A stretch of 54,151 nucleotides of DNA from Candidatus Limnocylindrales bacterium (GTDB taxonomy: Bacteria; Chloroflexota; Limnocylindria; Limnocylindrales; CSP1-4). The position numbers and the translations under genes were made by a program. Shown here one piece after another: positions 1 through 54,151 of the stretch. Under the pieces are notes generated by a model. The model was not told the origin of the DNA, made no database searches, and saw only the letters and a list, made by a program, of their open reading frames with translations. The stretch spans positions 1-54,151 of the forward strand of contig JBCLDE010000005.1 of the NCBI GenBank assembly GCA_038915165.1, written 5' to 3'. The first letter of the stretch is position 1, and each line of letters starts with the position of its first letter.

Positions 1-60
1 GACGTAAGTGTATTGTTGGAACGCTGTACTAGAACGTGCACCGGCCCCGGGGTGCATGGG

Positions 61-1161
61 TCAGCCGGGCGGGACCACGTCCAGGATGATCTTTCCTCGG
101 TTTTGACGGGCGAGAAGGATCGCGAACGCGTCGGCCGCCTGCACCAGCGGGTACCGGCCGTGGATGTTGGCCTGGATCCGTCCGTCTCGGGCGAGGTCGA
201 GCGCATCCTGCTGCGTCACCCGCGTCGCTCCGGACCCACCCAGGATCGAGATCCGCATCCGGAATAACCAGTTCAGGTCGACCTCGACAAGTGGCCCTGC
301 GTGCGACCCACAGACCGCGGCACGGCCGCGCCGGCCCAACGTCTTGAGCGATTCGCGCCAGATCGCCGGATCGCCCGCACTCTCGACGTAGAGGTCGATC
401 CCGTCCGGCGCGAACGCCCGGACCGACGGGGCGAAGGCGGGCTCGGCGCGGTAGTCCACGACGGCATCCGCCCCGATCGACCGCGCGTAGGCCGTTCGCT
501 CGGCGCCGCCCGCGGCCGCGATCACGCGGGCCCCCAGCAACTTGGCTAGCTGCACCGCGGCCGATCCGATCGCCCCGCTGGCACCAGTGACCAGAACCGT
601 CTCGCCGGCGCGGAGACCAGCCCGGTCGCGCATCAGCTGGAGGGCGACCGGAAAGGAATGGGTGATCGCGGTCGCTTCCGCGAAGCCCAGGTCGTCACCG
701 ATCGGGAACGCGTTCTGGGCCGGAACCGACAGGTATTCGGCCATGCCGCCCGGTCGGTGGACGCCGACGTTCTGGGTCATCGGACAGGCGTCGTCGCGAC
801 CCTCGAGGCAATCCTCGCAGCGACCGCATGCGATCCCGGGCTTGACCACCACGCGCTCGCCGGCGGCCGGAGACGCCACGCCATGGCCCTGCGCGACGAC
901 GACACCGGCCGGATCGATGCCCATGACGTGGGGCAGCTCCACCGGATGGCGAGCCTGCGCGAGCCCGCGCATGGTGAACGTATCCTGACGGTTGACGGCG
1001 ACGGTATGGACGCGGATCAGGACCTCACCCGGCGCCGGCTCGGGGATCGGCAGCTCGACGATCGCGAGTCGATCCGGATCGCCGAACCCCGTCAGCACGA
1101 TCGCGCGCATCATGCCGGGGCGCCTCGCGTGCGCATCAGGAGCGGGGCGATCATCGGCCAC
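61..1161 (-). CDS. Medium-chain dehydrogenase/reductase (Zn-binding ADH / quinone oxidoreductase family)
   Basis: Structural Zn lobe CGRCEDCLEGRDDAC, Rossmann GASGAIG, C-terminal GKIIL; the catalytic-Zn GHE motif is replaced by GID. Confidence 0.9.
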   Translation of the reverse strand: MADDRPAPDAHARRPGMMRAIVLTGFGDPDRLAIVELPIPEPAPGEVLIRVHTVAVNRQDTFTMRGLAQARHPVELPHVMGIDPAGVVVAQGHGVASPAAGERVVVKPGIACGRCEDCLEGRDDACPMTQNVGVHRPGGMAEYLSVPAQNAFPIGDDLGFAEATAITHSFPVALQLMRDRAGLRAGETVLVTGASGAIGSAAVQLAKLLGARVIAAAGGAERTAYARSIGADAVVDYRAEPAFAPSVRAFAPDGIDLYVESAGDPAIWRESLKTLGRRGRAAVCGSHAGPLVEVDLNWLFRMRISILGGSGATRVTQQDALDLARDGRIQANIHGRYPLVQAADAFAILLARQNRGKIILDVVPPG

Positions 1162-1178
1162 GGGTTGACCCTTTCGTC

Positions 1179-1424
1179 TCAGGCACCGTCGTCGAGCCAG
1201 CCGATCGGCTGCCCGACCGACACCTCGTCACCGGCTTGCGCGACGATCTCCACGAGCGTGCCCGCGTCGAGCGCCTCCATCTCGACGGTCGACTTCTCGG
1301 TCTCGATCTCGGCGATCACGTCGCCCCTGGTGACCGTGTCGCCGACCGACCGGAGCCAGCCGGCGATCCGGCCGGTTTCCGTGTCGTAGCCGAGGGTCGG
1401 CATGTTGATCGCGATCCGTGCCAT
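1179..1424 (-). CDS. Stand-alone lipoyl/biotinyl carrier domain protein (81 aa)
   Basis: MARIAINMPTLG...GDVIAEIETEKSTVEMEA...G.EV.VGQPI with the lipoyl-Lys motif ETEK; ATG at 1424 overlaps the stop of the upstream E1 beta. Confidence 0.9.
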   Translation of the reverse strand: MARIAINMPTLGYDTETGRIAGWLRSVGDTVTRGDVIAEIETEKSTVEMEALDAGTLVEIVAQAGDEVSVGQPIGWLDDGA

Positions 1425-2443
1425 CAGCCGACCAGGGATCGGACGGCGGCCACGATCTTCTCCTCGGTCGGCTCGACATAATGCTCGAGCGGCGGGCTGA
1501 ACGGGATCGGCACGTCGAGGGTGGCGACCCGTCGGATCGGGCCACGCAGTGCGTCGAATGCGTGTTCGGCCACGAGCGCGCTGATCTCCGCGCCGATCCC
1601 GCAGCTTTGATGACATTCGTCCACGACGACGAGGCGTCCCGTCCGCCCAACGGACCCAAGGATGGTGTCAAGGTCGAGCGGGACCAACGTTCGCGGGTCG
1701 ACGACCTCGGCGCTGATGCCGTCCGCAGCGAGCGTCTCGGCGGCGGCGAGCGCCTTCACGACCATGTACGAGGTCGCGACGATCGTCACGTCCGTCCCGA
1801 CGCGCTTGATGTCCGCGACTCCGAAGGGGATCGCCTCTGGCTCGTCGGGAAGCGGACCTATCGTGTCGAAGAGCTTGACGTGATCCGCCCACAGGACCGG
1901 GTTGTCGCTGGCGACCGCGGTGTGGAGTAGGCCGCGGACGTCGCGCGGCGTGGAGGGGGTCATGATCTGGATCCCTGGGGTGTTCATCAGCATCGCCTGC
2001 GGGCTGTGCGAATGCTGTGCGGCGCCGCCACCACGGATCCCGTGATTGACGTGGATGACCATCGGCACCCGCGTCTGACCACCGGTCATGTAGTGGATAT
2101 TCGCGGCCTCGTTCACGACTTGGCTGAACGCCTGAAAGATGAAGCTCGCGGTGGCGACGTCGACGATCGGGCGGAGACCGGAGATCGCGGCGCCGATGCC
2201 GGTCCCGACATAGCCGACCTCCGCGATCGGGGGGTCCCAGACGCGGTCCGGAAAGCGCTCCCGGATCTTTACGGTCAGGCTGCGATGCCTGGTCAGGCCG
2301 AAGAAGTACTGGCCCATCAGATACACCGTCGGATCGGCGGCGAGGACCTCCGTCAGGCCGCGAGCCATGCCCTCCGCGTACGTCCGCTCCGGCATCGGCG
2401 GGACGGCGTCCCCGACGACGGCCCTCGGGTCAGGCGAAGACAT
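1424..2443 (-). CDS. 2-oxoacid/acetoin dehydrogenase E1 beta subunit (copy 2, divergent)
   Basis: PIAE, G.RP.V, AAQHS, G.D.TIVA, D.RTL.PLD, TGRLVVVDE motifs; start either 2443 (MSSPDP) or 2395 (MPERTY). Confidence 0.9.
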   Translation of the reverse strand: MSSPDPRAVVGDAVPPMPERTYAEGMARGLTEVLAADPTVYLMGQYFFGLTRHRSLTVKIRERFPDRVWDPPIAEVGYVGTGIGAAISGLRPIVDVATASFIFQAFSQVVNEAANIHYMTGGQTRVPMVIHVNHGIRGGGAAQHSHSPQAMLMNTPGIQIMTPSTPRDVRGLLHTAVASDNPVLWADHVKLFDTIGPLPDEPEAIPFGVADIKRVGTDVTIVATSYMVVKALAAAETLAADGISAEVVDPRTLVPLDLDTILGSVGRTGRLVVVDECHQSCGIGAEISALVAEHAFDALRGPIRRVATLDVPIPFSPPLEHYVEPTEEKIVAAVRSLVG

Positions 2444-3449
2444 GATCGAGGGCCTCCCGGGGGTCGGGGTATGGGCTCTCCAGTGCGAACGTGATGGCCG
2501 CGACCATCTCGCTCCGTGCCGCGTCATCGATCGCACGCACGGTGTCGGGAGTCGCGCGACCCGCCTCGACCAGATCGGCGATGTAGCGGAGCACGCCGTC
2601 CTGACGCTCGTGCCAGGCTCGGTGTTCGTCGGGGATGCGGGTCGGATCCCAGGCCATCGACACGTCCGTCTCACCGGTCAGCAGCTGGGGCCAGAGCGGC
2701 CGGTTGCCAGGCCAGCGAACGGTCCGGGTCTCGAGGAAGCTCGGGCCGCCACCCGTGCGCGCACGCTCGATGGCGCGAGCCATGGCGCCATCGACGGCCG
2801 CGGGGTCCGTCCCGTCAAGGACCTCGAACGGGATCCCGAATGGCGCGACGAGGTCGGTGAGCTCGACGGCGGCGAGCGTCGACGACGGGTACTCGTTGGC
2901 TTTCTGGCCGAGCGCCTCCAGGCTGTTGTTCTCGCACAGGAAGATCACCGGGACACCGCGCATCGCCGCGATATTCGCGGCCTCGTGCCAGGCACCCTCC
3001 TCGAGCGCGCCGTCGCCGAAGATCGCGACGCTGACCCGGTCCCGCCCGAGCTCCTTGAAGGCGAAGGCGCTCCCGACCGCGATCGGCAACGACCCGCCGA
3101 CACTCGACGACGTTGTCGGGAAGCCGTGCGCCGCCGACGCCAGGTGGAGCGTTCCGCCCTTCCCACGGTTGATGCCTGTGGCCTTGCCGAGGATCTCGGC
3201 GAGCATCCCGGCGGGGTCCACGCCGCGAGCGATCAAATGACCATGATTCCGGTGCGTCGTGTACACGACATCGCCATCCTCGAGCCGGGCGAGTGCGGGC
3301 ACCCCGGTCGCCTCCTGGCCGATGTAGACGTGGAAATGGCCGACGTCGTGATCGCCCGCCAACTTGATCAACGCCTCTTCGAAGCGACGGATCCGGAGCA
3401 TCGTCCGGAGCTGATCGACCAGCTGGTCCGGGGCAAGGTCGGGCAGCAT
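2430..3449 (-). CDS. TPP-dependent dehydrogenase E1 alpha subunit (copy 2, divergent)
   Basis: H..IGQEA, HR.HGH, GKGG..H and TPP motif GDGA..EG...E..N....CENN. Confidence 0.9.
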   Translation of the reverse strand: MLPDLAPDQLVDQLRTMLRIRRFEEALIKLAGDHDVGHFHVYIGQEATGVPALARLEDGDVVYTTHRNHGHLIARGVDPAGMLAEILGKATGINRGKGGTLHLASAAHGFPTTSSSVGGSLPIAVGSAFAFKELGRDRVSVAIFGDGALEEGAWHEAANIAAMRGVPVIFLCENNSLEALGQKANEYPSSTLAAVELTDLVAPFGIPFEVLDGTDPAAVDGAMARAIERARTGGGPSFLETRTVRWPGNRPLWPQLLTGETDVSMAWDPTRIPDEHRAWHERQDGVLRYIADLVEAGRATPDTVRAIDDAARSEMVAAITFALESPYPDPREALDHVFA

Positions 3450-3462
3450 CGCGCTCCTTGGC

Positions 3463-4479
3463 TCAGGGCTCTGTGGCGGGGTCGCCGGGCGTGGCGACCC
3501 CGGGCGAATCGGCGAGCGTGCGGCGGACCGCCTCGACGATCCGCTCCGCGGACGGGATAAACAAGATCTCGAGGTCGGATCCGGCGGGGACGGGCACGAA
3601 CGGCGCGCCGACGCGCTCGATCGGAGCCCGGAGCCTGGCGGCCGCCGCCGCCCCGACGCTTGCCGCGATCTCCGCGCCGAAACCGCCGGTCATCACGGCC
3701 TCGCTCGCGACGACGAGGCGCCCGGTCCGGGCGACGGACGCCACGAGCGTCTCAAGATCGAGCGGCAGCAAGCTGCGCGCGTCGACGACCTCGACCTCGA
3801 TGCCTTCGGCGGCCAGCAGGTCGGCGGCGGCCAGGGCCGTACCAACCATCCGAGACCAGGCGACGACCGTCGCATCTCTCCCCGGGCGGGCGATCGCGGC
3901 ACGGCCGATCGGCACGAGGTGATCGCCGTCCGGGACGTCGCCCTTCGCCCAGTACAGGCCGCGATGCTCGAGGAAGATGACCGGATCGTCGCTGCGGATG
4001 GCGGCCGTGAGCAGGCCCTTCGCGTCCGCCGCGTTCGAGGGTGCTACGACCGTGAGCCCCGGGACGTGGGTGAACCACGCCTCGAGGCTCTGCGAGTGGT
4101 GCGCGCCCATGCCGCCGGCGGCGCCGCCCTGGACACGGACGGTCAGCGGCACGTGGTTCTGGCCGCCCGACATGTACCGCAGCTTCGCCGCGTGGTTGAC
4201 GAGCTGATCCATCGCCAGGGTCATGAAATCCATGAACATGATCTCGAGGACCGGGCGCCGGCCGGCCATCGCCGCGCCGATCGCGAGGCCCATGATGGTC
4301 GCCTCGCTGATCGGGGTGTTCCGGACCCGGCTCTCGCCGTGGACGTCGGCGAGGCCCTTCGTCGCCCCGAACGGGCCACCCATGCTGATGTCCTCGCCGA
4401 GCAGGCAGACCGTCGGGTCGGCGGTGAGCGCCTCGTCCAGCGCCGACCGGATCGCGTCGATGTAGCGCAGCTCAGTCAT
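3463..4479 (-). CDS. 2-oxoacid/acetoin dehydrogenase E1 beta subunit (copy 1)
   Basis: GEDI..GG.FG.T.GL, NTPISE, EIMFMDF, HSQSLE motifs. Confidence 0.93.
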   Translation of the reverse strand: MTELRYIDAIRSALDEALTADPTVCLLGEDISMGGPFGATKGLADVHGESRVRNTPISEATIMGLAIGAAMAGRRPVLEIMFMDFMTLAMDQLVNHAAKLRYMSGGQNHVPLTVRVQGGAAGGMGAHHSQSLEAWFTHVPGLTVVAPSNAADAKGLLTAAIRSDDPVIFLEHRGLYWAKGDVPDGDHLVPIGRAAIARPGRDATVVAWSRMVGTALAAADLLAAEGIEVEVVDARSLLPLDLETLVASVARTGRLVVASEAVMTGGFGAEIAASVGAAAAARLRAPIERVGAPFVPVPAGSDLEILFIPSAERIVEAVRRTLADSPGVATPGDPATEP

Positions 4480-5471
4480 CGGGCGGCGACCACGTCGCGA
4501 AGCAGGTCCTCGACGCTTGGGATCGGCCCGGTCAGGGCTTCGTCTGCGGCCGCGTCAACGCGCGCGCGCGCTTGCGTTGCCAGGGCGACGCCCGTGGCAT
4601 CGTCGACGAGGCGGCGCTCCGCCAGTGCCGTGGCAAACCGCGCGATGGGGTCCTTCTGCTTCCAGTCGGCGAGCTCGGACAGCTCCCGGTACTTCGCGGG
4701 ATCACCCTCGTAGTGGCCTCGCAACCGGTATGTCAGGGCCTCCACGAACGTCGGGCCGCCGCCGGCCCGGGCCCGGGCGACCGCCTCGCCCATGGCCGCG
4801 TGTACCGCGAAGACGTCGTTGCCGTCGACGGTCGATGCCGGCATGCCATAGACACCGGCGTAATCGGCCAGCCGTTCGACCTTCGTGTGCGCGGAAAGTG
4901 GCGTGAACTCGGCATACCCGTTGTTCTCGCAGACGAACACCATCGGCAGCCGCCAGAGGCTCGCGATGTTCAGGGTCTCGTGGAAGGAGCCGGCCTGGCC
5001 GGCGCCGTCGCCGAAGAAGGCGACCGCGATGCGGTCGGACCGTTCGAGGGTCGCCGCCCAGGCGTCGCCGAGGGCGAGTGGCAGGTTGCCCGCGACGACG
5101 CCGGTCGCCGTCGCGAAGCCGACCTCGGGTGCCGCGATGTGCATCGAGCCGCCTTTGCCGCCGCAGTACCCGGTCGTCCGGCCGGCGAGCTCGGCGAGGA
5201 GGCGGACTGGGTCGGCCCCTTTGGCGAGCGCGTGGGCATGGGCGCGATGACCACCGAACACCCGGTCGCCCGGCGCGAGCCGACTGATCGCCCCGACGGC
5301 GCTCCCCTCCTGGCCGATCCCCAGGTGCAGCAGGCCGCGGATCTTTCCCTTCGCGTACAGCTCGGACGCCTTTTCCTCGAAGGCGCGGATCAGCCACATC
5401 CGCTCGAGGAGCGCCCGGCCGACGTCGGCGTCGATGGCGTCCGCCACGGGCAGATGGACGCCGTCGGTCAT
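4476..5471 (-). CDS. TPP-dependent dehydrogenase E1 alpha subunit (copy 1, AcoA/PdhA-like)
   Basis: HLGIGQE, GKGGSMH, FFGDGA...CENN, TYRLRGH..GD. Confidence 0.93.
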   Translation of the reverse strand: MTDGVHLPVADAIDADVGRALLERMWLIRAFEEKASELYAKGKIRGLLHLGIGQEGSAVGAISRLAPGDRVFGGHRAHAHALAKGADPVRLLAELAGRTTGYCGGKGGSMHIAAPEVGFATATGVVAGNLPLALGDAWAATLERSDRIAVAFFGDGAGQAGSFHETLNIASLWRLPMVFVCENNGYAEFTPLSAHTKVERLADYAGVYGMPASTVDGNDVFAVHAAMGEAVARARAGGGPTFVEALTYRLRGHYEGDPAKYRELSELADWKQKDPIARFATALAERRLVDDATGVALATQARARVDAAADEALTGPIPSVEDLLRDVVAAR

Positions 5472-7273
5472 CCGTGCGGGACCGTGCTGACGTCCGCGCC
5501 CCCCGGCGCCGGTGCCCCGTTCGACGACCGCAGGGCCTTCGTCGCGATCTCATCGACCGTCATGGTGTCAGGGTCGATCACGACCTTGTACACGTCGTGC
5601 GCGGCGGTCGGAGAGACGAACTCGTTGCGCACGTCGTCGAGCACGGCCTGCGGGTCGCGCTTGGCCGGATCGCCGACGCCGCCGCCGCCGCCCGACACTT
5701 TGCCGAGGATGTCGCCGTGCGCCACCTTTACCATCCGGTGGCTCTGGGCGTGCGTGCGTTCCTCCCCGTGCCGGATGTACATGTGCGAAAGCGGACCGGG
5801 TTGCCCGCCGCCGGCACCCGGCGGCTGGGTGAGGTCGCCATCCGAGCTGCCGGTCGCGGCGTTGACGTCGGTACCGAGGTTGAGGACCTCCCAGGCCATC
5901 CCGGATCCGCCCCGCCACTGCCCGGCTCCCGACAGGTCTGGCAGAAAATGCCATCTGACGGTCCGCCACGGGAAACGGATCTCGATCTCCTCGACGCTGC
6001 CGCGCTGGATGGAGCCCAGGCCCGACATACCCATGGCGCCCTCGAAGCCGTCGTAGCCCCAGACCGCGCCGCTGCCACCGTCGGCGTCGGTCGTGGTCTG
6101 CACGTAACGCTCGCCGGTCCGCGGATCCGTGCCCGCGAGATAGTGGCCGCGCCGACGACCCCAGCCCGCGACCGCCTTGTCGGGCATGGCCTTGGACAGG
6201 GCACTCACCGTCGCCTCGAGGACCTGCGTCCCGACGTTGACCGGCGAGCCGCCGACCGTCGCCGGGTAGGTCGCGTGGACCACGGTCCCCTCCGGGGCGA
6301 TGACCGTGATCGGGCGCATGCTGCCCTCGTTGTGGAACTCGCTGAAGGCGGGATCGAAGTACAGGAAGCTGCCGGCGACCGCCCGGCTGAAGGTCGAGGA
6401 GTAGGTGCAGTTCACGAACCCCGTGCGCAGACCGTCGCTGCGGCTGAAGTCGAGGATGAGTTCGTCGCCCTTGATCGTCGCGTCGCAGCGCACGGTGACG
6501 TTCTCGTCGAGCACCGTCCCGTCATCGTCCGTCGAGGACTCACCGGAATACGTCCCGTCCGGCACCTGGGCGAGCTGGCCACGGACGCTCGTCTCCATCC
6601 GGTCCAGCATCTCTTCGACGCAGTCGAGGACGCTGTCCTTCCCGTACTTGTCGAGCATCGCGATGATTCGGTTCTCGGCCACGTTGAGGGCCGCCATCAG
6701 GGCGTAGTTGTCGATCTTCACGCCCTCGGGGAACCGGACGTTGTTCCAGATCAACTCGAGAACGTCCGTCCGCTCCACGCCGCGGTCGTAGATCTTGATC
6801 GGCGGGATCATGATCCCTTCGGCGTGGATGTCGTACCCGTTCGGGAAGTAGCCGCCGGGGAACGACCCGCCCGTATCCATCTGATGCCCCCGCGTCAGGG
6901 CGATGAACAAGAGCTCACCGTCGTAGAAGATCGGGCGGAAGAAGCCCCAGTCGGGCAGATGGTTGCAGTAGCCCTTGTACGGGTCGTTCGCGAGGATGAC
7001 ATCGCCCGGGTGCAGGTTCTCGACGCCGAACTTGTCGATGATGTACTTCACCGTGAAGCCCTGCGAGAGGAACATCGACGTCGGGCCCTCGGGGACCGCG
7101 ATGGTCCGGCCCTGGACGTCCCAGATGCCAGCCGCCATGTCGTGGAGCTGCGCGATGAGGTAGCTCTGCGCGGTCCGATCGACGACGTGCCGCATCTCGC
7201 GGCCGATGCTCTGGAACCCGTGCCAGACGGTGGACAGGGTGATCGGGTCGATGTTCCGCGCGGTGGTGCTCAC
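5468..7273 (-). CDS. Hydantoinase B / 5-oxoprolinase-family subunit
   Basis: DPITL, GD....NDPY....HLPD, H.MD.GG, EG..IPP, G.G.WRGG.G, GGGGG.GDP..RD. Confidence 0.92.
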   Translation of the reverse strand: MSTTARNIDPITLSTVWHGFQSIGREMRHVVDRTAQSYLIAQLHDMAAGIWDVQGRTIAVPEGPTSMFLSQGFTVKYIIDKFGVENLHPGDVILANDPYKGYCNHLPDWGFFRPIFYDGELLFIALTRGHQMDTGGSFPGGYFPNGYDIHAEGIMIPPIKIYDRGVERTDVLELIWNNVRFPEGVKIDNYALMAALNVAENRIIAMLDKYGKDSVLDCVEEMLDRMETSVRGQLAQVPDGTYSGESSTDDDGTVLDENVTVRCDATIKGDELILDFSRSDGLRTGFVNCTYSSTFSRAVAGSFLYFDPAFSEFHNEGSMRPITVIAPEGTVVHATYPATVGGSPVNVGTQVLEATVSALSKAMPDKAVAGWGRRRGHYLAGTDPRTGERYVQTTTDADGGSGAVWGYDGFEGAMGMSGLGSIQRGSVEEIEIRFPWRTVRWHFLPDLSGAGQWRGGSGMAWEVLNLGTDVNAATGSSDGDLTQPPGAGGGQPGPLSHMYIRHGEERTHAQSHRMVKVAHGDILGKVSGGGGGVGDPAKRDPQAVLDDVRNEFVSPTAAHDVYKVVIDPDTMTVDEIATKALRSSNGAPAPGGADVSTVPHG

Positions 7274-9393
7274 GAACGGCCTCCTGCCAGGGCCGCGCGG
7301 CGCATCCCGGCGTTCTTGTCAGCCGACCCGGCGCGACGGGTCAGGATGTAGTTCTTCTGGTCGTCCACGCGACAGTCGTAGCGGCTCGGGATGACGACGG
7401 TCGTCGTGGTCTCCTCGATGATCGCCGGGCCCGAGAGGATGTGACCGGCGCCCAGCAGGGCACCGTCGTAGACCGGGGTGTCGACGGCCTCCCCGTCGAA
7501 CCAGCACGTCCGACGACGCTTGAGCGCGCTCGACACGTCGTCCTGCGCCGCTGCGATCCGGCGCAGTTCGAACGCTGCGCGCGGAGTCGTGGCCCGCAGC
7601 CGGAAAGTCAGGAACTCCACGCCTTGCCAGGCCATGTTGAACGTGTAGAGCTGGTTGTGCTTGCTGTGGAAGTTCTCCATCGTCGTTGTGATCGCGTCCC
7701 TCGTCAGGACGCCATCGGGGACCGCGACCTCCACCTCGTGGAACTGGCCGACGTAGCGCAGGTCGGCAGACCGGGCGAAGCGCACGTCCTCAGCTGCGAC
7801 ATCGAGGGCGGCGAAGCCATCGATCGCTTCGCGCTCCATCTCGGCGTACAGGCGGTTCAGCCGCTCGAGGTCCAGTTGGGCGGAACGGGCGATATAGGAG
7901 CGGGCGTAGTTGCGGCCCACATCCATCGCGAACATCCCGAAGGCCGAGTACGTGGCGGCCACCGGCGGGATGATGACGGTCGGGATGTGCAACTGGTCCG
8001 CGATCGATGCTGCGTGGACCGGGCCGGCGCCGCCGCCGGCGACCATCGTGAGGTCCCGCACGTCGTGTCCGCGGCGTGTCGCGACCTCGGTGATCTGGTC
8101 GGCCATATACGAGTTCGCGGTGGTGAAGATGGCGCCAGCGGCTTCCTCCAGCCCGAGGCCGAGCGGCTCGCCGATCGTGCGGACGGCGGCCGCGGCGGCA
8201 TCCGCGTCCAGCGGGATCTCGCCGCCGAGGAAGAAGTCCGCGGGGATATACCCGAGGAGCAGGTCGGCATCAGTCACCGTCGGTCGAGTCCCGCTCTTGC
8301 CGTAGCAAGCGGGCCCCGGATCACCCCCCGCGGACATCGGACCGACACGCAGCAGTCCGATCGAGTCGATCCAGGCGATCGAGCCGCCGCCCGTCCCGCC
8401 AGACTGGATGTCGATCATCTTGATCGCGACCCGCTCGTCCTGGACCCAACCATCGCTGGTCGTTGGGATCTCGCCGTCGCGGACCATGCAGATGTCGAAG
8501 GACGTCCCGCCCATGTCGACCGACAGGATGTCGCCCGTGCCGGTCGCCCGGCCGATCTGGAGGGCGCCCGACGGTGCGGCGGCCGGCCCGGAGCCGATGA
8601 GGTAGACCGCGCGCGGGATGCAGTACTCGACGGTCTCCACGAGGCCGTCCGCCAGCATCATCAGGAGGTTGCCGGTGAAGCCTTCCTCGATCAGGCGGCG
8701 CGACAACGTCCGCAGGTACCGCTCGACCACGGGGCCGGTGTACGCTGAGACGAGGGTCGTCGAGAACCGCTCGAACTCGCGCCAGACCGGCAGGATCTCG
8801 CTGGACGTCGTGATGTACACGTCCTCGCCGAGGACCTCGCGGGCGATCTCCGCGGCGCGGCGCTCGTTGGTCGTGTTGGCGTAGGAGTGCAGGAACCCGA
8901 TGGCGACCGCCTCGACGCCCTCGGCCTTGAGCCGCTCGGCCGCGACGCGGACCTCGTCCTCGTCGAGGGGCGTGATGATCGTGCCGTCGTACGTCGTCCG
9001 CTCGGAGGCCTCCATCCGGAGGTAGCGCGGGGCGAGCGGCTTGTACGGCGGGACGAACACGTTGTACATCGACGTCCGGACGTTCTTGTAGCCGCGGCGG
9101 ATCTCCACGATGTCGCGGAAGTCCCGGGTCGTGATCATGCCGGTCTTCGCGCCGTTGCGATTGATCAGCGTGTTGGTCGCGAGCGTCGTGCCGTGGATGA
9201 TCAGCTCGACCTGGCCGAGGAAGGCGTCCAGCTCAAGCTCGTACCCGACCGCCGCCTTCGTCAGTGCGTTGAGTAATCCGACCGAGGGGTCCGCGGGTGT
9301 GGTCGGCGACTTGAACTGGCGGAGCGTCCCCCCGCCTTCGAGGACGAGGCAGTCGGTGAAGGTGCCACCGACGTCGATCGTGATCCGGTACAT
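7270..9393 (-). CDS. Hydantoinase A / oxoprolinase-family ATP-binding subunit
   Basis: DVGGTFTD, HGTT..TN, SGPAA, DMGGTSFD, GPACYG, PTVTDA; start at MYRIT (9393). Confidence 0.93.
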   Translation of the reverse strand: MYRITIDVGGTFTDCLVLEGGGTLRQFKSPTTPADPSVGLLNALTKAAVGYELELDAFLGQVELIIHGTTLATNTLINRNGAKTGMITTRDFRDIVEIRRGYKNVRTSMYNVFVPPYKPLAPRYLRMEASERTTYDGTIITPLDEDEVRVAAERLKAEGVEAVAIGFLHSYANTTNERRAAEIAREVLGEDVYITTSSEILPVWREFERFSTTLVSAYTGPVVERYLRTLSRRLIEEGFTGNLLMMLADGLVETVEYCIPRAVYLIGSGPAAAPSGALQIGRATGTGDILSVDMGGTSFDICMVRDGEIPTTSDGWVQDERVAIKMIDIQSGGTGGGSIAWIDSIGLLRVGPMSAGGDPGPACYGKSGTRPTVTDADLLLGYIPADFFLGGEIPLDADAAAAAVRTIGEPLGLGLEEAAGAIFTTANSYMADQITEVATRRGHDVRDLTMVAGGGAGPVHAASIADQLHIPTVIIPPVAATYSAFGMFAMDVGRNYARSYIARSAQLDLERLNRLYAEMEREAIDGFAALDVAAEDVRFARSADLRYVGQFHEVEVAVPDGVLTRDAITTTMENFHSKHNQLYTFNMAWQGVEFLTFRLRATTPRAAFELRRIAAAQDDVSSALKRRRTCWFDGEAVDTPVYDGALLGAGHILSGPAIIEETTTTVVIPSRYDCRVDDQKNYILTRRAGSADKNAGMRRAALAGGRS

Positions 9394-9445
9394 GTTCCTC
9401 TCGCAGCGGGCGTGGCCAGCGTTCCAAGTGGCTGGATTGTATCTC

Positions 9446-9463
9446 GATTCTGCATACAGAATC
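9446..9463. promoter_or_regulatory. Imperfect palindrome GATTCTGCATACAGAATC, putative operator upstream of the hydantoinase-E1 operon
   Basis: 7-bp inverted arms around a one-mismatch TGTATACA core. Confidence 0.6.
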
Positions 9464-9520
9464 AAGGCGATTCGTGCACGAACTGCGGTCCGAAACTCGC
9501 GGGCCGCTACGAATGGGTCG

Positions 9521-10519
9521 TTACCCGCCGGGATCGACCGCGTCCATCGTCTCGGGGGCGAACAGATCGGTCATCTCGAGATCACGTCGGGCGATGCCCT
9601 GGTGTCGAGCCCAACGCATCGCGGTCTCGAGCTCGGTTCGATTGGCCGCAACGCCGTAGGGCCAGTACCGGTCGCCGAACAGGGCTTCGGCGGCCTCCAG
9701 CTCGGCCACGAGCCACGGGACCATCGTCGCGAGCGTGCCCGTGAATCGCAGCCGTCGTCGCGCCGCCGCCTTCGCCTCGCAGAACGCCTTGAACAGGCTG
9801 CGCGCGATCCACCGGTCGGCCTCGTACACATCACGCCGCATGACGACGAGGTGCATGATCGGGAACATCCCGGTGCGCCGGTACCATGCCGCCTCGACGT
9901 CGCGGTAGTCAGGGAAGAGGCGAACGATCTCGGGACGGCCTTCTCGAGCGACGTCCGGCGTGTGGGGTGCGAAGAGCGCGTCGATCTCGCCCGCTACCAG
10001 CATCTCGTTGAGCGTTCCACCTCGCGGGACCATCTCGACCTGGACATCCTCTGGGATGTCAACAGGCGCCCGCTCCCGCATGCCGGGCGTCTCCTGGCCG
10101 CCGAACACCCAGGTCATGTCCGATGGCCGCACGCCGTGGTCTTCCTCAAGGATCCCGCGAAGCCAGAGGTTCACGGTGAGCTGGTACTGCATCGTGCCGA
10201 CGCGCTTGCCGATCAGGTCCTCGGGACGGTCGATGCCGGCGTCTCGATGGACGTAGATGTAGCCATGGCGGAAGGAGCGGGCCGGAAAGACCGGGATCCC
10301 CACCAGGCCGTCATCGCCACGCCCTCGGAGGTTGAGGTAGGTCGCCAACGACATCTCGGCGACCGGGAACTCACGATGGCGAGCGACGCGTTCGAACAGC
10401 TCACCGGGATCGAGGGCGACGTAGGTCAGGTCGAGACCCTCTGGCTGGATGGACCCGTCCGCCAGCCCACGGGTCCGATCGTATTCGCCGCAGGCGAGCG
10501 TGAGTCGCAGGCGCGTCAT
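9521..10519 (-). CDS. 4,5-dihydroxyphthalate decarboxylase-like protein (periplasmic-binding-protein fold, no signal peptide)
   Basis: LTLACGEYDRT..L.DG, E.SL..Y, PVFP.R.FRH, W.RGIL...HG, FPIMH.VV, YWPYG...N. Confidence 0.85.
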   Translation of the reverse strand: MTRLRLTLACGEYDRTRGLADGSIQPEGLDLTYVALDPGELFERVARHREFPVAEMSLATYLNLRGRGDDGLVGIPVFPARSFRHGYIYVHRDAGIDRPEDLIGKRVGTMQYQLTVNLWLRGILEEDHGVRPSDMTWVFGGQETPGMRERAPVDIPEDVQVEMVPRGGTLNEMLVAGEIDALFAPHTPDVAREGRPEIVRLFPDYRDVEAAWYRRTGMFPIMHLVVMRRDVYEADRWIARSLFKAFCEAKAAARRRLRFTGTLATMVPWLVAELEAAEALFGDRYWPYGVAANRTELETAMRWARHQGIARRDLEMTDLFAPETMDAVDPGG

Positions 10520-10541
10520 GTCAAACCCTCCGTCCCGGTGC

Positions 10542-10569
10542 TACCTTTGCCCTGTACCTTTGCCCTGTA
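10542..10569. repeat. 13-bp tandem direct repeat TACCTTTGCCCTG x2 in a divergent promoter region
   Basis: Copies at 10542-10554 and 10555-10567, followed by TA. Confidence 0.9.
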
Positions 10570-10575
10570 TACAGG
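10564..10575. promoter_or_regulatory. Perfect palindrome CCTGTATACAGG, putative GntR-family operator
   Basis: Lies between divergent genes 10519(-) and 10615(+); the same core recurs in other intergenic regions. Confidence 0.7.
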
Positions 10576-10614
10576 ATGCGTCAATCCACGAGGCTTGTTG
10601 ATGGAGTCGACCGG

Positions 10615-11661
10615 ATGACCGACCACCCACCCGTCGTCCGCAGCGCCCCGGTCGAGGTATTCGTCCGTCTGCCGCATTCGTGGTGCGGCGCGAGCTTGGA
10701 CGGGATCCTCCAGGTCGCCGAGGCTGCCGAGGCGCTCGGTTTCGCCGGGGTCTCCGTCCAGGACCACATCCTCTCCGGCCACGCCGTGGCCCCGTGCGGA
10801 CATCGCCACCTCGAAGACGACCGGATGGTCCTGGAGCCGCTCACAACGCTTTCCTTCGTCGCGGCCCGCACGAGCCGCGTCCGGCTCCTGACCGGCATCC
10901 TCGTCCTGCCCTTCCGCCATCCGATCTGGGTCGCCAAGACAGCCGGCACGCTCGACGTCCTCTCCAAGGGCCGCCTCATCCTGGGCGTCGGGGTGGGAGC
11001 GCCGCGCAGTCGGACGACGGATGGTGTCCAGAACATGGGTCCGCATGCCGACATCGCGAGTCGCGAGTCGGCCCTCTTCAAGCTGCCCGGATCCCGCGGC
11101 CAGATCATGGATGAATCGCTCGAGGCTTTGGACCGGCTGTGGCGCGACGAGTCGGCCAGCTATCACGGCGAACTCTTCGATTTTGACGGCGTGGACCTGC
11201 GACCGCAGCCCGTGCAACGGCCCCGCCCACCGATCTGGGTCGGGGGACGCGCCGAAGCCGCCCACCGCCGAGCCGCACTGATCGCCGACGCGTGGTTCCC
11301 GAGCCAGGCCTCCGTTGAGGTGCTGGCGGCGGGACGAGCCCGCGTCCTCGAGATGGCGGCAACGGCCGATCGACCCGCTCCAAGGTTCGCCGTCAACCTG
11401 TTCGTCTCGGTCGACCGCGACGGCGACCTCGCTCGCGACGTGATCCGTGACGGCCTGGGCCACCGGTTCCGCACGGAGGCGGGCCTGTTCGAGTCGTCGA
11501 TCGCCGGGACGCCGGCCGAGGTCCGCGATCGGATGCTGGCCTACGTCGACGCTGGCTGCTCGGCGTTCGACCTCAAGATCCTGCCGCTGACGCTGGATGA
11601 GACCCTGGCCCAGATGGAGCTGTTCGCTCGTGAGGTCCTGCCGACGGTGATGTCGGCGTAG
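10615..11661 (+). CDS. LLM-class flavin/F420-dependent oxidoreductase
   Basis: AE.LGF..V.VQDH, EPLTTL..VAA.T.RVRL.TG.LVLP.RHP...AK...TLD.LS.GRL.LGVG, P.PVQ.P.PPIWVGG. Confidence 0.92.
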   Translation: MTDHPPVVRSAPVEVFVRLPHSWCGASLDGILQVAEAAEALGFAGVSVQDHILSGHAVAPCGHRHLEDDRMVLEPLTTLSFVAARTSRVRLLTGILVLPFRHPIWVAKTAGTLDVLSKGRLILGVGVGAPRSRTTDGVQNMGPHADIASRESALFKLPGSRGQIMDESLEALDRLWRDESASYHGELFDFDGVDLRPQPVQRPRPPIWVGGRAEAAHRRAALIADAWFPSQASVEVLAAGRARVLEMAATADRPAPRFAVNLFVSVDRDGDLARDVIRDGLGHRFRTEAGLFESSIAGTPAEVRDRMLAYVDAGCSAFDLKILPLTLDETLAQMELFAREVLPTVMSA

Positions 11662-11681
11662 CGCCAGGCGCCCAGCAGCGT

Positions 11682-12050
11682 TCAAGGGCGACCGAGGACG
11701 ATGATGAGCGTCGCGGTCCCACCGACGATCATCACGGCGCCGAGGACCACGATGGCAGTCCGGACCACCGTCCGCCGAGATCGCCGCACGTAGTCATCGA
11801 CGACCGTCCAGAGCCCGGCGCCCCCGTGGAGGACCGCCGTGACGAGCATGACCCAGTCGGTGGTCGCGACCAGCCCGGACTGCCAGCGTTCCGCCACGAA
11901 TGCGCTGTCCGTATCGGCCACGTCTGTGAACAGGTGCGTCACCGCAAAGTGCGTCAGCACGAGGGGGGCGAGGGCGAGCGCCGTGAGGCGGATCGTGATC
12001 CACGCGATGCTCGGACGGATGCGATACGGGCGCGTCCGGGGCGTATTCAT
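11682..12050 (-). CDS. Succinate dehydrogenase-like hydrophobic membrane anchor (SdhD-like)
   Basis: Three hydrophobic segments, W...RLTA..L....L.H, heme-type LHG..GL..VVDDY. Confidence 0.8.
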   Translation of the reverse strand: MNTPRTRPYRIRPSIAWITIRLTALALAPLVLTHFAVTHLFTDVADTDSAFVAERWQSGLVATTDWVMLVTAVLHGGAGLWTVVDDYVRRSRRTVVRTAIVVLGAVMIVGGTATLIIVLGRP

Positions 12051-12541
12051 GCGAACACCGGTCGAAGGATGACGATCGCGGCGGGAACGGTGAGCGTGGC
12101 GGTTACGACGAGGGCCGCCCAGAGCAGCCGCTCCGAGGTCCGCGTGCCGATGTCTACGAGATCGAGCAGCAGGAGTCGAAGCCCGTTGCAGGTGTGCCAC
12201 AGGATGCCGGCGAAGAGGGCGACCTCGAACGCTCGCATCGGCGCCGAGCCGTAGAGGACGTGCACTTCGTCGTAGAGCTCCGGCGAGATCGCGATGAGGC
12301 CCACGTCGACCAGGTGGAGGGCCAGGAAGGCGAAGATCGCAAACCCGCTGATCCGGTGGGCGTAGAAGGCCCATCGGTGAAGTTCGAGGCGTGCCGTGGA
12401 CGGCCGACCGAGGCGGGCGATCAGCCCTGGTGTGCCTCCCGCCGCCCGGCGGGACCGCACCACGACGAGCAGTCCGTACGCCAGGACCCCGGCCGTGACG
12501 ATCGTGAGCCCGGCGACGAATGCCAGTTGCGCCGGCGTCAT
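12047..12541 (-). CDS. Succinate dehydrogenase-like cytochrome b subunit (SdhC-like)
   Basis: WAF..HRISG..I..FL..H..D, WH..NGLRL.L.D. Confidence 0.85.
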   Translation of the reverse strand: MTPAQLAFVAGLTIVTAGVLAYGLLVVVRSRRAAGGTPGLIARLGRPSTARLELHRWAFYAHRISGFAIFAFLALHLVDVGLIAISPELYDEVHVLYGSAPMRAFEVALFAGILWHTCNGLRLLLLDLVDIGTRTSERLLWAALVVTATLTVPAAIVILRPVFA

Positions 12542-14268
12542 CAGGTGTCTCCGGCGCGGTCGGCGTCGGGCGCCAGTCGCGCGAACGTCAGGGGAACGGT
12601 GGTCGGCGAGAGGGAACCGGGCTGGCCACGTACGACGACGGTCCGCAGCCAGGATGCGTCGTCGCGAGCCGGATGGTCGCGGCGGATATGGACACCGCGC
12701 GACTCGGTCCGCGCCAGCGCCGCAGTGACGACCGCCTCCATCGTGGTCAGACGGCTATCGAGATCGAGCACCTCCTGCCACGCCAGGTTTGCCGCGGCGT
12801 CGCCGGCGACCCGGATCGTCGCGGCAGCCGCGCGAATCGTCCCGATCTGATACCGGGCGGCCCGGAGCTCCGCGTCGTCGCGACGCAGGCCGACATGATC
12901 CCACGCCAGGTCACGCAACTCGTCGGCGAGCGCCCACGGCGCCGGGCCGGCCGGGGCGTCGGCCAGCGGCGCCCAGACTCGAGCGATGACCTCGTCGGCG
13001 GCTGTCGTCGACGGGCGGGCTGGGCCGCGTTCTCGGGCGAGTTCGGCGGCTCGACGGCCCGCCCGACGTCCGAAGACGGTCGACTCGGCGATGCCGTTCC
13101 CGCCGGTCCAGCTAGCCCCGTGGACCCCGCCGGCATCCTCGCCTGCCGCGAGGAGGCCCGGGAGCTCGGTCTCGCCGTGTTCGCCGATCACCACCCCACC
13201 GATCCCGATGTGAGCCGCGGGGGCGATCGGGACCGGCTCCGTGGCGGGATCGATGCCCGTCAGTCGGATGCGAGCCACGATGTCGCCGAACCGTTCGTCA
13301 AGGGTGGCCCGCCCGATCGGTCGGCAGTCCAGCAGGACGGCCCCGTCCTCGGTGCCGAGCCCGTCGCGGATCGTGGCATATGCGGCCGCGGCGACGACGT
13401 CTCGCGGGGCTCGCTCGGCGCGTTCGGGGTCGTGTTGCAGCATGAACCGTTCGCCGTGTCCGTCGAGCAGCGTGGCGCCGGCGAACCGCAGGGATTCCTC
13501 GAGCAGGACGCCCGTGACCTTGGAACCGCCGGCCGCGAGTCCGACCGAGAGGAACTGCACCATCTCCATGTCGCGCAATGGCAGGCCCGCCCGCAGCGCC
13601 ATGGCCAGCCCGTCGCCGGACTTCTCCCGCGCCGGTGTCGCGACGCGATAGGAGGCCGCCGCAGACCCGCCCATGGCAAGGACGACGACCGGGGTCGCGA
13701 GCAGGAGCGGCCGTCCTCGACGTGCGTCGAGCACCACGACCCCACACACACCGTCGTCGTCGACCAGGAGGTCGAGCGCCCGATGATCGGCGAGCTCGAT
13801 CGGCCGTGACCGGAGCAGGTCGTCCCGCAGACGGTTCACGATCTCGAGACCCGTCATGTGGCCGTGCGAGACCTTGCGGTCGCGCGACTGGCCCGCGAAC
13901 GGCGACAGCCGCACCGTGCCATCGGCCGTCCGATCGAAGGCGCAGCCGAGATCATCCGAGAGCTCGCGGATGACCGACGGCGAGTCGTCCGACAGGACGG
14001 CCGCGAGTCCCTGGTCGGACAGGAAAGCGCCGCCGCGGATGATGTCCTCGAAGTGGATCGCCGGCGAGTCGTCGGCGCCGAGGGCCGCGTTGATCCCCAG
14101 GGCCATGATCGAGCAGCCGGACCGCCCGACGAGGCCCTTGCTCACGAGGGCGACCCGGAGCCCGGGACCGGCTGCGACCGCGTGGCGTGTGGCCATCAGA
14201 CCCGCCGCGCCCGACCCGAGGATGGCGACATCCACGGCGATGACGTCCAAGGCGGGGACGGCCCTCAC
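12541..14268 (-). CDS. Sdh/Frd/NadB-family FAD-binding flavoprotein subunit with non-canonical active site
   Basis: GSGAAG, GDG.AMA.RAG..L.DMEMVQF, PRDVV, PAAH...GG, GL.AAGE..GGVHGA, R.ESRG.H.R.D.P; start placed at a GTG overlapping the upstream stop. Confidence 0.9.
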   Translation of the reverse strand: MRAVPALDVIAVDVAILGSGAAGLMATRHAVAAGPGLRVALVSKGLVGRSGCSIMALGINAALGADDSPAIHFEDIIRGGAFLSDQGLAAVLSDDSPSVIRELSDDLGCAFDRTADGTVRLSPFAGQSRDRKVSHGHMTGLEIVNRLRDDLLRSRPIELADHRALDLLVDDDGVCGVVVLDARRGRPLLLATPVVVLAMGGSAAASYRVATPAREKSGDGLAMALRAGLPLRDMEMVQFLSVGLAAGGSKVTGVLLEESLRFAGATLLDGHGERFMLQHDPERAERAPRDVVAAAAYATIRDGLGTEDGAVLLDCRPIGRATLDERFGDIVARIRLTGIDPATEPVPIAPAAHIGIGGVVIGEHGETELPGLLAAGEDAGGVHGASWTGGNGIAESTVFGRRAGRRAAELARERGPARPSTTAADEVIARVWAPLADAPAGPAPWALADELRDLAWDHVGLRRDDAELRAARYQIGTIRAAAATIRVAGDAAANLAWQEVLDLDSRLTTMEAVVTAALARTESRGVHIRRDHPARDDASWLRTVVVRGQPGSLSPTTVPLTFARLAPDADRAGDT

Positions 14269-14999
14269 GCGTGACCCCTCACTCGCCACCGCCGGAGCCG
14301 TCGGATCGCGCGCGCCGGATCGAGGCCCTTCGGGCAGGCGAGGCTACAGGCGCCAATCCCGTGACAGCCCTCCACGCCATCTGGGCCGCCGATCGCCACG
14401 AGCCGGTCGGCCGGGTGGGTGTCGCGCGGGTCCGCGATGACGACCATCGCCCTGGTCAGCGCGGCCGGACCGAGGAACGCGCGGTCCAGGGCGGACAGGT
14501 CGCAGGCCGCGAAGCACGCGCCGCACGAGATGCAGTCGAGGCTCGGCTCGATGACGTCCCGACCGGCCGGGTCGAGCGGGCGCGGGCCGGGACCAGCGGA
14601 CTCAGTGCCCTCCTGCCCGTCAAACGGGACCGGACTCGCGGGAGCGACCGACAACCGCGCGCCGACCGCCTCCCACCGCTCGGCGAATGGCGCCGGGTCG
14701 ACCACGAGGTCGCGCACCACCGGGAACCCGCCGAGCGGCGCGAGATGGACCGTGCCCCCGCCATCCGGCACGACCGTCTGACACGCCAGGACCGCACGCC
14801 CGTCGAGGAGGACCGTGCACGTCCCGCAGAACCCGCTCCGACACGAGTATCGGTAGTAGAGCGAGGGATCCTGCCGACCGATCTCGCAGAGCAGGTCCAG
14901 GATGACGTGGGCGTCCTCGCGGGCGACGACGAACGCTCGCTGGGCATCCGGATGGCTCCTTGCCACCTCGACGCGAACGGCCGTGCCGGAGGTCGCCAT
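14265..14999 (-). CDS. Sdh/Frd iron-sulfur subunit (SdhB/FrdB-like)
   Basis: SCRSGFCGTC..LAC (2Fe-2S), V.RDLVVD, CISCGAC...C (4Fe-4S), CHGIGACSLACPKG (3Fe-4S type). Confidence 0.9.
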   Translation of the reverse strand: MATSGTAVRVEVARSHPDAQRAFVVAREDAHVILDLLCEIGRQDPSLYYRYSCRSGFCGTCTVLLDGRAVLACQTVVPDGGGTVHLAPLGGFPVVRDLVVDPAPFAERWEAVGARLSVAPASPVPFDGQEGTESAGPGPRPLDPAGRDVIEPSLDCISCGACFAACDLSALDRAFLGPAALTRAMVVIADPRDTHPADRLVAIGGPDGVEGCHGIGACSLACPKGLDPARAIRRLRRWRVRGHA

Positions 15000-15006
15000 C
15001 GGCCGG

Positions 15007-15705
15007 TCAGCCCGGGCTCGTCGCCACGTCGGTCAGGTAGTCCAGCACCTCGCTCGACGACATGACGTTCGCGTACTTCTGATCCATGTCGAAGAGGTTC
15101 ACCGCATGGCTGAGTTCGCCGCGGTCGAACACGCCATCCTCGACGACGATCACCGGGAAGTTGTAGGAGAAGGCATCGACGACCGTCGCCCGGACGCAGC
15201 CGCTCGTCGTGCCGCCCGTGACAATGAGCGTATCCGCCCCGGCGCGGACCAGCAGCTCCAGTAGCGGCGTGCCGTGGAAGAGGCTGGGCTTGGTCTTGGG
15301 GAGCAGGACATCGGCGCTCGGATGGGGCGCGATCTCGGTTGGGATCTCGGCGGCGTCGGGCGGTGCCAGGCTGGCCTTCGGATGCTTCTCCGCCCACAGC
15401 CCCACGCCGCGGACGCCGAGTTGGGTGAAACCAGCCGAATAGACGACCGGTCGGCCGAGGGCGCGGGCGGGCGGCAGAAGCCGGCCGATCACATCGACGG
15501 CGTCCCAGCCGGCCTCCCCGCAGGAATTCGGGTACGTGGCGATGGACCGGAGGATCGGCTCGCGGACCCGGCCGACGAACCCGTACGTGACGTCGACCAC
15601 GAGCATGACCGGTCGGCGGCCCGGGGTCAGCGGCCGGCCGTAGCCCGCTGCCTCATAGATCACGCGATCGCGTGATCCGACGACGTCGCGCCAGCTACCG
15701 GACAT
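15007..15705 (-). CDS. Isochorismatase-family cysteine hydrolase (maleamate / N-carbamoylsarcosine amidase-like)
   Basis: Catalytic D (VVDV), K (KTKPS.F.GT.L) and C (TTSGCVRATVVDA); C-terminal NLFDM..KY. Confidence 0.9.
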   Translation of the reverse strand: MSGSWRDVVGSRDRVIYEAAGYGRPLTPGRRPVMLVVDVTYGFVGRVREPILRSIATYPNSCGEAGWDAVDVIGRLLPPARALGRPVVYSAGFTQLGVRGVGLWAEKHPKASLAPPDAAEIPTEIAPHPSADVLLPKTKPSLFHGTPLLELLVRAGADTLIVTGGTTSGCVRATVVDAFSYNFPVIVVEDGVFDRGELSHAVNLFDMDQKYANVMSSSEVLDYLTDVATSPG

Positions 15706-15714
15706 GGTCGCCGC

Positions 15715-16254
15715 TCAATAGCCGGGCGGGCCGGCCGCGGGCTGCCAGACGGGATCGGCGTCCGCGTCCGTCGCAACCACCTCACCGCGAAGCGCGGCTG
15801 CCGCCCACTGGATCGAGGTGACGATCTGCGCGTACCCGGTACATCGGCACAGGTTCCCCGAGATCGCCGTGCGGATCGTCGCCTCGTCCGGGTCCGCGTT
15901 CGACTCCAGCAGGGGCAGCGCGGCCATGATCATGCCCGGCGTGCAATACCCGCACTGGAGGCCATGCTGCTCGCGGAACCCCTCCTGGAGCGGATGGAGG
16001 ACGTCCCCATCCTCGAGGCCCTCGATCGTCCGAATGTCGTGCCCGTCCGCCTGCACCGCGAACAACGTGCAGGACTTCACGGCGCGCCCATCGAGATTGA
16101 TCGTGCAGGCGCCGCAACTCGTCGTATCACAGCCGATGTGGGTCCCCGTCAGACCGAGCACCTCGCGCAGGAAATGGACGAGCAGCAGCCGGGATTCGAC
16201 CGTTTCCGTATGATCCTCGCCATTCACCCGGACTCGGATCGCGTGCTCGCTCAT
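15715..16254 (-). CDS. Mo-hydroxylase small 2x[2Fe-2S] subunit (CoxS-like)
   Basis: GCDTTSCGACT, KSC, QCGYCTPG, GNLCRCTGY. Confidence 0.95.
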   Translation of the reverse strand: MSEHAIRVRVNGEDHTETVESRLLLVHFLREVLGLTGTHIGCDTTSCGACTINLDGRAVKSCTLFAVQADGHDIRTIEGLEDGDVLHPLQEGFREQHGLQCGYCTPGMIMAALPLLESNADPDEATIRTAISGNLCRCTGYAQIVTSIQWAAAALRGEVVATDADADPVWQPAAGPPGY

Positions 16255-17123
16255 GACTGGACTCCTCGGCGTGCTCGTTCCACGGCCAGGCGGATCGCCC
16301 GCTCGGCGACGGCGCGGGCCATCGCCCGCTTCACCTCCGCGGTGGCTCGCAGGTCCGCCCACGGATCGATCTCGACGAGCGCCTGGGCGGCCTCCGCGAT
16401 GGTCGCACGGTCGGGGGCGCGTCCGATCAGCGCCGCCTCGATCGCGGGCGAGCGGACCGGGGTCGGGGCGAGGTTCGTGAATGCTACCCGCGCCTCTGTG
16501 ACGAGCCCACCGTCGAGCACAACCACCGCCGCGGCCGCCGCGAGCGCGAAGTCCCCCACCTGGCGCTCGAACTTGACGTAGGCCGTGCCCTGTCCCGAGA
16601 TCGGCAGCGGCACCTCGATCCCGGTGAGCACCTCATCGGGCGCGAGCGCTACCTGGAGCAGATCCAGGTTGAAGTCGGCGGCCGCAATCGTCCGCTCGCC
16701 TGCGGGTCCCCGGGCGATGAGCCTGGCCTCGAGGGCGAGCATGATCGCCGGGTGATCGTTCGCCGGATCACCGTGAGAGAGATTGCCGCCGATGGTGCCG
16801 ACGTTCCGCACGCTCGGATCGGCGATCACGGAACACGCGTCGCCGAGGAGGGCGAGGGAACGAGCGACCGGTGACCGCAACAAGTCCGCCTGCCGCACCA
16901 TGGCGCCGATCCGCACGTGGCCGTCGACCTCCTCGATGGAAGCGAGGTCCGGGATCCGACCGAGGTCCACGAGGTCCGTCGGCTCCACGAGCCGCAGCTT
17001 CATGAGCGGGATGAGGCTCGCGCCACCGGCCAGCAGCTTGGCGCCAGGGCCGAGCCGCGCGAGCAGGCCGATGGCCTCATCGAGCGTGGCTGGTGAGTGG
17101 TAGGTGAACGCGGGCGGGTACAT
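16251..17123 (-). CDS. Mo-hydroxylase FAD-binding medium subunit (CoxM-like)
   Basis: F.Y..P.T.DEA, LAGG.SLIP.MKLR, RN.GTIGGN..H.DP..D. Confidence 0.95.
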   Translation of the reverse strand: MYPPAFTYHSPATLDEAIGLLARLGPGAKLLAGGASLIPLMKLRLVEPTDLVDLGRIPDLASIEEVDGHVRIGAMVRQADLLRSPVARSLALLGDACSVIADPSVRNVGTIGGNLSHGDPANDHPAIMLALEARLIARGPAGERTIAAADFNLDLLQVALAPDEVLTGIEVPLPISGQGTAYVKFERQVGDFALAAAAAVVVLDGGLVTEARVAFTNLAPTPVRSPAIEAALIGRAPDRATIAEAAQALVEIDPWADLRATAEVKRAMARAVAERAIRLAVERARRGVQS

Positions 17124-17124
17124 G

Positions 17125-19494
17125 TCAGCCTGCGTGCCCGACCGGGACGCCCGCCGCCCTGGCCGCCTGGATCGCCGTGACGATCCGACCAGGGGTCACG
17201 GGGACGGTGGCGAGACCGGCGCCCGCTTGCCCGAGCGCATCGCGCACGGCCCCGAGCATCAGCGCGGCGCCCGGCACCGTGCCGGCCTCACCCACGCCCT
17301 TCACGCCCAGCGGGTTGCGCTCCGAGCGCGTCTCCTTGTGGATGACGATCGGGGTCGGCAGGTCCGTGGCCCGGGGGATCAGGTAGTCGGCGAAGGTGCC
17401 GGTCAGGAGCTGCCCCTGCTCGTCGTAGATGAGCTCCTCGAACAGGCCGTTGCCGACACCCTGGGCCAGGCCGCCGATCACCTGACCGTCGACGATCGCC
17501 GGATTGATCAGCCGGCCGCAATCGTGGACGACGACATATCGAAGGATCGTCACGAGGCCGCTGTCCGGGTCCACCTCCACGATCGCCGCGTGGAAGCCCG
17601 TCCCGAACGTCACGGTCGGGGGCTGGAAGCCGCCCCGCGCCTCGAGCCCCGGCCCGGCGCTGCCCATCCGACCGATGCCGGGCGTCACCCGGGCGGCCAG
17701 CGTCGTCAGCGCGATCGAAACATCCGGTGCGCCCTTGGCCACGACCGATCCGTCGCGGATCTCGAGGTCCGCCGGCGCGACCTCCAACTGGTCTCCGGCG
17801 GCGGCGAGGATCTTTTCGCGGAGCTCGATCGCCGCGGCCGCGACGGCGTTGCCGACGACGACGATGACCCGGCTCGCGATCGTCCCCCCGCCTGAGGGAA
17901 AGGCGTACGTGTCGCCCTGGATGACCCGGATCAGTTCGACCGGGACCGACAGATACTCCGATGCGATCTGGGCGAGGGTCGTCTGGTGGCCCTGCCCCTG
18001 CGAGGGCGGCCCGACCGACACGATGACCCGCCCCGACGGATCGAGACGGATGTTGGCCGCCTCGAACGGCGGGACGCCGGTCCCCTCGATGTACCCGGCG
18101 AGTCCGATGCCGAGCAGCCGCCCCTCCGTGCGACCCGCTGCCTGCTCGGCCAGCCACGTGTCGTAGTCGAGCCGCGCGAGCGCGTCGCTCATGTCGCCAC
18201 GGAAGTCGCCACCGTCGAGTCGCAGCGGCGTGCCGTCGCGATAGAGGATCCCGTGGTCGTGCGGCATCTCGTCGATACGCAGGGCGTTGTGCAGGCGGAA
18301 GGCTGCCCGATCCATCCCGAGCGCCAGGGCCGCTTCGTCCAGGATCGATTCGAGGGCGAAGGCCGCTTCCGGACGGCCCGCCCCCCGCTCGGCGGCGCTT
18401 GGCGCCTTGTTCGTCACGGCGACCGTGCACTCGATCCGCATCGTCGGGATGCGGTAGGCGAGCGGCAGATGGCAAGCCGTGGTGTATGGCACGACGATCG
18501 ACTCGACCGACCCGATCCCGCCGTCGATGACGAACCGGTCGCGCAAGCCACGGATTGTCCCGTCACGGTCGACGGCCAGCTCGATCTCGTGCACCTGGTC
18601 CCGCGTATGCGTCGCCGAGGCGAGGTTCTCGCGCCGCGTCTCGATCCATTTCACCGGTCGCTTCAGGTGAAGCGCCAGCCGCGGGATGAGCAGCTCCTCG
18701 GGGTAGACCATCGACTTGAGACCGAACCCGCCACCGACGTCCGGCGCGACCACCCGGATGCGGTCGCCCGGCATCCGGAGCGTCCGCTCGAGCGCGTCGC
18801 GGAGCCAGTGCGGCTGCTGGCTGGACGACCAGACGGAAAGGTCGCCGGATCGCCGATCGGGGATCGCGACCACGCCCCGACATTCGATCGGCGTGCAGAT
18901 GGCTCGCCCGTGGCGCAGCGTGCGGCGGACGACGATATCGGCGTCCTCGAAGGCCTGGTCGACGTCACCCGCCCCGATGACGAAGTGAACGGCGATGTTG
19001 TCGCCCCATTCCGGGTTGAGCAGCGGCGCGTCGGGAGCGAGGGCCTGTTCCGCCGTCGCGATGACCGGCAGGGGCTCGTAGTCGACGATCACGGCCCGCG
19101 CCGCGTCCTCCGCGAGGTACCGGTCCGTGGCGACGACCGCCGCGACGGGTTCGCCGGCGAACCGGGCGCGTTCGGCGGCAAGCAGCCAGATCCGCTCGGG
19201 TCGCGTGAACGGGTCGACGGCTTTGGCGAGCGGAGGGTGCGGCGGGAACCACGTCGGGTGGGGAAAGGGGCCGTTCGCGGCTCCGAGGTCCGCCGCGCTC
19301 ACGACTGCCACGACGCCGGGCAGGGCGAGGGCCGCCGTCGCATCGATGCCGAGGATCCGCGCATGGGCGTACGTGCTGCGGACGATCGCGACGTGCAGCG
19401 CACCGGGCGCGGGGACGTCGTCGACGTACTCGCCACGACCCGTGACGAGACGCCGATCCTCGACCCGTTTCATCGGGCGTCCGATGCTGCCCAT
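17125..19494 (-). CDS. Xanthine-dehydrogenase-family molybdopterin large subunit (CoxL form II-like; not form I CO dehydrogenase)
   Basis: R.ED.RL.TG.G.YVDD, DVGGGFG.K, active-site loop AERGAGRPE, QGQGH.T, KGVGEAG. Confidence 0.93.
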   Translation of the reverse strand: MGSIGRPMKRVEDRRLVTGRGEYVDDVPAPGALHVAIVRSTYAHARILGIDATAALALPGVVAVVSAADLGAANGPFPHPTWFPPHPPLAKAVDPFTRPERIWLLAAERARFAGEPVAAVVATDRYLAEDAARAVIVDYEPLPVIATAEQALAPDAPLLNPEWGDNIAVHFVIGAGDVDQAFEDADIVVRRTLRHGRAICTPIECRGVVAIPDRRSGDLSVWSSSQQPHWLRDALERTLRMPGDRIRVVAPDVGGGFGLKSMVYPEELLIPRLALHLKRPVKWIETRRENLASATHTRDQVHEIELAVDRDGTIRGLRDRFVIDGGIGSVESIVVPYTTACHLPLAYRIPTMRIECTVAVTNKAPSAAERGAGRPEAAFALESILDEAALALGMDRAAFRLHNALRIDEMPHDHGILYRDGTPLRLDGGDFRGDMSDALARLDYDTWLAEQAAGRTEGRLLGIGLAGYIEGTGVPPFEAANIRLDPSGRVIVSVGPPSQGQGHQTTLAQIASEYLSVPVELIRVIQGDTYAFPSGGGTIASRVIVVVGNAVAAAAIELREKILAAAGDQLEVAPADLEIRDGSVVAKGAPDVSIALTTLAARVTPGIGRMGSAGPGLEARGGFQPPTVTFGTGFHAAIVEVDPDSGLVTILRYVVVHDCGRLINPAIVDGQVIGGLAQGVGNGLFEELIYDEQGQLLTGTFADYLIPRATDLPTPIVIHKETRSERNPLGVKGVGEAGTVPGAALMLGAVRDALGQAGAGLATVPVTPGRIVTAIQAARAAGVPVGHAG

Positions 19495-19546
19495 GGTGCG
19501 CTCGTCGTCCTCCGGCTCGATCAGACTACCCGGTGCTGGCCGTCAC

Positions 19547-19558
19547 TTCGTATACTAA
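19547..19558. promoter_or_regulatory. GTATAC box / overlapping TATACT -10 between the divergent Mo-hydroxylase and SDR operons
   Basis: TTCGTATACTAA in an intergenic region. Confidence 0.55.
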
Positions 19559-19637
19559 ACGTTCCTGTTCCAAGTTCGTTGGACGTGTCCGGGGCGTCCG
19601 TGACATCGACGACGCGTAGTCAGATGAGGGTCCAAGC

Positions 19638-20429
19638 ATGCGGCACCGTTCTGCCCCGATCGGCACCCCTGGTCGCCTCGCCGGTCGGGTCGCCATCGTC
19701 ACCGGATCGGCACGGGGCATCGGCCGAGCCATCGCGGAATCCTATGCTGGCGAGGGGGCCGTGGTCGTCGTCGCGGATCTGCTTGGCTCGGACGCCGATG
19801 CCGTCGCCGCCGGGATCGGCGAGGGTGGCGGGCATGCGATCGCGGTCACGACCGATGTCACGAGCAGGTCATCGGTCGATACTCTCGTGGCCAGGGCGCT
19901 CGAGGTCGTCGGCCGGGTGGACATCCTCGTCAACAACGCGGGGATCTACGACGGGATCCGGAGCGTCGGGCTCGAGGAGCTGACTGAAGAGGAGTGGGAT
20001 CGCGTCCTCCGGGTGAACGTCATGGGCGTGTGGAACTGCAGCCGCGCGGTCGTGCCGAGCATGCGCGCCCATGGCTACGGCAAGATCATCAACCTCGCCT
20101 CCGGGACCTTCCTGGTCGGGACTCCCTTCAATCTCCATTACGTGGCGTCCAAGGGTGCCGTCGTGGCGATGACGCGGGCGATGGCTCGCGAGCTTGGCCC
20201 GGACGGGATCCGCGTCAACAGCCTCGCACCCGGATTGACGGACTCCGGTGCCCGCAAGCGCGTCGAGGTCGCCCCGGAACGGCGCCAGACCGGCCCCGGC
20301 CCGTGCCTCCCCGGTGGCCTGGTGCCGGACGACCTCGTGGGCACGGCCGTGTTCCTCGCATCGGCGGACAGTGATGCGATGACCGGTCAGCTGTTGGCCG
20401 TCAATCGCGGCACGGCGTTCACGGGATGA
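19638..20429 (+). CDS. Short-chain dehydrogenase/reductase (SDR)
   Basis: TGSARGIG, NNAG, catalytic YVASK, VNSLAPG. Confidence 0.95.
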   Translation: MRHRSAPIGTPGRLAGRVAIVTGSARGIGRAIAESYAGEGAVVVVADLLGSDADAVAAGIGEGGGHAIAVTTDVTSRSSVDTLVARALEVVGRVDILVNNAGIYDGIRSVGLEELTEEEWDRVLRVNVMGVWNCSRAVVPSMRAHGYGKIINLASGTFLVGTPFNLHYVASKGAVVAMTRAMARELGPDGIRVNSLAPGLTDSGARKRVEVAPERRQTGPGPCLPGGLVPDDLVGTAVFLASADSDAMTGQLLAVNRGTAFTG

Positions 20430-20917
20430 CCGCGGTCGACGTCGGGTTGCTCATCCTGCGCCTCGCGCTGGGTGGCGTCTACCTGTTCCACGGAGCCCGC
20501 AAGCTGGGTCTGCGGAACCCGGGGGGATTCGCCGGTTTCCGCGATTCGATCGAGCGACGCGGGTTCCGGCCGCCGCTCATCTGGGCGCTGATCGCCGTCG
20601 GTGCAGAGGTCGGCGGTGCCGTCCTATTGATCGTCGGCCTGCTGACGCCACTGGCGGCGGCGATGCTCCTCGGGCAGAGTCTGATGATCGTCACGGTCGC
20701 CGCGCCGCGCGGCTTCTGGCACGACAAGGGCGGCGTGGAGTACCCGATCATGCTCTCCGCCGCCTCGCTGGCGTGCGGGCTCGTCGGTGCGGGCGCGATC
20801 TCGCTCGATGCCGCGCTGGGAATCCTGCTGGACCCGATGGTCGGGCCGCTCGCCGCTGTGGCATCTGCCGTCGGTGTCGCCCTGGGGCTGGCGACACGGC
20901 GACCTCCGCCAACCTGA
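20426..20917 (+). CDS. DoxX-family membrane protein
   Basis: LL.LRL.LG..Y..HG..KL, E..G..LL..GL.T..AA, G.EY, GAG..SLD. Confidence 0.88.
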   Translation: MTAVDVGLLILRLALGGVYLFHGARKLGLRNPGGFAGFRDSIERRGFRPPLIWALIAVGAEVGGAVLLIVGLLTPLAAAMLLGQSLMIVTVAAPRGFWHDKGGVEYPIMLSAASLACGLVGAGAISLDAALGILLDPMVGPLAAVASAVGVALGLATRRPPPT

Positions 20918-20930
20918 GACCCCCGCGGGG

Positions 20931-21929
20931 TCAGCCGGCGGTGGCGACCTCGGGTTCGCGGCCCGGAATCCAGCCCGCCTCGATCGGGTTGCCCTCGGCA
21001 TCGACGCTCCGCGTCGGGGTATACCCCTCCGGCCAGATCTCCTGGAAGAAGTACCGGATACCGAACTGGATCCGGAGCAATCGATACGCTTCTTCGCCCG
21101 GGTTGTAGTGCTCGTGTTCGTGCATCGCCGGCGGGACGTGCAGGATGTCGCCTGGTCCCCACGGGTGGCGTTCGGGACCGACCTCTGAGAAGCCGCTTCC
21201 CCGGATGACATAGAGGACGGCCTCGAGGTGCTTGTGCCGGCCGCCGTGAAAGCCACCCGGTTCTTCGAACACGTGGGTCATCGCCACGCTCGAGGGGACC
21301 TTGAAACCGTTCCGCTTCACGGTCAGGTAGTGGACCAGGTGGTGCTGACGGGTGTACGCCGCCATCGTGGCGGTCGGTTCGTCGCCAGGATCGTTCGGCG
21401 CCTCATCCAGATGGATGATCACCCGGCGGCCGTCGGGGAGCTGGTGACCGTCCCGGACCGGCAGCGCTCGATGCGCCTCCGTGTTCGGGCCCCGGTCCTC
21501 TAGCTGCTCGAGCCGGAACAGGTGCACGAACCGCTCGAGCGGGACGATCATCGCCGAAACGTAGCGCAGGTCGTCGTCACCGAGATTCACGAGCTGGTGC
21601 GGGGCCCGGTAGGGGAGATGCAGGACGCTGCCGGGACGGACGTCGAAGCGGTGGCCGTCGATCGTCGCGTACCCCGTGCCGGCCTCGACGTAGATGGCCT
21701 CCTCGCCGTGCGCATGAACGCCGGTGTGCCAGCCGGCCGGGATCTCGGCCTTGAGGACGACGCCACCCATCGTCGGGAACCCGTCGTCGCTGGACAACAG
21801 CCGCTTGACGCGGGTGTCGTGGGGGGTGGTGACCCACGGCTGATCCGAATCCCGCGCGACGCCAGGGGAGGCTCGAAAGCGTGCCTCGATCAGGTCGCCG
21901 GCGGCCAGCCACTCATCGTAGAACGTCAC
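20931..21929 (-). CDS. Bicupin (gentisate 1,2-dioxygenase-like double cupin)
   Basis: Two cupin metal motifs: H.H.EE..Y...G.G...P....H and H.H.EA..Y...G.G...P...EH.H; GTG start at 21929 with GGAG RBS. Confidence 0.82.
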   Translation of the reverse strand: MTFYDEWLAAGDLIEARFRASPGVARDSDQPWVTTPHDTRVKRLLSSDDGFPTMGGVVLKAEIPAGWHTGVHAHGEEAIYVEAGTGYATIDGHRFDVRPGSVLHLPYRAPHQLVNLGDDDLRYVSAMIVPLERFVHLFRLEQLEDRGPNTEAHRALPVRDGHQLPDGRRVIIHLDEAPNDPGDEPTATMAAYTRQHHLVHYLTVKRNGFKVPSSVAMTHVFEEPGGFHGGRHKHLEAVLYVIRGSGFSEVGPERHPWGPGDILHVPPAMHEHEHYNPGEEAYRLLRIQFGIRYFFQEIWPEGYTPTRSVDAEGNPIEAGWIPGREPEVATAG

Positions 21930-21963
21930 CGCAGGGACTCCACATAGTCGAATACATCGGGGG

Positions 21964-22761
21964 TCAAAAAACCTGGGGACGCCATCGCGAGAACCGTCGC
22001 TCCAGGACACCGGTCAGCAGGATCAGCCCGATACCCACGAGCATCGCGACGAACGCGGTCGTGTACATGCGGTCGGTGAACATCTCCACCCGCGATTCAC
22101 GGAGCATCCGACCGATCCCCGGCAAGCCGATGAGGAATTCGCCGACGATGACCGCCACGAGCCCGCGCTGGACCCCGAGCCGCGTCCCAGTGGCGATGTA
22201 CGGGATCGATCCAGGCACGAGCACCTTGGCGAAGAAGGCCCAGCCGGTGATCCGAAGCGAGGTCGCCACCTCGGTGTAGACGCGCCGAGTCTCCCGCACG
22301 CCGGCCGCGGTCGAGAAGACGATCATGATCGTGACAGCCGCGACGACGGCCGCGACTATAAACTCTCGGCCGATCCCGAACCACACGACCATCAACGGAA
22401 CGAATGCAACCCGCGGCACGGAGTAAAAGGCCGCGAAGTACGGCTCGAACATCACACCGAAGGTCCGGAAACGACCGAGCAGCGTGCCGATCAGGACGCC
22501 CGCCGGGAGAGCGATCGACAGGCCGACGATCAGGGACGAGACCGTGTTGAACACCAGCGTGAGGCCATTGCGCTCGGTGAAGAGGATCCAGAAGTCCCTG
22601 GCTACCCGGGTCGGGGTGGACCACAGGTACGCCTGTGGCGACCCGAGGACTTCCCAGAGCGTGAGGAACCCGGCCAGTCCGAGCAGCTGCACGACCCGCA
22701 CCCGCGAGACCCGCGGACGGAGAAGGTTCGGCCGCGGCCGGGATGCCGCGACGGCGGTCAT
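21964..22761 (-). CDS. ABC transporter permease (NitT/TauT/SsuC family)
   Basis: P.VAF.PL...WFGIG, PG.IPYI.TG.RLG, V.VGE. Confidence 0.92.
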   Translation of the reverse strand: MTAVAASRPRPNLLRPRVSRVRVVQLLGLAGFLTLWEVLGSPQAYLWSTPTRVARDFWILFTERNGLTLVFNTVSSLIVGLSIALPAGVLIGTLLGRFRTFGVMFEPYFAAFYSVPRVAFVPLMVVWFGIGREFIVAAVVAAVTIMIVFSTAAGVRETRRVYTEVATSLRITGWAFFAKVLVPGSIPYIATGTRLGVQRGLVAVIVGEFLIGLPGIGRMLRESRVEMFTDRMYTTAFVAMLVGIGLILLTGVLERRFSRWRPQVF

Positions 22762-23606
22762 AACATGGCCTCCGCTCGCCACGGCGCGACCCGGCGTTCG
22801 AGCCAGCGGAGGCTCTGATTCATGGTGACGCCGACGAGCATGACCGTCAGCAGGGAGGCGAACAGGAAGGGAACCTTGAAGTTCGCGGCGAACTCGAAGA
22901 CGAGGCCACCGATGCCGTTGTTCTCGAGAAAGAAGCCCGCAAGCACGACGCCGACCATCCCGTGCAGGAGGCCGAGTCGCAACCCGGTGATCACGAAGGG
23001 GATCGATGCCGGCAGGACGACCTTCAGGAGCATCGTGCGCTCGGACACGCAGTAGGCGCGGGAGACCTCGACGTACTCGGCGTCGATCGTGCGCACGCCG
23101 TTGCGGACCGTGAAGAAGATGTCGAAGAAGCTGAAGAGGAACACGACCAGGATCTTGGCCGGGTCGCCGAACCCCAGCCACAGGGTGATGATCGGGAGCA
23201 GGGCGATGCGGGGGGTCATGAAGACCGCGTTGAGCTCTGGCTCGAAGAGATCACTGACGGTTCGATAACGACCGAGCAGGATCCCGAGGGTCACGCCGAG
23301 GATCGAGGCGATGGTCAGGGCCGTCACGAGGACGAACAGGGTCTCCTGCCATGCCTCCAGAAGGCTGCCGTCGCGGACCATCTCGGTGAACGCATCGAGG
23401 GCGCGAGCCGGCGAGGTGAAGATGATCCGGCGCACGACACGCGAGAGGCCCTCCCAGAGGAGCATCAGCCCGATGAAGGTCAGGATCCGGATGACGTTGT
23501 CGCGACCGATCCGCGCGACCAGCCGACGGGCAGCCGAAACCGATGCCTGCTGTTCAGCCAAGGAACCCCCGATCGTTGCGGGTCCCATTTCCATTAGTGG
23601 CGTCAT
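22758..23606 (-). CDS. ABC transporter permease (NitT/TauT/SsuC family)
   Basis: PRIAL.P...LW.G.G...K, V.LPA.IP...TGLRLG. Confidence 0.92.
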   Translation of the reverse strand: MTPLMEMGPATIGGSLAEQQASVSAARRLVARIGRDNVIRILTFIGLMLLWEGLSRVVRRIIFTSPARALDAFTEMVRDGSLLEAWQETLFVLVTALTIASILGVTLGILLGRYRTVSDLFEPELNAVFMTPRIALLPIITLWLGFGDPAKILVVFLFSFFDIFFTVRNGVRTIDAEYVEVSRAYCVSERTMLLKVVLPASIPFVITGLRLGLLHGMVGVVLAGFFLENNGIGGLVFEFAANFKVPFLFASLLTVMLVGVTMNQSLRWLERRVAPWRAEAML

Positions 23607-23647
23607 CGTTCAGCCTCGCGGTTCCGCTGCGGTAAGGCCGATCCGGA

Positions 23648-23683
23648 CCACGGGGACCGGGCCAAGCGGCCCGCTCCCCGTGG
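23648..23683 (-). terminator. GC-rich stem-loop between the SBP and permease genes (attenuator or mRNA stabiliser)
   Basis: CCACGGGGA-C-CGGGCC / AAGC loop / GGCCCG-C-TCCCCGTGG; no U-tract. Confidence 0.55.
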
Positions 23684-23738
23684 AGCGCGGATCAATGCTA
23701 CATCTGGATCGATGGATGCCTGCGGGAAGCCGCGATCC

Positions 23739-24887
23739 TTACTGCCTCCCGACGATCTCGAGCGCCCGGTCCTGGTAGGAGAAGTCGACGATGTCTTCGC
23801 ACGCGACCTCTTTGTCGATGGCGCCGAATTCGAACGATGTCTTCAGCGTGCCCTCGCACATCGTCTTGTCCAGGCCACCGTTCACCGGCCAGTTTTCGAG
23901 TTCCACCACGATCTGCTGATAGTCGAGCGCGGCCACTTCGTCGCTGTAATTCTCGATGACTGACTTGGCGAGCGAGATCCAGCCCGCCTTGTCCGCCTTG
24001 GCCCAGCGCGCGGCCCTGAGCTCGGAGATGATCAGCGCCAGGGCCATGTCGGGATTCGCCTTGGCCCAATCAATCTCGGTGATCCAGACGGAGCTGATCG
24101 AGGGGTTCTGATCCTTGCCGTAGCACAGGATATTGATCGCGCCGGCGTCCTCGAGATTGATCCTGGTCAACCGGAAGATCGCGGAGATGCCGCCCACGAT
24201 CTGCCCGGAGCGGATCGCCGAGGTGACCTCGCCCGTGTTGTTGAAGCGCAGCAGGACGACGTCCTTCTCGATGTCGATGTTGGCGCTCTGGAGGCACTTG
24301 CGAGCCGTCTGCCCGGTGATCTGGTTGAGGTTCTGGGTGGCCCCGAACGTCTTGCCGCGGAGTTCCTCGAGGCTCGCCGTGGGCTTCTTCGCCGCGACGA
24401 CGAAGAGGTTCTTCTGGTCGTTCACGCCGATCGCGACGAACGTGGCACCGTTGTTGTTCGCGTTGGCCAGGCCGGAGAGGGACAGCTGTCCGATCTGGAC
24501 CTGGCCAGAGATCATCGCGGCAACGAGCGGATCAGAATCAAGCAGCTGCTCGTCGACCTTGACCCCGAAGTCCTGCTCGAGGAGCTGCAGGGTCTTGAAG
24601 AACCCGATGACCGAGGCGTTCGCGGACGCCGAGCTGCCCACCTTCAGCGACTGACCCGACAGCTTGGCCTTGAGGCCTGCCAGGACCGCGGCGGTGTCGT
24701 TCGGGGCAGCCGCGGACGCGCTGGCAGCGCTCGAGGGTGCCGTGCTCGCGGGTGCCGTGCTCGCGGCGGTCGATGGGGCGGGTGTGGTCGCGGTGCCGCC
24801 GGAACAGGCGGCTAGTACGACGCTGGCCGTCATCACGACGCCCAAGAGGCGCCGGACCGGCCACGATGTAGATCGTTGAGTCATCAT
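23739..24887 (-). CDS. ABC transporter substrate-binding lipoprotein (SsuA/NMT1/THI5 family)
   Basis: Signal peptide with lipobox VLAAC, Ala/Ser/Thr/Pro linker, SLEELRGK.FG, NPD......I......A..W. Confidence 0.88.
   Translation of the reverse strand: MMTQRSTSWPVRRLLGVVMTASVVLAACSGGTATTPAPSTAASTAPASTAPSSAASASAAAPNDTAAVLAGLKAKLSGQSLKVGSSASANASVIGFFKTLQLLEQDFGVKVDEQLLDSDPLVAAMISGQVQIGQLSLSGLANANNNGATFVAIGVNDQKNLFVVAAKKPTASLEELRGKTFGATQNLNQITGQTARKCLQSANIDIEKDVVLLRFNNTGEVTSAIRSGQIVGGISAIFRLTRINLEDAGAINILCYGKDQNPSISSVWITEIDWAKANPDMALALIISELRAARWAKADKAGWISLAKSVIENYSDEVAALDYQQIVVELENWPVNGGLDKTMCEGTLKTSFEFGAIDKEVACEDIVDFSYQDRALEIVGRQ
24735..24764. repeat. 15-bp tandem repeat encoding ASTAP x2 in the lipoprotein linker
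   Basis: GGGTGCCGTGCTCGC x2. Confidence 0.85.
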
Positions 24888-24969
24888 TCCTCCTCCGTGT
24901 AAGACCGGTGCTCGACGTCCCTCCGGCCAACGGAAATCCCGCACGCCACAGTCCGAGCACTCCGCGAGA

Positions 24970-25068
24970 ATGTATACGGCCGCGCGCCGTCTGGCAAGGA
25001 ATGTATGGAAGAGATGTTTGGGGTCTGGTGCCTAGGTTACTCCTGATGCTGCCCATGCCTGTATACAA
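24970..25068. promoter_or_regulatory. Two GTATAC boxes (24972, 25061) upstream of the ABC operon
   Basis: ATGTATACGG and CCTGTATACAAC in an intergenic region. Confidence 0.6.
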
Positions 25069-25144
25069 CTGGTGGACCCGTGCCGACACGCGACTGGGCT
25101 CGAGAACGCCCGATCCAGGACACCGCTCGAAATGGGACCTGGCG

Positions 25145-26104
25145 TCAGGACGTCTTGCCATGGATGATCGGCAGGACCTCACGGGCGAGCAGCTCGAGGG
25201 TGGGTTCGAACACGTCCATGCGCTGACGCAAATCGAGGACGACCTCGTCGACGCCGCGAACCCGGAACGCCTCCAACTCGCGAAGGATGTCGTCGACGTT
25301 GCCGGCGATCAGCGAACCGCGGAGGTCGTCCGCGGTCTCGAACGAGGCCGACCAGCCCGGCTTGGAACGCGCCTCCGCGAGCAGACCGGTCAGGTTCACT
25401 CGGTCGAGCCCGTCGGATTGGTCGCGCCCGGGCGAGAGCAGGGGAACGATGGCGACGGACATCGTGCGGCCCGCGACCGCCGCCTGCTCCCTGAGAGAGC
25501 ACAGCAGGACATCAAAGACCACGAAGGGGCATCGCCCGGGGAACCATCCATTGGTGGTCTGGACGGCGCGTCGGATGGCGGACGGGCTCGTCCCGCAATA
25601 CCAGACGGGAAGGTCCGCCGGGGGCGGCGGATCCAGCGTCAGGTCGCTGAAGCGGGTGAAGGGACCCTCGTAGCTCGCACCCGGCTCCGCGGCCAGGCGA
25701 AGGACATCCATCATCTCCTGGTAGTGGGCGACGCGGTCCTCATAGCGCAGGCCGGCGAGCTCGAAGGCGCGGGGCTGGCCGCCGAGACCGACGCCCAGGA
25801 CGAGCCGGCCCTTGGCCAGATAGGCCAGCGACCCGACCAGCTGCGCATTGACCACCGGCTGACGGATCGGGGTGAGCGTCGCCGTGCCGATCGTCAGGCT
25901 CGTCCGCGCCGCGATCGCGGCCAAGGTGATGAATGGGTCGACGAAGTGCGCCTGTCGACCCTCAAACCCGAGGCCGCGAAAACCGAGCTGGTCCCGGACC
26001 CACGCGCTGTGGAAGCCGAGATCGCCGAGTCGGGCACCGAGGTCGAACAGTCGCTCATAGCTCGACGCGGCCCCGAAGTGCGGCAACAAAAGCCCGATTT
26101 TCAT
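25145..26104 (-). CDS. LLM-class flavin/F420-dependent oxidoreductase
   Basis: MKIGLLLPHFG, LGF.SAWVRDQ, DPF.TLAAIAART, GRLVLGVG.G. Confidence 0.9.
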   Translation of the reverse strand: MKIGLLLPHFGAASSYERLFDLGARLGDLGFHSAWVRDQLGFRGLGFEGRQAHFVDPFITLAAIAARTSLTIGTATLTPIRQPVVNAQLVGSLAYLAKGRLVLGVGLGGQPRAFELAGLRYEDRVAHYQEMMDVLRLAAEPGASYEGPFTRFSDLTLDPPPPADLPVWYCGTSPSAIRRAVQTTNGWFPGRCPFVVFDVLLCSLREQAAVAGRTMSVAIVPLLSPGRDQSDGLDRVNLTGLLAEARSKPGWSASFETADDLRGSLIAGNVDDILRELEAFRVRGVDEVVLDLRQRMDVFEPTLELLAREVLPIIHGKTS

Positions 26105-26141
26105 CTTGGAACTGTACGATATCGCGTACTATCTCGTCCGA

Positions 26142-26151
26142 CTGTATACGA
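26142..26151. promoter_or_regulatory. GTATAC box between the divergent LLM and nitrilase genes
   Basis: CTGTATACGA. Confidence 0.55.
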
Positions 26152-26167
26152 AGTGCGAGGGCGCCCC

Positions 26168-27352
26168 ATGTCTCCTGAGGCAGGTCCGTTGCGGATCGCT
26201 GCGGTCCAGGCATCGCCCATCTTCCTGGACCCCGCAGCGACGACGGAGAAGGCCGTCAGCCTCATCGAGGAAGCCGCGAGCAAGGGCGCCCAGCTGATCA
26301 CGTTCGGGGAGGGCTTCCTGCCCGGCCACCCGATCTGGTTGCACGTGCTCCCCGTGACGAGTCCTCGGCAGATCGAGCTGGCAAGCCTCCTCGTGCGGAG
26401 CGCGATCTCGATCCCCGGTGTCGAGACGGACCACCTGGCCGATGTGGCGCGACGGACCGGGACGATGATCGTGATGGGCGCGACCGAGCGGCTGGGCGCG
26501 GGTCGATCCTCGATCGCCGCGAGCGTGATCGCGATCACGCCGGACGGCACCGTTTCGGCCCGGCGCAAGCTTGTGCCGGCCGTAGGCGAACGCGTGTTGT
26601 TCACGGCCGGAGCCGGCGAGGACATCCGCACCTTCGAGTCGCCGTGGGGGCCGATCGGCGCCCTGCTGGGTGGTGAGAACGCGAATCCATTACTGACGTG
26701 GACGCTTCGCGAGCTCGGGGCGAGGGTCCACGTGGCGATGTGGCCGCCGCATTTCAACAAGCCCGGTGTCATGGGAGAGACCGCGACGATCACTGGACGA
26801 GCGATCGCCTACCAGAACTCGGTGCACGTCATCTCGGTCGCGGGCGCGACGACGCCGGAGATCCGGGCACGGATCGCCCAGACCGATGCCGACCGCAAAC
26901 TCCTGGACGCGATGGCGGCGGATCCAGCCTCGAGCGTCTTCGCGCCCCGTGGCGCGCTGGCGGCCGGCCCGCTGCCCGGCGGCGACGGCATCCTGTACGC
27001 CGACCTGGATATGGACGCCGGCGCCTGGCCGAGCCTGGTGAATCGGCAGTACGACCGGCCCGATCTGTTCCGGGTCATGGTCGACCGGTCGCCTCCGGCC
27101 AGCTCGCTCGTCCTTGGTGGGCTCGGTGCCGCCTTCGCCCACGCCCCGACCGGCGAGCCCAAGGGACTCGAGGCGCGCGCCCGTCGGCTCATCGCGGAGC
27201 GTTACCAGACCATTTCGGCGGACGATGCCGCGCGGCTGCTGCCCTTCGTCGTTTCCGTCCTCTCGACCTCCGAGGCGCTCGAGGCCGAGCATCCAGGTGA
27301 GATGGACCCGGACTCGGCGACCTACGTGGACGATCCCCGCACCGACCAGTGA
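26168..27352 (+). CDS. Nitrilase-family protein lacking the catalytic Cys, with a ~60-aa C-terminal extension
   Basis: RIAAVQA.P.FLD, F.EGF.PG.P.W, RRKLVP...ER present; the nucleophile motif reads LLGGEN instead of L.CGEN. Confidence 0.85.
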   Translation: MSPEAGPLRIAAVQASPIFLDPAATTEKAVSLIEEAASKGAQLITFGEGFLPGHPIWLHVLPVTSPRQIELASLLVRSAISIPGVETDHLADVARRTGTMIVMGATERLGAGRSSIAASVIAITPDGTVSARRKLVPAVGERVLFTAGAGEDIRTFESPWGPIGALLGGENANPLLTWTLRELGARVHVAMWPPHFNKPGVMGETATITGRAIAYQNSVHVISVAGATTPEIRARIAQTDADRKLLDAMAADPASSVFAPRGALAAGPLPGGDGILYADLDMDAGAWPSLVNRQYDRPDLFRVMVDRSPPASSLVLGGLGAAFAHAPTGEPKGLEARARRLIAERYQTISADDAARLLPFVVSVLSTSEALEAEHPGEMDPDSATYVDDPRTDQ

Positions 27353-28794
27353 CCGATCTCGCGATTGAATCGATCGCGGACCTGGCACCCAGGATCGCCG
27401 ACCGGGCGCTCTCTCCCGTGGAGCTCGTCCGCGCGATCCTCGACCGTATCGACGCCCTTGAACCGGGCCTCGCGACGTACGTGACCGTGGATGGCGAGGC
27501 TGCCATCGCCGCGGCTCGGGATGCCGAGGTCGAGATCGGTCGAACGGGGGCGCGCGGTCCGCTTCACGGGATCCCGGTGGCGATCAAGGACAACCTCGCG
27601 GTCGCCGGCTGGCCCACCACCAATGGCTCCCCCCGCATGACCGGTCACGTGACCGCGTTCGATGCCGCCGTCGTGGAACGGCTGCGAGCGGCCGGCGCGG
27701 TCATCCTCGGCAAGTCGGCGATGCACGAATGGGCGATGGGCGGCACCTGCTCCCGTCAACCGGGCGGTCCCGTCCGCAATCCCTGGGATCCCGATCGCGT
27801 GCCTGGCGGCTCGAGCGGTGGATCGGCGGCCGCGGTCGCGGCCGGCCTCGCCAGCGCCGCCATCGGGACGGACGGGATGGGGTCCATCCGGACGCCCGCT
27901 GCCTACTGCGGTGTCGTCGGGCTCAAGCCGACCTACGGTCTGGTGAGCCGGTATGGAGAACTGCCGCCGACCAGCTCCTGGACGGACCATGTCGGACCGA
28001 TCACGCGCACGGTCGCCGATGCGCGGCTGGTGCTCGCCGCCATCGCGGGTCCCGATCCACGCGACCCGACATCTCGAACGCGCCCGACGTCGACGCCCGA
28101 CGATCCGACCGGCCGGACATCGTTCCGAGTCGGGATCGTGCGGTCACCGCTGGATCGCGACATCCACCCCGCGATCCGTGCCGAGGTCGACCGCGTGGCG
28201 GCCCGTCTCGCCGCCCGCGGCGCGACCGTCGTACCGGTCGAGCTCCCATCGCTCGGTCGCATGCCGCTCGTCGGACCGGCCCTCGGCACGGAGGCGCAGG
28301 ACGTCCTTCTGCCACTGGCGCTGGAGGGTCCCGGATCGTTCGCCAATCAGGACATCAGGTATCGGGTCTTGGCCGCCGAGTTCATCCGATCCGCGGACGT
28401 ACGGCGTGCCCGCCATGTGGCGATGGCCATCCGCGCCGAAGTCCTGCGCGTGCTCGAAGGGGTCGACGCCCTGCTCCTTCCGACCACGACCACGCCGGCT
28501 TTCCGGATCGGCGCTTCTGAGGTGGTCGTCGGAGACGGCGAACTCGTCGACCTCACCCGGCCCGGAGGACAGGCCCGGCTGACGACCCGGCTGACGCATC
28601 CGTTCAACATCGTCGGGGTCCCGGCCATCTCACTCCCGGCGCTGTCGCTCGTCGACGGGCTACCCGTCGGTATCCAGCTCGTCGGACGACGCTGGGGCGA
28701 CGAGGCCCTGCTTGACGTTGCCGCCCTCGTCGAGGCCGACGGGGCGGGATACCGGCCGCCGCCGAGTGAGACCGCACAGGTCGACGCCCCGTGA
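27349..28794 (+). CDS. Amidase-signature enzyme (GatA/AtzE-like)
   Basis: [15 protein letters not shown]...[28 protein letters not shown]. Confidence 0.95.
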
Positions 28795-28830
28795 TTTTCA
28801 CGACGCAATCACGTTCCGTCATGGTTCGTC

Positions 28831-28840
28831 TTGTATACTG
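28831..28840. promoter_or_regulatory. GTATAC box / TATACT -10 upstream of the second nitrilase operon
   Basis: TTGTATACTG. Confidence 0.6.
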
Positions 28841-28888
28841 TTTGGAGCGGCCGGGTCGAATCGGCCACGCCACGATGGAGTCGTTGCG

Positions 28889-29968
28889 ATGGGTGACGTG
28901 TTCCCGACGATCCGTCTAGCTGCCATCCAGGCAGCGCCCGTCTTCCTCGACCGCGAGGCCACCATCGCGAAGGCCTGCGACCTGATCCGGGAAGCCGGCG
29001 TCAACGGTGCCGACGTCATCGGGTTCCCCGAAGGGTTCATCCCGGCCCACCCGCTCTGGTTCCATTTCCATCCGGTGACCAGCCCGACGGCGATGACCTT
29101 CTCCCGCGAACTCTTCGCGAACGCCGTCACCGTCCCCGGACCCGGCACTGACGCGTTGTGCGAGGCTGCCCGGGCGGCGCACGCCAACGTCGTCATCGGG
29201 ATCTGCGAGAAGGATCCCGGCAGCATGGGGACGATGTACAACTCGCTGCTCGTCATCAGCGACGCGGGCGAGATCGTCGGCGTTCGGCGCAAGATCGTCC
29301 CGACGGTGGGGGAGCGGATCGTCCACACGGCCGGTGCGGGTGACAGCGTCCGGGTCTTCGATGCGGCGTTCGGGGCGGTGAGCGGCTTGATGTGCGGGGA
29401 GAACTCGAACCCGCTCCTGACCTATTCGATGAGTGCGCTCGGCGCCAAGGTACACGTCTCGAGCTGGCCGAGCTTTTTCAACAAGGCGGCGGATATGCAA
29501 TCGATCGCCGACCTCGCCAGCCGGGCGATCGCCTACCAGAACTCGAGTTTCGTCATCAGCTCCATCGCGGCCATCGACGACGCGATGGTCGAACGCCTGC
29601 CGGCGAACGAGGAGGACCGCGCGCATCTGGTCAACGCTCGAAGTCGGGGTGGATCGGCGATCTACGCACCGGGCGGGGCGGTGATCGCCGGCCCGCTCGC
29701 CGGGGGCGAGGGCATCGCCTATGCCGACGCGGAGCTCGAGAGGATCGTCCCGCGAAAGATCGTGCACGACTATGCCGGTGACTACAACCGCTTCGACATC
29801 TTCCAGCTGATGGTCAACCAGACGCCGGCGGGAGCCCCGATCCGGCTCGGGAGCCTGGGCGCGACCATCTCACCGCGGGAGGTCGAGGGCGCGCGGACCC
29901 TGCTGATCCGCGACGCGATGGGTGGACACCTCGGCGGTGGCGACACCGACGGCGACGACGCACGATGA
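28889..29968 (+). CDS. Nitrilase (carbon-nitrogen hydrolase) with intact E-K-C triad
   Basis: FPEGF.P, RRKIVPT..ER, GLMCGEN.NP, D..GDYNR.DIF. Confidence 0.93.
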   Translation: MGDVFPTIRLAAIQAAPVFLDREATIAKACDLIREAGVNGADVIGFPEGFIPAHPLWFHFHPVTSPTAMTFSRELFANAVTVPGPGTDALCEAARAAHANVVIGICEKDPGSMGTMYNSLLVISDAGEIVGVRRKIVPTVGERIVHTAGAGDSVRVFDAAFGAVSGLMCGENSNPLLTYSMSALGAKVHVSSWPSFFNKAADMQSIADLASRAIAYQNSSFVISSIAAIDDAMVERLPANEEDRAHLVNARSRGGSAIYAPGGAVIAGPLAGGEGIAYADAELERIVPRKIVHDYAGDYNRFDIFQLMVNQTPAGAPIRLGSLGATISPREVEGARTLLIRDAMGGHLGGGDTDGDDAR

Positions 29969-30867
29969 CCCTGCGGGTCTGCACCTTCTCTGGCGCCTCG
30001 TCCCTCCCGATGCTCGCGGCGGAGGAGCTGGGCCTCTTCACGAAGGCCGGGCTGGACGTCGAACTCGTCCAAACGCGAAGTTCGGACGAGCTGATGGGCG
30101 GCCTGCTCGACGGTGAGTTCCAGATCGTGCATGCGGCGCCGGACAACTACATCGCGTGGCGCGATCGCACCGGAGCGGAGATCGTCGCCTGGATCGGTGG
30201 CACCAGTGGTCCGGTCTTGCTCGTGGCCCGTCCGGAGATCGCCGGCATCGAGGACCTCCGTGGACGCGTGATCGGCGTCGACGCGCCCACGAGCGGCTTC
30301 GTCAGCATCCTTCGGAAGATGCTCCGGCGGGCCGGTCTCGGGCCGGAGGACATCACGTTCGAGATCGTCGGGGCGACGCATCTGCGGGCTTCGGCGCTGC
30401 GCGATGGGCGGATCGACGCATCGATGCTGACGCTGCCCTGGTCGGCGGCGACCGAGCGAGACGGGTTCCGGATCCTGGCCGACGCGCGCACGGAGGTCCC
30501 CCGGCTGCAGGGCTCGTCCGGGGGCTCGCTGCGCGCCTGGCTCGATGCCGAACCGGAGACCGCGGACGCGTACCTGCGCGCGATCGTCGCGGCGCTGACG
30601 TGGCTCCAGCATCCCGATCACGCCGGCCGGACCCGCGACATCATCGCGCGTCGGTTCGGCATCGAGGCCGACCTGGCCGAGACCGTGCGCACCGCATTCG
30701 TCGATCCGGTCAACGGATGGCCGCCGTCCGCGCTGGTCGATCCGGTCGGCATGGCTGCGGTCTGTGCACTCCGCACCGAGAACGGGGATCCGCCGCGCGA
30801 GCCGCCGGAGGCCTACGTCTCGCTCGAGCCCTATCGACGGGTGCTCGGCTTCGGGTTGCTCGAGTGA
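29965..30867 (+). CDS. NMT1/THI5/SsuA-fold substrate-binding-like protein, no signal peptide
   Basis: A.E.GLF...GLDVE, DLRGR.IGVDA..SG, G.IDA..L..P. Confidence 0.8.
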   Translation: MTLRVCTFSGASSLPMLAAEELGLFTKAGLDVELVQTRSSDELMGGLLDGEFQIVHAAPDNYIAWRDRTGAEIVAWIGGTSGPVLLVARPEIAGIEDLRGRVIGVDAPTSGFVSILRKMLRRAGLGPEDITFEIVGATHLRASALRDGRIDASMLTLPWSAATERDGFRILADARTEVPRLQGSSGGSLRAWLDAEPETADAYLRAIVAALTWLQHPDHAGRTRDIIARRFGIEADLAETVRTAFVDPVNGWPPSALVDPVGMAAVCALRTENGDPPREPPEAYVSLEPYRRVLGFGLLE

Positions 30868-32039
30868 TGACGGACTCGCGACCCGCCGAGGCACACGGTT
30901 ACCCGCGCTTCTCGAGCGACGAATACGAGCGTCGTCGAGCCGCGGTCGACCGGTTGCGCATCGCCGCCGACCTTGACGCGGTGGTGGTCTTCGGCGGCGG
31001 CTCGTCCCGCCACGAGGTCCAATTCCTGACCGCCTGGCCACCGCGACAGGAGGGCTGGCTGGTCCTGAGCCCGGACCACGAAGACGTCCTCTACGTCCAG
31101 CTGTTCAATCACGTGCCCAATGCTCGCGAGATGTCCGTCGTCGACCGGGTCGAGTGGGCCGGGGTCGACTCCGCCGTGACGGTCGGTGCCGAGCTGGCTC
31201 GACGCGGCGCGCGCCTGATTGGTCTCGTCGGCGGCGTTCCGTACCAGGCCCATCAACGACTCGTCCGAGCCCTCCCGGACGCCGAGATCGTGGATCTCAC
31301 CCCGGCCTTCCGACGTATGCGTCTCGTGAAGAGCGCGGAGGAGATCGACTGGACCCGGCGGGGAGCCGCTCTGTGCGACCTGGCGCTCCGCGCTCTGGTC
31401 GCCCAGGCGCGCCCGGGCCTGCGTGAGTTCGAGCTCGGCTCGATCGTCGAGTCTGCGTACGGGCGGGAAGGCGGCCAGCACGGCATCTGCTTCATCGCGA
31501 CCGCCCCGATGTCCGGGGGTGGCCGCTTCGTCCCTAGCCAGAACTGGTCGAGCCGTCGCCTGGAGCCCGGTGACGCCATCCTGATCGAACTCAGCGCGGG
31601 GATCGGCGGTTACACCGGTCAGGTGCTTCGGACCATCGCCGTCGGCGACGTTCCGGGCCCCTACCGCGCGCTCCATGACGCGGCTGAAGACGCGTACCGC
31701 GCGTTGGTCGAAGCGGCTCGACCCGGGACGACGGCAGCCGACCTGCTTGCGGTCGCCGGTCGGATCGACGCGGCGGGCTGGTCGGTCTGCGACGACGTGG
31801 TCCACGGCTACGGCGGCGGCTATCTCGCCCCGGTCCTGCGCACACCGGCGACCGCGCACGGGGAGCCACCGGATCTTGTGCTGGAGCCCGGGATGATGCT
31901 CGTCGTCCAGCCGAACGTCATCACCCCGGACGCGTCGATGGGCGTCCAGACCGGGGAACTCGTCCTGATCACCGAGACCGGCGCGACATCCCTGCACCAG
32001 GCGCCGCCGGGCCTGCTCGTGGCCGGCTCGCCGGGCTGA
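30867..32039 (+). CDS. M24 (pita-bread fold) creatinase / Xaa-Pro-peptidase-like hydrolase
   Basis: FS.DEY.RR, R.VKS.EEI, RPG.RE, GY.GQ..RT, HG.G, L.PGM..V.QPN. Confidence 0.85.
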   Translation: MTDSRPAEAHGYPRFSSDEYERRRAAVDRLRIAADLDAVVVFGGGSSRHEVQFLTAWPPRQEGWLVLSPDHEDVLYVQLFNHVPNAREMSVVDRVEWAGVDSAVTVGAELARRGARLIGLVGGVPYQAHQRLVRALPDAEIVDLTPAFRRMRLVKSAEEIDWTRRGAALCDLALRALVAQARPGLREFELGSIVESAYGREGGQHGICFIATAPMSGGGRFVPSQNWSSRRLEPGDAILIELSAGIGGYTGQVLRTIAVGDVPGPYRALHDAAEDAYRALVEAARPGTTAADLLAVAGRIDAAGWSVCDDVVHGYGGGYLAPVLRTPATAHGEPPDLVLEPGMMLVVQPNVITPDASMGVQTGELVLITETGATSLHQAPPGLLVAGSPG

Positions 32040-32041
32040 CC

Positions 32042-32971
32042 GTGGCCGAACTCGTCGTAGCGCCGACACTTGACGCCGCGCTGGAGCGGTTGGCGGCGCC
32101 CGGCGCCCGAGCCGTCGCCGGAGGCGTCGGCGTCATGCTCGGCCGCATGCGAGGGATGGATCCTGGCGGCGACCTGGTCGGGATCGGCCAGCTGCCGGAA
32201 CTCGGCGGGGCGACATCGGGCCCCGACGGGACGATCCGACTCGGAGGAGCGCTGACGATATCGCGCCTGGCCAGGCCCGACGACGAGCGTGTCGTCGCGC
32301 CGCTCCTGCAGGCGGCCGCGCTCGCGACCGCCAACCCCGGGATCAGGCTGGTCGCGACGCTGGGTGGCAACATCGTGGACGTCGGCGCGGCGTCGGATGT
32401 CGTCGCCGCGCTCATCGCGCTTGACGCGCGAGTGCAGATCGTCCGACGCCATGCCACCAGGACCGTCCCCCTGATCGATCTCTGGACCGCGGATTCCGCG
32501 GATCCCGAACGGGCCGGGGATGACGAGGGTCGGTCGACCTCGCCGCTCCGGATCCGAGCGGACGAGATCATCCGCTCCGTGATCCTGCCCGGGGCCATAC
32601 CGACCGGTTGGGGATGGCAACGGTTGACGCTGCACGGCGCGATGGACCGGTCGGCGGCCTCGGTCGCCGTCGCGATCCTCGCGGACGGCGAGGCGCGGGT
32701 CGTCCTCACGGCCGCTGCCGATCGACCGGTCAGGTTCCCCGACGTCGAGCGTCTCGTCCGAGCGGCCGCGTCGACCGATCTGCCGGGCGCGACGACCGGA
32801 TCCGGGTTCGCCGCCCGCCTCCGCGCGGCGGCCGTCGCCGACCTGGCCGCGGAGACGCTCATGACGGATGACCGCGCCCCGGCCGCCTATCGCCGGCGGG
32901 TCGTGCCGGTCCTGGTCGAGCGGGCCGTCCTGGCCGCGTTCTCTCGCGCCCGGGCGGGATCCGATGGCTGA
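32042..32971 (+). CDS. Mo-hydroxylase FAD-binding subunit (second set)
   Basis: P.TLD.AL, AGG, IR..ATLGGNI, SD....L.ALDA, D.RA.A.YRR. Confidence 0.85.
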   Translation: MAELVVAPTLDAALERLAAPGARAVAGGVGVMLGRMRGMDPGGDLVGIGQLPELGGATSGPDGTIRLGGALTISRLARPDDERVVAPLLQAAALATANPGIRLVATLGGNIVDVGAASDVVAALIALDARVQIVRRHATRTVPLIDLWTADSADPERAGDDEGRSTSPLRIRADEIIRSVILPGAIPTGWGWQRLTLHGAMDRSAASVAVAILADGEARVVLTAAADRPVRFPDVERLVRAAASTDLPGATTGSGFAARLRAAAVADLAAETLMTDDRAPAAYRRRVVPVLVERAVLAAFSRARAGSDG

Positions 32972-35744
32972 CGAGGCGCTCGGCGCGGATGCGGTCGACG
33001 CCCGCGTGCGCGGCACGCTGCGGTACGCGATCGACCTGTCGATCCCGGGCATGGCCCACGCCGCGCTCGTCCGAAGCCCGGTGGCGGCCGCCCGGATCCG
33101 CTCGATCTCGACTATTCGCGCCGCATCGATGCCCGGCGTGTCGAACGTCGTGACCGCCGCCGACCTCGACGGCCTGCATCTCGCGGATCAGCGCTTCGGG
33201 ACGGTCGTCGCGGATCAGCCGATCCTCGCCCGCGATCGGGTGCGCCACATCGGGGAGCCGATCGCCATGGTCGTCGCCACCACCCCGGCCGAAGCATGGG
33301 CCGCGGCGGACGCGGTCGAGCTGGATCTTCTGGCGACCTTGGCCGTGGAGGACGTGGACGCTGCGCTCGCGGCCGGGGCACCGCTGGTCCACGACGATCG
33401 GCCCGGCAACATCCTCGGGCGAGCGAACTTCACCAACGGCGATCTCGCCGCGGCCGAGCGGGCGACCGTGCATCGATCCTCCGGCTGGTACACCAGCCCG
33501 GCAGCCCAGCAGGTGACCCTCGAACCCCAGGTCTGCATCGCGCGGTGGACCGACACGGGGTTGGAGATGTGGGCCGCGACGCAGAGCCCTAGCCGCATCG
33601 CGGCGGAACTCGCCCGCGTGTTCGGCCTGGAGCTGGACCAGGTCCGACTCCACGTCCCGCCGCTCGGCGGTGGCTACGGTGGCAAAAACCACGCGAAGCT
33701 CGAGCCGCTTGTCGCGGCGGTCGCCGCCATCGCCGGCCGCCCGGTCCGCCTGGTCAATCGGCGCGTCGAGGAATTCGTCACCACGACGAAGCATGGCGCT
33801 CGGATCTGGCTCGAGAGCGGAGTCGACGCCGACGCCAGGTTCACGTTCCGCCGCGCTCGGATCGTCATGGATGGCGGCGCGTACGCCCACTCGAGCCCCG
33901 CCGTGATGCGAGCCGGCATGCTGGTGGTCTGCGGTCCCTACCGGGTGCCCGCCGCCGAGGTCGAGTCGGTCATGGTCTACACAAACCTGCCACCGGCGGG
34001 GTCGTTCCGCGGTCTGGGGGCGAACCAGGCGGCCTGGGCCGGCGAGCGACAGGTCGATGAACTGGCTCGAGAGATCGGGCTCGACCCCGTGGAACTGCGG
34101 CGTCGGAATGTCGTTCGGTCCGGCGATCGTCTGCCGACCGGCGAGCGCGTCGCCGGTGCGCACTGGGCGGCATGCCTCGACGCGGCGACGGCGTCTCTGG
34201 ATTCCGCCCAGGGTCCGATCCCCGATCTGGGCCCCGGCCGCCGATCGGGGATCGGCGTCGCCCTTGCGATGAAGCATACGATGACCCCCTCCCGCTCCGA
34301 GGCCGTCGTCGCGGCCCTCGTCGACGGGACCGTCGAGGTTCGGTCGAGCCTCGTGGACATGGGCCAGGGACTTCCAGGGGTCCTCGCGCAGGCCGCGATT
34401 CGACACCTCGGCCTCACACAAGCGCGGATCCGGGTGATCGAACCGGACACCGCTCGAACGCCATTCGACGCGACCACGAGCTCGAGCCGTGGGACGTGGT
34501 CGGGGACGACCGCGGTGGAGCGCGCCGCGCTGGCGTTGCGGGATCGCCTCGAGACCGCCGCGGCCGCCCGCTTCGGCGTGCCGCGCGAGGCCGTCGCCCT
34601 GGGTGCCGACTGGGTGGTCCGGGTCGTGGATGTGGAGGAAGGGTTGGAGGCTCCATCGCTTCCTGTCGTCGACCTCGTCATCGCCTCCGGTGACGGCGAG
34701 ATCAGTGGCCATGGCATCGCGATCAACGAGGCGCCGGTCGATCCCGAGACAGGCACGACCGCGAGCTCGAGCCATTGGCACCAGGGCGCGGTCGCCGTCC
34801 GCGTCTCGGTCGATCCGGAGACCGGCGTGACACGCGTCCTCGAGGCGCACGGTGCCGCATGGGCGGGCCGGGTCGTGAATGCGCGCGGCGCCCGACTGCA
34901 GAACGAGGGCAACATCCTGACCGGGCTCGGGCCGACGTTGTTCGAGTCCCTCGAACTCGCGACGGGTGGCTGGGCGCCCCGCGACCTCCTCGACTATCGC
35001 ATCCCATCCATCCTGGACCTCCCCGACCGCCTCGAGACGGTGGCCCTCGAGGCTGGACCCAACGAGCCCGACAAGGAGCCGACCGGTCTTGGCGAAAGCC
35101 TGATCCCGGCGGTCGCGCCGGCGGTCGCCGCGGCCATCGCCGACGCGGTCGGTGTTGACCTGCGCGACCTGCCGCTCGACCCGACTCGGGTGCTGGCCGC
35201 GATCCTCGACGACCCGACACTCGAGCGATCGCGTGACAGCGAGGGCCGATCCTGGGCCGTCCCGGGGACAGCGCCCGGCCGGAACCTCGTCCGTCTGACG
35301 CTCACCGTGGACGGGCAGCCGGCGGACGTTCTGGTCGACCCAGGCTGGTCCCTCGCAACGGTCCTGCGGGAGTCCCTCGGTCACCAGGCGATCCGGCAAC
35401 CGTGTGGCGTCGGCACGTGCGGTGCCTGCACGGCGGTGGTGGACGGCGACGCGATCCGAACGTGTCTCCGGCCGGCGGGTCTGACCCAGAACGCGACGAT
35501 CGTCACCGCGGCGGGACTGGCCGACGACGATCCATTCCGACAGGCGTTCGTCAACGCAGGCGCCGCGCAATGCGGCTTCTGCATTCCGGGCATGGTCCTC
35601 GTCGCGCGCTCAGCGTTCGAACGGGAGCCCGACATCGATGCCGATGGCATCCGGCGAGCCCTGACGGGGAACCTCTGCCGGTGCGGGACCTATGCCCGAG
35701 TCCTGGCGGCGGTCGAGGCGGCCGTTGCGAGCGGCCGCCGCTAG
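32964..35744 (+). CDS. Xanthine-dehydrogenase-family molybdopterin subunit fused to a C-terminal 2x[2Fe-2S] domain
   Basis: GGGYGGK, GPY.VP, GSFRG.G, DMGQG, DYRIP...D.P, GLGE; then CG.G.CGACT, QCGFC.PG, NLCRCG.Y in the same frame. Confidence 0.9.
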   Translation: MADEALGADAVDARVRGTLRYAIDLSIPGMAHAALVRSPVAAARIRSISTIRAASMPGVSNVVTAADLDGLHLADQRFGTVVADQPILARDRVRHIGEPIAMVVATTPAEAWAAADAVELDLLATLAVEDVDAALAAGAPLVHDDRPGNILGRANFTNGDLAAAERATVHRSSGWYTSPAAQQVTLEPQVCIARWTDTGLEMWAATQSPSRIAAELARVFGLELDQVRLHVPPLGGGYGGKNHAKLEPLVAAVAAIAGRPVRLVNRRVEEFVTTTKHGARIWLESGVDADARFTFRRARIVMDGGAYAHSSPAVMRAGMLVVCGPYRVPAAEVESVMVYTNLPPAGSFRGLGANQAAWAGERQVDELAREIGLDPVELRRRNVVRSGDRLPTGERVAGAHWAACLDAATASLDSAQGPIPDLGPGRRSGIGVALAMKHTMTPSRSEAVVAALVDGTVEVRSSLVDMGQGLPGVLAQAAIRHLGLTQARIRVIEPDTARTPFDATTSSSRGTWSGTTAVERAALALRDRLETAAAARFGVPREAVALGADWVVRVVDVEEGLEAPSLPVVDLVIASGDGEISGHGIAINEAPVDPETGTTASSSHWHQGAVAVRVSVDPETGVTRVLEAHGAAWAGRVVNARGARLQNEGNILTGLGPTLFESLELATGGWAPRDLLDYRIPSILDLPDRLETVALEAGPNEPDKEPTGLGESLIPAVAPAVAAAIADAVGVDLRDLPLDPTRVLAAILDDPTLERSRDSEGRSWAVPGTAPGRNLVRLTLTVDGQPADVLVDPGWSLATVLRESLGHQAIRQPCGVGTCGACTAVVDGDAIRTCLRPAGLTQNATIVTAAGLADDDPFRQAFVNAGAAQCGFCIPGMVLVARSAFEREPDIDADGIRRALTGNLCRCGTYARVLAAVEAAVASGRR

Positions 35745-37159
35745 TCGGTCGTGGCGTCGACCGCCCGCGGCGTCGACTCGGTCGGTCGCAGTCGGTCGTA
35801 GACGAGCACGACGAGCGGCATCGCGGCGAGGAGCAACAGCCCGGTCGAGGCGCCGGGCAGCGCCCGTTCCGCCAGCGGGCCGACATCGAACCCCGCCTGG
35901 ACTAACCCCGTCGAGATGGCTCCGCCGCTCGCAGTGCCGAGGAAGAAGGCGAGGTTGTACATGCCGAGCGCCATCGAACGACGGTCATCGCTGAACCGAC
36001 GGCTGACCTCGTTCACGAGCGGCGCGCTCAGCAGCCCGAAGCCGGCCCCGGCGATGAGCAGGCCGGTCGCCAGCACCAGGAGCGGTGCCGCCGCGCCCTG
36101 CCATGCGATGAACCCACAGGCGAGTCCGATGGTGGTGAGCGAGAGGGCCGTGGTGCTCCGACGGCCGATACGGGCGACGACACGGCCGTTGCGTGGCGAG
36201 ATGATCGCGATGAGGATCGCCATCGGCGCCAGCAGCAGCCCGAGGTTGAAGCCGTCGAGGCCGTGGATCCGCGCCGCGATGATCGGGGCGAGGACGAGGA
36301 TGCCGAAAAATGCCGTCTGACCGACGTAGCCGAGCAGCATCATCCGGCGGAGCACGACGTCCCGCAGCTCCGGGAGCGGCAGTGCCGCGCCGGGTCGGCC
36401 ACGGCTTCGGCGCACCAACAGGGCTCCCGTCCCGAGGCTGACGGCGGCCAACGCGATCAGCGGCAACCCCACACCCATGACGGGCAGACGATTGATGACC
36501 AACACGGTGCCGCCGACCGAGATCGCCAGCAGGGCGATCCCGGGCAGGTCGATGGTGGCGTCGCGCCGACCTGGTTCACGATCGAGTCGAGGGATGACGA
36601 ACGCCGCCGGCGCGACGAACAGGCCGAGCGCCATGGCACCCCGCCAGCCGAACGCTTCGAGCAGCAGGCCACCCAGCAACGGACCTGCGGCGAACCCAAC
36701 GCCAACTGCGGCGACATTGATGCCGAGGGCGCGGGCGCGTGCCGGCCCCTGGAGCCGGCGGGAGATGAGCGCCATGGTGAGCGTCGGGATCGCCCCGGCG
36801 CCAAAGCCCTGGAGCACCCGTGCGGCGACCAGCATCGGCAGATTCACGCTGACCATCGCGAACGCGGCTCCGACGGCGATCAGGACGACGCCGATCGTGA
36901 GACAGCGAGCTAGCCCGAACCGGCGCTCCAGGGAGCCGTATACCGCGGTCATGATCGCGAACGTCGTGCTGTACCCGAAGACGATCGCACCGACATCGCC
37001 GGCACCGGCCCCGAATGCGTCGGCGATGGCCGGCTGCGCGATGACGCCGGACGTGGTGTTCGCGACCGCCGTCGCAAGGACCAGGAACATGGTCCCGACC
37101 AGGAGTCGGTCGTCGACCCTTGCCGGTATCGGGCCGAGCTCGCGGGCGGGCGACGTCAA
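35741..37159 (-). CDS. MFS transporter (DHA2/TetK-like)
   Basis: Many hydrophobic segments; G.L..RFG, ARVLQG.GAG, GPLLGG.L....GWR, D..GI.LL. Confidence 0.9.
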   Translation of the reverse strand: MTSPARELGPIPARVDDRLLVGTMFLVLATAVANTTSGVIAQPAIADAFGAGAGDVGAIVFGYSTTFAIMTAVYGSLERRFGLARCLTIGVVLIAVGAAFAMVSVNLPMLVAARVLQGFGAGAIPTLTMALISRRLQGPARARALGINVAAVGVGFAAGPLLGGLLLEAFGWRGAMALGLFVAPAAFVIPRLDREPGRRDATIDLPGIALLAISVGGTVLVINRLPVMGVGLPLIALAAVSLGTGALLVRRSRGRPGAALPLPELRDVVLRRMMLLGYVGQTAFFGILVLAPIIAARIHGLDGFNLGLLLAPMAILIAIISPRNGRVVARIGRRSTTALSLTTIGLACGFIAWQGAAAPLLVLATGLLIAGAGFGLLSAPLVNEVSRRFSDDRRSMALGMYNLAFFLGTASGGAISTGLVQAGFDVGPLAERALPGASTGLLLLAAMPLVVLVYDRLRPTESTPRAVDATTD

Positions 37160-37899
37160 CGGCGGGTCGTGGAACGGCGTGTCCGGCGTGTCCGGCGTGT
37201 CGCGGCCGACCGCGTCCGTGCCTCGCGACGGAGCGCTACGATCAGCGAGTCCCGGGAGATGCGGAGGTGGTCGCGCATGAGCCTAGCCCCACCCTCCGCG
37301 TCCCGCACCTTGATGAACTCGCGTAAGTCGGCGTGGATCGTCGGCGGCGGCAGGACATCCTTGAGCGCATGGTAGCGGTGGAGCTCGTGGCGCACTTGCA
37401 GGATCAGCGACGTCATCCGCGGTCGCGCCGCCCACCGGTAGAACTCCGCGTAGAACTCCCGCCGGCTTACGCCTCCAGGGGCGGCGTGGCCAGCGGTGAT
37501 GTCCATCTGCTGTCCGAGCTCGAGCAGAGCGGTCGCGCTTTCGTTCGTCAGGTTCCGGATCGCCAGCCGAACGAGGTGGACCTCGAGTAGCCGACGCAAT
37601 TCATAGAGTTCGGCGACTTCCTCGAGGCCCAGGCTGGCGACGCGCGCGCCGCGGCGGCCGTCGATGTGAATGAGGCCTTCGGCCTCCAAGCGTCGGAACG
37701 CATCGCGCAGGGGGATGCGGCTGACACCGAGCTCCGCAGCGAGGACTTCCTGACGAAGGCGGTCGCCCGGCTCGAAGACGCCGTCCAGAATGGCCTTGCG
37801 GAGGGCGCTGGTCGTGGATTCCTCGGCAGACGAATCGACGCCGACGGGGCTTTCGTCCATGAACGCCCGCAGGACGCCGGGAGGGATCGTCCCCTTCAC
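37156..37899 (-). CDS. GntR-family transcriptional regulator (FCD/FadR subfamily)
   Basis: LR.AILDG.F.PG.RL....LA.ELGVSR.PLRDA...LE.EGL, ELYELR..LE; GTG start after GGAGG RBS. Confidence 0.93.
   Translation of the reverse strand: MKGTIPPGVLRAFMDESPVGVDSSAEESTTSALRKAILDGVFEPGDRLRQEVLAAELGVSRIPLRDAFRRLEAEGLIHIDGRRGARVASLGLEEVAELYELRRLLEVHLVRLAIRNLTNESATALLELGQQMDITAGHAAPGGVSRREFYAEFYRWAARPRMTSLILQVRHELHRYHALKDVLPPPTIHADLREFIKVRDAEGGARLMRDHLRISRDSLIVALRREARTRSAATRRTRRTRRSTTRR
37175..37201. repeat. 9-bp tandem repeat x3 encoding the Arg-rich TRR tail of GntR
   Basis: CGGCGTGTC x3. Confidence 0.85.
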
Positions 37900-38035
37900 T
37901 GGTGCCTCCAACGTCGCGTCGGCAGGCAGTGCCGCCCGAACTGGCGCTCGGCGAGCTCCTGGGGTGCGGCGACGGCGCGGCCCGAGTCTACGGTACCGCG
38001 CCCGTTCCGCGGGGGTCGGTGCTGTGAGCGGGTGG

Positions 38036-39079
38036 TCACGCCGGGACCGCAAGGACGATCTTGCCGGCGTTTCGACGGGCGAGAAGATCCTCGAAGGCTT
38101 CCCTGATCTCCCCGAGCGGGCGGACGCCATGGATCACGGGTAGGACCGCGCCGCTCGCGAGAAGTTCGAGGGCACGGCGGAACTCGTCGCTCGTCGTGCC
38201 GGCAGTGGAGAGCAGTCGCAGCTGCATCCGGTAGAACAGGCTCAGGTCGAGCTCGACCCGGCCGCCGGCGTGGGCGCCACAGCTCAGGATCCGGCCGCCC
38301 TTGTCCATGGACGCCACCACCTCAGGCCAGAGCGACGGCGAACCCACGTTGTCGACGGCGACTGTGACGCCGAGGCCCCCTGTCTCGGCCCGGACCCGAT
38401 CGGCCAGCCCGTGCGGCTCGGCCGAAAGGATGACCGTTTCCGCGCCCAGTTCCCGGAGTCGGGCCAGCTTCGCCTCAGTGCCGGCCACCGCGATGACGCG
38501 GGCGCCCAGCCGTCGGGCGATCTGCACGACGGCCGATCCCAACCCGCCGGCGGCGCCGACGACGAGGACCCGATCCGACGGCCCGACCTCGCCGACCGTC
38601 TCCAAGAGGTGGATCGCGATGGGAACGGTGTGGGCAGCGGCCGCGGCGGAGATCCAGTCGACGGCGTCGGGGATGGGGAACACCGCGCGGGCGGGAAGGG
38701 CCACGAGCTCACCGAATCCTCCGGGTCGGTGGACGCCGATGTATACGGGGCGCTCGCATCCGGCTTCGTGACCCGATCGGCAGAACCGGCAGTCCAGGCA
38801 TGGGATGAGCGGCCGCGCGACGACCCGCGCCCCGACGGCCGGCGTCTCGACGCGTGGTCCGACAGCGACGACTTCACCGGCCGGATCGAGGCCGCCGATG
38901 TGCGGGAGCGTGATGCCCCGGCCGATGTTGGTCCGCTCGATGACGTGCACATCCGTCCGGTTCACGCAGACAGCGTGGACGCGAATGAGGACCTCCTCGG
39001 GCCCTGGGATCGGGTCGGCGACCGACTCCAGGACGAACCCATCGGGACTCCCGAAGGCGCGCAGGACCGCCGCTCGCAT
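38036..39079 (-). CDS. Medium-chain dehydrogenase/reductase (paralog of 61..1161)
   Basis: CLDCRFCRSGHEAGC, GVHRPGG, GAAGGLG, CG.HAG..VE.DL, GKI.L shared with the first gene. Confidence 0.92.
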   Translation of the reverse strand: MRAAVLRAFGSPDGFVLESVADPIPGPEEVLIRVHAVCVNRTDVHVIERTNIGRGITLPHIGGLDPAGEVVAVGPRVETPAVGARVVARPLIPCLDCRFCRSGHEAGCERPVYIGVHRPGGFGELVALPARAVFPIPDAVDWISAAAAAHTVPIAIHLLETVGEVGPSDRVLVVGAAGGLGSAVVQIARRLGARVIAVAGTEAKLARLRELGAETVILSAEPHGLADRVRAETGGLGVTVAVDNVGSPSLWPEVVASMDKGGRILSCGAHAGGRVELDLSLFYRMQLRLLSTAGTTSDEFRRALELLASGAVLPVIHGVRPLGEIREAFEDLLARRNAGKIVLAVPA

Positions 39080-39133
39080 CAGTGCGCCAAACCCACGGAG
39101 TTTGCGGCTCGCCCCGTTCGTAGCATGCCCATA

Positions 39134-39143
39134 CTGTATACTT
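39134..39143. promoter_or_regulatory. GTATAC box / TATACT -10 between the divergent MDR and OsmC operons
   Basis: CTGTATACTT. Confidence 0.6.
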
Positions 39144-39202
39144 TATGCTCGGCGTGGGCGGCTCTGCCACGCGCGATTCGCGAGCATGCAGGTGGGTGAA
39201 AT

Positions 39203-39787
39203 ATGCCGTTCATCGATCGTGTGACGCTCAAACAGAACCACGAGCAGACGATCGAGCGACTGGCTGCCGAGTCCGGCTTCGGGCTGATGCGACCCAGGGT
39301 GACCGCCCGGTTGGATCGGGACGTGTCGGTCGCCTCCACCTTCGAGCAATACGGCCGGCCGTTCACCTTCCTCGGGGACGAGGCACTCGATCGTGGTGGC
39401 CACGAGACGGGGCCCAGCCCGATGCGGTACTTCCTGAGCGGGCTGGCGTTCTGCATGCTCGGCTGGTGGGCCAAGGGCAGCGCTGTCGGGGACATCGAAC
39501 TGACCTCGCTGGAGGTGAATGTCGACACCCTGCTGGACATGCGCGGCGAGCACGGGTTCACGGATGTTCCCCAGTATCCGCAATGGCTCGTCCTCGACAT
39601 CGTCGTCGGCAGCGGCGAGGCGTCCCCGGAGGCGGTCCTGGCCGCGATCGATTGGGGCGATGAACGTTGTCCGCTCGGTGTCCTGGTTCGGCGCGCCATC
39701 CCCGTCTATCAACGCATCACGGTGGATGGGACGGTCGCTCGCGACACCGTGCCGCCGGACATGCGCGGAATACCAACCGCCCGATAA
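39203..39787 (+). CDS. OsmC/Ohr-family protein
   Basis: DE....GG...GPSP..Y.L.GLA.C and ERCP (two conserved Cys). Confidence 0.8.
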   Translation: MPFIDRVTLKQNHEQTIERLAAESGFGLMRPRVTARLDRDVSVASTFEQYGRPFTFLGDEALDRGGHETGPSPMRYFLSGLAFCMLGWWAKGSAVGDIELTSLEVNVDTLLDMRGEHGFTDVPQYPQWLVLDIVVGSGEASPEAVLAAIDWGDERCPLGVLVRRAIPVYQRITVDGTVARDTVPPDMRGIPTAR

Positions 39788-39821
39788 GGTCGGAGGCGGA
39801 CCAGAGCAGCGTGAGGGATCG

Positions 39822-41123
39822 ATGACGGATCCGGGCAGGCCACTGGATGCGGCGGCGCTTGACGCCGGCCTCGATGACACCCTCCGGGAAGAGCTCGTGA
39901 CGATGACCCGCGAGATGGTCGACATCCCGAGCCCGACCGGGGAAGAGGGCGAGCTCGCGTCGTACGTCCTCGACCGGTTCCGCGGGCTCGGCCTGAGGGC
40001 CGAGCTCCAGGAGGTGGAGCCGGGCCGGAGCAACATGATCGCCCGCTGGAACGGGACCGGCGACGGACCCAGCCTCCTGTTCAACGGCCATTTCGACACC
40101 GGGATGTCCGGGCGTGAAGAGGGAATCCCGTTCGGTCTGCGACCGGCGTCGCGGATCGTCGACGATGACTGGATCTACGGCCTGGGTGTCTCGAACATGA
40201 AGGTCGCCTTCGCCTGCTACTACGGGGCGATCCGCCTCCTGCAGAAGGCCGGACTGACGCCCTCGGGCGACCTGCTGGTCGCAGGTGTGGTCGGCGAGAC
40301 GGAGAAGGCCCCGATCAACGAGCATGCCGGCCCATCGGTGCGCGCCGGTGGCTGGGGCACGATCTACGCCGCCTATCACGGCGTCCTGGCCGATAACGCC
40401 ATCATCGGGGAGCCGACGGGCCTGCGCCTCCAGACCGGCAACTCGAGCTACATCTATGCGCGCGTCCGGAGTCGTGGTGCGTCGCAGCACACGTGGAGCA
40501 AGGAGCGTGGCGATGACGCGATGGCGAAGGCGATCCGCGTCCTGGAAGCGTTGCGCGCGTGGGAACCCGAGTTCGAGGCCGCGCATCCGCATCCACGGAT
40601 GGGCTCGCGGATCGGCTTCGGCGGCATCACCGCGGGGAACTCGTTCCAGCCCGCCGTCAACCCACCGCGCGTGGCCGACCTGTTCCTGGACCTTCGGTAC
40701 CCGCCGGACTCCACGATCATGGATGTCCGTCGCGAGCTCCAGCGCGAGCTGCTGCGGATCCGACAGGAGGATCCGGCTCTCGCGACCGAGCTGACGCTCT
40801 ATCTCTGCCGCAACGGATACGAGGTCGACGACAGCGAACCGGTCGTCCACGCGATCGAGGAGGCCCACGCCGACGTCTTCGGCGAGGTGCCCGGACGGCC
40901 GGAGCGGTACCGCTACGACGTCTCGGCCGACACGTCGATCCTCCATGAGTTCGGGGTACCGGCGATCACCTACGGTCCGGGCGGTCTACGTCGCGACGGC
41001 GGCCGCAGCGTCTACGACGAGTTCGGGGAGCTGGTCTCGATCAAGAACATCCTCCTGTGCACCCGCGTCTATGCGCGCGCAGCGGCCCGGCTGACGGCCG
41101 CGACGCCAGTCGGGGCCGGATGA
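39822..41123 (+). CDS. M20-family metallo-amidohydrolase (ArgE/DapE-like)
   Basis: V.IPSPTGEE, LFNGHFDT, G.G.SNMK, IGEPT, P.ITYGPG. Confidence 0.88.
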   Translation: MTDPGRPLDAAALDAGLDDTLREELVTMTREMVDIPSPTGEEGELASYVLDRFRGLGLRAELQEVEPGRSNMIARWNGTGDGPSLLFNGHFDTGMSGREEGIPFGLRPASRIVDDDWIYGLGVSNMKVAFACYYGAIRLLQKAGLTPSGDLLVAGVVGETEKAPINEHAGPSVRAGGWGTIYAAYHGVLADNAIIGEPTGLRLQTGNSSYIYARVRSRGASQHTWSKERGDDAMAKAIRVLEALRAWEPEFEAAHPHPRMGSRIGFGGITAGNSFQPAVNPPRVADLFLDLRYPPDSTIMDVRRELQRELLRIRQEDPALATELTLYLCRNGYEVDDSEPVVHAIEEAHADVFGEVPGRPERYRYDVSADTSILHEFGVPAITYGPGGLRRDGGRSVYDEFGELVSIKNILLCTRVYARAAARLTAATPVGAG

Positions 41124-42397
41124 CCATCGCGCCGCAGCCGGGCGGACTCGACGAGGCGGCGGACCCGTTCCCCTACGTCACGACGCGTCGCCTGCGCGAA
41201 CAGCGGTGGCTCCTCGACGCGACGATCCGCCAGATCGGGCTCGACTGGGACCAGGGGCGGAGCCGGTACACGGCCTACCCGGCCGGCCTCGACGCCGAGC
41301 CCGACTTCCAGCGCATCCGGGAACGGGTGCGCAAGCTGGCGGACATGTACCGCGAGTTCGCGGCCGCCGCGCGACGGCGCGAACGCCTTTCCGAGGAGGC
41401 CGAGGCGGACGGCCGGACGGTCGAGGCACGCGAGCACGCGTTCGTCGCGTCGATCCTGTGGGGCAACGCCCAGTGGCCACTGTTCGGGAACAGCCCGCTC
41501 GTCCTCGCGCTCGGCGACCGCAAGACGGCCTGCTTCGATCGCTTCATCCGCCACGCCCCGCACCCCGTCACGCGGATCGAGATCCCGTTCGGCGCGGCCA
41601 CCCTGCCGGGACTCCTCCACCTCCCCGCCGCCGGCGCCGGACCCTTCCCGTTGTTCATCCAGATCGGTGGGATGGACTCCTTCAAGGAGCACCAGGTCGC
41701 GATGTACGGCGACAAGGTGCTTGAGCGGGGCATGGCCCGCCTGTCGGTCGAGATCCCGGGTCAGGGCGTGGCCCTGGAACGCGGCCTCTTCGTCACCGAG
41801 ACCAGTGCCGCCGACGCCGGTCGGGCCATCGTCGCGTGGGCCAGGCAGCAACCGGACCTCGCCACGGATCGCGCCGTGCTGGCCGGCAACTCGTTCGGAT
41901 CGTTCTGGGCGCTGCAGATGGCCGCCGCGGTCGAGGGCCTCGCGGGCTGCGCGGTGTCCGCGGTCATCCACGAACCCGGCATGCACGAGATCTTCGAGAC
42001 GGCGTCCCCGACCTTCAAGGCCCGGTTCATGTACATGTCCGGGTACGACGACGAAGACGCGTTCGACGCGTTCGCAGCGCGCCTCGACCTGCGCCCGATC
42101 GCGGGATCCGTGCGCTGTCCGCTCCTGGTCCTCGCGGGCGAGAACGACGAGCTGAGTCCTATCCAGCACACGCTGGACCTGCTGCGTCTGGTCCTCGCCC
42201 CGGTCGACCTGCTGGTCTACCGGGGCGAGAAGCACAGCATCGGCGGCGGACCGGCGTCGGCCTTCGGACCGAACCGCCATCACGTGGTCGCGGGCTGGGC
42301 GCTGGACCGCGTGCGTGGCGTCGAGGCGCAGGATCGGTTCCGGGTCGTCGACACGACCGGGGCCGTGGAGGATCGTCCGCCCGTCTGGCGAGGGTGA
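41120..42397 (+). CDS. Alpha/beta hydrolase (2,6-dihydroxypseudooxynicotine hydrolase / FrsA-like)
   Basis: IEIPF....LPG.LHLP, GG.DS.KE, RG......PGQG, nucleophile GNSFG, GE.D, H. Confidence 0.82.
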   Translation: MTIAPQPGGLDEAADPFPYVTTRRLREQRWLLDATIRQIGLDWDQGRSRYTAYPAGLDAEPDFQRIRERVRKLADMYREFAAAARRRERLSEEAEADGRTVEAREHAFVASILWGNAQWPLFGNSPLVLALGDRKTACFDRFIRHAPHPVTRIEIPFGAATLPGLLHLPAAGAGPFPLFIQIGGMDSFKEHQVAMYGDKVLERGMARLSVEIPGQGVALERGLFVTETSAADAGRAIVAWARQQPDLATDRAVLAGNSFGSFWALQMAAAVEGLAGCAVSAVIHEPGMHEIFETASPTFKARFMYMSGYDDEDAFDAFAARLDLRPIAGSVRCPLLVLAGENDELSPIQHTLDLLRLVLAPVDLLVYRGEKHSIGGGPASAFGPNRHHVVAGWALDRVRGVEAQDRFRVVDTTGAVEDRPPVWRG

Positions 42398-42401
42398 CCG
42401 G

Positions 42402-42938
42402 ATGGCCGAGCGCGCCCCGAGAACGAGGAGGCAGCGCATGGACTCCGTCCTGCTGATCGGAGGCCTCGTCGTCGCGCTGACCGTCGTGGCGCTGTGGCAG
42501 GGCGGCGCCGCACGAGCCTTCGAAGGCTGGGAGCGAGGTGGCCAGATCGCCTGGAGCGTGCTGCCCAACCTCGTGCTTGGGTTCGCCGCCGCCGGACTCA
42601 TCGCGACCGTCGTACCGCCGTCGCTCATCGGCGGGGCCCTCGGCGACGAATCCGGCATGCGCGGTCTGATCATCGCGACCGTCGCCGGCATCCTCACGCC
42701 CGGCGGGCCGTTCCTCCAGTTCCCGCTGGTGGCGGCGCTGGCCAAGGGCGGTGCTGCACCCGGGCCGCTGGCCGCCTACCTCACCGCCTGGTCGCTCATC
42801 AGCGTGAACCGGGTGATCGTCTGGGAGCTGCCGCTGCTCGGGTCAGGCTTCACGGTCGCGCGCTGGGCGATCAGCCTGGCCCTCCCGATCCTCATCGGAC
42901 TGGCGATGCCGGTCGTGATGCGGCTGCTGCCCCGCTGA
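42402..42938 (+). CDS. Small permease (DUF318/ArsP-like)
   Basis: G.ESG.RG..IA..AG.LTPGGP...FP.VAAL...GA; alternative start at 42438. Confidence 0.75.
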   Translation: MAERAPRTRRQRMDSVLLIGGLVVALTVVALWQGGAARAFEGWERGGQIAWSVLPNLVLGFAAAGLIATVVPPSLIGGALGDESGMRGLIIATVAGILTPGGPFLQFPLVAALAKGGAAPGPLAAYLTAWSLISVNRVIVWELPLLGSGFTVARWAISLALPILIGLAMPVVMRLLPR

Positions 42939-42972
42939 TCGCGGTCCGCGCCGCCGCGCCGCGCCCCGATCG

Positions 42973-43827
42973 CTACTCGCTGTAGGATGGCCCCGCGTCG
43001 CTGCGCAGCATGCCCCAGATCCTGTGCCGCAGCTCCGCGAATGCCGGATCGAGCTTGACGTTCCCCTCGGTCCGCGGATAGCCGAACGGCACCTCCAGGA
43101 TCTCGGCGATCGTTCCCGGATGCGGCGTGAAGACGGCAATCCGCTTCGAGAGGAAGATGGCCTCATCGACCGAATGGGTGACGAAGACTGCGGTCTTGCG
43201 GGTGCGCTCCCAGATCTGGAGGAGCTCCACCTGCATGACTTCTCGAGTCTGGGCGTCGAGCGAACCGAACGGCTCGTCCATCAACAGGATCTCAGGGTCG
43301 ATCGCCAACGCCCGCGCGAGGCCCACGCGCTGCTGCATCCCGCCCGACAGTTCGTGCGGATGGTGATTGATGAACTTCGTCAGGCCCACCATCTCGATAT
43401 AGCTCTTCGCCACCTCGTCGCGCTCGCCCTTCGGCCGGCCCGCCGACTCGAGCGGGAAGACGACGTTGCCGAGGACCGTCCGCCAGGGGAACAGCCCGAA
43501 GTTCTGGAAGACGAACGCTCGTTCCCGGCCGGGCCCGGTGATCTTCTTGCCGTTGACGCGGATCTCGCCGCGATCGATCGGCAGGAGGCCGTCGATAGCC
43601 TTGAGCAGGGTCGTCTTGCCACAGCCGGAGGGACCGAGCAGGCTGACGAACTCCCCGTCCTCGACACTGAGGTTGACGTCGCGGAGCGCGTGCACGCGCT
43701 CCGACGTCCCCTTCTGCCCGGCCTTGGAATAGAACTTCTCGACGTGGTCGATCTCGATCTTCCCGGTGCCCGGACTCCCCTGGGCGGGGGCGGTGGTGGT
43801 GGTTGCGTTGTCGGGTTGCACGGTCAT
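42973..43827 (-). CDS. ABC transporter ATP-binding protein (NitT/TauT/SsuB family)
   Basis: GPSGCGKT, LFPWRTV, LSGGMQQR, LLMDEPF..LDAQTR, VTHS.DEA. Confidence 0.96.
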   Translation of the reverse strand: MTVQPDNATTTTAPAQGSPGTGKIEIDHVEKFYSKAGQKGTSERVHALRDVNLSVEDGEFVSLLGPSGCGKTTLLKAIDGLLPIDRGEIRVNGKKITGPGRERAFVFQNFGLFPWRTVLGNVVFPLESAGRPKGERDEVAKSYIEMVGLTKFINHHPHELSGGMQQRVGLARALAIDPEILLMDEPFGSLDAQTREVMQVELLQIWERTRKTAVFVTHSVDEAIFLSKRIAVFTPHPGTIAEILEVPFGYPRTEGNVKLDPAFAELRHRIWGMLRSDAGPSYSE

Positions 43828-43926
43828 CGGCTGCTCCTAAGGTTCCTGGTCACACGGGTACGCGACGATCGAGACGGGTCGCGATGGCCGGGGCAGGAGC
43901 CGCGCGGCCGAGACAGGGACGCCCCA

Positions 43927-44970
43927 TCACACGGGAGTCCGGCTGCTGCCAGCCATCGCCGCGCGGAGTTCCGGCACGACCTCCGCTGCGATGAGCTCGA
44001 GCATCGACTCGAACTCTTCGAACTGGAACCGCACGTCGAACACGAAATGGTCGAATCCACGGTCCCAGAGCTTCATGACACCATCGACGATGTCGCCCGG
44101 CTCGCCAGCGAACACGGCTCCCTCGACATCCTCGAGCGTATCCCACCAGCCCGACGCCGGCTTCATCCAGTGGTGCTGACCATCCTCGACGAGGCCGGCC
44201 ACGTTCACCGCGGCACGGGCTTTCGCGCGGTCGCGGCCGATTTGCACGCGAGGGACGGACAGCAGCCCGAGTCGACGTCCGCTCTGGGCCTCGAGCTCAT
44301 GCAGGCGCGCGAGCCGATCGTCCATCGTCAGGAACGGAAGGGTCCCGATCAGATAGCCGTCCGCGTGCTCGGCGGCGATCTCTACGGCCGTCCGCGACGG
44401 TCCGCCGAACCAGAGCGGGATCGGCGACGCGGGCTTCGGCTCCAGGGTCACATCATCGACGCTGAACACCTCGCCCTGGACCGTGACGTGGTCTTCGGAC
44501 AGGGCGCGCCGGATGATCTCGATCATCTCGATGACGGCGATCCGGCGCTGTTTCACGTCTACCCCACCGAGGGCCAACTCGTCGCCGCCGTGGCCGGCTC
44601 CGATCCCGGCGACGACACGCCCACCCGTCAGGAAGGACAACGCCGCGAGTTCCTGGGCGAGCTTGAGCGGGTGGCGCGTGGGGATCAGCACGGATGTCCC
44701 GAGCTGGATCCGGCTGGTCCGTGCCCCGAGCGCCGCGAGTGTCACGATCGGCTCGATGAACCGGATGCTGCTGGCTGCCTCGTGGGCGTGCGGTCGCCAC
44801 AGGAGGTGGTCGCGGACCCAGACCGCATCGAAGCCGAGACGCTCGACGAGTTCTCCGGCTGCCATCAGCCGCTCGGGCGTGGCGTACGCACCGAAATGCG
44901 GCAGCATCACGCCGAAAGTCATACCCTTGGCGTTGCGTGCCAGCGGGTTGGGGACGACGGGTAGGCTCAC
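43927..44970 (-). CDS. LLM-class flavin/F420-dependent oxidoreductase (paralog of 25145..26104)
   Basis: FGVMLPHFG, LGFDAVWVRDH, EP.VTLAAL.ART, RHP..LA; start either GTG 44970 or ATG 44922. Confidence 0.9.
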   Translation of the reverse strand: MSLPVVPNPLARNAKGMTFGVMLPHFGAYATPERLMAAGELVERLGFDAVWVRDHLLWRPHAHEAASSIRFIEPIVTLAALGARTSRIQLGTSVLIPTRHPLKLAQELAALSFLTGGRVVAGIGAGHGGDELALGGVDVKQRRIAVIEMIEIIRRALSEDHVTVQGEVFSVDDVTLEPKPASPIPLWFGGPSRTAVEIAAEHADGYLIGTLPFLTMDDRLARLHELEAQSGRRLGLLSVPRVQIGRDRAKARAAVNVAGLVEDGQHHWMKPASGWWDTLEDVEGAVFAGEPGDIVDGVMKLWDRGFDHFVFDVRFQFEEFESMLELIAAEVVPELRAAMAGSSRTPV

Positions 44971-45020
44971 GACAATCCCTTCACGTCGGGCCGGGCGCGA
45001 TGGCAGCTGCCATTGCGCAT

Positions 45021-45032
45021 CTAGTATACAAA
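45021..45032. promoter_or_regulatory. GTATAC box between the divergent LLM and LVIVD genes
   Basis: CTAGTATACAAA. Confidence 0.6.
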
Positions 45033-45132
45033 CCATAGCGCCTTCACGCATGAATAAAACACCCGGATCGTCACTCGTCCACATTTATGCAAGCTAGACT
45101 TCGTCGGGACATCCACGCATCGGAGGCACCTT

Positions 45133-46260
45133 ATGGCGGACGCATGGAACATCCGGCTGGTCGGGCACACGGATCTCGGTGGCCAAGGGGATGGCATGCA
45201 CGTCGGATTCAAGGACGGGTATGCGTTCATCGGTCACATGGGGGAGACAGGGACCTCGATCGTCGATATCCGCGATCCTCGGGATCCACGGCTGGTCGGC
45301 CGGATCCCGGTCGGCGGGGACACCCATGCGCACAAGGTCCAGATCTCGGGCGACATCCTGATCACGAACCGGGAACTCATCCCGCGCCGGACCGGTCCGC
45401 ACGTCGCCGGCCTGATGGTCTACAACATCTCCAACCCGACGGCGCCGCGCGAGATCGGGTTCTGGCCGTGCGGCGGCCTGGGCGTCCACCGGATGACCTG
45501 GTGGGATGGGCCACTCGCGTACGTGACGGCCGGCGACGACGAGATCGAAGGTCAGTTCCTGGTCGTCCTTGACCTCTCCGAGCCGTCGCGCCCGACCGAA
45601 CTGGGCCGCTGGTGGATGCCCGGCCAGCGCCGCGGCGAACCCAATGACTGGGATGACAGCTGGCGGGTCAAGCTGCATCATGCGATCGTCCGAGACGGGC
45701 TCGCGTACTGTAGCTGGTGGGATGAGGGCCTCGTCGTCCTCGATGTCAGCGAGCCTACGGCGATCAGGAAGGTCGGCCAGCTGAACCTGGGACACGACGC
45801 GCAGCGCTCGACCCATACATTCTGCCCCTTGCCGGGCCGCGCCATCGCGGTGACGACGGAGGAGCGAATCATGCCGGGCTGCGATGGCGTGGCGCCGAAC
45901 GCCCACCTCGTCGACATCGCCGATCCCTCGAACCCGCGGCTGCTCTCGACCCTGCCCGTCCCGGAGGGCAACTTTTGCGCCCGTGGCGGGCGGTTCGGCC
46001 CGCACAACGTCAACGAACCCGAGCCCGGAGCGCTGGTGGACGGCAACACCGTATATCTGACGTATTTCAACGCTGGCGTGCGCGTCATCGACGTCAGCGA
46101 CGCGCTGAATCCCCGCGAGATCGCCTACTACGTGCCCGACGCCCCGCCCGGGCAGCCGACCACCCAGCTCAATGACATCACGGTGACGCCCGATGGGCTG
46201 ATCTATGTCACCGACCGGCTCGGCGGCGGCCTCTACATCCTGGAGCGAACCGCCGGCTGA
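45133..46260 (+). CDS. LVIVD-repeat beta-propeller protein, His-rich (unknown function)
   Basis: Repeated (L/I)V.D.(S/R)(D/N/E)P..P units; His motifs HAHK, GVHR, LHH, STHT, RFGPHN; YFNAG.RV.D. Confidence 0.85.
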   Translation: MADAWNIRLVGHTDLGGQGDGMHVGFKDGYAFIGHMGETGTSIVDIRDPRDPRLVGRIPVGGDTHAHKVQISGDILITNRELIPRRTGPHVAGLMVYNISNPTAPREIGFWPCGGLGVHRMTWWDGPLAYVTAGDDEIEGQFLVVLDLSEPSRPTELGRWWMPGQRRGEPNDWDDSWRVKLHHAIVRDGLAYCSWWDEGLVVLDVSEPTAIRKVGQLNLGHDAQRSTHTFCPLPGRAIAVTTEERIMPGCDGVAPNAHLVDIADPSNPRLLSTLPVPEGNFCARGGRFGPHNVNEPEPGALVDGNTVYLTYFNAGVRVIDVSDALNPREIAYYVPDAPPGQPTTQLNDITVTPDGLIYVTDRLGGGLYILERTAG

Positions 46261-46356
46261 TCCTCGAACACCCTTCACCGACTCGGAGGAACCTAGATCG
46301 CGGTCTGCACCGATGCCGAGAGACGGCGACCCGGGCACCCGATCCTCGACGCCCCG

Positions 46357-46690
46357 GTCGATGACGACGGAGACATCCAGGCGGTCCTCGACGAGCGCAT
46401 CGAACGCGAGATCGACCGGCTCGACCGACAGGGATTCCCCGAAGGTCCGCCAGCGGGCCACCAGCCGGTTCGGTCGAAGGGACAGCTCCACGAGCTCGCG
46501 GCCGACGTCGGTCAGCGACGCGAGCGTGTCCCCGCAGTTCCCCGAGAGCTGGGTCGTGAATCCCTGGCGCAGGTGGCTGACCAGCGCCCCATCGACGAAG
46601 AGCGAGCCATCGGAATGCCCGTGGGGATCGATGAACCCGGGAGCCACGACCCGGCCGCGCGCTTCGATGACCCGCGCGACGGCGACTGAC
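46357..46690 (-). pseudogene. Remnant of an N-acyl-D-amino-acid deacylase (amidohydrolase)
   Basis: A.GRVVAPGFIDPHGHSD...QGFTT..SGNCG is the D-aminoacylase N-terminal signature; no proper N-terminus and only ~110 codons are recognisable. Confidence 0.75.
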
Positions 46691-46714
46691 CGGAGGCGAC
46701 TCAAGGCGACCGGA

Positions 46715-46723
46715 TGCTACACT
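46715..46723 (+). promoter_or_regulatory. Extended -10 promoter element (TGcTACACT) for tRNA-Ala
   Basis: TGnTAnnnT ending 12 nt before the tRNA 5' end. Confidence 0.55.
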
Positions 46724-46734
46724 CCGCCTTCCGT

Positions 46735-46810
46735 GGGGCTATAGCTCAGTTGGAAGAGCACCTGCATGGCATGCAGGGGGTCCGGGGTTCGAGTCCCCGT
46801 AGCTCCACCA
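46735..46810 (+). tRNA. tRNA-Ala (anticodon GGC)
   Basis: GGGGCTA...TAGCTCC acceptor stem with G3:U70, D-arm, CCTGC-AT-GGC-AT-GCAGG anticodon arm, GGTTCGAGTCC, encoded CCA; 76 nt. Confidence 0.98.
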
Positions 46811-46831
46811 GATACGTGGACACCGCCGACC

Positions 46832-46860
46832 TTCACCCCTCGCCGACGGCGGGGGGTGAA
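46832..46860 (+). terminator. Stem-loop downstream of tRNA-Ala
   Basis: TTCACCCCTCGCC-GAC-GGCGGGGGGTGAA, 13-bp stem with one G:U; no U-tract. Confidence 0.55.
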
Positions 46861-46894
46861 CCGTCTCCGGCGGATCGATCGACGAGAGGCCTCC

Positions 46895-49444
46895 GTGACC
46901 GAGACCGCCGACAGCCGCACCAGGGTGGAGCGCTACGACCCCACCGCGATCGAGCCGCGCTGGCAGTCGCGCTGGGCGGAGCTGGAGCTGTACGAGACGG
47001 ACCTCGCCGACGAGTCCCGGCCCAAGTACTACCTCCTCACGATGTATCCCTACCCGTCAGGTGACCTCCACATCGGTCACTGGTACATCAAGACGCCGAC
47101 CGATGCCCTTGCACGTTTCCGTCGCATGCACGGCTACAACGTGTTCTTCCCGATCGGCTTCGATGCGTTCGGCCTGCCCGCGGAGAACGCGGCCATCAAG
47201 AACGGCGGCCACCCGTTCACGTGGACGATGCAGAACATCGAGAACATGCGCCGGCAGCTGCGCTCGATGGGCGCGACCTTTGCCTGGAAGGCGGAGGTCG
47301 TGACCGCGGACCCCGAGTACTACAAGTGGAACCAGTGGCTCTTCCTGCGCTTCCTGGAGGCGGGGCTCGCCTACCGCGCGATGTCCGCCGTCGACTGGTG
47401 CCCCAACGACGGAACCCTCGCGCGCGAGCAGGTCGAGGGCACGGAGCGGCGCTGCTGGCGGTGCGGCGCTCCGGTCGAGAAGCGGGACCTCGAGCAGTGG
47501 TTCCTGCGCACCACCCGCTACGCCGACGAGTTGCTCGACTTCTCCGGTCTCGACTGGCCGGAGCCGATCAAGATCATGCAGACCAACTGGATCGGCCGGT
47601 CGGAAGGGGCGGAGATCGACTTCGAGGTCGCGCCCGACGGCTTCCAGTCGGGCGGTGAGCGCATCCGCGTCTTCACGACGCGGCCGGACACGCTCTTTGG
47701 GGCGACCTTCATGGTCCTGGCCCCGGAACACCCACTGGTCGCCCGGCTGACCCATCCGGACCGCCGCGCAGAGGTGGACCTCTACGTCGAGCAGGCCCGC
47801 CGGCAGACGGAGATCGAACGCCTCTCGACCGACCGGGCCAAGACCGGCGTCGCGCTGGGGGCCATGGCGATCAACCCGGTCAGCGGCGAGCGGATCCCGA
47901 TCTACATCGCCGACTACGTGCTGTCCGGCTACGGGACCGGCGCGATCATGGCCGTGCCCGCCCACGACCAGCGCGACTTCGAGTTCGCGAAGAAGTTCGG
48001 GCTGGAGATCCGCCGGGTCGTGGCCGCGCCAGGGACCGCGGCCGACGCGCCGATGGATGACGCCTACGTCGCCCACGCCGCCGACGAGCGCTTGGTCAAC
48101 AGCGACCGATTCGACGGCACGCTGGCCGACGAGGGCGGCAAGGCGATCGTGGACTGGCTGGCCGAGCGGGGCCGCGCCGAGCCGAAGGTCACCTACCGTT
48201 TGCGCGACTGGCTGATCAGCCGGCAGCGCTACTGGGGGACGCCCATCCCGGTCATCTACTGCGAGCGCGACGGGATCGTGCCGGTGCCCGACGACCAGCT
48301 CCCGGTGCGACTGCCCGAGACCGTCGACTACGCGGGCAGCGGCGACAACCCGCTGAACCACGACCAGGCGTTCCTGCGGGTCGACTGCCCGCGCTGCGGC
48401 CAGCCGGCGCGGCGCGAGACGGACACCATGGACACCTTCATGGACTCGTCCTGGTACTGGTACCGATACCTGTCACCAAACCACTCGGACGGACCGGTGG
48501 ACCGGGCGCTGACCGACCGTTGGACGCCGGTGGACCAGTACACCGGCGGCGCCGAACACGCCGTGATGCACCTGCTCTACAGCCGCTTCTTCACCAAGGC
48601 GATGGCCGACTGTGGCTTGATCGGCCAGCGCGAGCCGTTCAGGCGGCTGTTCAACCAGGGCCAGATCCTGGGCGCCGATGGCGAGCGCATGAGCAAGTCG
48701 CGCGGCAACGTCCAGGACCCCGATGAGCTCGTGCAGCGCTATGGCGCAGACACCGTTCGACTCTTCCTGATGTTCATGGGTCCGTGGGATCAGGGCGGTC
48801 CGTGGAGCCCCACCGGGATCGGGGGTGTCCATCGCTTCCTGAACCGGGTCTGGACCCTCGTCATCGACGCCCACGGGCGCGAGCCGGGCGATCCCGATGC
48901 CGGGTCGCTGCCGCCCGGCGAGTCCGGGGCGGACGCACGGGTGGCCATCCGGTCGGCCGCGCACCGCACGTTGCGCGACGTCTCGGTGGATTACGAGGCG
49001 TTCCGCTTCAACACGATGATCGCCAAGCTGATGGAGCTGGCCAACACGTTGTTCCGCTACCGCGGGAGCGAGGTCGCGGGTTCGACCGAGTGGGACGAGG
49101 CGATCCGCCTGCTGCTGCTCATGCTCGCCCCGGCTGCGCCGCACATCACCGAGGAACTGTGGAGCCGGCGCCTGGCCGAGGCAAACGAGCCGTGGGCGTC
49201 CATCCACACCCAGACCTGGCCGGAGGTCGACCCGAGCGCAGTCGTCGAGTCGACCCGCGAGATCCCGATCCAGGTGAACGGCAAACTGCGCGACAAGGTC
49301 ACGGTGCCCGCCGACGCGAGCCAGGCCGACATCGAAGCGGCCGTCCTTGGCCGCGACCGGATCCAGGCCATCCTCGACGGCCGGGCGCCGGACCGGATCA
49401 TCGTCGCCGGCGGCGGCAAGCTGGTGAACCTGGTCGTCCGATGA
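46895..49444 (+). CDS. leuS: Leucine--tRNA ligase
   Basis: [76 protein letters not shown]. Confidence 0.99.
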
Positions 49445-49747
49445 CGGAGCTGTCGGAGGACGCGGCGGCGCTCGATCGACACCTCGACGCGGCGGCACCG
49501 GCCGTCGCCGATATCGCCCGCCCTCAGAGTGACCGTTCAACCTCAGTCGGTGTCGGGCGACGACGTTCGGTCACGCTGCGATCGCGCTGATCTCTCGGCC
49601 GCGGCCTCCTACCTGTCGCTCGTAGTCGATACAGACACTGTCGAGCTGATCGAGGACCGCCTGAAGGCTGCCGCATCGTCGGGTTGCACGCACCACACTG
49701 ACGAGGCGGCGAATGCCGCCGGCAGCGCATCCCCGTAGACTGCCAGG

Positions 49748-50686
49748 ATGAACGACCTGAAACTAGGCGCCCTCTGCTGGAACCAATACACCGACTGGGC
49801 ATCGTTGCTCGAGGCCGGCCAACGGGCGGACCAGTTGGGCTATGACACGCTCTGGACGTGGGATCATCTCTATCCCATCGTCGGCAGCTCCGATGGGCCG
49901 ATCCTGGAGGGCTGGCTGACGCTGGCGGCCTGGGCCCAGGCGACGGAGCGCGTGCGGATCGGGCTGATGGTCGGAGCGAACACCCTCCGAGAGCCGGCCA
50001 TGACCGCGAAGATGGCCACCACCCTCGACCACATCTCCGGCGGTCGGGCCATCCTGGGCATCGGCGGCGCCTGGTTCGAGGAAGAGCACGTCGCCTACGG
50101 CATCCCCTTCGGGAGTGGCTTCCCGGAACGGCTGCGCTGGCTGGGCGAGGCGCTGCCGATCATGCGCGGCATGCTCCACGGAGAGCGGCCCACCGCATCA
50201 GGCCCGCGCTACTCGGCGACCGCCGTCCGCAACGACCCAATGCCGGTCCAGGAACGGCTGCCCATCCTCATCGGTGGGGGCGGCGAGCAGGTCACGCTGA
50301 AGCTCGTCGCCCGCTACGGCGACGCGAACAACGTCGGTGGAGGCCTGGAGAATGTGACACGCAAGGAAGCGATCCTGGTCCAGCACTGCGAGACGGTGGG
50401 GCGCGACCCGGCCGAGATCGAACGGACCACGGGGATCGGCACGGTCATCATCCGCGACTCGCGCGCCGAGGCGGAGCGGGTCCATGCCGAGGTCTTCGAG
50501 CGCAACGGGAAGGCCGATCGCTGGAAGGACCAGCCGGTCGGCACGCCCGAGGACGTCGCCGAGCGGCTCGCGCCATTCCTCGAGATCGGCTATCGCCACC
50601 TCATTGCCGGGTTCCCGGCCCCGTACGACACGGAGTCGATGACCCGTTTCGCGGCGGAGGTCAGGCCGCTGGTCGAGCGAGGCTAG
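49748..50686 (+). CDS. LLM-class (probably F420-dependent) oxidoreductase
   Basis: GYD.LW.WDH.YP, EGW.TLAA.A..T..VR.G.MV, AKMATTLDHISGGR.ILGIG..W.E.E, IGGGGE..TL..VA. Confidence 0.93.
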   Translation: MNDLKLGALCWNQYTDWASLLEAGQRADQLGYDTLWTWDHLYPIVGSSDGPILEGWLTLAAWAQATERVRIGLMVGANTLREPAMTAKMATTLDHISGGRAILGIGGAWFEEEHVAYGIPFGSGFPERLRWLGEALPIMRGMLHGERPTASGPRYSATAVRNDPMPVQERLPILIGGGGEQVTLKLVARYGDANNVGGGLENVTRKEAILVQHCETVGRDPAEIERTTGIGTVIIRDSRAEAERVHAEVFERNGKADRWKDQPVGTPEDVAERLAPFLEIGYRHLIAGFPAPYDTESMTRFAAEVRPLVERG

Positions 50687-50704
50687 GTCCCGGGGCCAGG
50701 GAAA

Positions 50705-50910
50705 CATTTGTCCGAGGCTGAGCGCGGACGCCCCTCGGCACGGTGGACGGTGCGCCCGACGTCTGCACGACCACCAAGGAGTGGCCGCTCGTCTCGCGCG
50801 TCCTTCACGGAGGAAGGCGGGCACTGGTCGGACACGGTGATCTGGGCCAAGGATCAGTCCGTCCTCGGACGCACCGATCACCAGCGCGTCCAGCAGGCCT
50901 GGCATGCATC
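50705..50910 (+). pseudogene. Frameshifted fragment of a phage-type N4/N6 DNA methyltransferase
   Basis: VDGA..VC...KEWPLVSRVL in one frame continues as GGHWSDTVIWAKDQ.VLGR.D.QR in another, resembling the GGHWSxxIIWAK..F.LGRxDYQR motif of ParB-linked phage methylases. Confidence 0.6.
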
Positions 50911-51050
50911 GTCCGGGCGGGTGTCTCCGAGGCAGGGTCGGATGACCCGTCGGATCGGGACAAATGGCTCTGGCGGCCGGAGAGGCCAGCTGCGGAACCT
51001 GAGCCTGGACGAGGCTCCGCGGCCCTGCGGCGTCCCGGGAGGTGGTGGCG

Positions 51051-51428
51051 ATGAAGTGGATCGCGATCATGTTCCTCGCGATCGGCGCGTTTGTGCTGGC
51101 CGGGCTTATGGCTATCGCCAACCCGGGGGCGGCGGGAGGACCCGTCGAGATCGTCATGACCGAGATGCGGTTCAGCCCCAACCGGATCGATGCGCGAGTC
51201 GGCCAGCCGGTGGTCCTGATCATCGTCAACCGGGGCAGCCAGCGCCATGATCTGGCGTTCGCAGCGGGTGGGATGCCGAACCTCCAGGGAGTGGAGACGC
51301 TCACGATGCCGGGTCAGTCGACGCGCCTGACCCTGACCCTCGGCAGCGCGGGCGTGTACCCTTTCCTGTGCACGATCCCGGGTCATGCCGCGGCCGGCAT
51401 GACCGGCGCCGTGTACATCTCGCCCTGA
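51051..51428 (+). CDS. Secreted or membrane-anchored cupredoxin (blue copper) domain protein
   Basis: N-terminal hydrophobic helix, F.P..I....G, N.G...HD, type-1 Cu motif C.IPGH...GM.G. Confidence 0.88.
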
Positions 51429-51768
51429 GCTGTTCGGAACGCTATTGGGTGCCCGGCGAGCCCGACGCCGCGGGCGGCCCGGCCGTTGCGGGCGTCGAGC
51501 TGCGATGGACGAGACCACGGCCGCATCCGGGGCCAGATGTCCATCATTCCGGCGCACGGTGAGGCCAGATCAGAGTGTCATATCCAGATCTTCTACCGGC
51601 TCGCCCGTGACGATGTGTATCGCCTTGCCGAGAGCGATCGCGTCACTGGATGGGATCGGCCACGCGAGCGTGCTGCCGGAGCAGGTCGTCCAGAGTGACG
51701 GACTCGTCGCACCCGCGCGATCCGCCGCTCGTCATCGTTCCGCAACATGCCGGTCGTACCATCCGGCC

Positions 51769-52182
51769 ATGAGTAACACGAAGACGACCCACGTATCCAC
51801 CAAGTCCGACGCCGAGTGGCGGGCCGGATTGACCCCCGAGCGATACCGGATCCTGCGCGAGAAGGCGACCGAGCGCGCCTTCACGGGCGACCTGTGGGAC
51901 GAACACCGCGCCGGGACCTACCGCTGCGCCGGCTGTGGCTCGGAGCTGTTCCGCTCCGAGGCGAAGTTCGACTCGGGGACCGGCTGGCCAAGCTTCTTCT
52001 CGGCCGCAGACCCTGAGGCGGTCGCGACGAAGACGGACCGTTCCCTGTTCGCGACCCGGACCGAGGCGCTGTGCGCCTCCTGCGGCGGACATCTCGGCCA
52101 CGTCTTCGACGATGGGCCGAACCCGACTGGCCTCCGGTACTGCATCAACTCGGCGGCACTCGAGCTCGATCCCGCGGACTGA
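51769..52182 (+). CDS. msrB: Peptide-methionine (R)-S-oxide reductase
   Basis: KS..EWR..LTP..Y..LR...[41 protein letters not shown]. Confidence 0.98.
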
Positions 52183-52417
52183 GGGGCTCCGAGGCGATCG
52201 AGCCAGGTGCCAGGACGTTCCGCTGTCCGACCGGCGATATCGCCTTGGGTGCCTCCCGATCCTGGGACGCGATCGCGACGACGGGAGTGGAGCGGGGGCC
52301 GTGCTGAGCCTGGCGCGACGAGACCTCCGGCAAGGGCGCTCGATGGCGACGAACGTCTCGAAACGTCGCTGGTGCTGCCGCAGACAGACTGAGACGACCG
52401 GCCGCGGCGGTCGGCCG

Positions 52418-53179
52418 TCAGGCGGGTCGCGGCGAGGTCGACACCCGGTCGAGGCGGATCGCCTGCACGCCCAAGGCGAACCAGCCCGCGGCAAAGCAGA
52501 TGATGCCGGGGTACAACGCGACGACCCCGAGACTCCCCCCTTGCTGGTAATCGGTCGACGCCACGCCGAACCCGACGACCAAGATAGCCGGGGCGGCCAC
52601 GAGCAGGAGGGCGGCTTGGGTCGAGAGGACCGCCGTACGGTAGGTCACGATCCCGAACAGCACCGATCCGATGACGACGGTGAAGAAGCCAAGCAAAAAG
52701 ACGGCGTAGAACCCATCGGCGTCCAGGGCGAGCCCGAAGATCGCGACGGTGGTCGCCACCGTCCCGACCGCGAGCACCGTGAAGGCGGCCCAGGACAGGC
52801 GCGGGTGGATCCGCGCCTGGAACGCGCTCAGGCCGGCGAGGGCCACGAGTAGCGCCAGCGACCCGGTGAGGATCAGGAGCGACAGGACGACATCGTCGAT
52901 TATCACGAAGGTGCCGGAGCCCAGGAACAGGGCCAGCGACACGAGTGCTGCACCGATGATGGCGGCGAACCCGCCGATGCGGAGTGTCATGGTGAATCCT
53001 CTTTCATGTTCGGTGGTGGCTCCATGGCCGCGCAGCCAGAGCTGAGCGTCGAGGGCGCCGAGGAGGATGTCCGCCAGGTCGAACGGCCCGAGCGGGCGCT
53101 CGTCGAGGATGGCCTCGAACTCGTCGCCGTAGCGGGCCCGCCAACGGGCGGGATAGAGCCGGATCAGGAGCGACCTCAC
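52418..53179 (-). CDS. PadR-associated membrane protein (hypothetical)
   Basis: L.RLYP..WR.RYG.EF N-terminus typical of genes following padR; several TM segments; GTGA overlap with padR. Confidence 0.8.
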   Translation of the reverse strand: MRSLLIRLYPARWRARYGDEFEAILDERPLGPFDLADILLGALDAQLWLRGHGATTEHERGFTMTLRIGGFAAIIGAALVSLALFLGSGTFVIIDDVVLSLLILTGSLALLVALAGLSAFQARIHPRLSWAAFTVLAVGTVATTVAIFGLALDADGFYAVFLLGFFTVVIGSVLFGIVTYRTAVLSTQAALLLVAAPAILVVGFGVASTDYQQGGSLGVVALYPGIICFAAGWFALGVQAIRLDRVSTSPRPA

Positions 53180-53499
53180 GGCTGGCTCTCGCCCAGCTGT
53201 CGAAGGCCCCGCTGGGCGAACGCCGACAGGCCGCGGAGTTGCTCGGCGAGGTTGGACGCCCCGACCGCCGTGAGGCGATACGGCCGGCGCCGATCGACCG
53301 GGGTCAGCGCCTCGATGAGGCCCTGCGCCTCGAGCCGGACCAGCGCGGCGTAGAGGGTGCCGGCGCCCATCGGCCGGCCGGTCCCGCGCTCGATGTCCTG
53401 CATCATCGCGTAGCCGTGCTTCGGCCCGTCGCTGAGGCTGGTCAGGATGAGCAGCGACGGTTCGGCGAACCGCCCGAACTCGGGGAGCTTCGGTTCCAT
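53176..53499 (-). CDS. PadR-family transcriptional regulator
   Basis: IL.SL.DGPKHGYA, G.GTLY.AL.RLE..GLI, RR.YRLT..G. Confidence 0.95.
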   Translation of the reverse strand: MEPKLPEFGRFAEPSLLILTSLSDGPKHGYAMMQDIERGTGRPMGAGTLYAALVRLEAQGLIEALTPVDRRRPYRLTAVGASNLAEQLRGLSAFAQRGLRQLGESQP

Positions 53500-53519
53500 G
53501 CAGGCCCCTCTTACGACTT

Positions 53520-53567
53520 TCGATATATCGATGGTCGATTTATACGCGCCAGTCGCGGTGATGTCAA
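53520..53567 (-). promoter_or_regulatory. Sigma70-type promoter of padR with a palindromic operator
   Basis: Minus strand TTGACA (53562-53567), 17-nt spacer, TATAAA (53539-53544); perfect palindrome TCGATATATCGA at 53520-53531. Confidence 0.75.
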
Positions 53568-53604
53568 GGGCTGAACTGATAAGCCGCAGCTAATCGCGCC
53601 TCGC

Positions 53605-54151
53605 TAAGTGCTGTGGCACGGATATTCGGTGATGTATTCACGCCGCCTCGGGCAGCGAGACCGCTCGCGCCGCCAGTCGCTCGAGGAGCCGGGCGAGGTC
53701 GGCTCGGGTGAACTTCCACTCGAACGGCTGGGCGAGGACCTCGTAGCGGGCCTGGAAGGCGAGGATCCTGGCAGCGAGCTCCTCGAGCGAGACGGTGTCG
53801 GGCGGGGTGAGGACCTTGCGCTCGAGGATGCTGAAGTAGATCTCGATCTGGTTGAGCCAGCTGGCATGGACCGGGAGATGGACGGGCACGAGCCGCGGGT
53901 AGGCCTCCGTGAGGCGGGTGACCGCGGCCTGGCCGCGATGGGAGCTGCCGTTGTCGAGGACCCAGAAGACGCGCCGCGCGCTCGCGTACGGCTCGGCGCC
54001 CATGACCTGGCTGACGAGCCGGCCGAACGGCTCGATGCCGGTCCTTGGCTCACAGCGCCCGAAGAGCTTCGCCCGATGCACGTCCCAGGCGGCGAGATAC
54101 TGAAGGGCCCCGCCGCGTTCGTACTCGAACTCGACGAGCATCGGATGGCGC
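53605..54151 (-). mobile_element. IS630-family insertion sequence, right part (truncated by the window end)
   Basis: Transposase C-terminus followed ~30 nt later by ...CCGTGCCACAGCACTTA, ending at a TA as expected for IS630. Confidence 0.85.
53638..54151 (-). CDS. IS630-family transposase (partial, DDE domain)
   Basis: EY.R.G....LAA.DV, VLDNGSSH, H.P.HASWLNQIE.YFS, PF.WKFT. Confidence 0.95.
   Translation of the reverse strand, partial: RHPMLVEFEYERGGALQYLAAWDVHRAKLFGRCEPRTGIEPFGRLVSQVMGAEPYASARRVFWVLDNGSSHRGQAAVTRLTEAYPRLVPVHLPVHASWLNQIEIYFSILERKVLTPPDTVSLEELAARILAFQARYEVLAQPFEWKFTRADLARLLERLAARAVSLPEAA

Follow-up and report, generated by a model that had tools for sequence, protein, structure and literature searches.

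The window, i.e., the whole 54,151-nucleotide stretch that was analyzed, carries from position 1 to about 46360 an accessory genomic island beside tRNA-Ala. Taken together, we consider it moderately probable that this accessory island is a single regulon for the breakdown of N-containing cyclic compounds with a remodelled complex-II-like enzyme. The host is a high-GC metagenome-assembled genome of an uncultured soil-type bacterium, probably of the Limnocylindria (Chloroflexota), CSP1-4-type. The initial annotation proposed about 42 contiguous catabolic genes, one regulator and no housekeeping gene, and Pfam and a third-position-GC gene call bear this out: 42 contiguous catabolic or uptake genes occupy 61-46260 (Table 1), the only regulator in the island by Pfam is a GntR/FCD gene, and Pfam found no housekeeping gene within these limits, ahead of tRNA-Ala/leuS. 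The Pfam inventory includes two Mo-hydroxylase sets, hydantoinase A/B, two E1 alpha/beta pairs with a lipoyl protein, two Zn-ADHs, one SDR, three luciferase-like oxidoreductases, an SdhBACD-like set, an isochorismatase-family hydrolase and a bicupin. It further comprises an amidase, two nitrilase-superfamily genes, a creatinase-like M24 protein, an M20 deacylase, an alpha/beta hydrolase, OsmC, DoxX and an LVIVD propeller, together with ABC transporter parts, an MFS transporter and a short permease. Two separate minus-strand ORFs proposed earlier at 26101-27388 were rejected, since tblastn and Pfam indicate one plus-strand nitrilase paralogue (26168-27352) instead. The way the genes run along each strand, together with stop codons that overlap the next start, predicts ten transcription units, laid out as five divergent pairs. 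The left end of the block is cut off by the start of the contig, and the length is given as at least 46 kb.

Table 1. Genes, junction features and operator-like sites. G641, genome of another genus; G076, genome of the same genus; L117 and L118, metagenome contigs; percentages are identities.
Feature	Assignment	Position	Strand	Basis or context
g01	Zn-dependent alcohol dehydrogenase, MDR family	61..1161	-	Pfam ADH_N/ADH_zinc_N; G641 53%
g02	Free-standing lipoyl-domain protein, 81 aa, motif ETEKS	1179..1424	-	Pfam Biotin_lipoyl; start, motif
g03	TPP-enzyme E1 beta, pair a	1424..2443	-	Pfam Transket_pyr/Transketolase_C; G641 82%
g04	E1 alpha, pair a	2430..3449	-	Pfam E1_dh; NCBIfam PDH_E1_alph_y 222 bits < cut-off 394
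g05	E1 beta, pair b	3463..4479	-	Pfam; G076 85%
g06	E1 alpha, pair b	4476..5471	-	Pfam E1_dh; NCBIfam 323 bits < cut-off 394
g07	Hydantoinase B/oxoprolinase-type subunit	5468..7273	-	Pfam Hydantoinase_B; G076 91%, G641 83%; NCBIfam caprolactamase beta 334 bits < cut-off 1000
g08	Hydantoinase A subunit (ATP-dependent lactamase/hydantoinase/carboxylase family)	7270..9393	-	Pfam; PDB N-methylhydantoinase (7HK5 431 bits, 6YRA 426 bits)
g09	NMT1/THI5-like protein, no N-terminal signal peptide, cytoplasmic by sequence	9521..10519	-	Weak Pfam NMT1; L117 78%, G641 64%
g10	Luciferase-like oxidoreductase, F420-type subfamily	10576..11661	+	Pfam Bac_luciferase; TIGR03619 194 bits > cut-off 166.9
g11	SdhD-like membrane anchor	11682..12050	-	Pfam Sdh_cyt; hydropathy
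g12	SdhC-like membrane anchor, 3 hydrophobic segments	12047..12541	-	Pfam Sdh_cyt
g13	SdhA/FrdA-like flavoprotein, remodelled active site	12541..14289	-	Pfam; PDB alignment; E. coli FrdA numbering
g14	SdhB-like iron-sulfur subunit	14265..14999	-	Pfam Fer2_3/Fer4; Cys motifs
g15	Isochorismatase-family cysteine hydrolase, amidase type; Asp-Lys-Cys intact	15007..15705	-	Pfam; PDB 4L07 103 bits, N-carbamoylsarcosine amidohydrolase 101 bits, 3UAO 84 bits
g16	Mo-hydroxylase 2Fe-2S subunit	15715..16254	-	Pfam Fer2_2
g17	Mo-hydroxylase FAD subunit	16251..17123	-	Pfam FAD_binding_5/CO_deh_flav_C
g18	Mo-hydroxylase large subunit, CoxL-form-II/Kdh/Qor clade	17125..19494	-	Pfam; PDB 8UEM 467, 7DQX 460, 1T3Q 427 bits
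g19	Short-chain dehydrogenase	19638..20429	+	Pfam adh_short; L117 67%
g20	DoxX membrane protein	20426..20917	+	Pfam DoxX
g21	Bicupin, weakly gentisate-dioxygenase-like	20931..22010	-	Pfam Cupin_2 x2; PDB 3BU7, E 2.9e-6; L118 77%, G641 63%
g22	ABC permease	21964..22761	-	Pfam BPD_transp_1
g23	ABC permease	22758..23606	-	Pfam BPD_transp_1
g24	Substrate-binding lipoprotein (SBP), NitT/TauT type, lipobox LAAC	23739..24887	-	Pfam Phosphonate-bd/NMT1; N-terminus; SsuA_fam 52 bits, under cut-off
g25	Luciferase-like oxidoreductase	25145..26104	-	Pfam; TIGR03619 121 bits, under cut-off
g26'	Nitrilase-superfamily paralogue	26168..27352	+	Pfam CN_hydrolase; tblastn 42% to g29
g28	Amidase-signature amidase, GGSSGG + Lys present	27349..28794	+	Pfam Amidase; motif
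g29	Nitrilase, Glu-Lys-Cys triad intact	28889..29968	+	Pfam; PDB NitA 6ZBY 182 bits, cyanide dihydratases about 180 bits
g30	NMT1/THI5-like protein, no signal peptide	29965..30867	+	Pfam NMT1; N-terminus
g31	Creatinase/prolidase-fold (M24) protein	30867..32039	+	Pfam; PDB alignment to 1PV9
g32	Second Mo-hydroxylase FAD subunit	32042..32971	+	Pfam FAD_binding_5
g33	Second Mo-hydroxylase large subunit, C-terminal 2Fe-2S domain fused	32964..35744	+	Pfam; PDB; NCBIfam pucD 441 bits < cut-off 784
g34	MFS transporter	35741..37159	-	Pfam MFS_1
g35	GntR-family regulator, FCD domain	37156..37899	-	Pfam GntR+FCD; PDB; G641 55%, same gene order
g36	Zn-dependent alcohol dehydrogenase	38036..39079	-	Pfam
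g37	OsmC-like protein	39203..39787	+	Pfam OsmC
g38	M20 ArgE/DapE-type deacylase	39822..41123	+	Pfam Peptidase_M20; NCBIfam 131 bits < cut-off 218
g39	Alpha/beta hydrolase, nucleophile motif GNSFG	41120..42397	+	Pfam; best solved relative 2,6-dihydroxy-pseudo-oxynicotine hydrolase (PDB 2JBW, E 1.2e-15)
g40	Short ArsP_1-like permease	42402..42938	+	Pfam ArsP_1, partial
g41	ABC ATPase	42973..43827	-	Pfam ABC_tran; G641 75%
g42	Luciferase-like oxidoreductase, start revised to MTFGV	43927..44922	-	Pfam; N-terminus
g43	LVIVD-repeat beta-propeller	45133..46260	+	Pfam LVIVD; G076 70%, there adjoining a Mo-hydroxylase
Remnant	Amidohydro_3 N-terminal remnant, right junction	46360..46704	-	Pfam, 56 of 472 profile positions
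tRNA	tRNA-Ala(GGC), first conserved backbone feature	46735..46810	+	leuS comes next
Site	Variant site TGCATACA	9451..9458		Upstream of HyuA
Site	Operator-like CCTGTATACAGG	10567..10572		g09/g10 divergent gap
Site	Operator-like TTTAGTATACGAAG	19550..19555		g18/g19 gap, 56 nt upstream of g18
Site	Operator-like	24972..24977		Upstream of SBP g24; overlaps -10-like hexamer
Site	Operator-like TGTATACA	25061..25066		Upstream of SBP g24
Site	Operator-like	26144..26149		g25/g26' divergent gap; G641 same gap
Site	Operator-like	28833..28838		Amidase/nitrilase g29 interval; also upstream of G641 g29 orthologue
Site	Operator-like	39136..39141		g36/g37 divergent gap; G641 same gap
Site	Operator-like	45024..45029		g42/g43 divergent gap

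The status of an island, already suspected, is upheld by comparison with relatives. The island is missing from the syntenic site in all six same-genus genomes with long contigs: in the 28-46 kb examined upstream of leuS the island genes are absent, the sole matches being ABC-ATPase and LLM paralogues at 26-31% identity, and the backbone (leuS and the downstream LLM gene) is 77-86% identical. An orthologue of the first Mo-hydroxylase large subunit was found in none of 130 other genomes of the genus (E <= 1e-190), and among 60 genus genomes only G076 gave DNA-level matches beyond paralogue motifs. The gene block does end at 46260, as first annotated, but the island boundary lies at about 46360, inside an amidohydrolase gene. 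Relatives have this gene in full; here it is cut to about 115 codons, and its missing remainder was not found anywhere in the assembly. Pfam revealed no integrase or transposase among the island genes, and the composition of the island resembles that of the genome (GC 0.692 vs 0.688, tetranucleotide r 0.991).

The gene set recurs elsewhere. In G641, 36 of the 42 genes are present at 50% identity or more, on four contigs and with local order kept, and therefore the possibility that the homologues are merely scattered does not hold. Two metagenome contigs (L117 and L118) match 7.3-23.6 kb of the window at 59-83% identity. Module order differs between genomes: ADH-lipoyl adjoins a nitrilase in G076, and in G641 HyuAB/E1 have the amidase on one side and the Sdh-like genes on the other. 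Since the modules are rearranged, they could serve several substrates.

The co-regulation initially proposed gains support from a GTATAC-core palindrome (consensus tttGTATACaaa), which occurs once in every divergent promoter gap (five of five), at a position conserved in orthologous contigs; three further palindromes precede internal genes. The island, 1.9% of the genome, holds 11 of its 55 GTATAC copies (P = 7e-9), eight of them in the non-coding DNA that makes up 4.4% of the island (P = 2e-9) and three inside coding sequence. TGTATAC was observed 10 times in the island for 0.30 expected, a count reached by 0 of 100 shuffles, and among 24 palindromic hexamers of equal base composition GTATAC alone is 10-fold enriched, the runner-up being at 3.5-fold. 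Of the 44 copies elsewhere in the genome, only 3 are near paralogous clusters. All six metagenome contigs that include the region upstream of the g18 orthologue have GTATAC there, about 65 nt from the gene, and G641 has sites in matching promoter gaps; its 35-kb contig with the left-half genes has a single GTATAC, inside the SdhA-like gene. The motif overlaps -10-like hexamers and therefore could be a promoter element instead of a repressor site. The distribution of the sites suggests to us that the island is one regulon and not a patchwork. In such a repressor-controlled regulon, g35 would bind the predicted GTATAC sites and repress every unit until a small-molecule effector comes; the likeliest effector is a substrate or intermediate of the pathway that carries a carboxyl group. 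Another FCD-GntR regulator, Atu1419, is described in PMC7797058 as bound to ATGTATACAT in a crystal structure.

Unlike E. coli FrdA, the flavoprotein g13 of the complex-II-like enzyme has lost succinate-binding residues and has no covalent-FAD histidine: two of the three fumarate-binding residues of the flavin domain are replaced (His232 by Leu and Arg390 by Trp, by PDB alignment; residue roles as given in PMC5773532 and PMC9557727). These changes are kept in about 55 of the best 120 homologue clusters (P0001-P0048 and 7 more) and in L117. The best 80 genome-contig relatives (40-46% identity) retain canonical fumarate-binding residues, with a Mo-hydroxylase nearby in 1 of these 80 loci and an isochorismatase in none. 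Two canonical SdhA/FrdA-type genes are found elsewhere in the same genome. The iron-sulfur subunit keeps all three cluster motifs. With its iron-sulfur wire and membrane anchor intact, this four-subunit enzyme could tie one step to the quinone pool, a step in which a C-C bond of some non-dicarboxylate substrate is probably saturated or desaturated.

What does the island degrade? Its enzymes are all distant from characterized relatives, and the earlier suggestion of an undescribed system agrees with the curated models: none of the 20 proteins tested reached an NCBIfam equivalog cut-off, and only g10 passes a model, of the subfamily-domain type. Because no equivalog cut-off was reached, we only infer the substrate class from sequence: N-heterocycle, lactam, hydantoin or nitrile. 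The island could degrade one or a few related N-containing cyclic compounds, namely an N-heterocycle, a lactam, a hydantoin-like ureide or a nitrile derivative. Uptake would proceed via the NitT/TauT-type ABC system and the MFS transporter, the two Mo-hydroxylases would hydroxylate beside the ring nitrogen, HyuAB would open a cyclic amide at the expense of ATP, and the bicupin dioxygenase and a C-C hydrolase would cleave the ring. Nitrogen may be released by the nitrilase, the amidase, the isochorismatase-type amidase, the metal-free creatinase-like hydrolase and the M20 deacylase, and the carbon skeleton may be handled by the two TPP-dependent E1 enzymes with the lipoyl carrier, plus the alcohol dehydrogenases.

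The initial annotation also spoke of many altered catalytic residues, which holds for three of the nine enzymes checked and is otherwise overstated. Besides the SdhA-like flavoprotein, these are the nitrilase paralogue g26', whose catalytic Cys is replaced by Gly (also in the G641 orthologue), and the M24 protein, which lacks four of five metal ligands (alignment to 1PV9), with the same residues in G641 and G076. The other six keep their key residues: the nitrilase g29, the amidase, the isochorismatase-family hydrolase, the alpha/beta hydrolase, the SdhB-like subunit and the first Mo subunit, with its loop AERGAGR and catalytic Glu. The bicupin keeps an HxH motif in both domains, in a weak alignment. 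The F420 biosynthesis marker PF01996 was not found in the 77%-complete genome, which leaves the F420 assignment of the LLM proteins without such backing. A fourth luciferase-like oxidoreductase, at 49748, lies outside the island.

The 42 genes, the single regulator and the lack of housekeeping genes that the initial annotation reported for 61-46260 were confirmed by genes called from third-position GC and then checked with Pfam. The stretch at 26.1-27.4 kb had to be amended: the minus-strand ORFs 26101-26793 and 26690-27388 have no Pfam match and were rejected, and one plus-strand gene of the nitrilase superfamily (g26') fits instead. Strand runs and many 4-base stop/start overlaps delimit ten transcription units, arranged as five divergent pairs. 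They include two transport systems, two ADHs, two Mo-hydroxylase sets and three luciferase-like oxidoreductases (LLMs). An Rfam search matched the tRNA alone, with no riboswitch; a sigma-70 scan of 9300-27500 gave 2 matches against 1.0 by chance and a terminator scan 4 against 4.5. GC is ~0.69 along the whole window, which is the entire contig C5 of an assembly (G000) of 2.42 Mb in 165 contigs, 77% complete. The backbone beyond the island starts with tRNA-Ala and leuS and, downstream of leuS, holds a few further genes (see the table).

Features of the island and its flanks, with the best solved relatives and active-site motifs of selected proteins
Feature	Position	Strand	Remark
NMT1/THI5-like gene g09	9521-10519	-	no signal peptide
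NMT1/THI5-like gene g30	29965-30867	+	no signal peptide
GTATAC cores, divergent promoter gaps	10567, 19550, 26144, 39136, 45024		all five gaps
GTATAC cores upstream of the SBP gene g24	24972, 25061
GTATAC core between amidase and second nitrilase	28833
Nitrilase paralogue g26'	26168-27352	+	product 42% identical to the nitrilase at 28889-29968
Mo-hydroxylase large subunit g33	32964-35744	+	aldehyde oxidoreductase 241 bits, quinoline oxidoreductase 231, 4-hydroxybenzoyl-CoA reductase 229
GntR/FCD regulator g35	37156-37899		GntR winged helix (Pfam 1.4e-16), FCD (2.1e-11)
LVIVD beta-propeller gene, window	45133-46260	+
LVIVD copy, L115	13946-15070
LVIVD copy, L120	9560-10747
LVIVD copy, G641 C212	33284-34387
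Amidohydro_3 remnant	46360-46704	-	~115 codons with HxH motif region; full-length upstream of tRNA-Ala in relatives
Conserved backbone	46407-46684		5' end of the Amidohydro_3 gene
tRNA-Ala(GGC)	46735-46810		followed by leuS
Cupredoxin gene	51042-51428
PadR regulator gene	53176-53499
DDE_3 transposase fragment	53638-54141		outside the island, at the contig end
Mo-hydroxylase large subunit g18			CoxL 467 bits, 6-hydroxypseudooxynicotine dehydrogenase (7DQX) 460, quinoline 2-oxidoreductase 427
HyuA (g08)			N-methylhydantoinase 431 bits, 6YRA chain 426
Isochorismatase-family protein g15			4L07 103 bits, N-carbamoylsarcosine amidohydrolase 101, 3OT4/3UAO 84; Asp-Lys-Cys intact
Alpha/beta hydrolase g39			2,6-dihydroxy-pseudo-oxynicotine hydrolase (2JBW), E 1.2e-15; nucleophile motif GNSFG
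g21			gentisate 1,2-dioxygenase, E 2.9e-6 only
Nitrilase g29			NitA and cyanide dihydratases, ~180 bits; Glu-Lys-Cys intact (FPEGF, RRKIVP, LMCGENSN aligned to NitA)
g28			GGSSGG and Lys motif present (assigned from motifs)

The island is accessory. LeuS has a match in 33 of 40 genomes of the genus, at 75-89% identity. In six genomes of the genus with long contigs (28-46 kb fetched each), leuS and the LLM gene downstream of it are 77-86% identical, and the region upstream of leuS holds none of the island genes, only ABC-ATPase or LLM paralogue matches at 26-31%. In G000, the counterpart of the relatives' upstream backbone is split among other contigs, namely C37, C83, C21 (1400-7050) and C30 (22688-23460) in that order; the C30 piece lies 250 bases from the end of its contig. 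When each third of the island was searched as DNA against 60 genomes of the genus, G076 alone had syntenic matches; the others had short paralogue-level matches to 2Fe-2S, E1-beta, amidase and ABC-ATPase motifs. This search scored 4 candidate regions per genome, and weak matches may have escaped. No orthologue of g18, the large subunit of the first Mo-hydroxylase set, was found at E <= 1e-190 in the 130 other genomes of the genus.

The right junction lies inside a truncated Amidohydro_3 gene, since its similarity to the relatives' gene ends at ~46360 and the remainder was not found in the G000 assembly. The disruption of the backbone thus adjoins the tRNA-Ala gene, with the remnant beside it. 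An antisense open frame of this remnant runs on across the LVIVD gene by chance. Comparison between the end of C30 and the two ends of the window revealed no repeats and no residual amidohydrolase sequence above noise. Pfam found no integrase or transposase family among the 42 island genes, the left end of the island lying beyond the contig start. Nor is the composition deviant: island GC is 0.692, against 0.688 for the genome, and the tetranucleotide correlation is 0.991, to be compared with a range of 0.984-0.998 over 38 contigs. A synteny break next to a tRNA gene, in an incomplete assembly of many contigs, could also mean that assembly or binning had joined the DNA of two organisms. This is hardly credible: the island agrees with the rest of the genome in GC and tetranucleotide usage, the junction falls within a gene remnant that in its 5' part shares 66-72% identity with the gene of the relatives, and the same gene set is present in another genome of the same family (G641).

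A second stretch is missing from the relatives' backbone, namely C21 beyond 7050 together with C30 before 22688. It holds paralogues of HyuAB (29-36%) and of the bicupin (39%), an SDR, ABC transporter parts and a Mo subunit. Given this second variable stretch with paralogues of island genes, the surroundings of tRNA-Ala look like a hot spot for genes of this kind.

The island also carries a shared, conserved promoter motif. The GTATAC core, an operator-like palindrome of the GT-Nx-AC type, stands in each of the five divergent gaps and in three internal gaps. The genome has 55 copies (22.7 per Mb), of which 11 fall in the island, although it makes up 1.9% of the sequence (P 7e-9). The non-coding 4.4% of the island contains eight of them (P 2e-9), and three are inside coding sequence. 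The longer TGTATAC occurs 10 times, against 0.30 expected from shuffles, and none of 100 shuffles reaches 10. Among 24 palindromic hexamers of equal base composition, GTATAC alone is ten-fold enriched, the next being TGTACA (3.5-fold). Only three of the 44 sites outside the island are near paralogues of its genes, though such regions make up 12% of the genome; the motif therefore marks the island rather than gene families.

We followed the motif in 13 metagenome loci (L111-L122 and L131, with 66 other metagenome loci left out) and in those of G641. All six metagenome contigs that reach far enough (L117-L121, L131) have a site ~65 bases upstream of their g18 orthologue, and others occur between the LLM and NMT1 genes of L117 and between the GntR and NMT1 genes of G076. 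In G641, sites match the window gaps between the dead nitrilase and the LLM, between LLM and SBP, upstream of the nitrilase, and between OsmC and ADH. The consensus of 26 sites is tttGTATACaaa. A common motif in every divergent gap, with positions conserved in metagenome contigs and in G641, bears out the co-regulation that the initial annotation had claimed. Two findings speak against it: three island sites lie in coding sequence, and on the 35-kb contig of G641 that carries genes of the left half the only GTATAC falls within the SdhA-like gene. The excess of GTATAC might instead be non-regulatory, if the hexamer were avoided genome-wide (e.g., because of a restriction system) and a recent island still held its copies. 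The rarity of GTATAC in the genome and the accessory status of the island are what such avoidance would predict. Yet the sites concentrate in non-coding DNA, their positions are conserved upstream of orthologues on contigs only 60-83% identical at the protein level, their flanks extend to a T-rich/A-rich 12-mer, and the island has the composition of the genome. We consider this explanation very improbable and rejected it by means of the 24 control palindromes.

The preferred reading is common control of the units by g35, the GntR/FCD regulator, which would act as repressor of all of them through putative operator sites. Two island sites overlap -10-like hexamers, and GTATAC may serve as a promoter element instead of an operator; either role implies common control. 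TGTACA is likewise a GT..AC palindrome (9 in the island against 2.6 expected) and could be a variant operator; CTGTAC half-sites lie beside GTATAC sites in two gaps. GT-Nx-AC is described as the operator signature of the family, and the FCD-type GntR regulator Atu1419 (VanR group) was crystallized bound to ATGTATACAT, a palindrome that overlaps -10 boxes (PMC7797058). The motif core of the island, TGTATACA, is the same as in that operator, and Atu1419 too lies within a species-specific catabolic region, SpG8-1b of Agrobacterium fabrum (PMC7797058). In contrast, g35 and Atu1419 are no more than distant relatives (E 4.9e-6) and the operators of g35 are putative, while the Atu1419 targets reported in PMC7797058 concern hydroxycinnamate degradation and are unrelated to the island genes. 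The putative regulon of the island is also much larger, and ten units with one operator type would be unusually many for a single regulon. The putative g35-tttGTATACaaa pair offers a practical route towards the substrate, via ligands that release g35.

The conserved co-occurrence in other genomes that the initial annotation had set as a test of its claim was observed. Scanning metagenomes with g18 turned up contigs at 80-83% identity. L117 follows the window order, with the following protein identities to the window genes (semicolons mark strand switches): SDR 67%; MoL 83%, MoM 67%, MoS 72%, isochorismatase 78%, SdhB 62%, SdhA 66%, SdhC 68%, SdhD 59%; LLM 73%; NMT1 78%, then the start of HyuA. 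L118 adds two permeases, the bicupin (77%) and DoxX. G641, found in the class-level sample and belonging to another genus of the same family, matches 36 of the 42 genes of the island at >= 50% identity over four contigs and three more at 32-38%; no match to SDR, DoxX or the short permease turned up on these four contigs. Its gene order is partly changed, with MoS, LVIVD, isochorismatase, NMT1, HyuAB, both E1 pairs (g03-g06 in the window), ADH, lipoyl and SdhBACD on one strand. That linkage is kept despite rearrangement argues for functional coupling, of which rearranged yet linked genes are the usual sign. In G076, a genome of the same genus, three modules each occupy a small contig of their own: HyuAB with two E1 pairs (85-91%), GntR-NMT1-creatinase-like-Mo-hydroxylase-LVIVD (41-70%) and ADH-lipoyl-nitrilase-NMT1 (41-64%).

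The system is rare. Its SdhA-like gene, g13, was found in one of 400 class-sample genomes (G641) and in none of 400 phylum-sample genomes. Relatives of g18 at E <= 1e-190 occur in 34 of 400 phylum-sample genomes, with a best identity of 56%; this tally, alone among our counts, includes G289, which is flagged unpublished. Four contexts of g18 relatives at 45-56% identity (G504, G534, G495, G250) hold Mo-hydroxylase sets only. The best 80 relatives of g13 in the genome collection, from Proteobacteria and Methylomirabilota, are 40-46% identical and keep the canonical fumarate-binding residues. Their loci include an SdhB-like gene in 57 cases, a Mo subunit in one and an isochorismatase in none, and so lend no support to co-occurrence.

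A rival reading is a flexible region of several unrelated catabolic operons, with different substrates and a regulatory element shared via a common gene pool, rather than a single pathway. Relatives at 45-56% identity have several Mo-hydroxylase sets without the other genes, the ten units contain the duplicated or triplicated systems already listed, and module order differs in G076 and G641. Moreover, the same genome has paralogous clusters on C4, C21, C34, C47 and C49, besides the second variable insert next door (C21, C30). However, such a patchwork would not predict a motif that is island-specific and present in all five divergent gaps, or 36 of 42 genes together in another genus with the motif at matching promoters, rearranged yet linked. 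In view of the shared motif and the G641 gene set, we dropped it as the leading reading and consider it rather unlikely.

Judged from their sequences, the island proteins are remote from characterized enzymes. None of 20 proteins tested reached an NCBIfam equivalog cut-off. Only g10 passes a subfamily-domain model, that of F420-type LLMs (TIGR03619, 194 bits against a cut-off of 166.9); g42 and g25 fall below it, and a search of the 77%-complete genome for the F420 ligase family (PF01996) gave no match. By Pfam, the families of a three-component Mo-hydroxylase are complete in both sets (g16-g18 and g32-g33). The Cu-binding loop of form I CO dehydrogenase has the motif AYxCSFR. The corresponding loop of g18 is AERGAGR, without the Cu-binding Cys, where the 8UEM chain has AYACSFR; in this g18 differs from form I aerobic CO dehydrogenase, and NCBIfam CODH models are below cut-off for the island proteins tested. 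Its catalytic Glu is kept, the Glu of GVGEAG aligning with that of 8UEM. The closest NCBIfam model to g33, the second large subunit, is the xanthine dehydrogenase PucD, again below cut-off. The HyuA and HyuB families are both present in adjacent, overlapping genes that reach 620 bits with the CapA model and 334 bits with CapB, below the equivalog cut-off of 1000. Judged by family cut-offs alone, the island thus appears undescribed. PMC13212565, on CSP1-4/Limnocylindraceae, is silent on molybdenum, hydantoin, nitrilase, heterocycle, genomic island and F420.

Alignments indicate altered and conserved catalytic sites in three of the enzymes, g26', g31 and g13. In g26', which heads an operon that also holds the triad-intact nitrilase g29, the catalytic Cys is replaced by Gly. 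The Gly is kept in the G641 orthologue (54% identity), so that g26' looks like a maintained pseudo-enzyme or a partner subunit. In g31, four of the five metal ligands of the M24 fold are replaced, as in metal-free creatinase-type enzymes, and the replacements are kept in G641 and G076. Among the binding proteins, the SBP g24 carries a lipoprotein signal. The NMT1/THI5-like genes g09 and g30 encode no signal peptide, and their products, instead of serving in transport, may be partners in the cytoplasm that bind ligands or take part in catalysis. In other genomes, NMT1/THI5-like genes stay beside HyuA and beside the creatinase-like gene.

Most knowledge of N-heterocycle catabolic islands derives from Actinobacteria and Proteobacteria in culture. 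The present island belongs to a Chloroflexota lineage of soils and sediments that is uncultured. The pyridine pathway of nicotine degradation on plasmid pAO1 of Paenarthrobacter nicotinovorans has 6-hydroxynicotine oxidases and 2,6-dihydroxypyridine hydroxylase (flavoenzymes) beside Mo-enzymes and DHPON hydrolase. The island is like it in having two three-component Mo-hydroxylases, a nitrilase-superfamily member, transporters and, in g39, an alpha/beta C-C hydrolase that among solved structures comes closest to 2,6-dihydroxy-pseudo-oxynicotine hydrolase; g18 likewise has 6-hydroxypseudooxynicotine dehydrogenase among its closest solved relatives. These similarities are distant, however, and Pfam found neither an amine oxidase of the 6-hydroxynicotine oxidase type nor an FAD-monooxygenase or flavin hydroxylase family among the 42 genes. 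HyuAB, two E1 pairs, the complex-II-like enzyme, the LLMs and the bicupin are extras of the island. With aerobic nicotinate (nic) and other maleamate-forming pyridine pathways it shares a Mo-hydroxylase and an isochorismatase-family amidase, g15. Its relatives 3OT4, 3UAO and 4L07, entitled 'isochorismatase family' in the database, are presumably maleamate amidases. No family of 6-hydroxynicotinate monooxygenase, NicX-type dioxygenase, deformylase or maleate isomerase was found by Pfam among the 42 genes, and the candidate for ring cleavage is, unlike in nic, the bicupin.

A third likeness is to the creatinine/N-methylhydantoin route, by way of HyuA, g15 and g31. It raises the alternative that the substrate is a non-aromatic cyclic ureide or guanidine of the creatinine, hydantoin or allantoin type, and not an N-heteroaromatic or a nitrile. 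Agreeing with this, N-methylhydantoinase is the best solved relative of HyuA, g15 matches N-carbamoylsarcosine amidohydrolase almost as well as its best relative, g31 is in the metal-free creatinase-like state, and PucD is the closest model for g33. But all these scores are far under the family cut-offs, prolidase outscores creatinase as a relative of g31 (91 against 60 bits), and no sarcosine oxidase or dehydrogenase family, i.e., no sarcosine-oxidizing enzyme, occurs among the 42 genes. In addition, g18 groups with the quinoline and 6-hydroxypseudooxynicotine enzymes, a true nitrilase with intact triad is present, and this route leaves the Mo-hydroxylases, nitrilases and E1 enzymes without a role. 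A ureide or guanidine substrate is therefore unlikely. Given what separates the island from each of the three systems, its enzyme mix, as far as families and scores tell, resembles parts of the nicotine, maleamate-forming and N-methylhydantoin systems and is a member of none. We infer a nitrogen-containing cyclic compound as the substrate, and likewise the order of the pathway steps and the coupling to quinone of a step that saturates or desaturates a C-C bond.

The complex-II-like enzyme of the island has all the expected parts: a flavoprotein (g13), an FeS subunit that keeps the motifs for the 2Fe-2S, 4Fe-4S and 3Fe-4S clusters (g14), and two membrane anchors (g12 and g11) with three helices each, as judged from hydrophobic segments. 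In its four genes it is like complex II of Escherichia coli (FrdABCD/SdhCDAB) and Mycobacterium smegmatis (Sdh, 7D6V), but their order is B-A-C-D and they share an operon with Mo-hydroxylase and amidase genes. We aligned g13 to E. coli FrdA from the K-12 record. The proton-donor Arg R287 and H355 are kept. There is no histidine at the position of the FAD-linking H44, where GRSGCS stands in place of the expected RSH-T, and H232 is replaced by Leu, R390 by Trp and T244 by Glu. Hence g13 has neither the His for covalent FAD nor the full dicarboxylate-binding set. According to PMC5773532, these FrdA residues are the FAD ligand, fumarate-binding residues and proton donor, and PMC9557727 describes homologues with non-covalent FAD that reduce fumarate, succinate oxidation being impossible. 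A literature search on His232 and Arg390 of the fumarate reductase FrdA gave no match.

We compared the best 120 of 3405 clusters of g13 homologues at E <= 1e-60, and the FAD-linking histidine is absent from all 120. In this set, P0001-P0048 (51-91% identity) and seven others have QFLS(V/I)G and HGxxWxGGNG, and the remaining clusters QFHPTG and HGANRLGGNG. Two canonical SdhA/FrdA-type genes are found elsewhere in the genome, on C8 and C1. The remodelled residues shared by ~55 clusters, together with these canonical genes, set g13 apart as a separate conserved subfamily, unrecognized so far and very probably not binding a dicarboxylate. All of the ~55 variant clusters among the best 120 of 3405 are annotated as succinate dehydrogenase; the present annotation thus hides the variant, for which succinate is very likely not the substrate. 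Should this hold, a respiratory enzyme of the textbooks would turn out to have a wider range of reactions. We propose, tentatively and with some doubt, that SdhBACD is a new functional class of complex II, a flavoenzyme bound to the membrane and linked to quinone, with a rebuilt site (His to Leu, Arg to Trp, non-covalent FAD) that would saturate or desaturate a C-C bond of an uncharged cyclic amide or N-heterocycle and couple this step to quinone. By the same proposal, the surrounding 42-gene GntR regulon could be the complete pathway for a natural N heterocycle whose bacterial degradation is undescribed.

Some minor observations concern the Mo-hydroxylases. The C-terminal 2Fe-2S fusion of g33 is opposite to the usual FeS-FAD-Mo order, and in G076 and G641 the FeS part is a separate match directly after the Mo subunit. 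The LVIVD beta-propeller gene adjoins Mo-hydroxylase genes in G076, L120 and G641 (identities 34-70%); in the window it lies at the right end of the island, ~9 kb from the nearest Mo-hydroxylase set. In G504, of the same family, ~60 kb of C1 (L197-L199) hold four separate Mo-hydroxylase gene sets, and G000 itself has ~11 paralogues of the Mo large subunit.

Follow-up and report, generated by a model that had tools for sequence, protein, structure and literature searches.

Nearly all promoter regions of a 46-kb gene island carry the palindromic hexamer GTATAC, and these boxes are quite probably the operators of the island's own GntR-family regulator, a FadR-subfamily protein (FCD effector domain by Pfam) encoded at 37156–37899 on the minus strand. 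The island occupies the left part of the window, by which we mean the whole stretch of 54,151 nt that was analyzed. The boxes are promoter-proximal, specific to the island, and co-occur with orthologous regulators elsewhere, and this co-occurrence suggests that the GntR protein would recognize a palindrome of the GT-Nx-AC type close to the promoters it controls.

The gene map of the window combines GC3-based gene calls with Pfam; genes outside the window were taken from a crude GC3 caller that marked 78% of the genome as coding, and transcription units were drawn from strand and spacing alone. The window contains 11 copies of GTATAC, where 1.04 were expected (shuffling: mean 1.04, maximum 4, with 0 of 100 shuffles reaching 11), and the 2,423,044 bases that were searched of this 77% complete genome contain 55; 11 of the 55 lie on this contig, within the window, which makes up 2.2% of the genomic DNA. 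In an unbiased word count, GTATAC(A) or CTGTATAC ranked first or second by enrichment at each of k = 6, 7, and 8. The earlier note had located 11 copies, eight of them intergenic, five between divergent genes, and only three in coding sequence, and had seen none to the right of the tRNA; our gene map bears out each of these observations. The copies between divergent genes are those at 10567, 19550, 26144, 39136, and 45024, the first and last of which are also the outermost copies in the window. The coding copies, in the bicupin (21019), MFS (36938), and Zn-ADH (38741) genes, have G/C-rich flanks, unlike the intergenic ones, and their number is compatible with chance. Within the intergenic DNA of the island (15 segments, 1,595 bases) we counted eight copies where 0.10 were expected (Poisson p = 2.6e-13) from the 13 copies in the genome-wide intergenic background of 207,040 bases (1,039 segments of 20–600 bases each). 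Genome-wide intergenic DNA, which the earlier note had proposed as the comparison, is thereby about 80 times poorer in GTATAC than that of the island, a result that leaves the regulon reading standing.

The gene set under the boxes comprises 42 genes in about 13 inferred transcription units (61–46260), all of which are served by the eight perfect boxes together with the variants GCATAC (9452) and GTATTC (21950). The earlier note had regarded the box-bearing genes as a single functional unit; one box-bearing island it is, but a larger one, reaching left to the hydantoinase operon and the contig start. Its enzymes include a caprolactamase-like hydantoinase A/B, two E1 alpha/beta pairs, a lipoyl protein, two xanthine-dehydrogenase-family Mo-hydroxylases, three F420-type LLM oxidoreductases, an Sdh/Frd-like complex, two nitrilase-like proteins, an amidase, and an isochorismatase, and it also encodes a bicupin, decarboxylase-like NMT1-fold proteins, an ABC importer, and an MFS transporter. 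The island appears to serve the breakdown of nitrogen-containing compounds, its presumed substrates. Its right junction is an amidohydrolase gene remnant (46291–46716, minus strand; the N-terminal ~56 of 472 profile positions) that adjoins tRNA-Ala (46735–46810). The tRNA-Ala and leuS are conserved, with 76–85% DNA identity among the same-genus matches listed, and in two same-genus genomes (G005 and G016) the tRNA-Ala/leuS locus lacks the island: the 20 kb to the left of it match contigs C21 and C30 of the present genome (G000), and C5 only at 46429–46704. Neither of these two 20-kb flanks contains a copy of GTATAC, and the GntR is present in one of 24 same-genus genomes, at 41% identity. Pfam identified no integrase or transposase among the island genes, and base composition does not deviate, the GC content of the island being 64–75% throughout, like that of the flanks. 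A DDE transposase fragment lies outside the island at 53638–54150.

GntR is the only regulator family among the 42 called island genes, in agreement with the earlier description of a lone GntR. The product of 37156–37899 matches the Pfam models GntR (PF00392; 60.9 bits, cut-off 27, residues 35–91) and FCD (PF07729; 45.7 bits, cut-off 24.3), its PDB relatives are all GntR/FCD proteins, and the GTG at 37899 is the start used by homologs. Across 39 relatives the winged helix-turn-helix is nearly invariant, H215 does not vary at all, and conservation of H193 and H181 is 90% or higher; these three histidines are putative metal ligands. The genome in its 77% complete state has only three genes with a GntR HTH, and the contigs of the other two lack GTATAC. 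The gntR gene shares 4 nt with the downstream MFS gene, and the gap of 124 nt directly upstream of it (37900–38035 scanned) contains no box, only a GTCTAC at 37986 that scores below 6 bits. The nearest box is that at 39136, upstream of the preceding ADH gene. Because the gap lacks a box, autoregulation would depend on read-through from the ADH gene, and GntR probably controls itself via the box upstream of the ADH-gntR-MFS unit.

The proposed link between regulator and box was assessed in metagenomic loci that were retrieved with protein patterns only, no DNA motif being used, and against seven other palindromic hexamers with a base composition equal to that of GTATAC. Among 26 loci with GntR relatives 41–69% identical, 22 contain GTATAC, and the total of 38 copies compares with a mean of 15.3 for the control hexamers; in 54 remoter GntR loci the corresponding numbers are 61 and 56. 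Of the 25 evaluable relatives, 18 have a box within −150 to +100 of the gntR 5′ end; among the remoter loci it is 12 of 52 (Fisher p = 5.7e-5), and these windows of the 25 relatives hold 19 copies of GTATAC versus four matches for all seven controls together. Non-coding DNA accounts for 23 of 38 GTATAC copies in the relatives' loci versus 18 of 107 control matches. The 21 foreign sites reduce to 16 distinct contexts and many of the loci are kin, so that p-values overstate the association, and the presence of a box in 12 of 52 remoter loci means that the motif is shared beyond this orthologue group. Seven of the 25 orthologue loci, including those of the closest relatives (L006 and L007), have no box at the gntR 5′ end. 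The same enzyme families adjoin the GntR relatives, with boxes at matching positions, and the subsets of island genes vary between loci. In a matrix built from the foreign sites only, the flanks are weakly conserved outside a T at −1 and a half unit at +7; this matrix places five island sites within the 12 best of the whole genome, and a few good-scoring sites are also found on other contigs, one of them preceding a TetR gene. The earlier proposal that the lone GntR acts through these boxes thus gains from the 18 of 25 relatives with a box at the 5′ end, from the recurrence of the same junctions, and from published FadR-type sites, a convergence of sequence evidence that makes it likely.

Every perfect intergenic box is located 27–116 nt upstream of a called start codon. 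Leftmost is the imperfect 18-bp palindrome GATTCTGCATACAGAATC (9446–9463; 12.3 bits with the matrix from other loci), which the earlier note had rightly seen to enclose a one-mismatch copy: 7-nt perfect arms flank CATA, 16 of 18 positions are symmetric, and the core GCATAC (9452–9457) is one mismatch off GTATAC. The hydantoinase/caprolactamase-like operon begins 58 nt downstream of it (start 9393, minus strand), and the orthologous loci L009 and L025 have perfect boxes upstream of their hydantoinase A genes. The 12-bp palindrome CCTGTATACAGG (10567–10572; 19.2 bits) separates a divergent decarboxylase-like gene (10519, minus strand) from an F420-type LLM gene (10615, plus strand) and is followed by a GGATGC half unit. 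The box at 19550–19555 (GTATACT; 13.0 bits) stands between the Mo-hydroxylase/isochorismatase/Sdh-like operon (19494, minus strand) and the divergent SDR-DoxX operon (19638, plus strand). The weak variant GTATTC (reverse complement GAATAC) at 21950–21955 scores 8.3 bits and lies 21 nt upstream of the bicupin start (21929, minus strand); in genome G353 the bicupin gene is preceded by a perfect box, and G353 contains 49 copies of GTATAC, one of them ~70 nt upstream of gntR.

Two boxes 89 nt apart, the promoter-proximal one at 24972–24977 and the second at 25061–25066 (15.0 bits for the latter), precede the ABC importer operon on the minus strand (binding protein, two permeases, and bicupin), ~85 and ~174 nt upstream of the binding-protein gene if its probable lipoprotein start is near 24887. 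The box at 26144–26149 (12.3 bits) is flanked by a divergent LLM gene (26104, minus strand) and the nitrilase-like/amidase operon, whose first codon is probably the ATG at 26168 (plus strand). In the gap between the amidase and the second nitrilase-like gene, a GTATACT box at 28833–28838 (18.3 bits) lies 50 nt upstream of 28889, the operon below extending to the second Mo-hydroxylase (35744); L006, whose GntR is 69% identical, likewise carries a box at this amidase/CN-hydrolase junction. The L006 contig ends ~330 bases upstream of gntR. The box at 39136–39141 (context CATACTGTATACTTTATG, reading GTATACT; 17.8 bits), the probable autoregulatory site, is situated between the Zn-ADH gene (39079, minus strand; followed by GntR and MFS) and the divergent OsmC/M20/hydrolase/permease operon (39203, plus strand), and L007 shares both the ADH-gntR-MFS order and a box upstream of ADH. 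The highest matrix score in the window, 21.7 bits, belongs to the box at 45024–45029 between the LLM/ABC-ATPase operon (44922, minus strand) and the divergent LVIVD-repeat gene (45133, plus strand).

As an alternative, GTATAC(T) might simply be a −10 element or another part of the core promoter with no dedicated regulator. Four of the eight boxes read GTATACT, as the earlier note had remarked of several, and so contain TATACT, a TAnnnT-type hexamer aimed at the downstream gene (plus strand at 19550, 28833, and 39136; minus strand at 45024); since this applies to half of the boxes, promoter sequence could account for some of the signal. A sigma-70-like scan of 9300–29000 gave two matches, both overlapping a box (9465–9436 over the 9446–9463 palindrome, and 24997–24969, whose second hexamer, TACATT, takes in the TAC of the 24972 box), and such matches were no more frequent than in shuffles (2 vs. 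1.1). The other four boxes, however, give TATACA or TATACG in both orientations, and the outer G, the outer C, and the palindromy of the box are conserved. We rejected the plain −10 element because the intergenic frequencies are not comparable (13 in 207 kb genome-wide vs. 8 in 1.6 kb here); GTATAC moreover tracks the orthologues of one regulator in contigs of 55–75% GC and is missing from the two same-genus flanks, leaving this explanation barely credible.

It is highly improbable, too, that the boxes are genuine operators of a regulator from outside the island, such as the TetR of contig C98, with GntR controlling its own unit only. A site at C98:92 scores 18.2 bits and lies 75 nt upstream of the TetR gene, other regulators may be unseen in a genome that is 77% complete, and gntR has no box directly upstream, yet the TetR site is a single occurrence, whereas 18 of 25 loci of GntR relatives have the box at the gene itself, boxes recur at junctions shared with the window, and a GTATAC core is documented for the FadR subfamily (PMC11472048, PMC7797058, PMC8092373). 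That GntR activates some promoters or has a dual role there, or that the island is a mosaic of pathways sharing a regulator, seems very unlikely. Some FCD regulators do activate, CitO being described as an activator (PMC4746285), the box-to-start distance varies over the range given above, the genes are mixed (lactamase-like, nitrilase-like, two Mo-hydroxylases, and an Sdh-like complex), and orthologue loci hold differing subsets of them; against this, the GTATAC binders DipR and Atu1419 are reported as repressors (PMC11472048, PMC7797058), several boxes overlap −10-like hexamers, and a box is found in every inferred unit of the island.

Under the preferred reading, that the boxes are GntR operators, a GntR dimer or higher oligomer would bind the palindrome (consensus ~yTGTATACa), at the strongest sites together with a degenerate second half unit 7 nt away (GTATAC-n-nnATGC). 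Bound in or beside the promoters of the ~13 presumed transcription units, it would keep the ~42-gene catabolic island off, acting by repression rather than activation, until a pathway substrate or intermediate, the putative effector, filled the presumably metal-containing FCD domain and released it. Such a switch would be of a well-known type on an unusually large scale.

The closest parallel is DipR of Alcaligenes faecalis JQ135, described as a GntR/FadR repressor of the dipicolinic acid (dip) cluster that binds GWATAC at six dip-cluster promoters, also binds GAATAC, and is released by the substrate (PMC11472048). Both regulators belong to the FadR subfamily and are encoded inside their own catabolic cluster, that of DipR being for an N-heterocyclic acid, and in both systems boxes occur at the promoters of many units, including divergent pairs, with a one-mismatch site among them (PMC11472048). 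The key residues given for DipR are R63, R67, H196, and H218 (PMC11472048), and by counting only, the spacings of R65/R69 (4) and H193/H215 (22) here equal those of DipR. In contrast to the six DipR promoters, the island has 9–10 sites for ~13 units spread across 46 kb. The dip pathway is described as having no need of molybdenum cofactor (PMC11472048), whereas the island encodes two Mo-hydroxylases, and the pathways therefore differ. A box is present at the promoter of DipR itself, whereas here the nearest one lies upstream of the ADH gene that precedes gntR, and the dip-cluster hosts named in PMC11472048 are mostly Proteobacteria, whereas the present host belongs to an uncultured high-GC lineage.

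Atu1419 of Agrobacterium fabrum (PDB 6Z74), an FCD/VanR-group repressor, recognizes ATGTATACAT at positions that overlap −10 boxes, the G being read by Arg45, and its further targets are degenerate second sites and paired sites within one intergenic region (PMC7797058). Its FCD domain is metal-containing and it shares the arginine pair with the island GntR: R65 and R69, invariant in the alignment of relatives, face Arg45 and Arg49 of 6Z74 (ungapped phmmer alignment, query 7–55 vs. chain 16–64), the helix alpha-3 arginines that contact bases and phosphates in both FadR and Atu1419, whereas Thr46 is Ile in the island protein. It differs in that the available account gives it only three target promoters, a tetramer that loops DNA, and an effector that is not a pathway intermediate (PMC7797058). 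The two proteins are weakly similar in sequence (E = 5.5e-6, spanning the N-terminal half). The GntR protein of B. subtilis is likewise a repressor. It is cited by the DipR authors for its binding site alone (PMC11472048), and like the UxuR proteins of E. coli and Geobacillus it belongs to the FadR-type regulators with GTATAC-core palindromes, the respective sites being ATACTTGTATACAAGTAT, AAATTGGTATACCAATTT, and CTAGTATACTAG (PMC11472048, PMC8092373). As described, these are sugar-acid regulons with one or few operators whose flanks form long perfect palindromes, whereas the flanks of the island boxes are weakly conserved.

The window holds 11 copies of the palindrome GTATAC in 54,151 bases, each at the position that the earlier note had reported; dinucleotide-preserving shuffles of the window gave a mean of 1.04 copies and never more than four. 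The window is one entire contig (C5) of an assembly of 2.42 Mb in 165 contigs (68.8% GC, 77% complete), and one-fifth of the 55 copies in the assembly were found on the 2.2% of the DNA that the window represents. The 44 copies outside the window, about one per 54 kb, equal the dinucleotide expectation and GTATAC is, therefore, not avoided genome-wide, which rules out restriction-site avoidance as the source of the contrast. An origin of the boxes in a repeat or mobile element is likewise ruled out, as the sequences flanking the boxes are unrelated. If the word were merely a −10 element, it should be equally frequent between genes throughout the genome, as the earlier note had recognized; instead, the 1,595 bases of intergenic DNA in the island contain 8 copies versus 13 in the 207,040 intergenic bases of the rest of the genome, giving an expectation of 0.10 for the island. 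In an unbiased word count, GTATAC, GTATACA, and CTGTATAC ranked first or second at k = 6, 7, and 8.

Genes were called from third-position GC and named using Pfam and NCBIfam. On the resulting map all eight boxes listed as intergenic (10567, 19550, 24972, 25061, 26144, 28833, 39136, and 45024) indeed lie between genes, five of them between divergent genes, and each is located 27–116 nt upstream of a called start codon; the two boxes of the binding-protein gene would be ~85 and 174 nt upstream if translation starts at a lipoprotein-like ATG near 24887. The intergenic boxes have T, A, or C beside the core and never G, and the three coding copies (21019, 36938, and 38741) have G/C flanks. The element at 9446–9463 is a palindrome at 16 of 18 positions with the core GCATAC, one step from GTATAC, and a GAATAC-type variant is found 21 nt upstream of the island bicupin gene. 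An overlap with a TATACT −10 hexamer is seen in half of the boxes: four of the eight form a TATACT directed toward a gene, whereas the other four cannot form an in-register TAnnnT hexamer. A scan for the sigma-70 consensus gave two and one promoter-like matches, not exceeding shuffles; both matches within 9300–29000 overlap boxes, and the scan was otherwise uninformative. A terminator scan found no informative terminators.

Two further sequence features were observed. A 13-nt direct repeat, CCTTTGCCCTGTA, occurs twice in tandem at 10541–10569 and runs directly into the 10567 box, the second copy ending within the first bases of the box. Island intergenic DNA contains three copies of the 8-mer GTTCCAAG/CTTGGAAC (~9427, ~19573, and ~26111), as many as are present in roughly 200 kb of background, and one copy directly adjoins the start codon (ATG) of the 26104 LLM gene. 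Its spacing to the boxes is not constant, and we rejected GTTCCAAG as a second enriched word given that its three copies have no fixed position and that the enrichment is lost after correction for the number of 8-mers.

The gene order of the window, read from the left, is as follows. On the minus strand, from 9393 to 61, lie genes for caprolactamase-like hydantoinase A and B, two E1 alpha/beta pairs, a lipoyl protein, and a Zn-ADH; the two E1 pairs are successive and, together with the free lipoyl-domain protein, occupy 1179–5471, and no E2 catalytic domain is encoded in the window. A decarboxylase-like NMT1-fold gene (9521–10519) is divergent from an F420-type LLM oxidoreductase gene. A minus-strand set from 19494 to 11682 encodes a three-subunit Mo-hydroxylase, an isochorismatase, and a four-subunit Sdh/Frd-like complex and is divergent from an SDR-DoxX unit. 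It is followed by an ABC importer operon with a bicupin gene (24887 to 20931), an LLM gene divergent from a nitrilase-like gene and an amidase gene, and an operon (28889 to 35744) for a second nitrilase-like protein, an NMT1-fold protein, an M24 hydrolase, and a second Mo-hydroxylase. The latter (32964–35744; 926 aa) is a fusion protein in which the [2Fe-2S] small subunit is joined to the large subunit at the C-terminus of the large subunit. Farther right are a minus-strand Zn-ADH, GntR/FCD, and MFS group, genes for OsmC, an M20 hydrolase, an FrsA-like hydrolase, and a permease fragment, and an LLM plus ABC ATPase unit divergent from an LVIVD-repeat gene, which is followed by an amidohydrolase remnant, tRNA-Ala, and leuS. 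The genes of the NitT/TauT-type importer are separated: one operon (21964–24887) encodes the binding protein and two permeases, and the gene for the sole matching ATPase (42973–43827) is 18 kb away behind an LLM gene, with both units carrying boxes. The ArsP_1-type permease ORF (42402–42938), which covers profile positions 12–134 of 294 and stops 35 nt short of the convergent ABC ATPase gene, is possibly truncated.

The island encodes one regulator, a GntR protein with an FCD domain (37156–37899, minus strand) and hence a member of the FadR subfamily. The 332-aa ORF at 9521–10519, which matches no Pfam family, was considered as a second regulator and rejected because it resembles NMT1-fold proteins of the 4,5-dihydroxyphthalate decarboxylase type. 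Only three genes in the assembly encode GntR-type HTH domains, and the contigs carrying the other two lack GTATAC. The island GntR has many metagenomic relatives at 50–96% identity with an almost invariant winged helix; one homolog (P0002) is 96% identical and encoded on a 68-kb contig, and three homologs (55–68% identity) carry the source label Candidatus Limnocylindrales. In reference genomes, a scan of contigs found only three distant loci, and a sample of 400 genomes from the phylum contained an ortholog in a single genome (G353, 47% identity).

To collect metagenome loci encoding relatives we used two peptide patterns of the winged helix only, and the DNA motif, therefore, played no role in the choice of loci. 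GTATAC is present in 22 of the 26 loci with 41–69% identical relatives, and these loci contain 38 copies, whereas seven control palindromes (other hexamers with the base composition of GTATAC) average 15.3; the other 54 loci contain 61 copies versus an average of 56 for the control hexamers. Among the loci that include the 5' end of the regulator gene, 18 of 25 ortholog loci have a box between −150 and +100 of that end versus 12 of 52 remoter loci (p = 5.7e-5, which is indicative only because the loci are partly kin, their 21 promoter sites reducing to 16 distinct contexts). The same windows of the 25 ortholog loci contain 19 copies of GTATAC versus four matches for the seven controls combined, and, based on crude gene calls, 23 of 38 GTATAC copies are non-coding versus 18 of 107 control copies.

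The enzyme families encoded in the island also adjoin the GntR relatives in metagenome loci, including hydantoinase A/B with E1 pairs (L009, L012, L018, and L025) and Mo-hydroxylases (L006, L020, and L026), and LLM, MFS, and bicupin genes are likewise recurrent. Three gene junctions correspond to those of the window. In L006 (69% identity) the order is gntR, MFS, fused Mo-hydroxylase, FAD subunit, M24, and, farther on, CN hydrolase and amidase; the fusion is the same as that in the window, and the only box is at the amidase/CN-hydrolase junction, matching 28833. L007 (55%) has the order ADH-gntR-MFS with a box upstream of ADH, matching 39136. In L009 and L025 boxes precede hydantoinase A, where the window has the near-box GCATAC at 9452. 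L009 also has an E2 (2-oxoacid_dh) gene at the place that matches the E1/lipoyl region of the window. The G353 genome contains 49 copies of GTATAC in about 2.4 Mb, one of which is ~70 nt upstream of gntR, which is divergent from an MFS gene, and a second of which is upstream of a bicupin gene.

The foreign sites favor T at position −1 (0.70); a weak A/T/C signal at +9, +10, and +12 makes up a second, degenerate half unit that lies 7 nt downstream. A matrix built from the foreign sites alone ranked island sites 2nd, 3rd, 4th, 6th, and 12th genome-wide and scored at least 10.8 bits for all eight boxes and the 9452 element. The second half unit is found in three window sites (GTATAC-a-GGATGC, GTATAC-t-TTATGC, and GTATAC-t-AGATGC). 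High-scoring box-like sites on other contigs of the assembly are located between RidA-like and MFS genes beside a transposase fragment (C36:20863), 75 nt upstream of a TetR gene (C98:92), and between a Mo-hydroxylase large-subunit gene and an ABC operon (C80:7707). The regulon may, thus, extend past the window, or the island may continue on these contigs, possibly with its missing left part.

The regulator was found, at 41% identity, in one of 24 same-genus genomes and was not found in the 16 sister-family genomes, and tRNA-Ala and leuS are 76–85% identical at the DNA level among the same-genus matches listed. In two same-genus genomes (G005 and G016), a 20-kb stretch to the left of the tRNA gene matches two other contigs of the assembly (C30 and C21), lacks GTATAC, and matches the window only at the amidohydrolase remnant. 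This comparison identifies the first ~46.3 kb of the window as an insertion at the tRNA-Ala/leuS locus. The left end of the island lies beyond the contig; no integrase was found among the island genes, and the GC content is not deviant. The remnant (46291–46716, minus strand; Amidohydro_3 profile positions 1–56 of 472) is situated between the LVIVD gene and tRNA-Ala. Same-genus genomes have the matching sequence next to the tRNA and further short matches about 1 kb away, and the amidohydrolase gene looks truncated or rearranged at the junction. At the right end of the contig a DDE_3 transposase fragment (53638–54150) beside a PadR regulator gene runs off the end and is probably the reason for the assembly break.

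The proposal that the boxes are operators of the island GntR is supported by the co-occurrence of box and relatives and by precedent, and we consider it likely on this sequence evidence; we infer physical binding and repression, as well as operon boundaries, autoregulation via the ADH promoter, effector, and substrate. No RNA run was listed as containing the island sequence. The pathway could not be named by NCBIfam, with no equivalog above cut-off except a generic F420-LLM family (for the caprolactamase models, which have cut-offs of 1000, the scores were 334 and 620 bits). From the families present, pyridine carboxylates, lactams, or nitriles are guesses for the substrate. More tentatively, and with rather less than even confidence, we propose that one FCD-type repressor with a 6-bp GTATAC core might coordinate a complete, undescribed degradation route for an N-heterocyclic, lactam, or nitrile substrate in an uncultured lineage of high GC content. 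In such a route, a caprolactamase-like ATP-dependent hydrolase would act together with E1-type dehydrogenases, two Mo-hydroxylases, and F420-dependent oxidoreductases. If so, the regulon, with its about 13 units, would rank among the largest local ones known in the family, and the box could be a barcode that marks out the genes of this pathway in metagenomes, also those dispersed over other contigs. The boxes join about 42 mixed, poorly annotated genes of an uncultured organism into one probable unit, wider than gene order alone would indicate. Regulator and operator offer a practical way to search for the inducer and, through it, the substrate of an uncharacterized pathway, and the pair could become a biosensor part once the effector is known.

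Since DipR (2024), it has been established that a FadR/FCD-type GntR repressor can act on GTATAC boxes at numerous promoters within a catabolic cluster. DipR, which is encoded in the dipicolinic acid cluster of Alcaligenes faecalis, is a GntR/FadR repressor that represses itself, is released by the substrate, and binds six promoters via GWATAC, as EMSA, footprinting, and mutation of the boxes demonstrated; the authors report the box from 30 cluster types and list Atu1419, Geobacillus UxuR, and B. subtilis GntR as GTA-TAC binders (PMC11472048). Atu1419 binds ATGTATACAT, which overlaps −10 boxes, and recognizes the guanine through Arg45 (PMC7797058). Based on ungapped alignment ranges, Arg45 and Arg49 of Atu1419 correspond to R65 and R69 of the island GntR, both of which are invariant among its relatives. 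The E. coli UxuR site shares the GTATAC core (PMC8092373). Given DipR, Atu1419, and UxuR, the mechanism proposed for the island is textbook for the FadR subfamily. The DipR-controlled pathway and that of the island are different, as dipicolinic acid catabolism is reported to have no need for molybdenum cofactor (PMC11472048), whereas the island encodes two Mo-hydroxylases. The system is an unusually large example of a known regulator/operator type.
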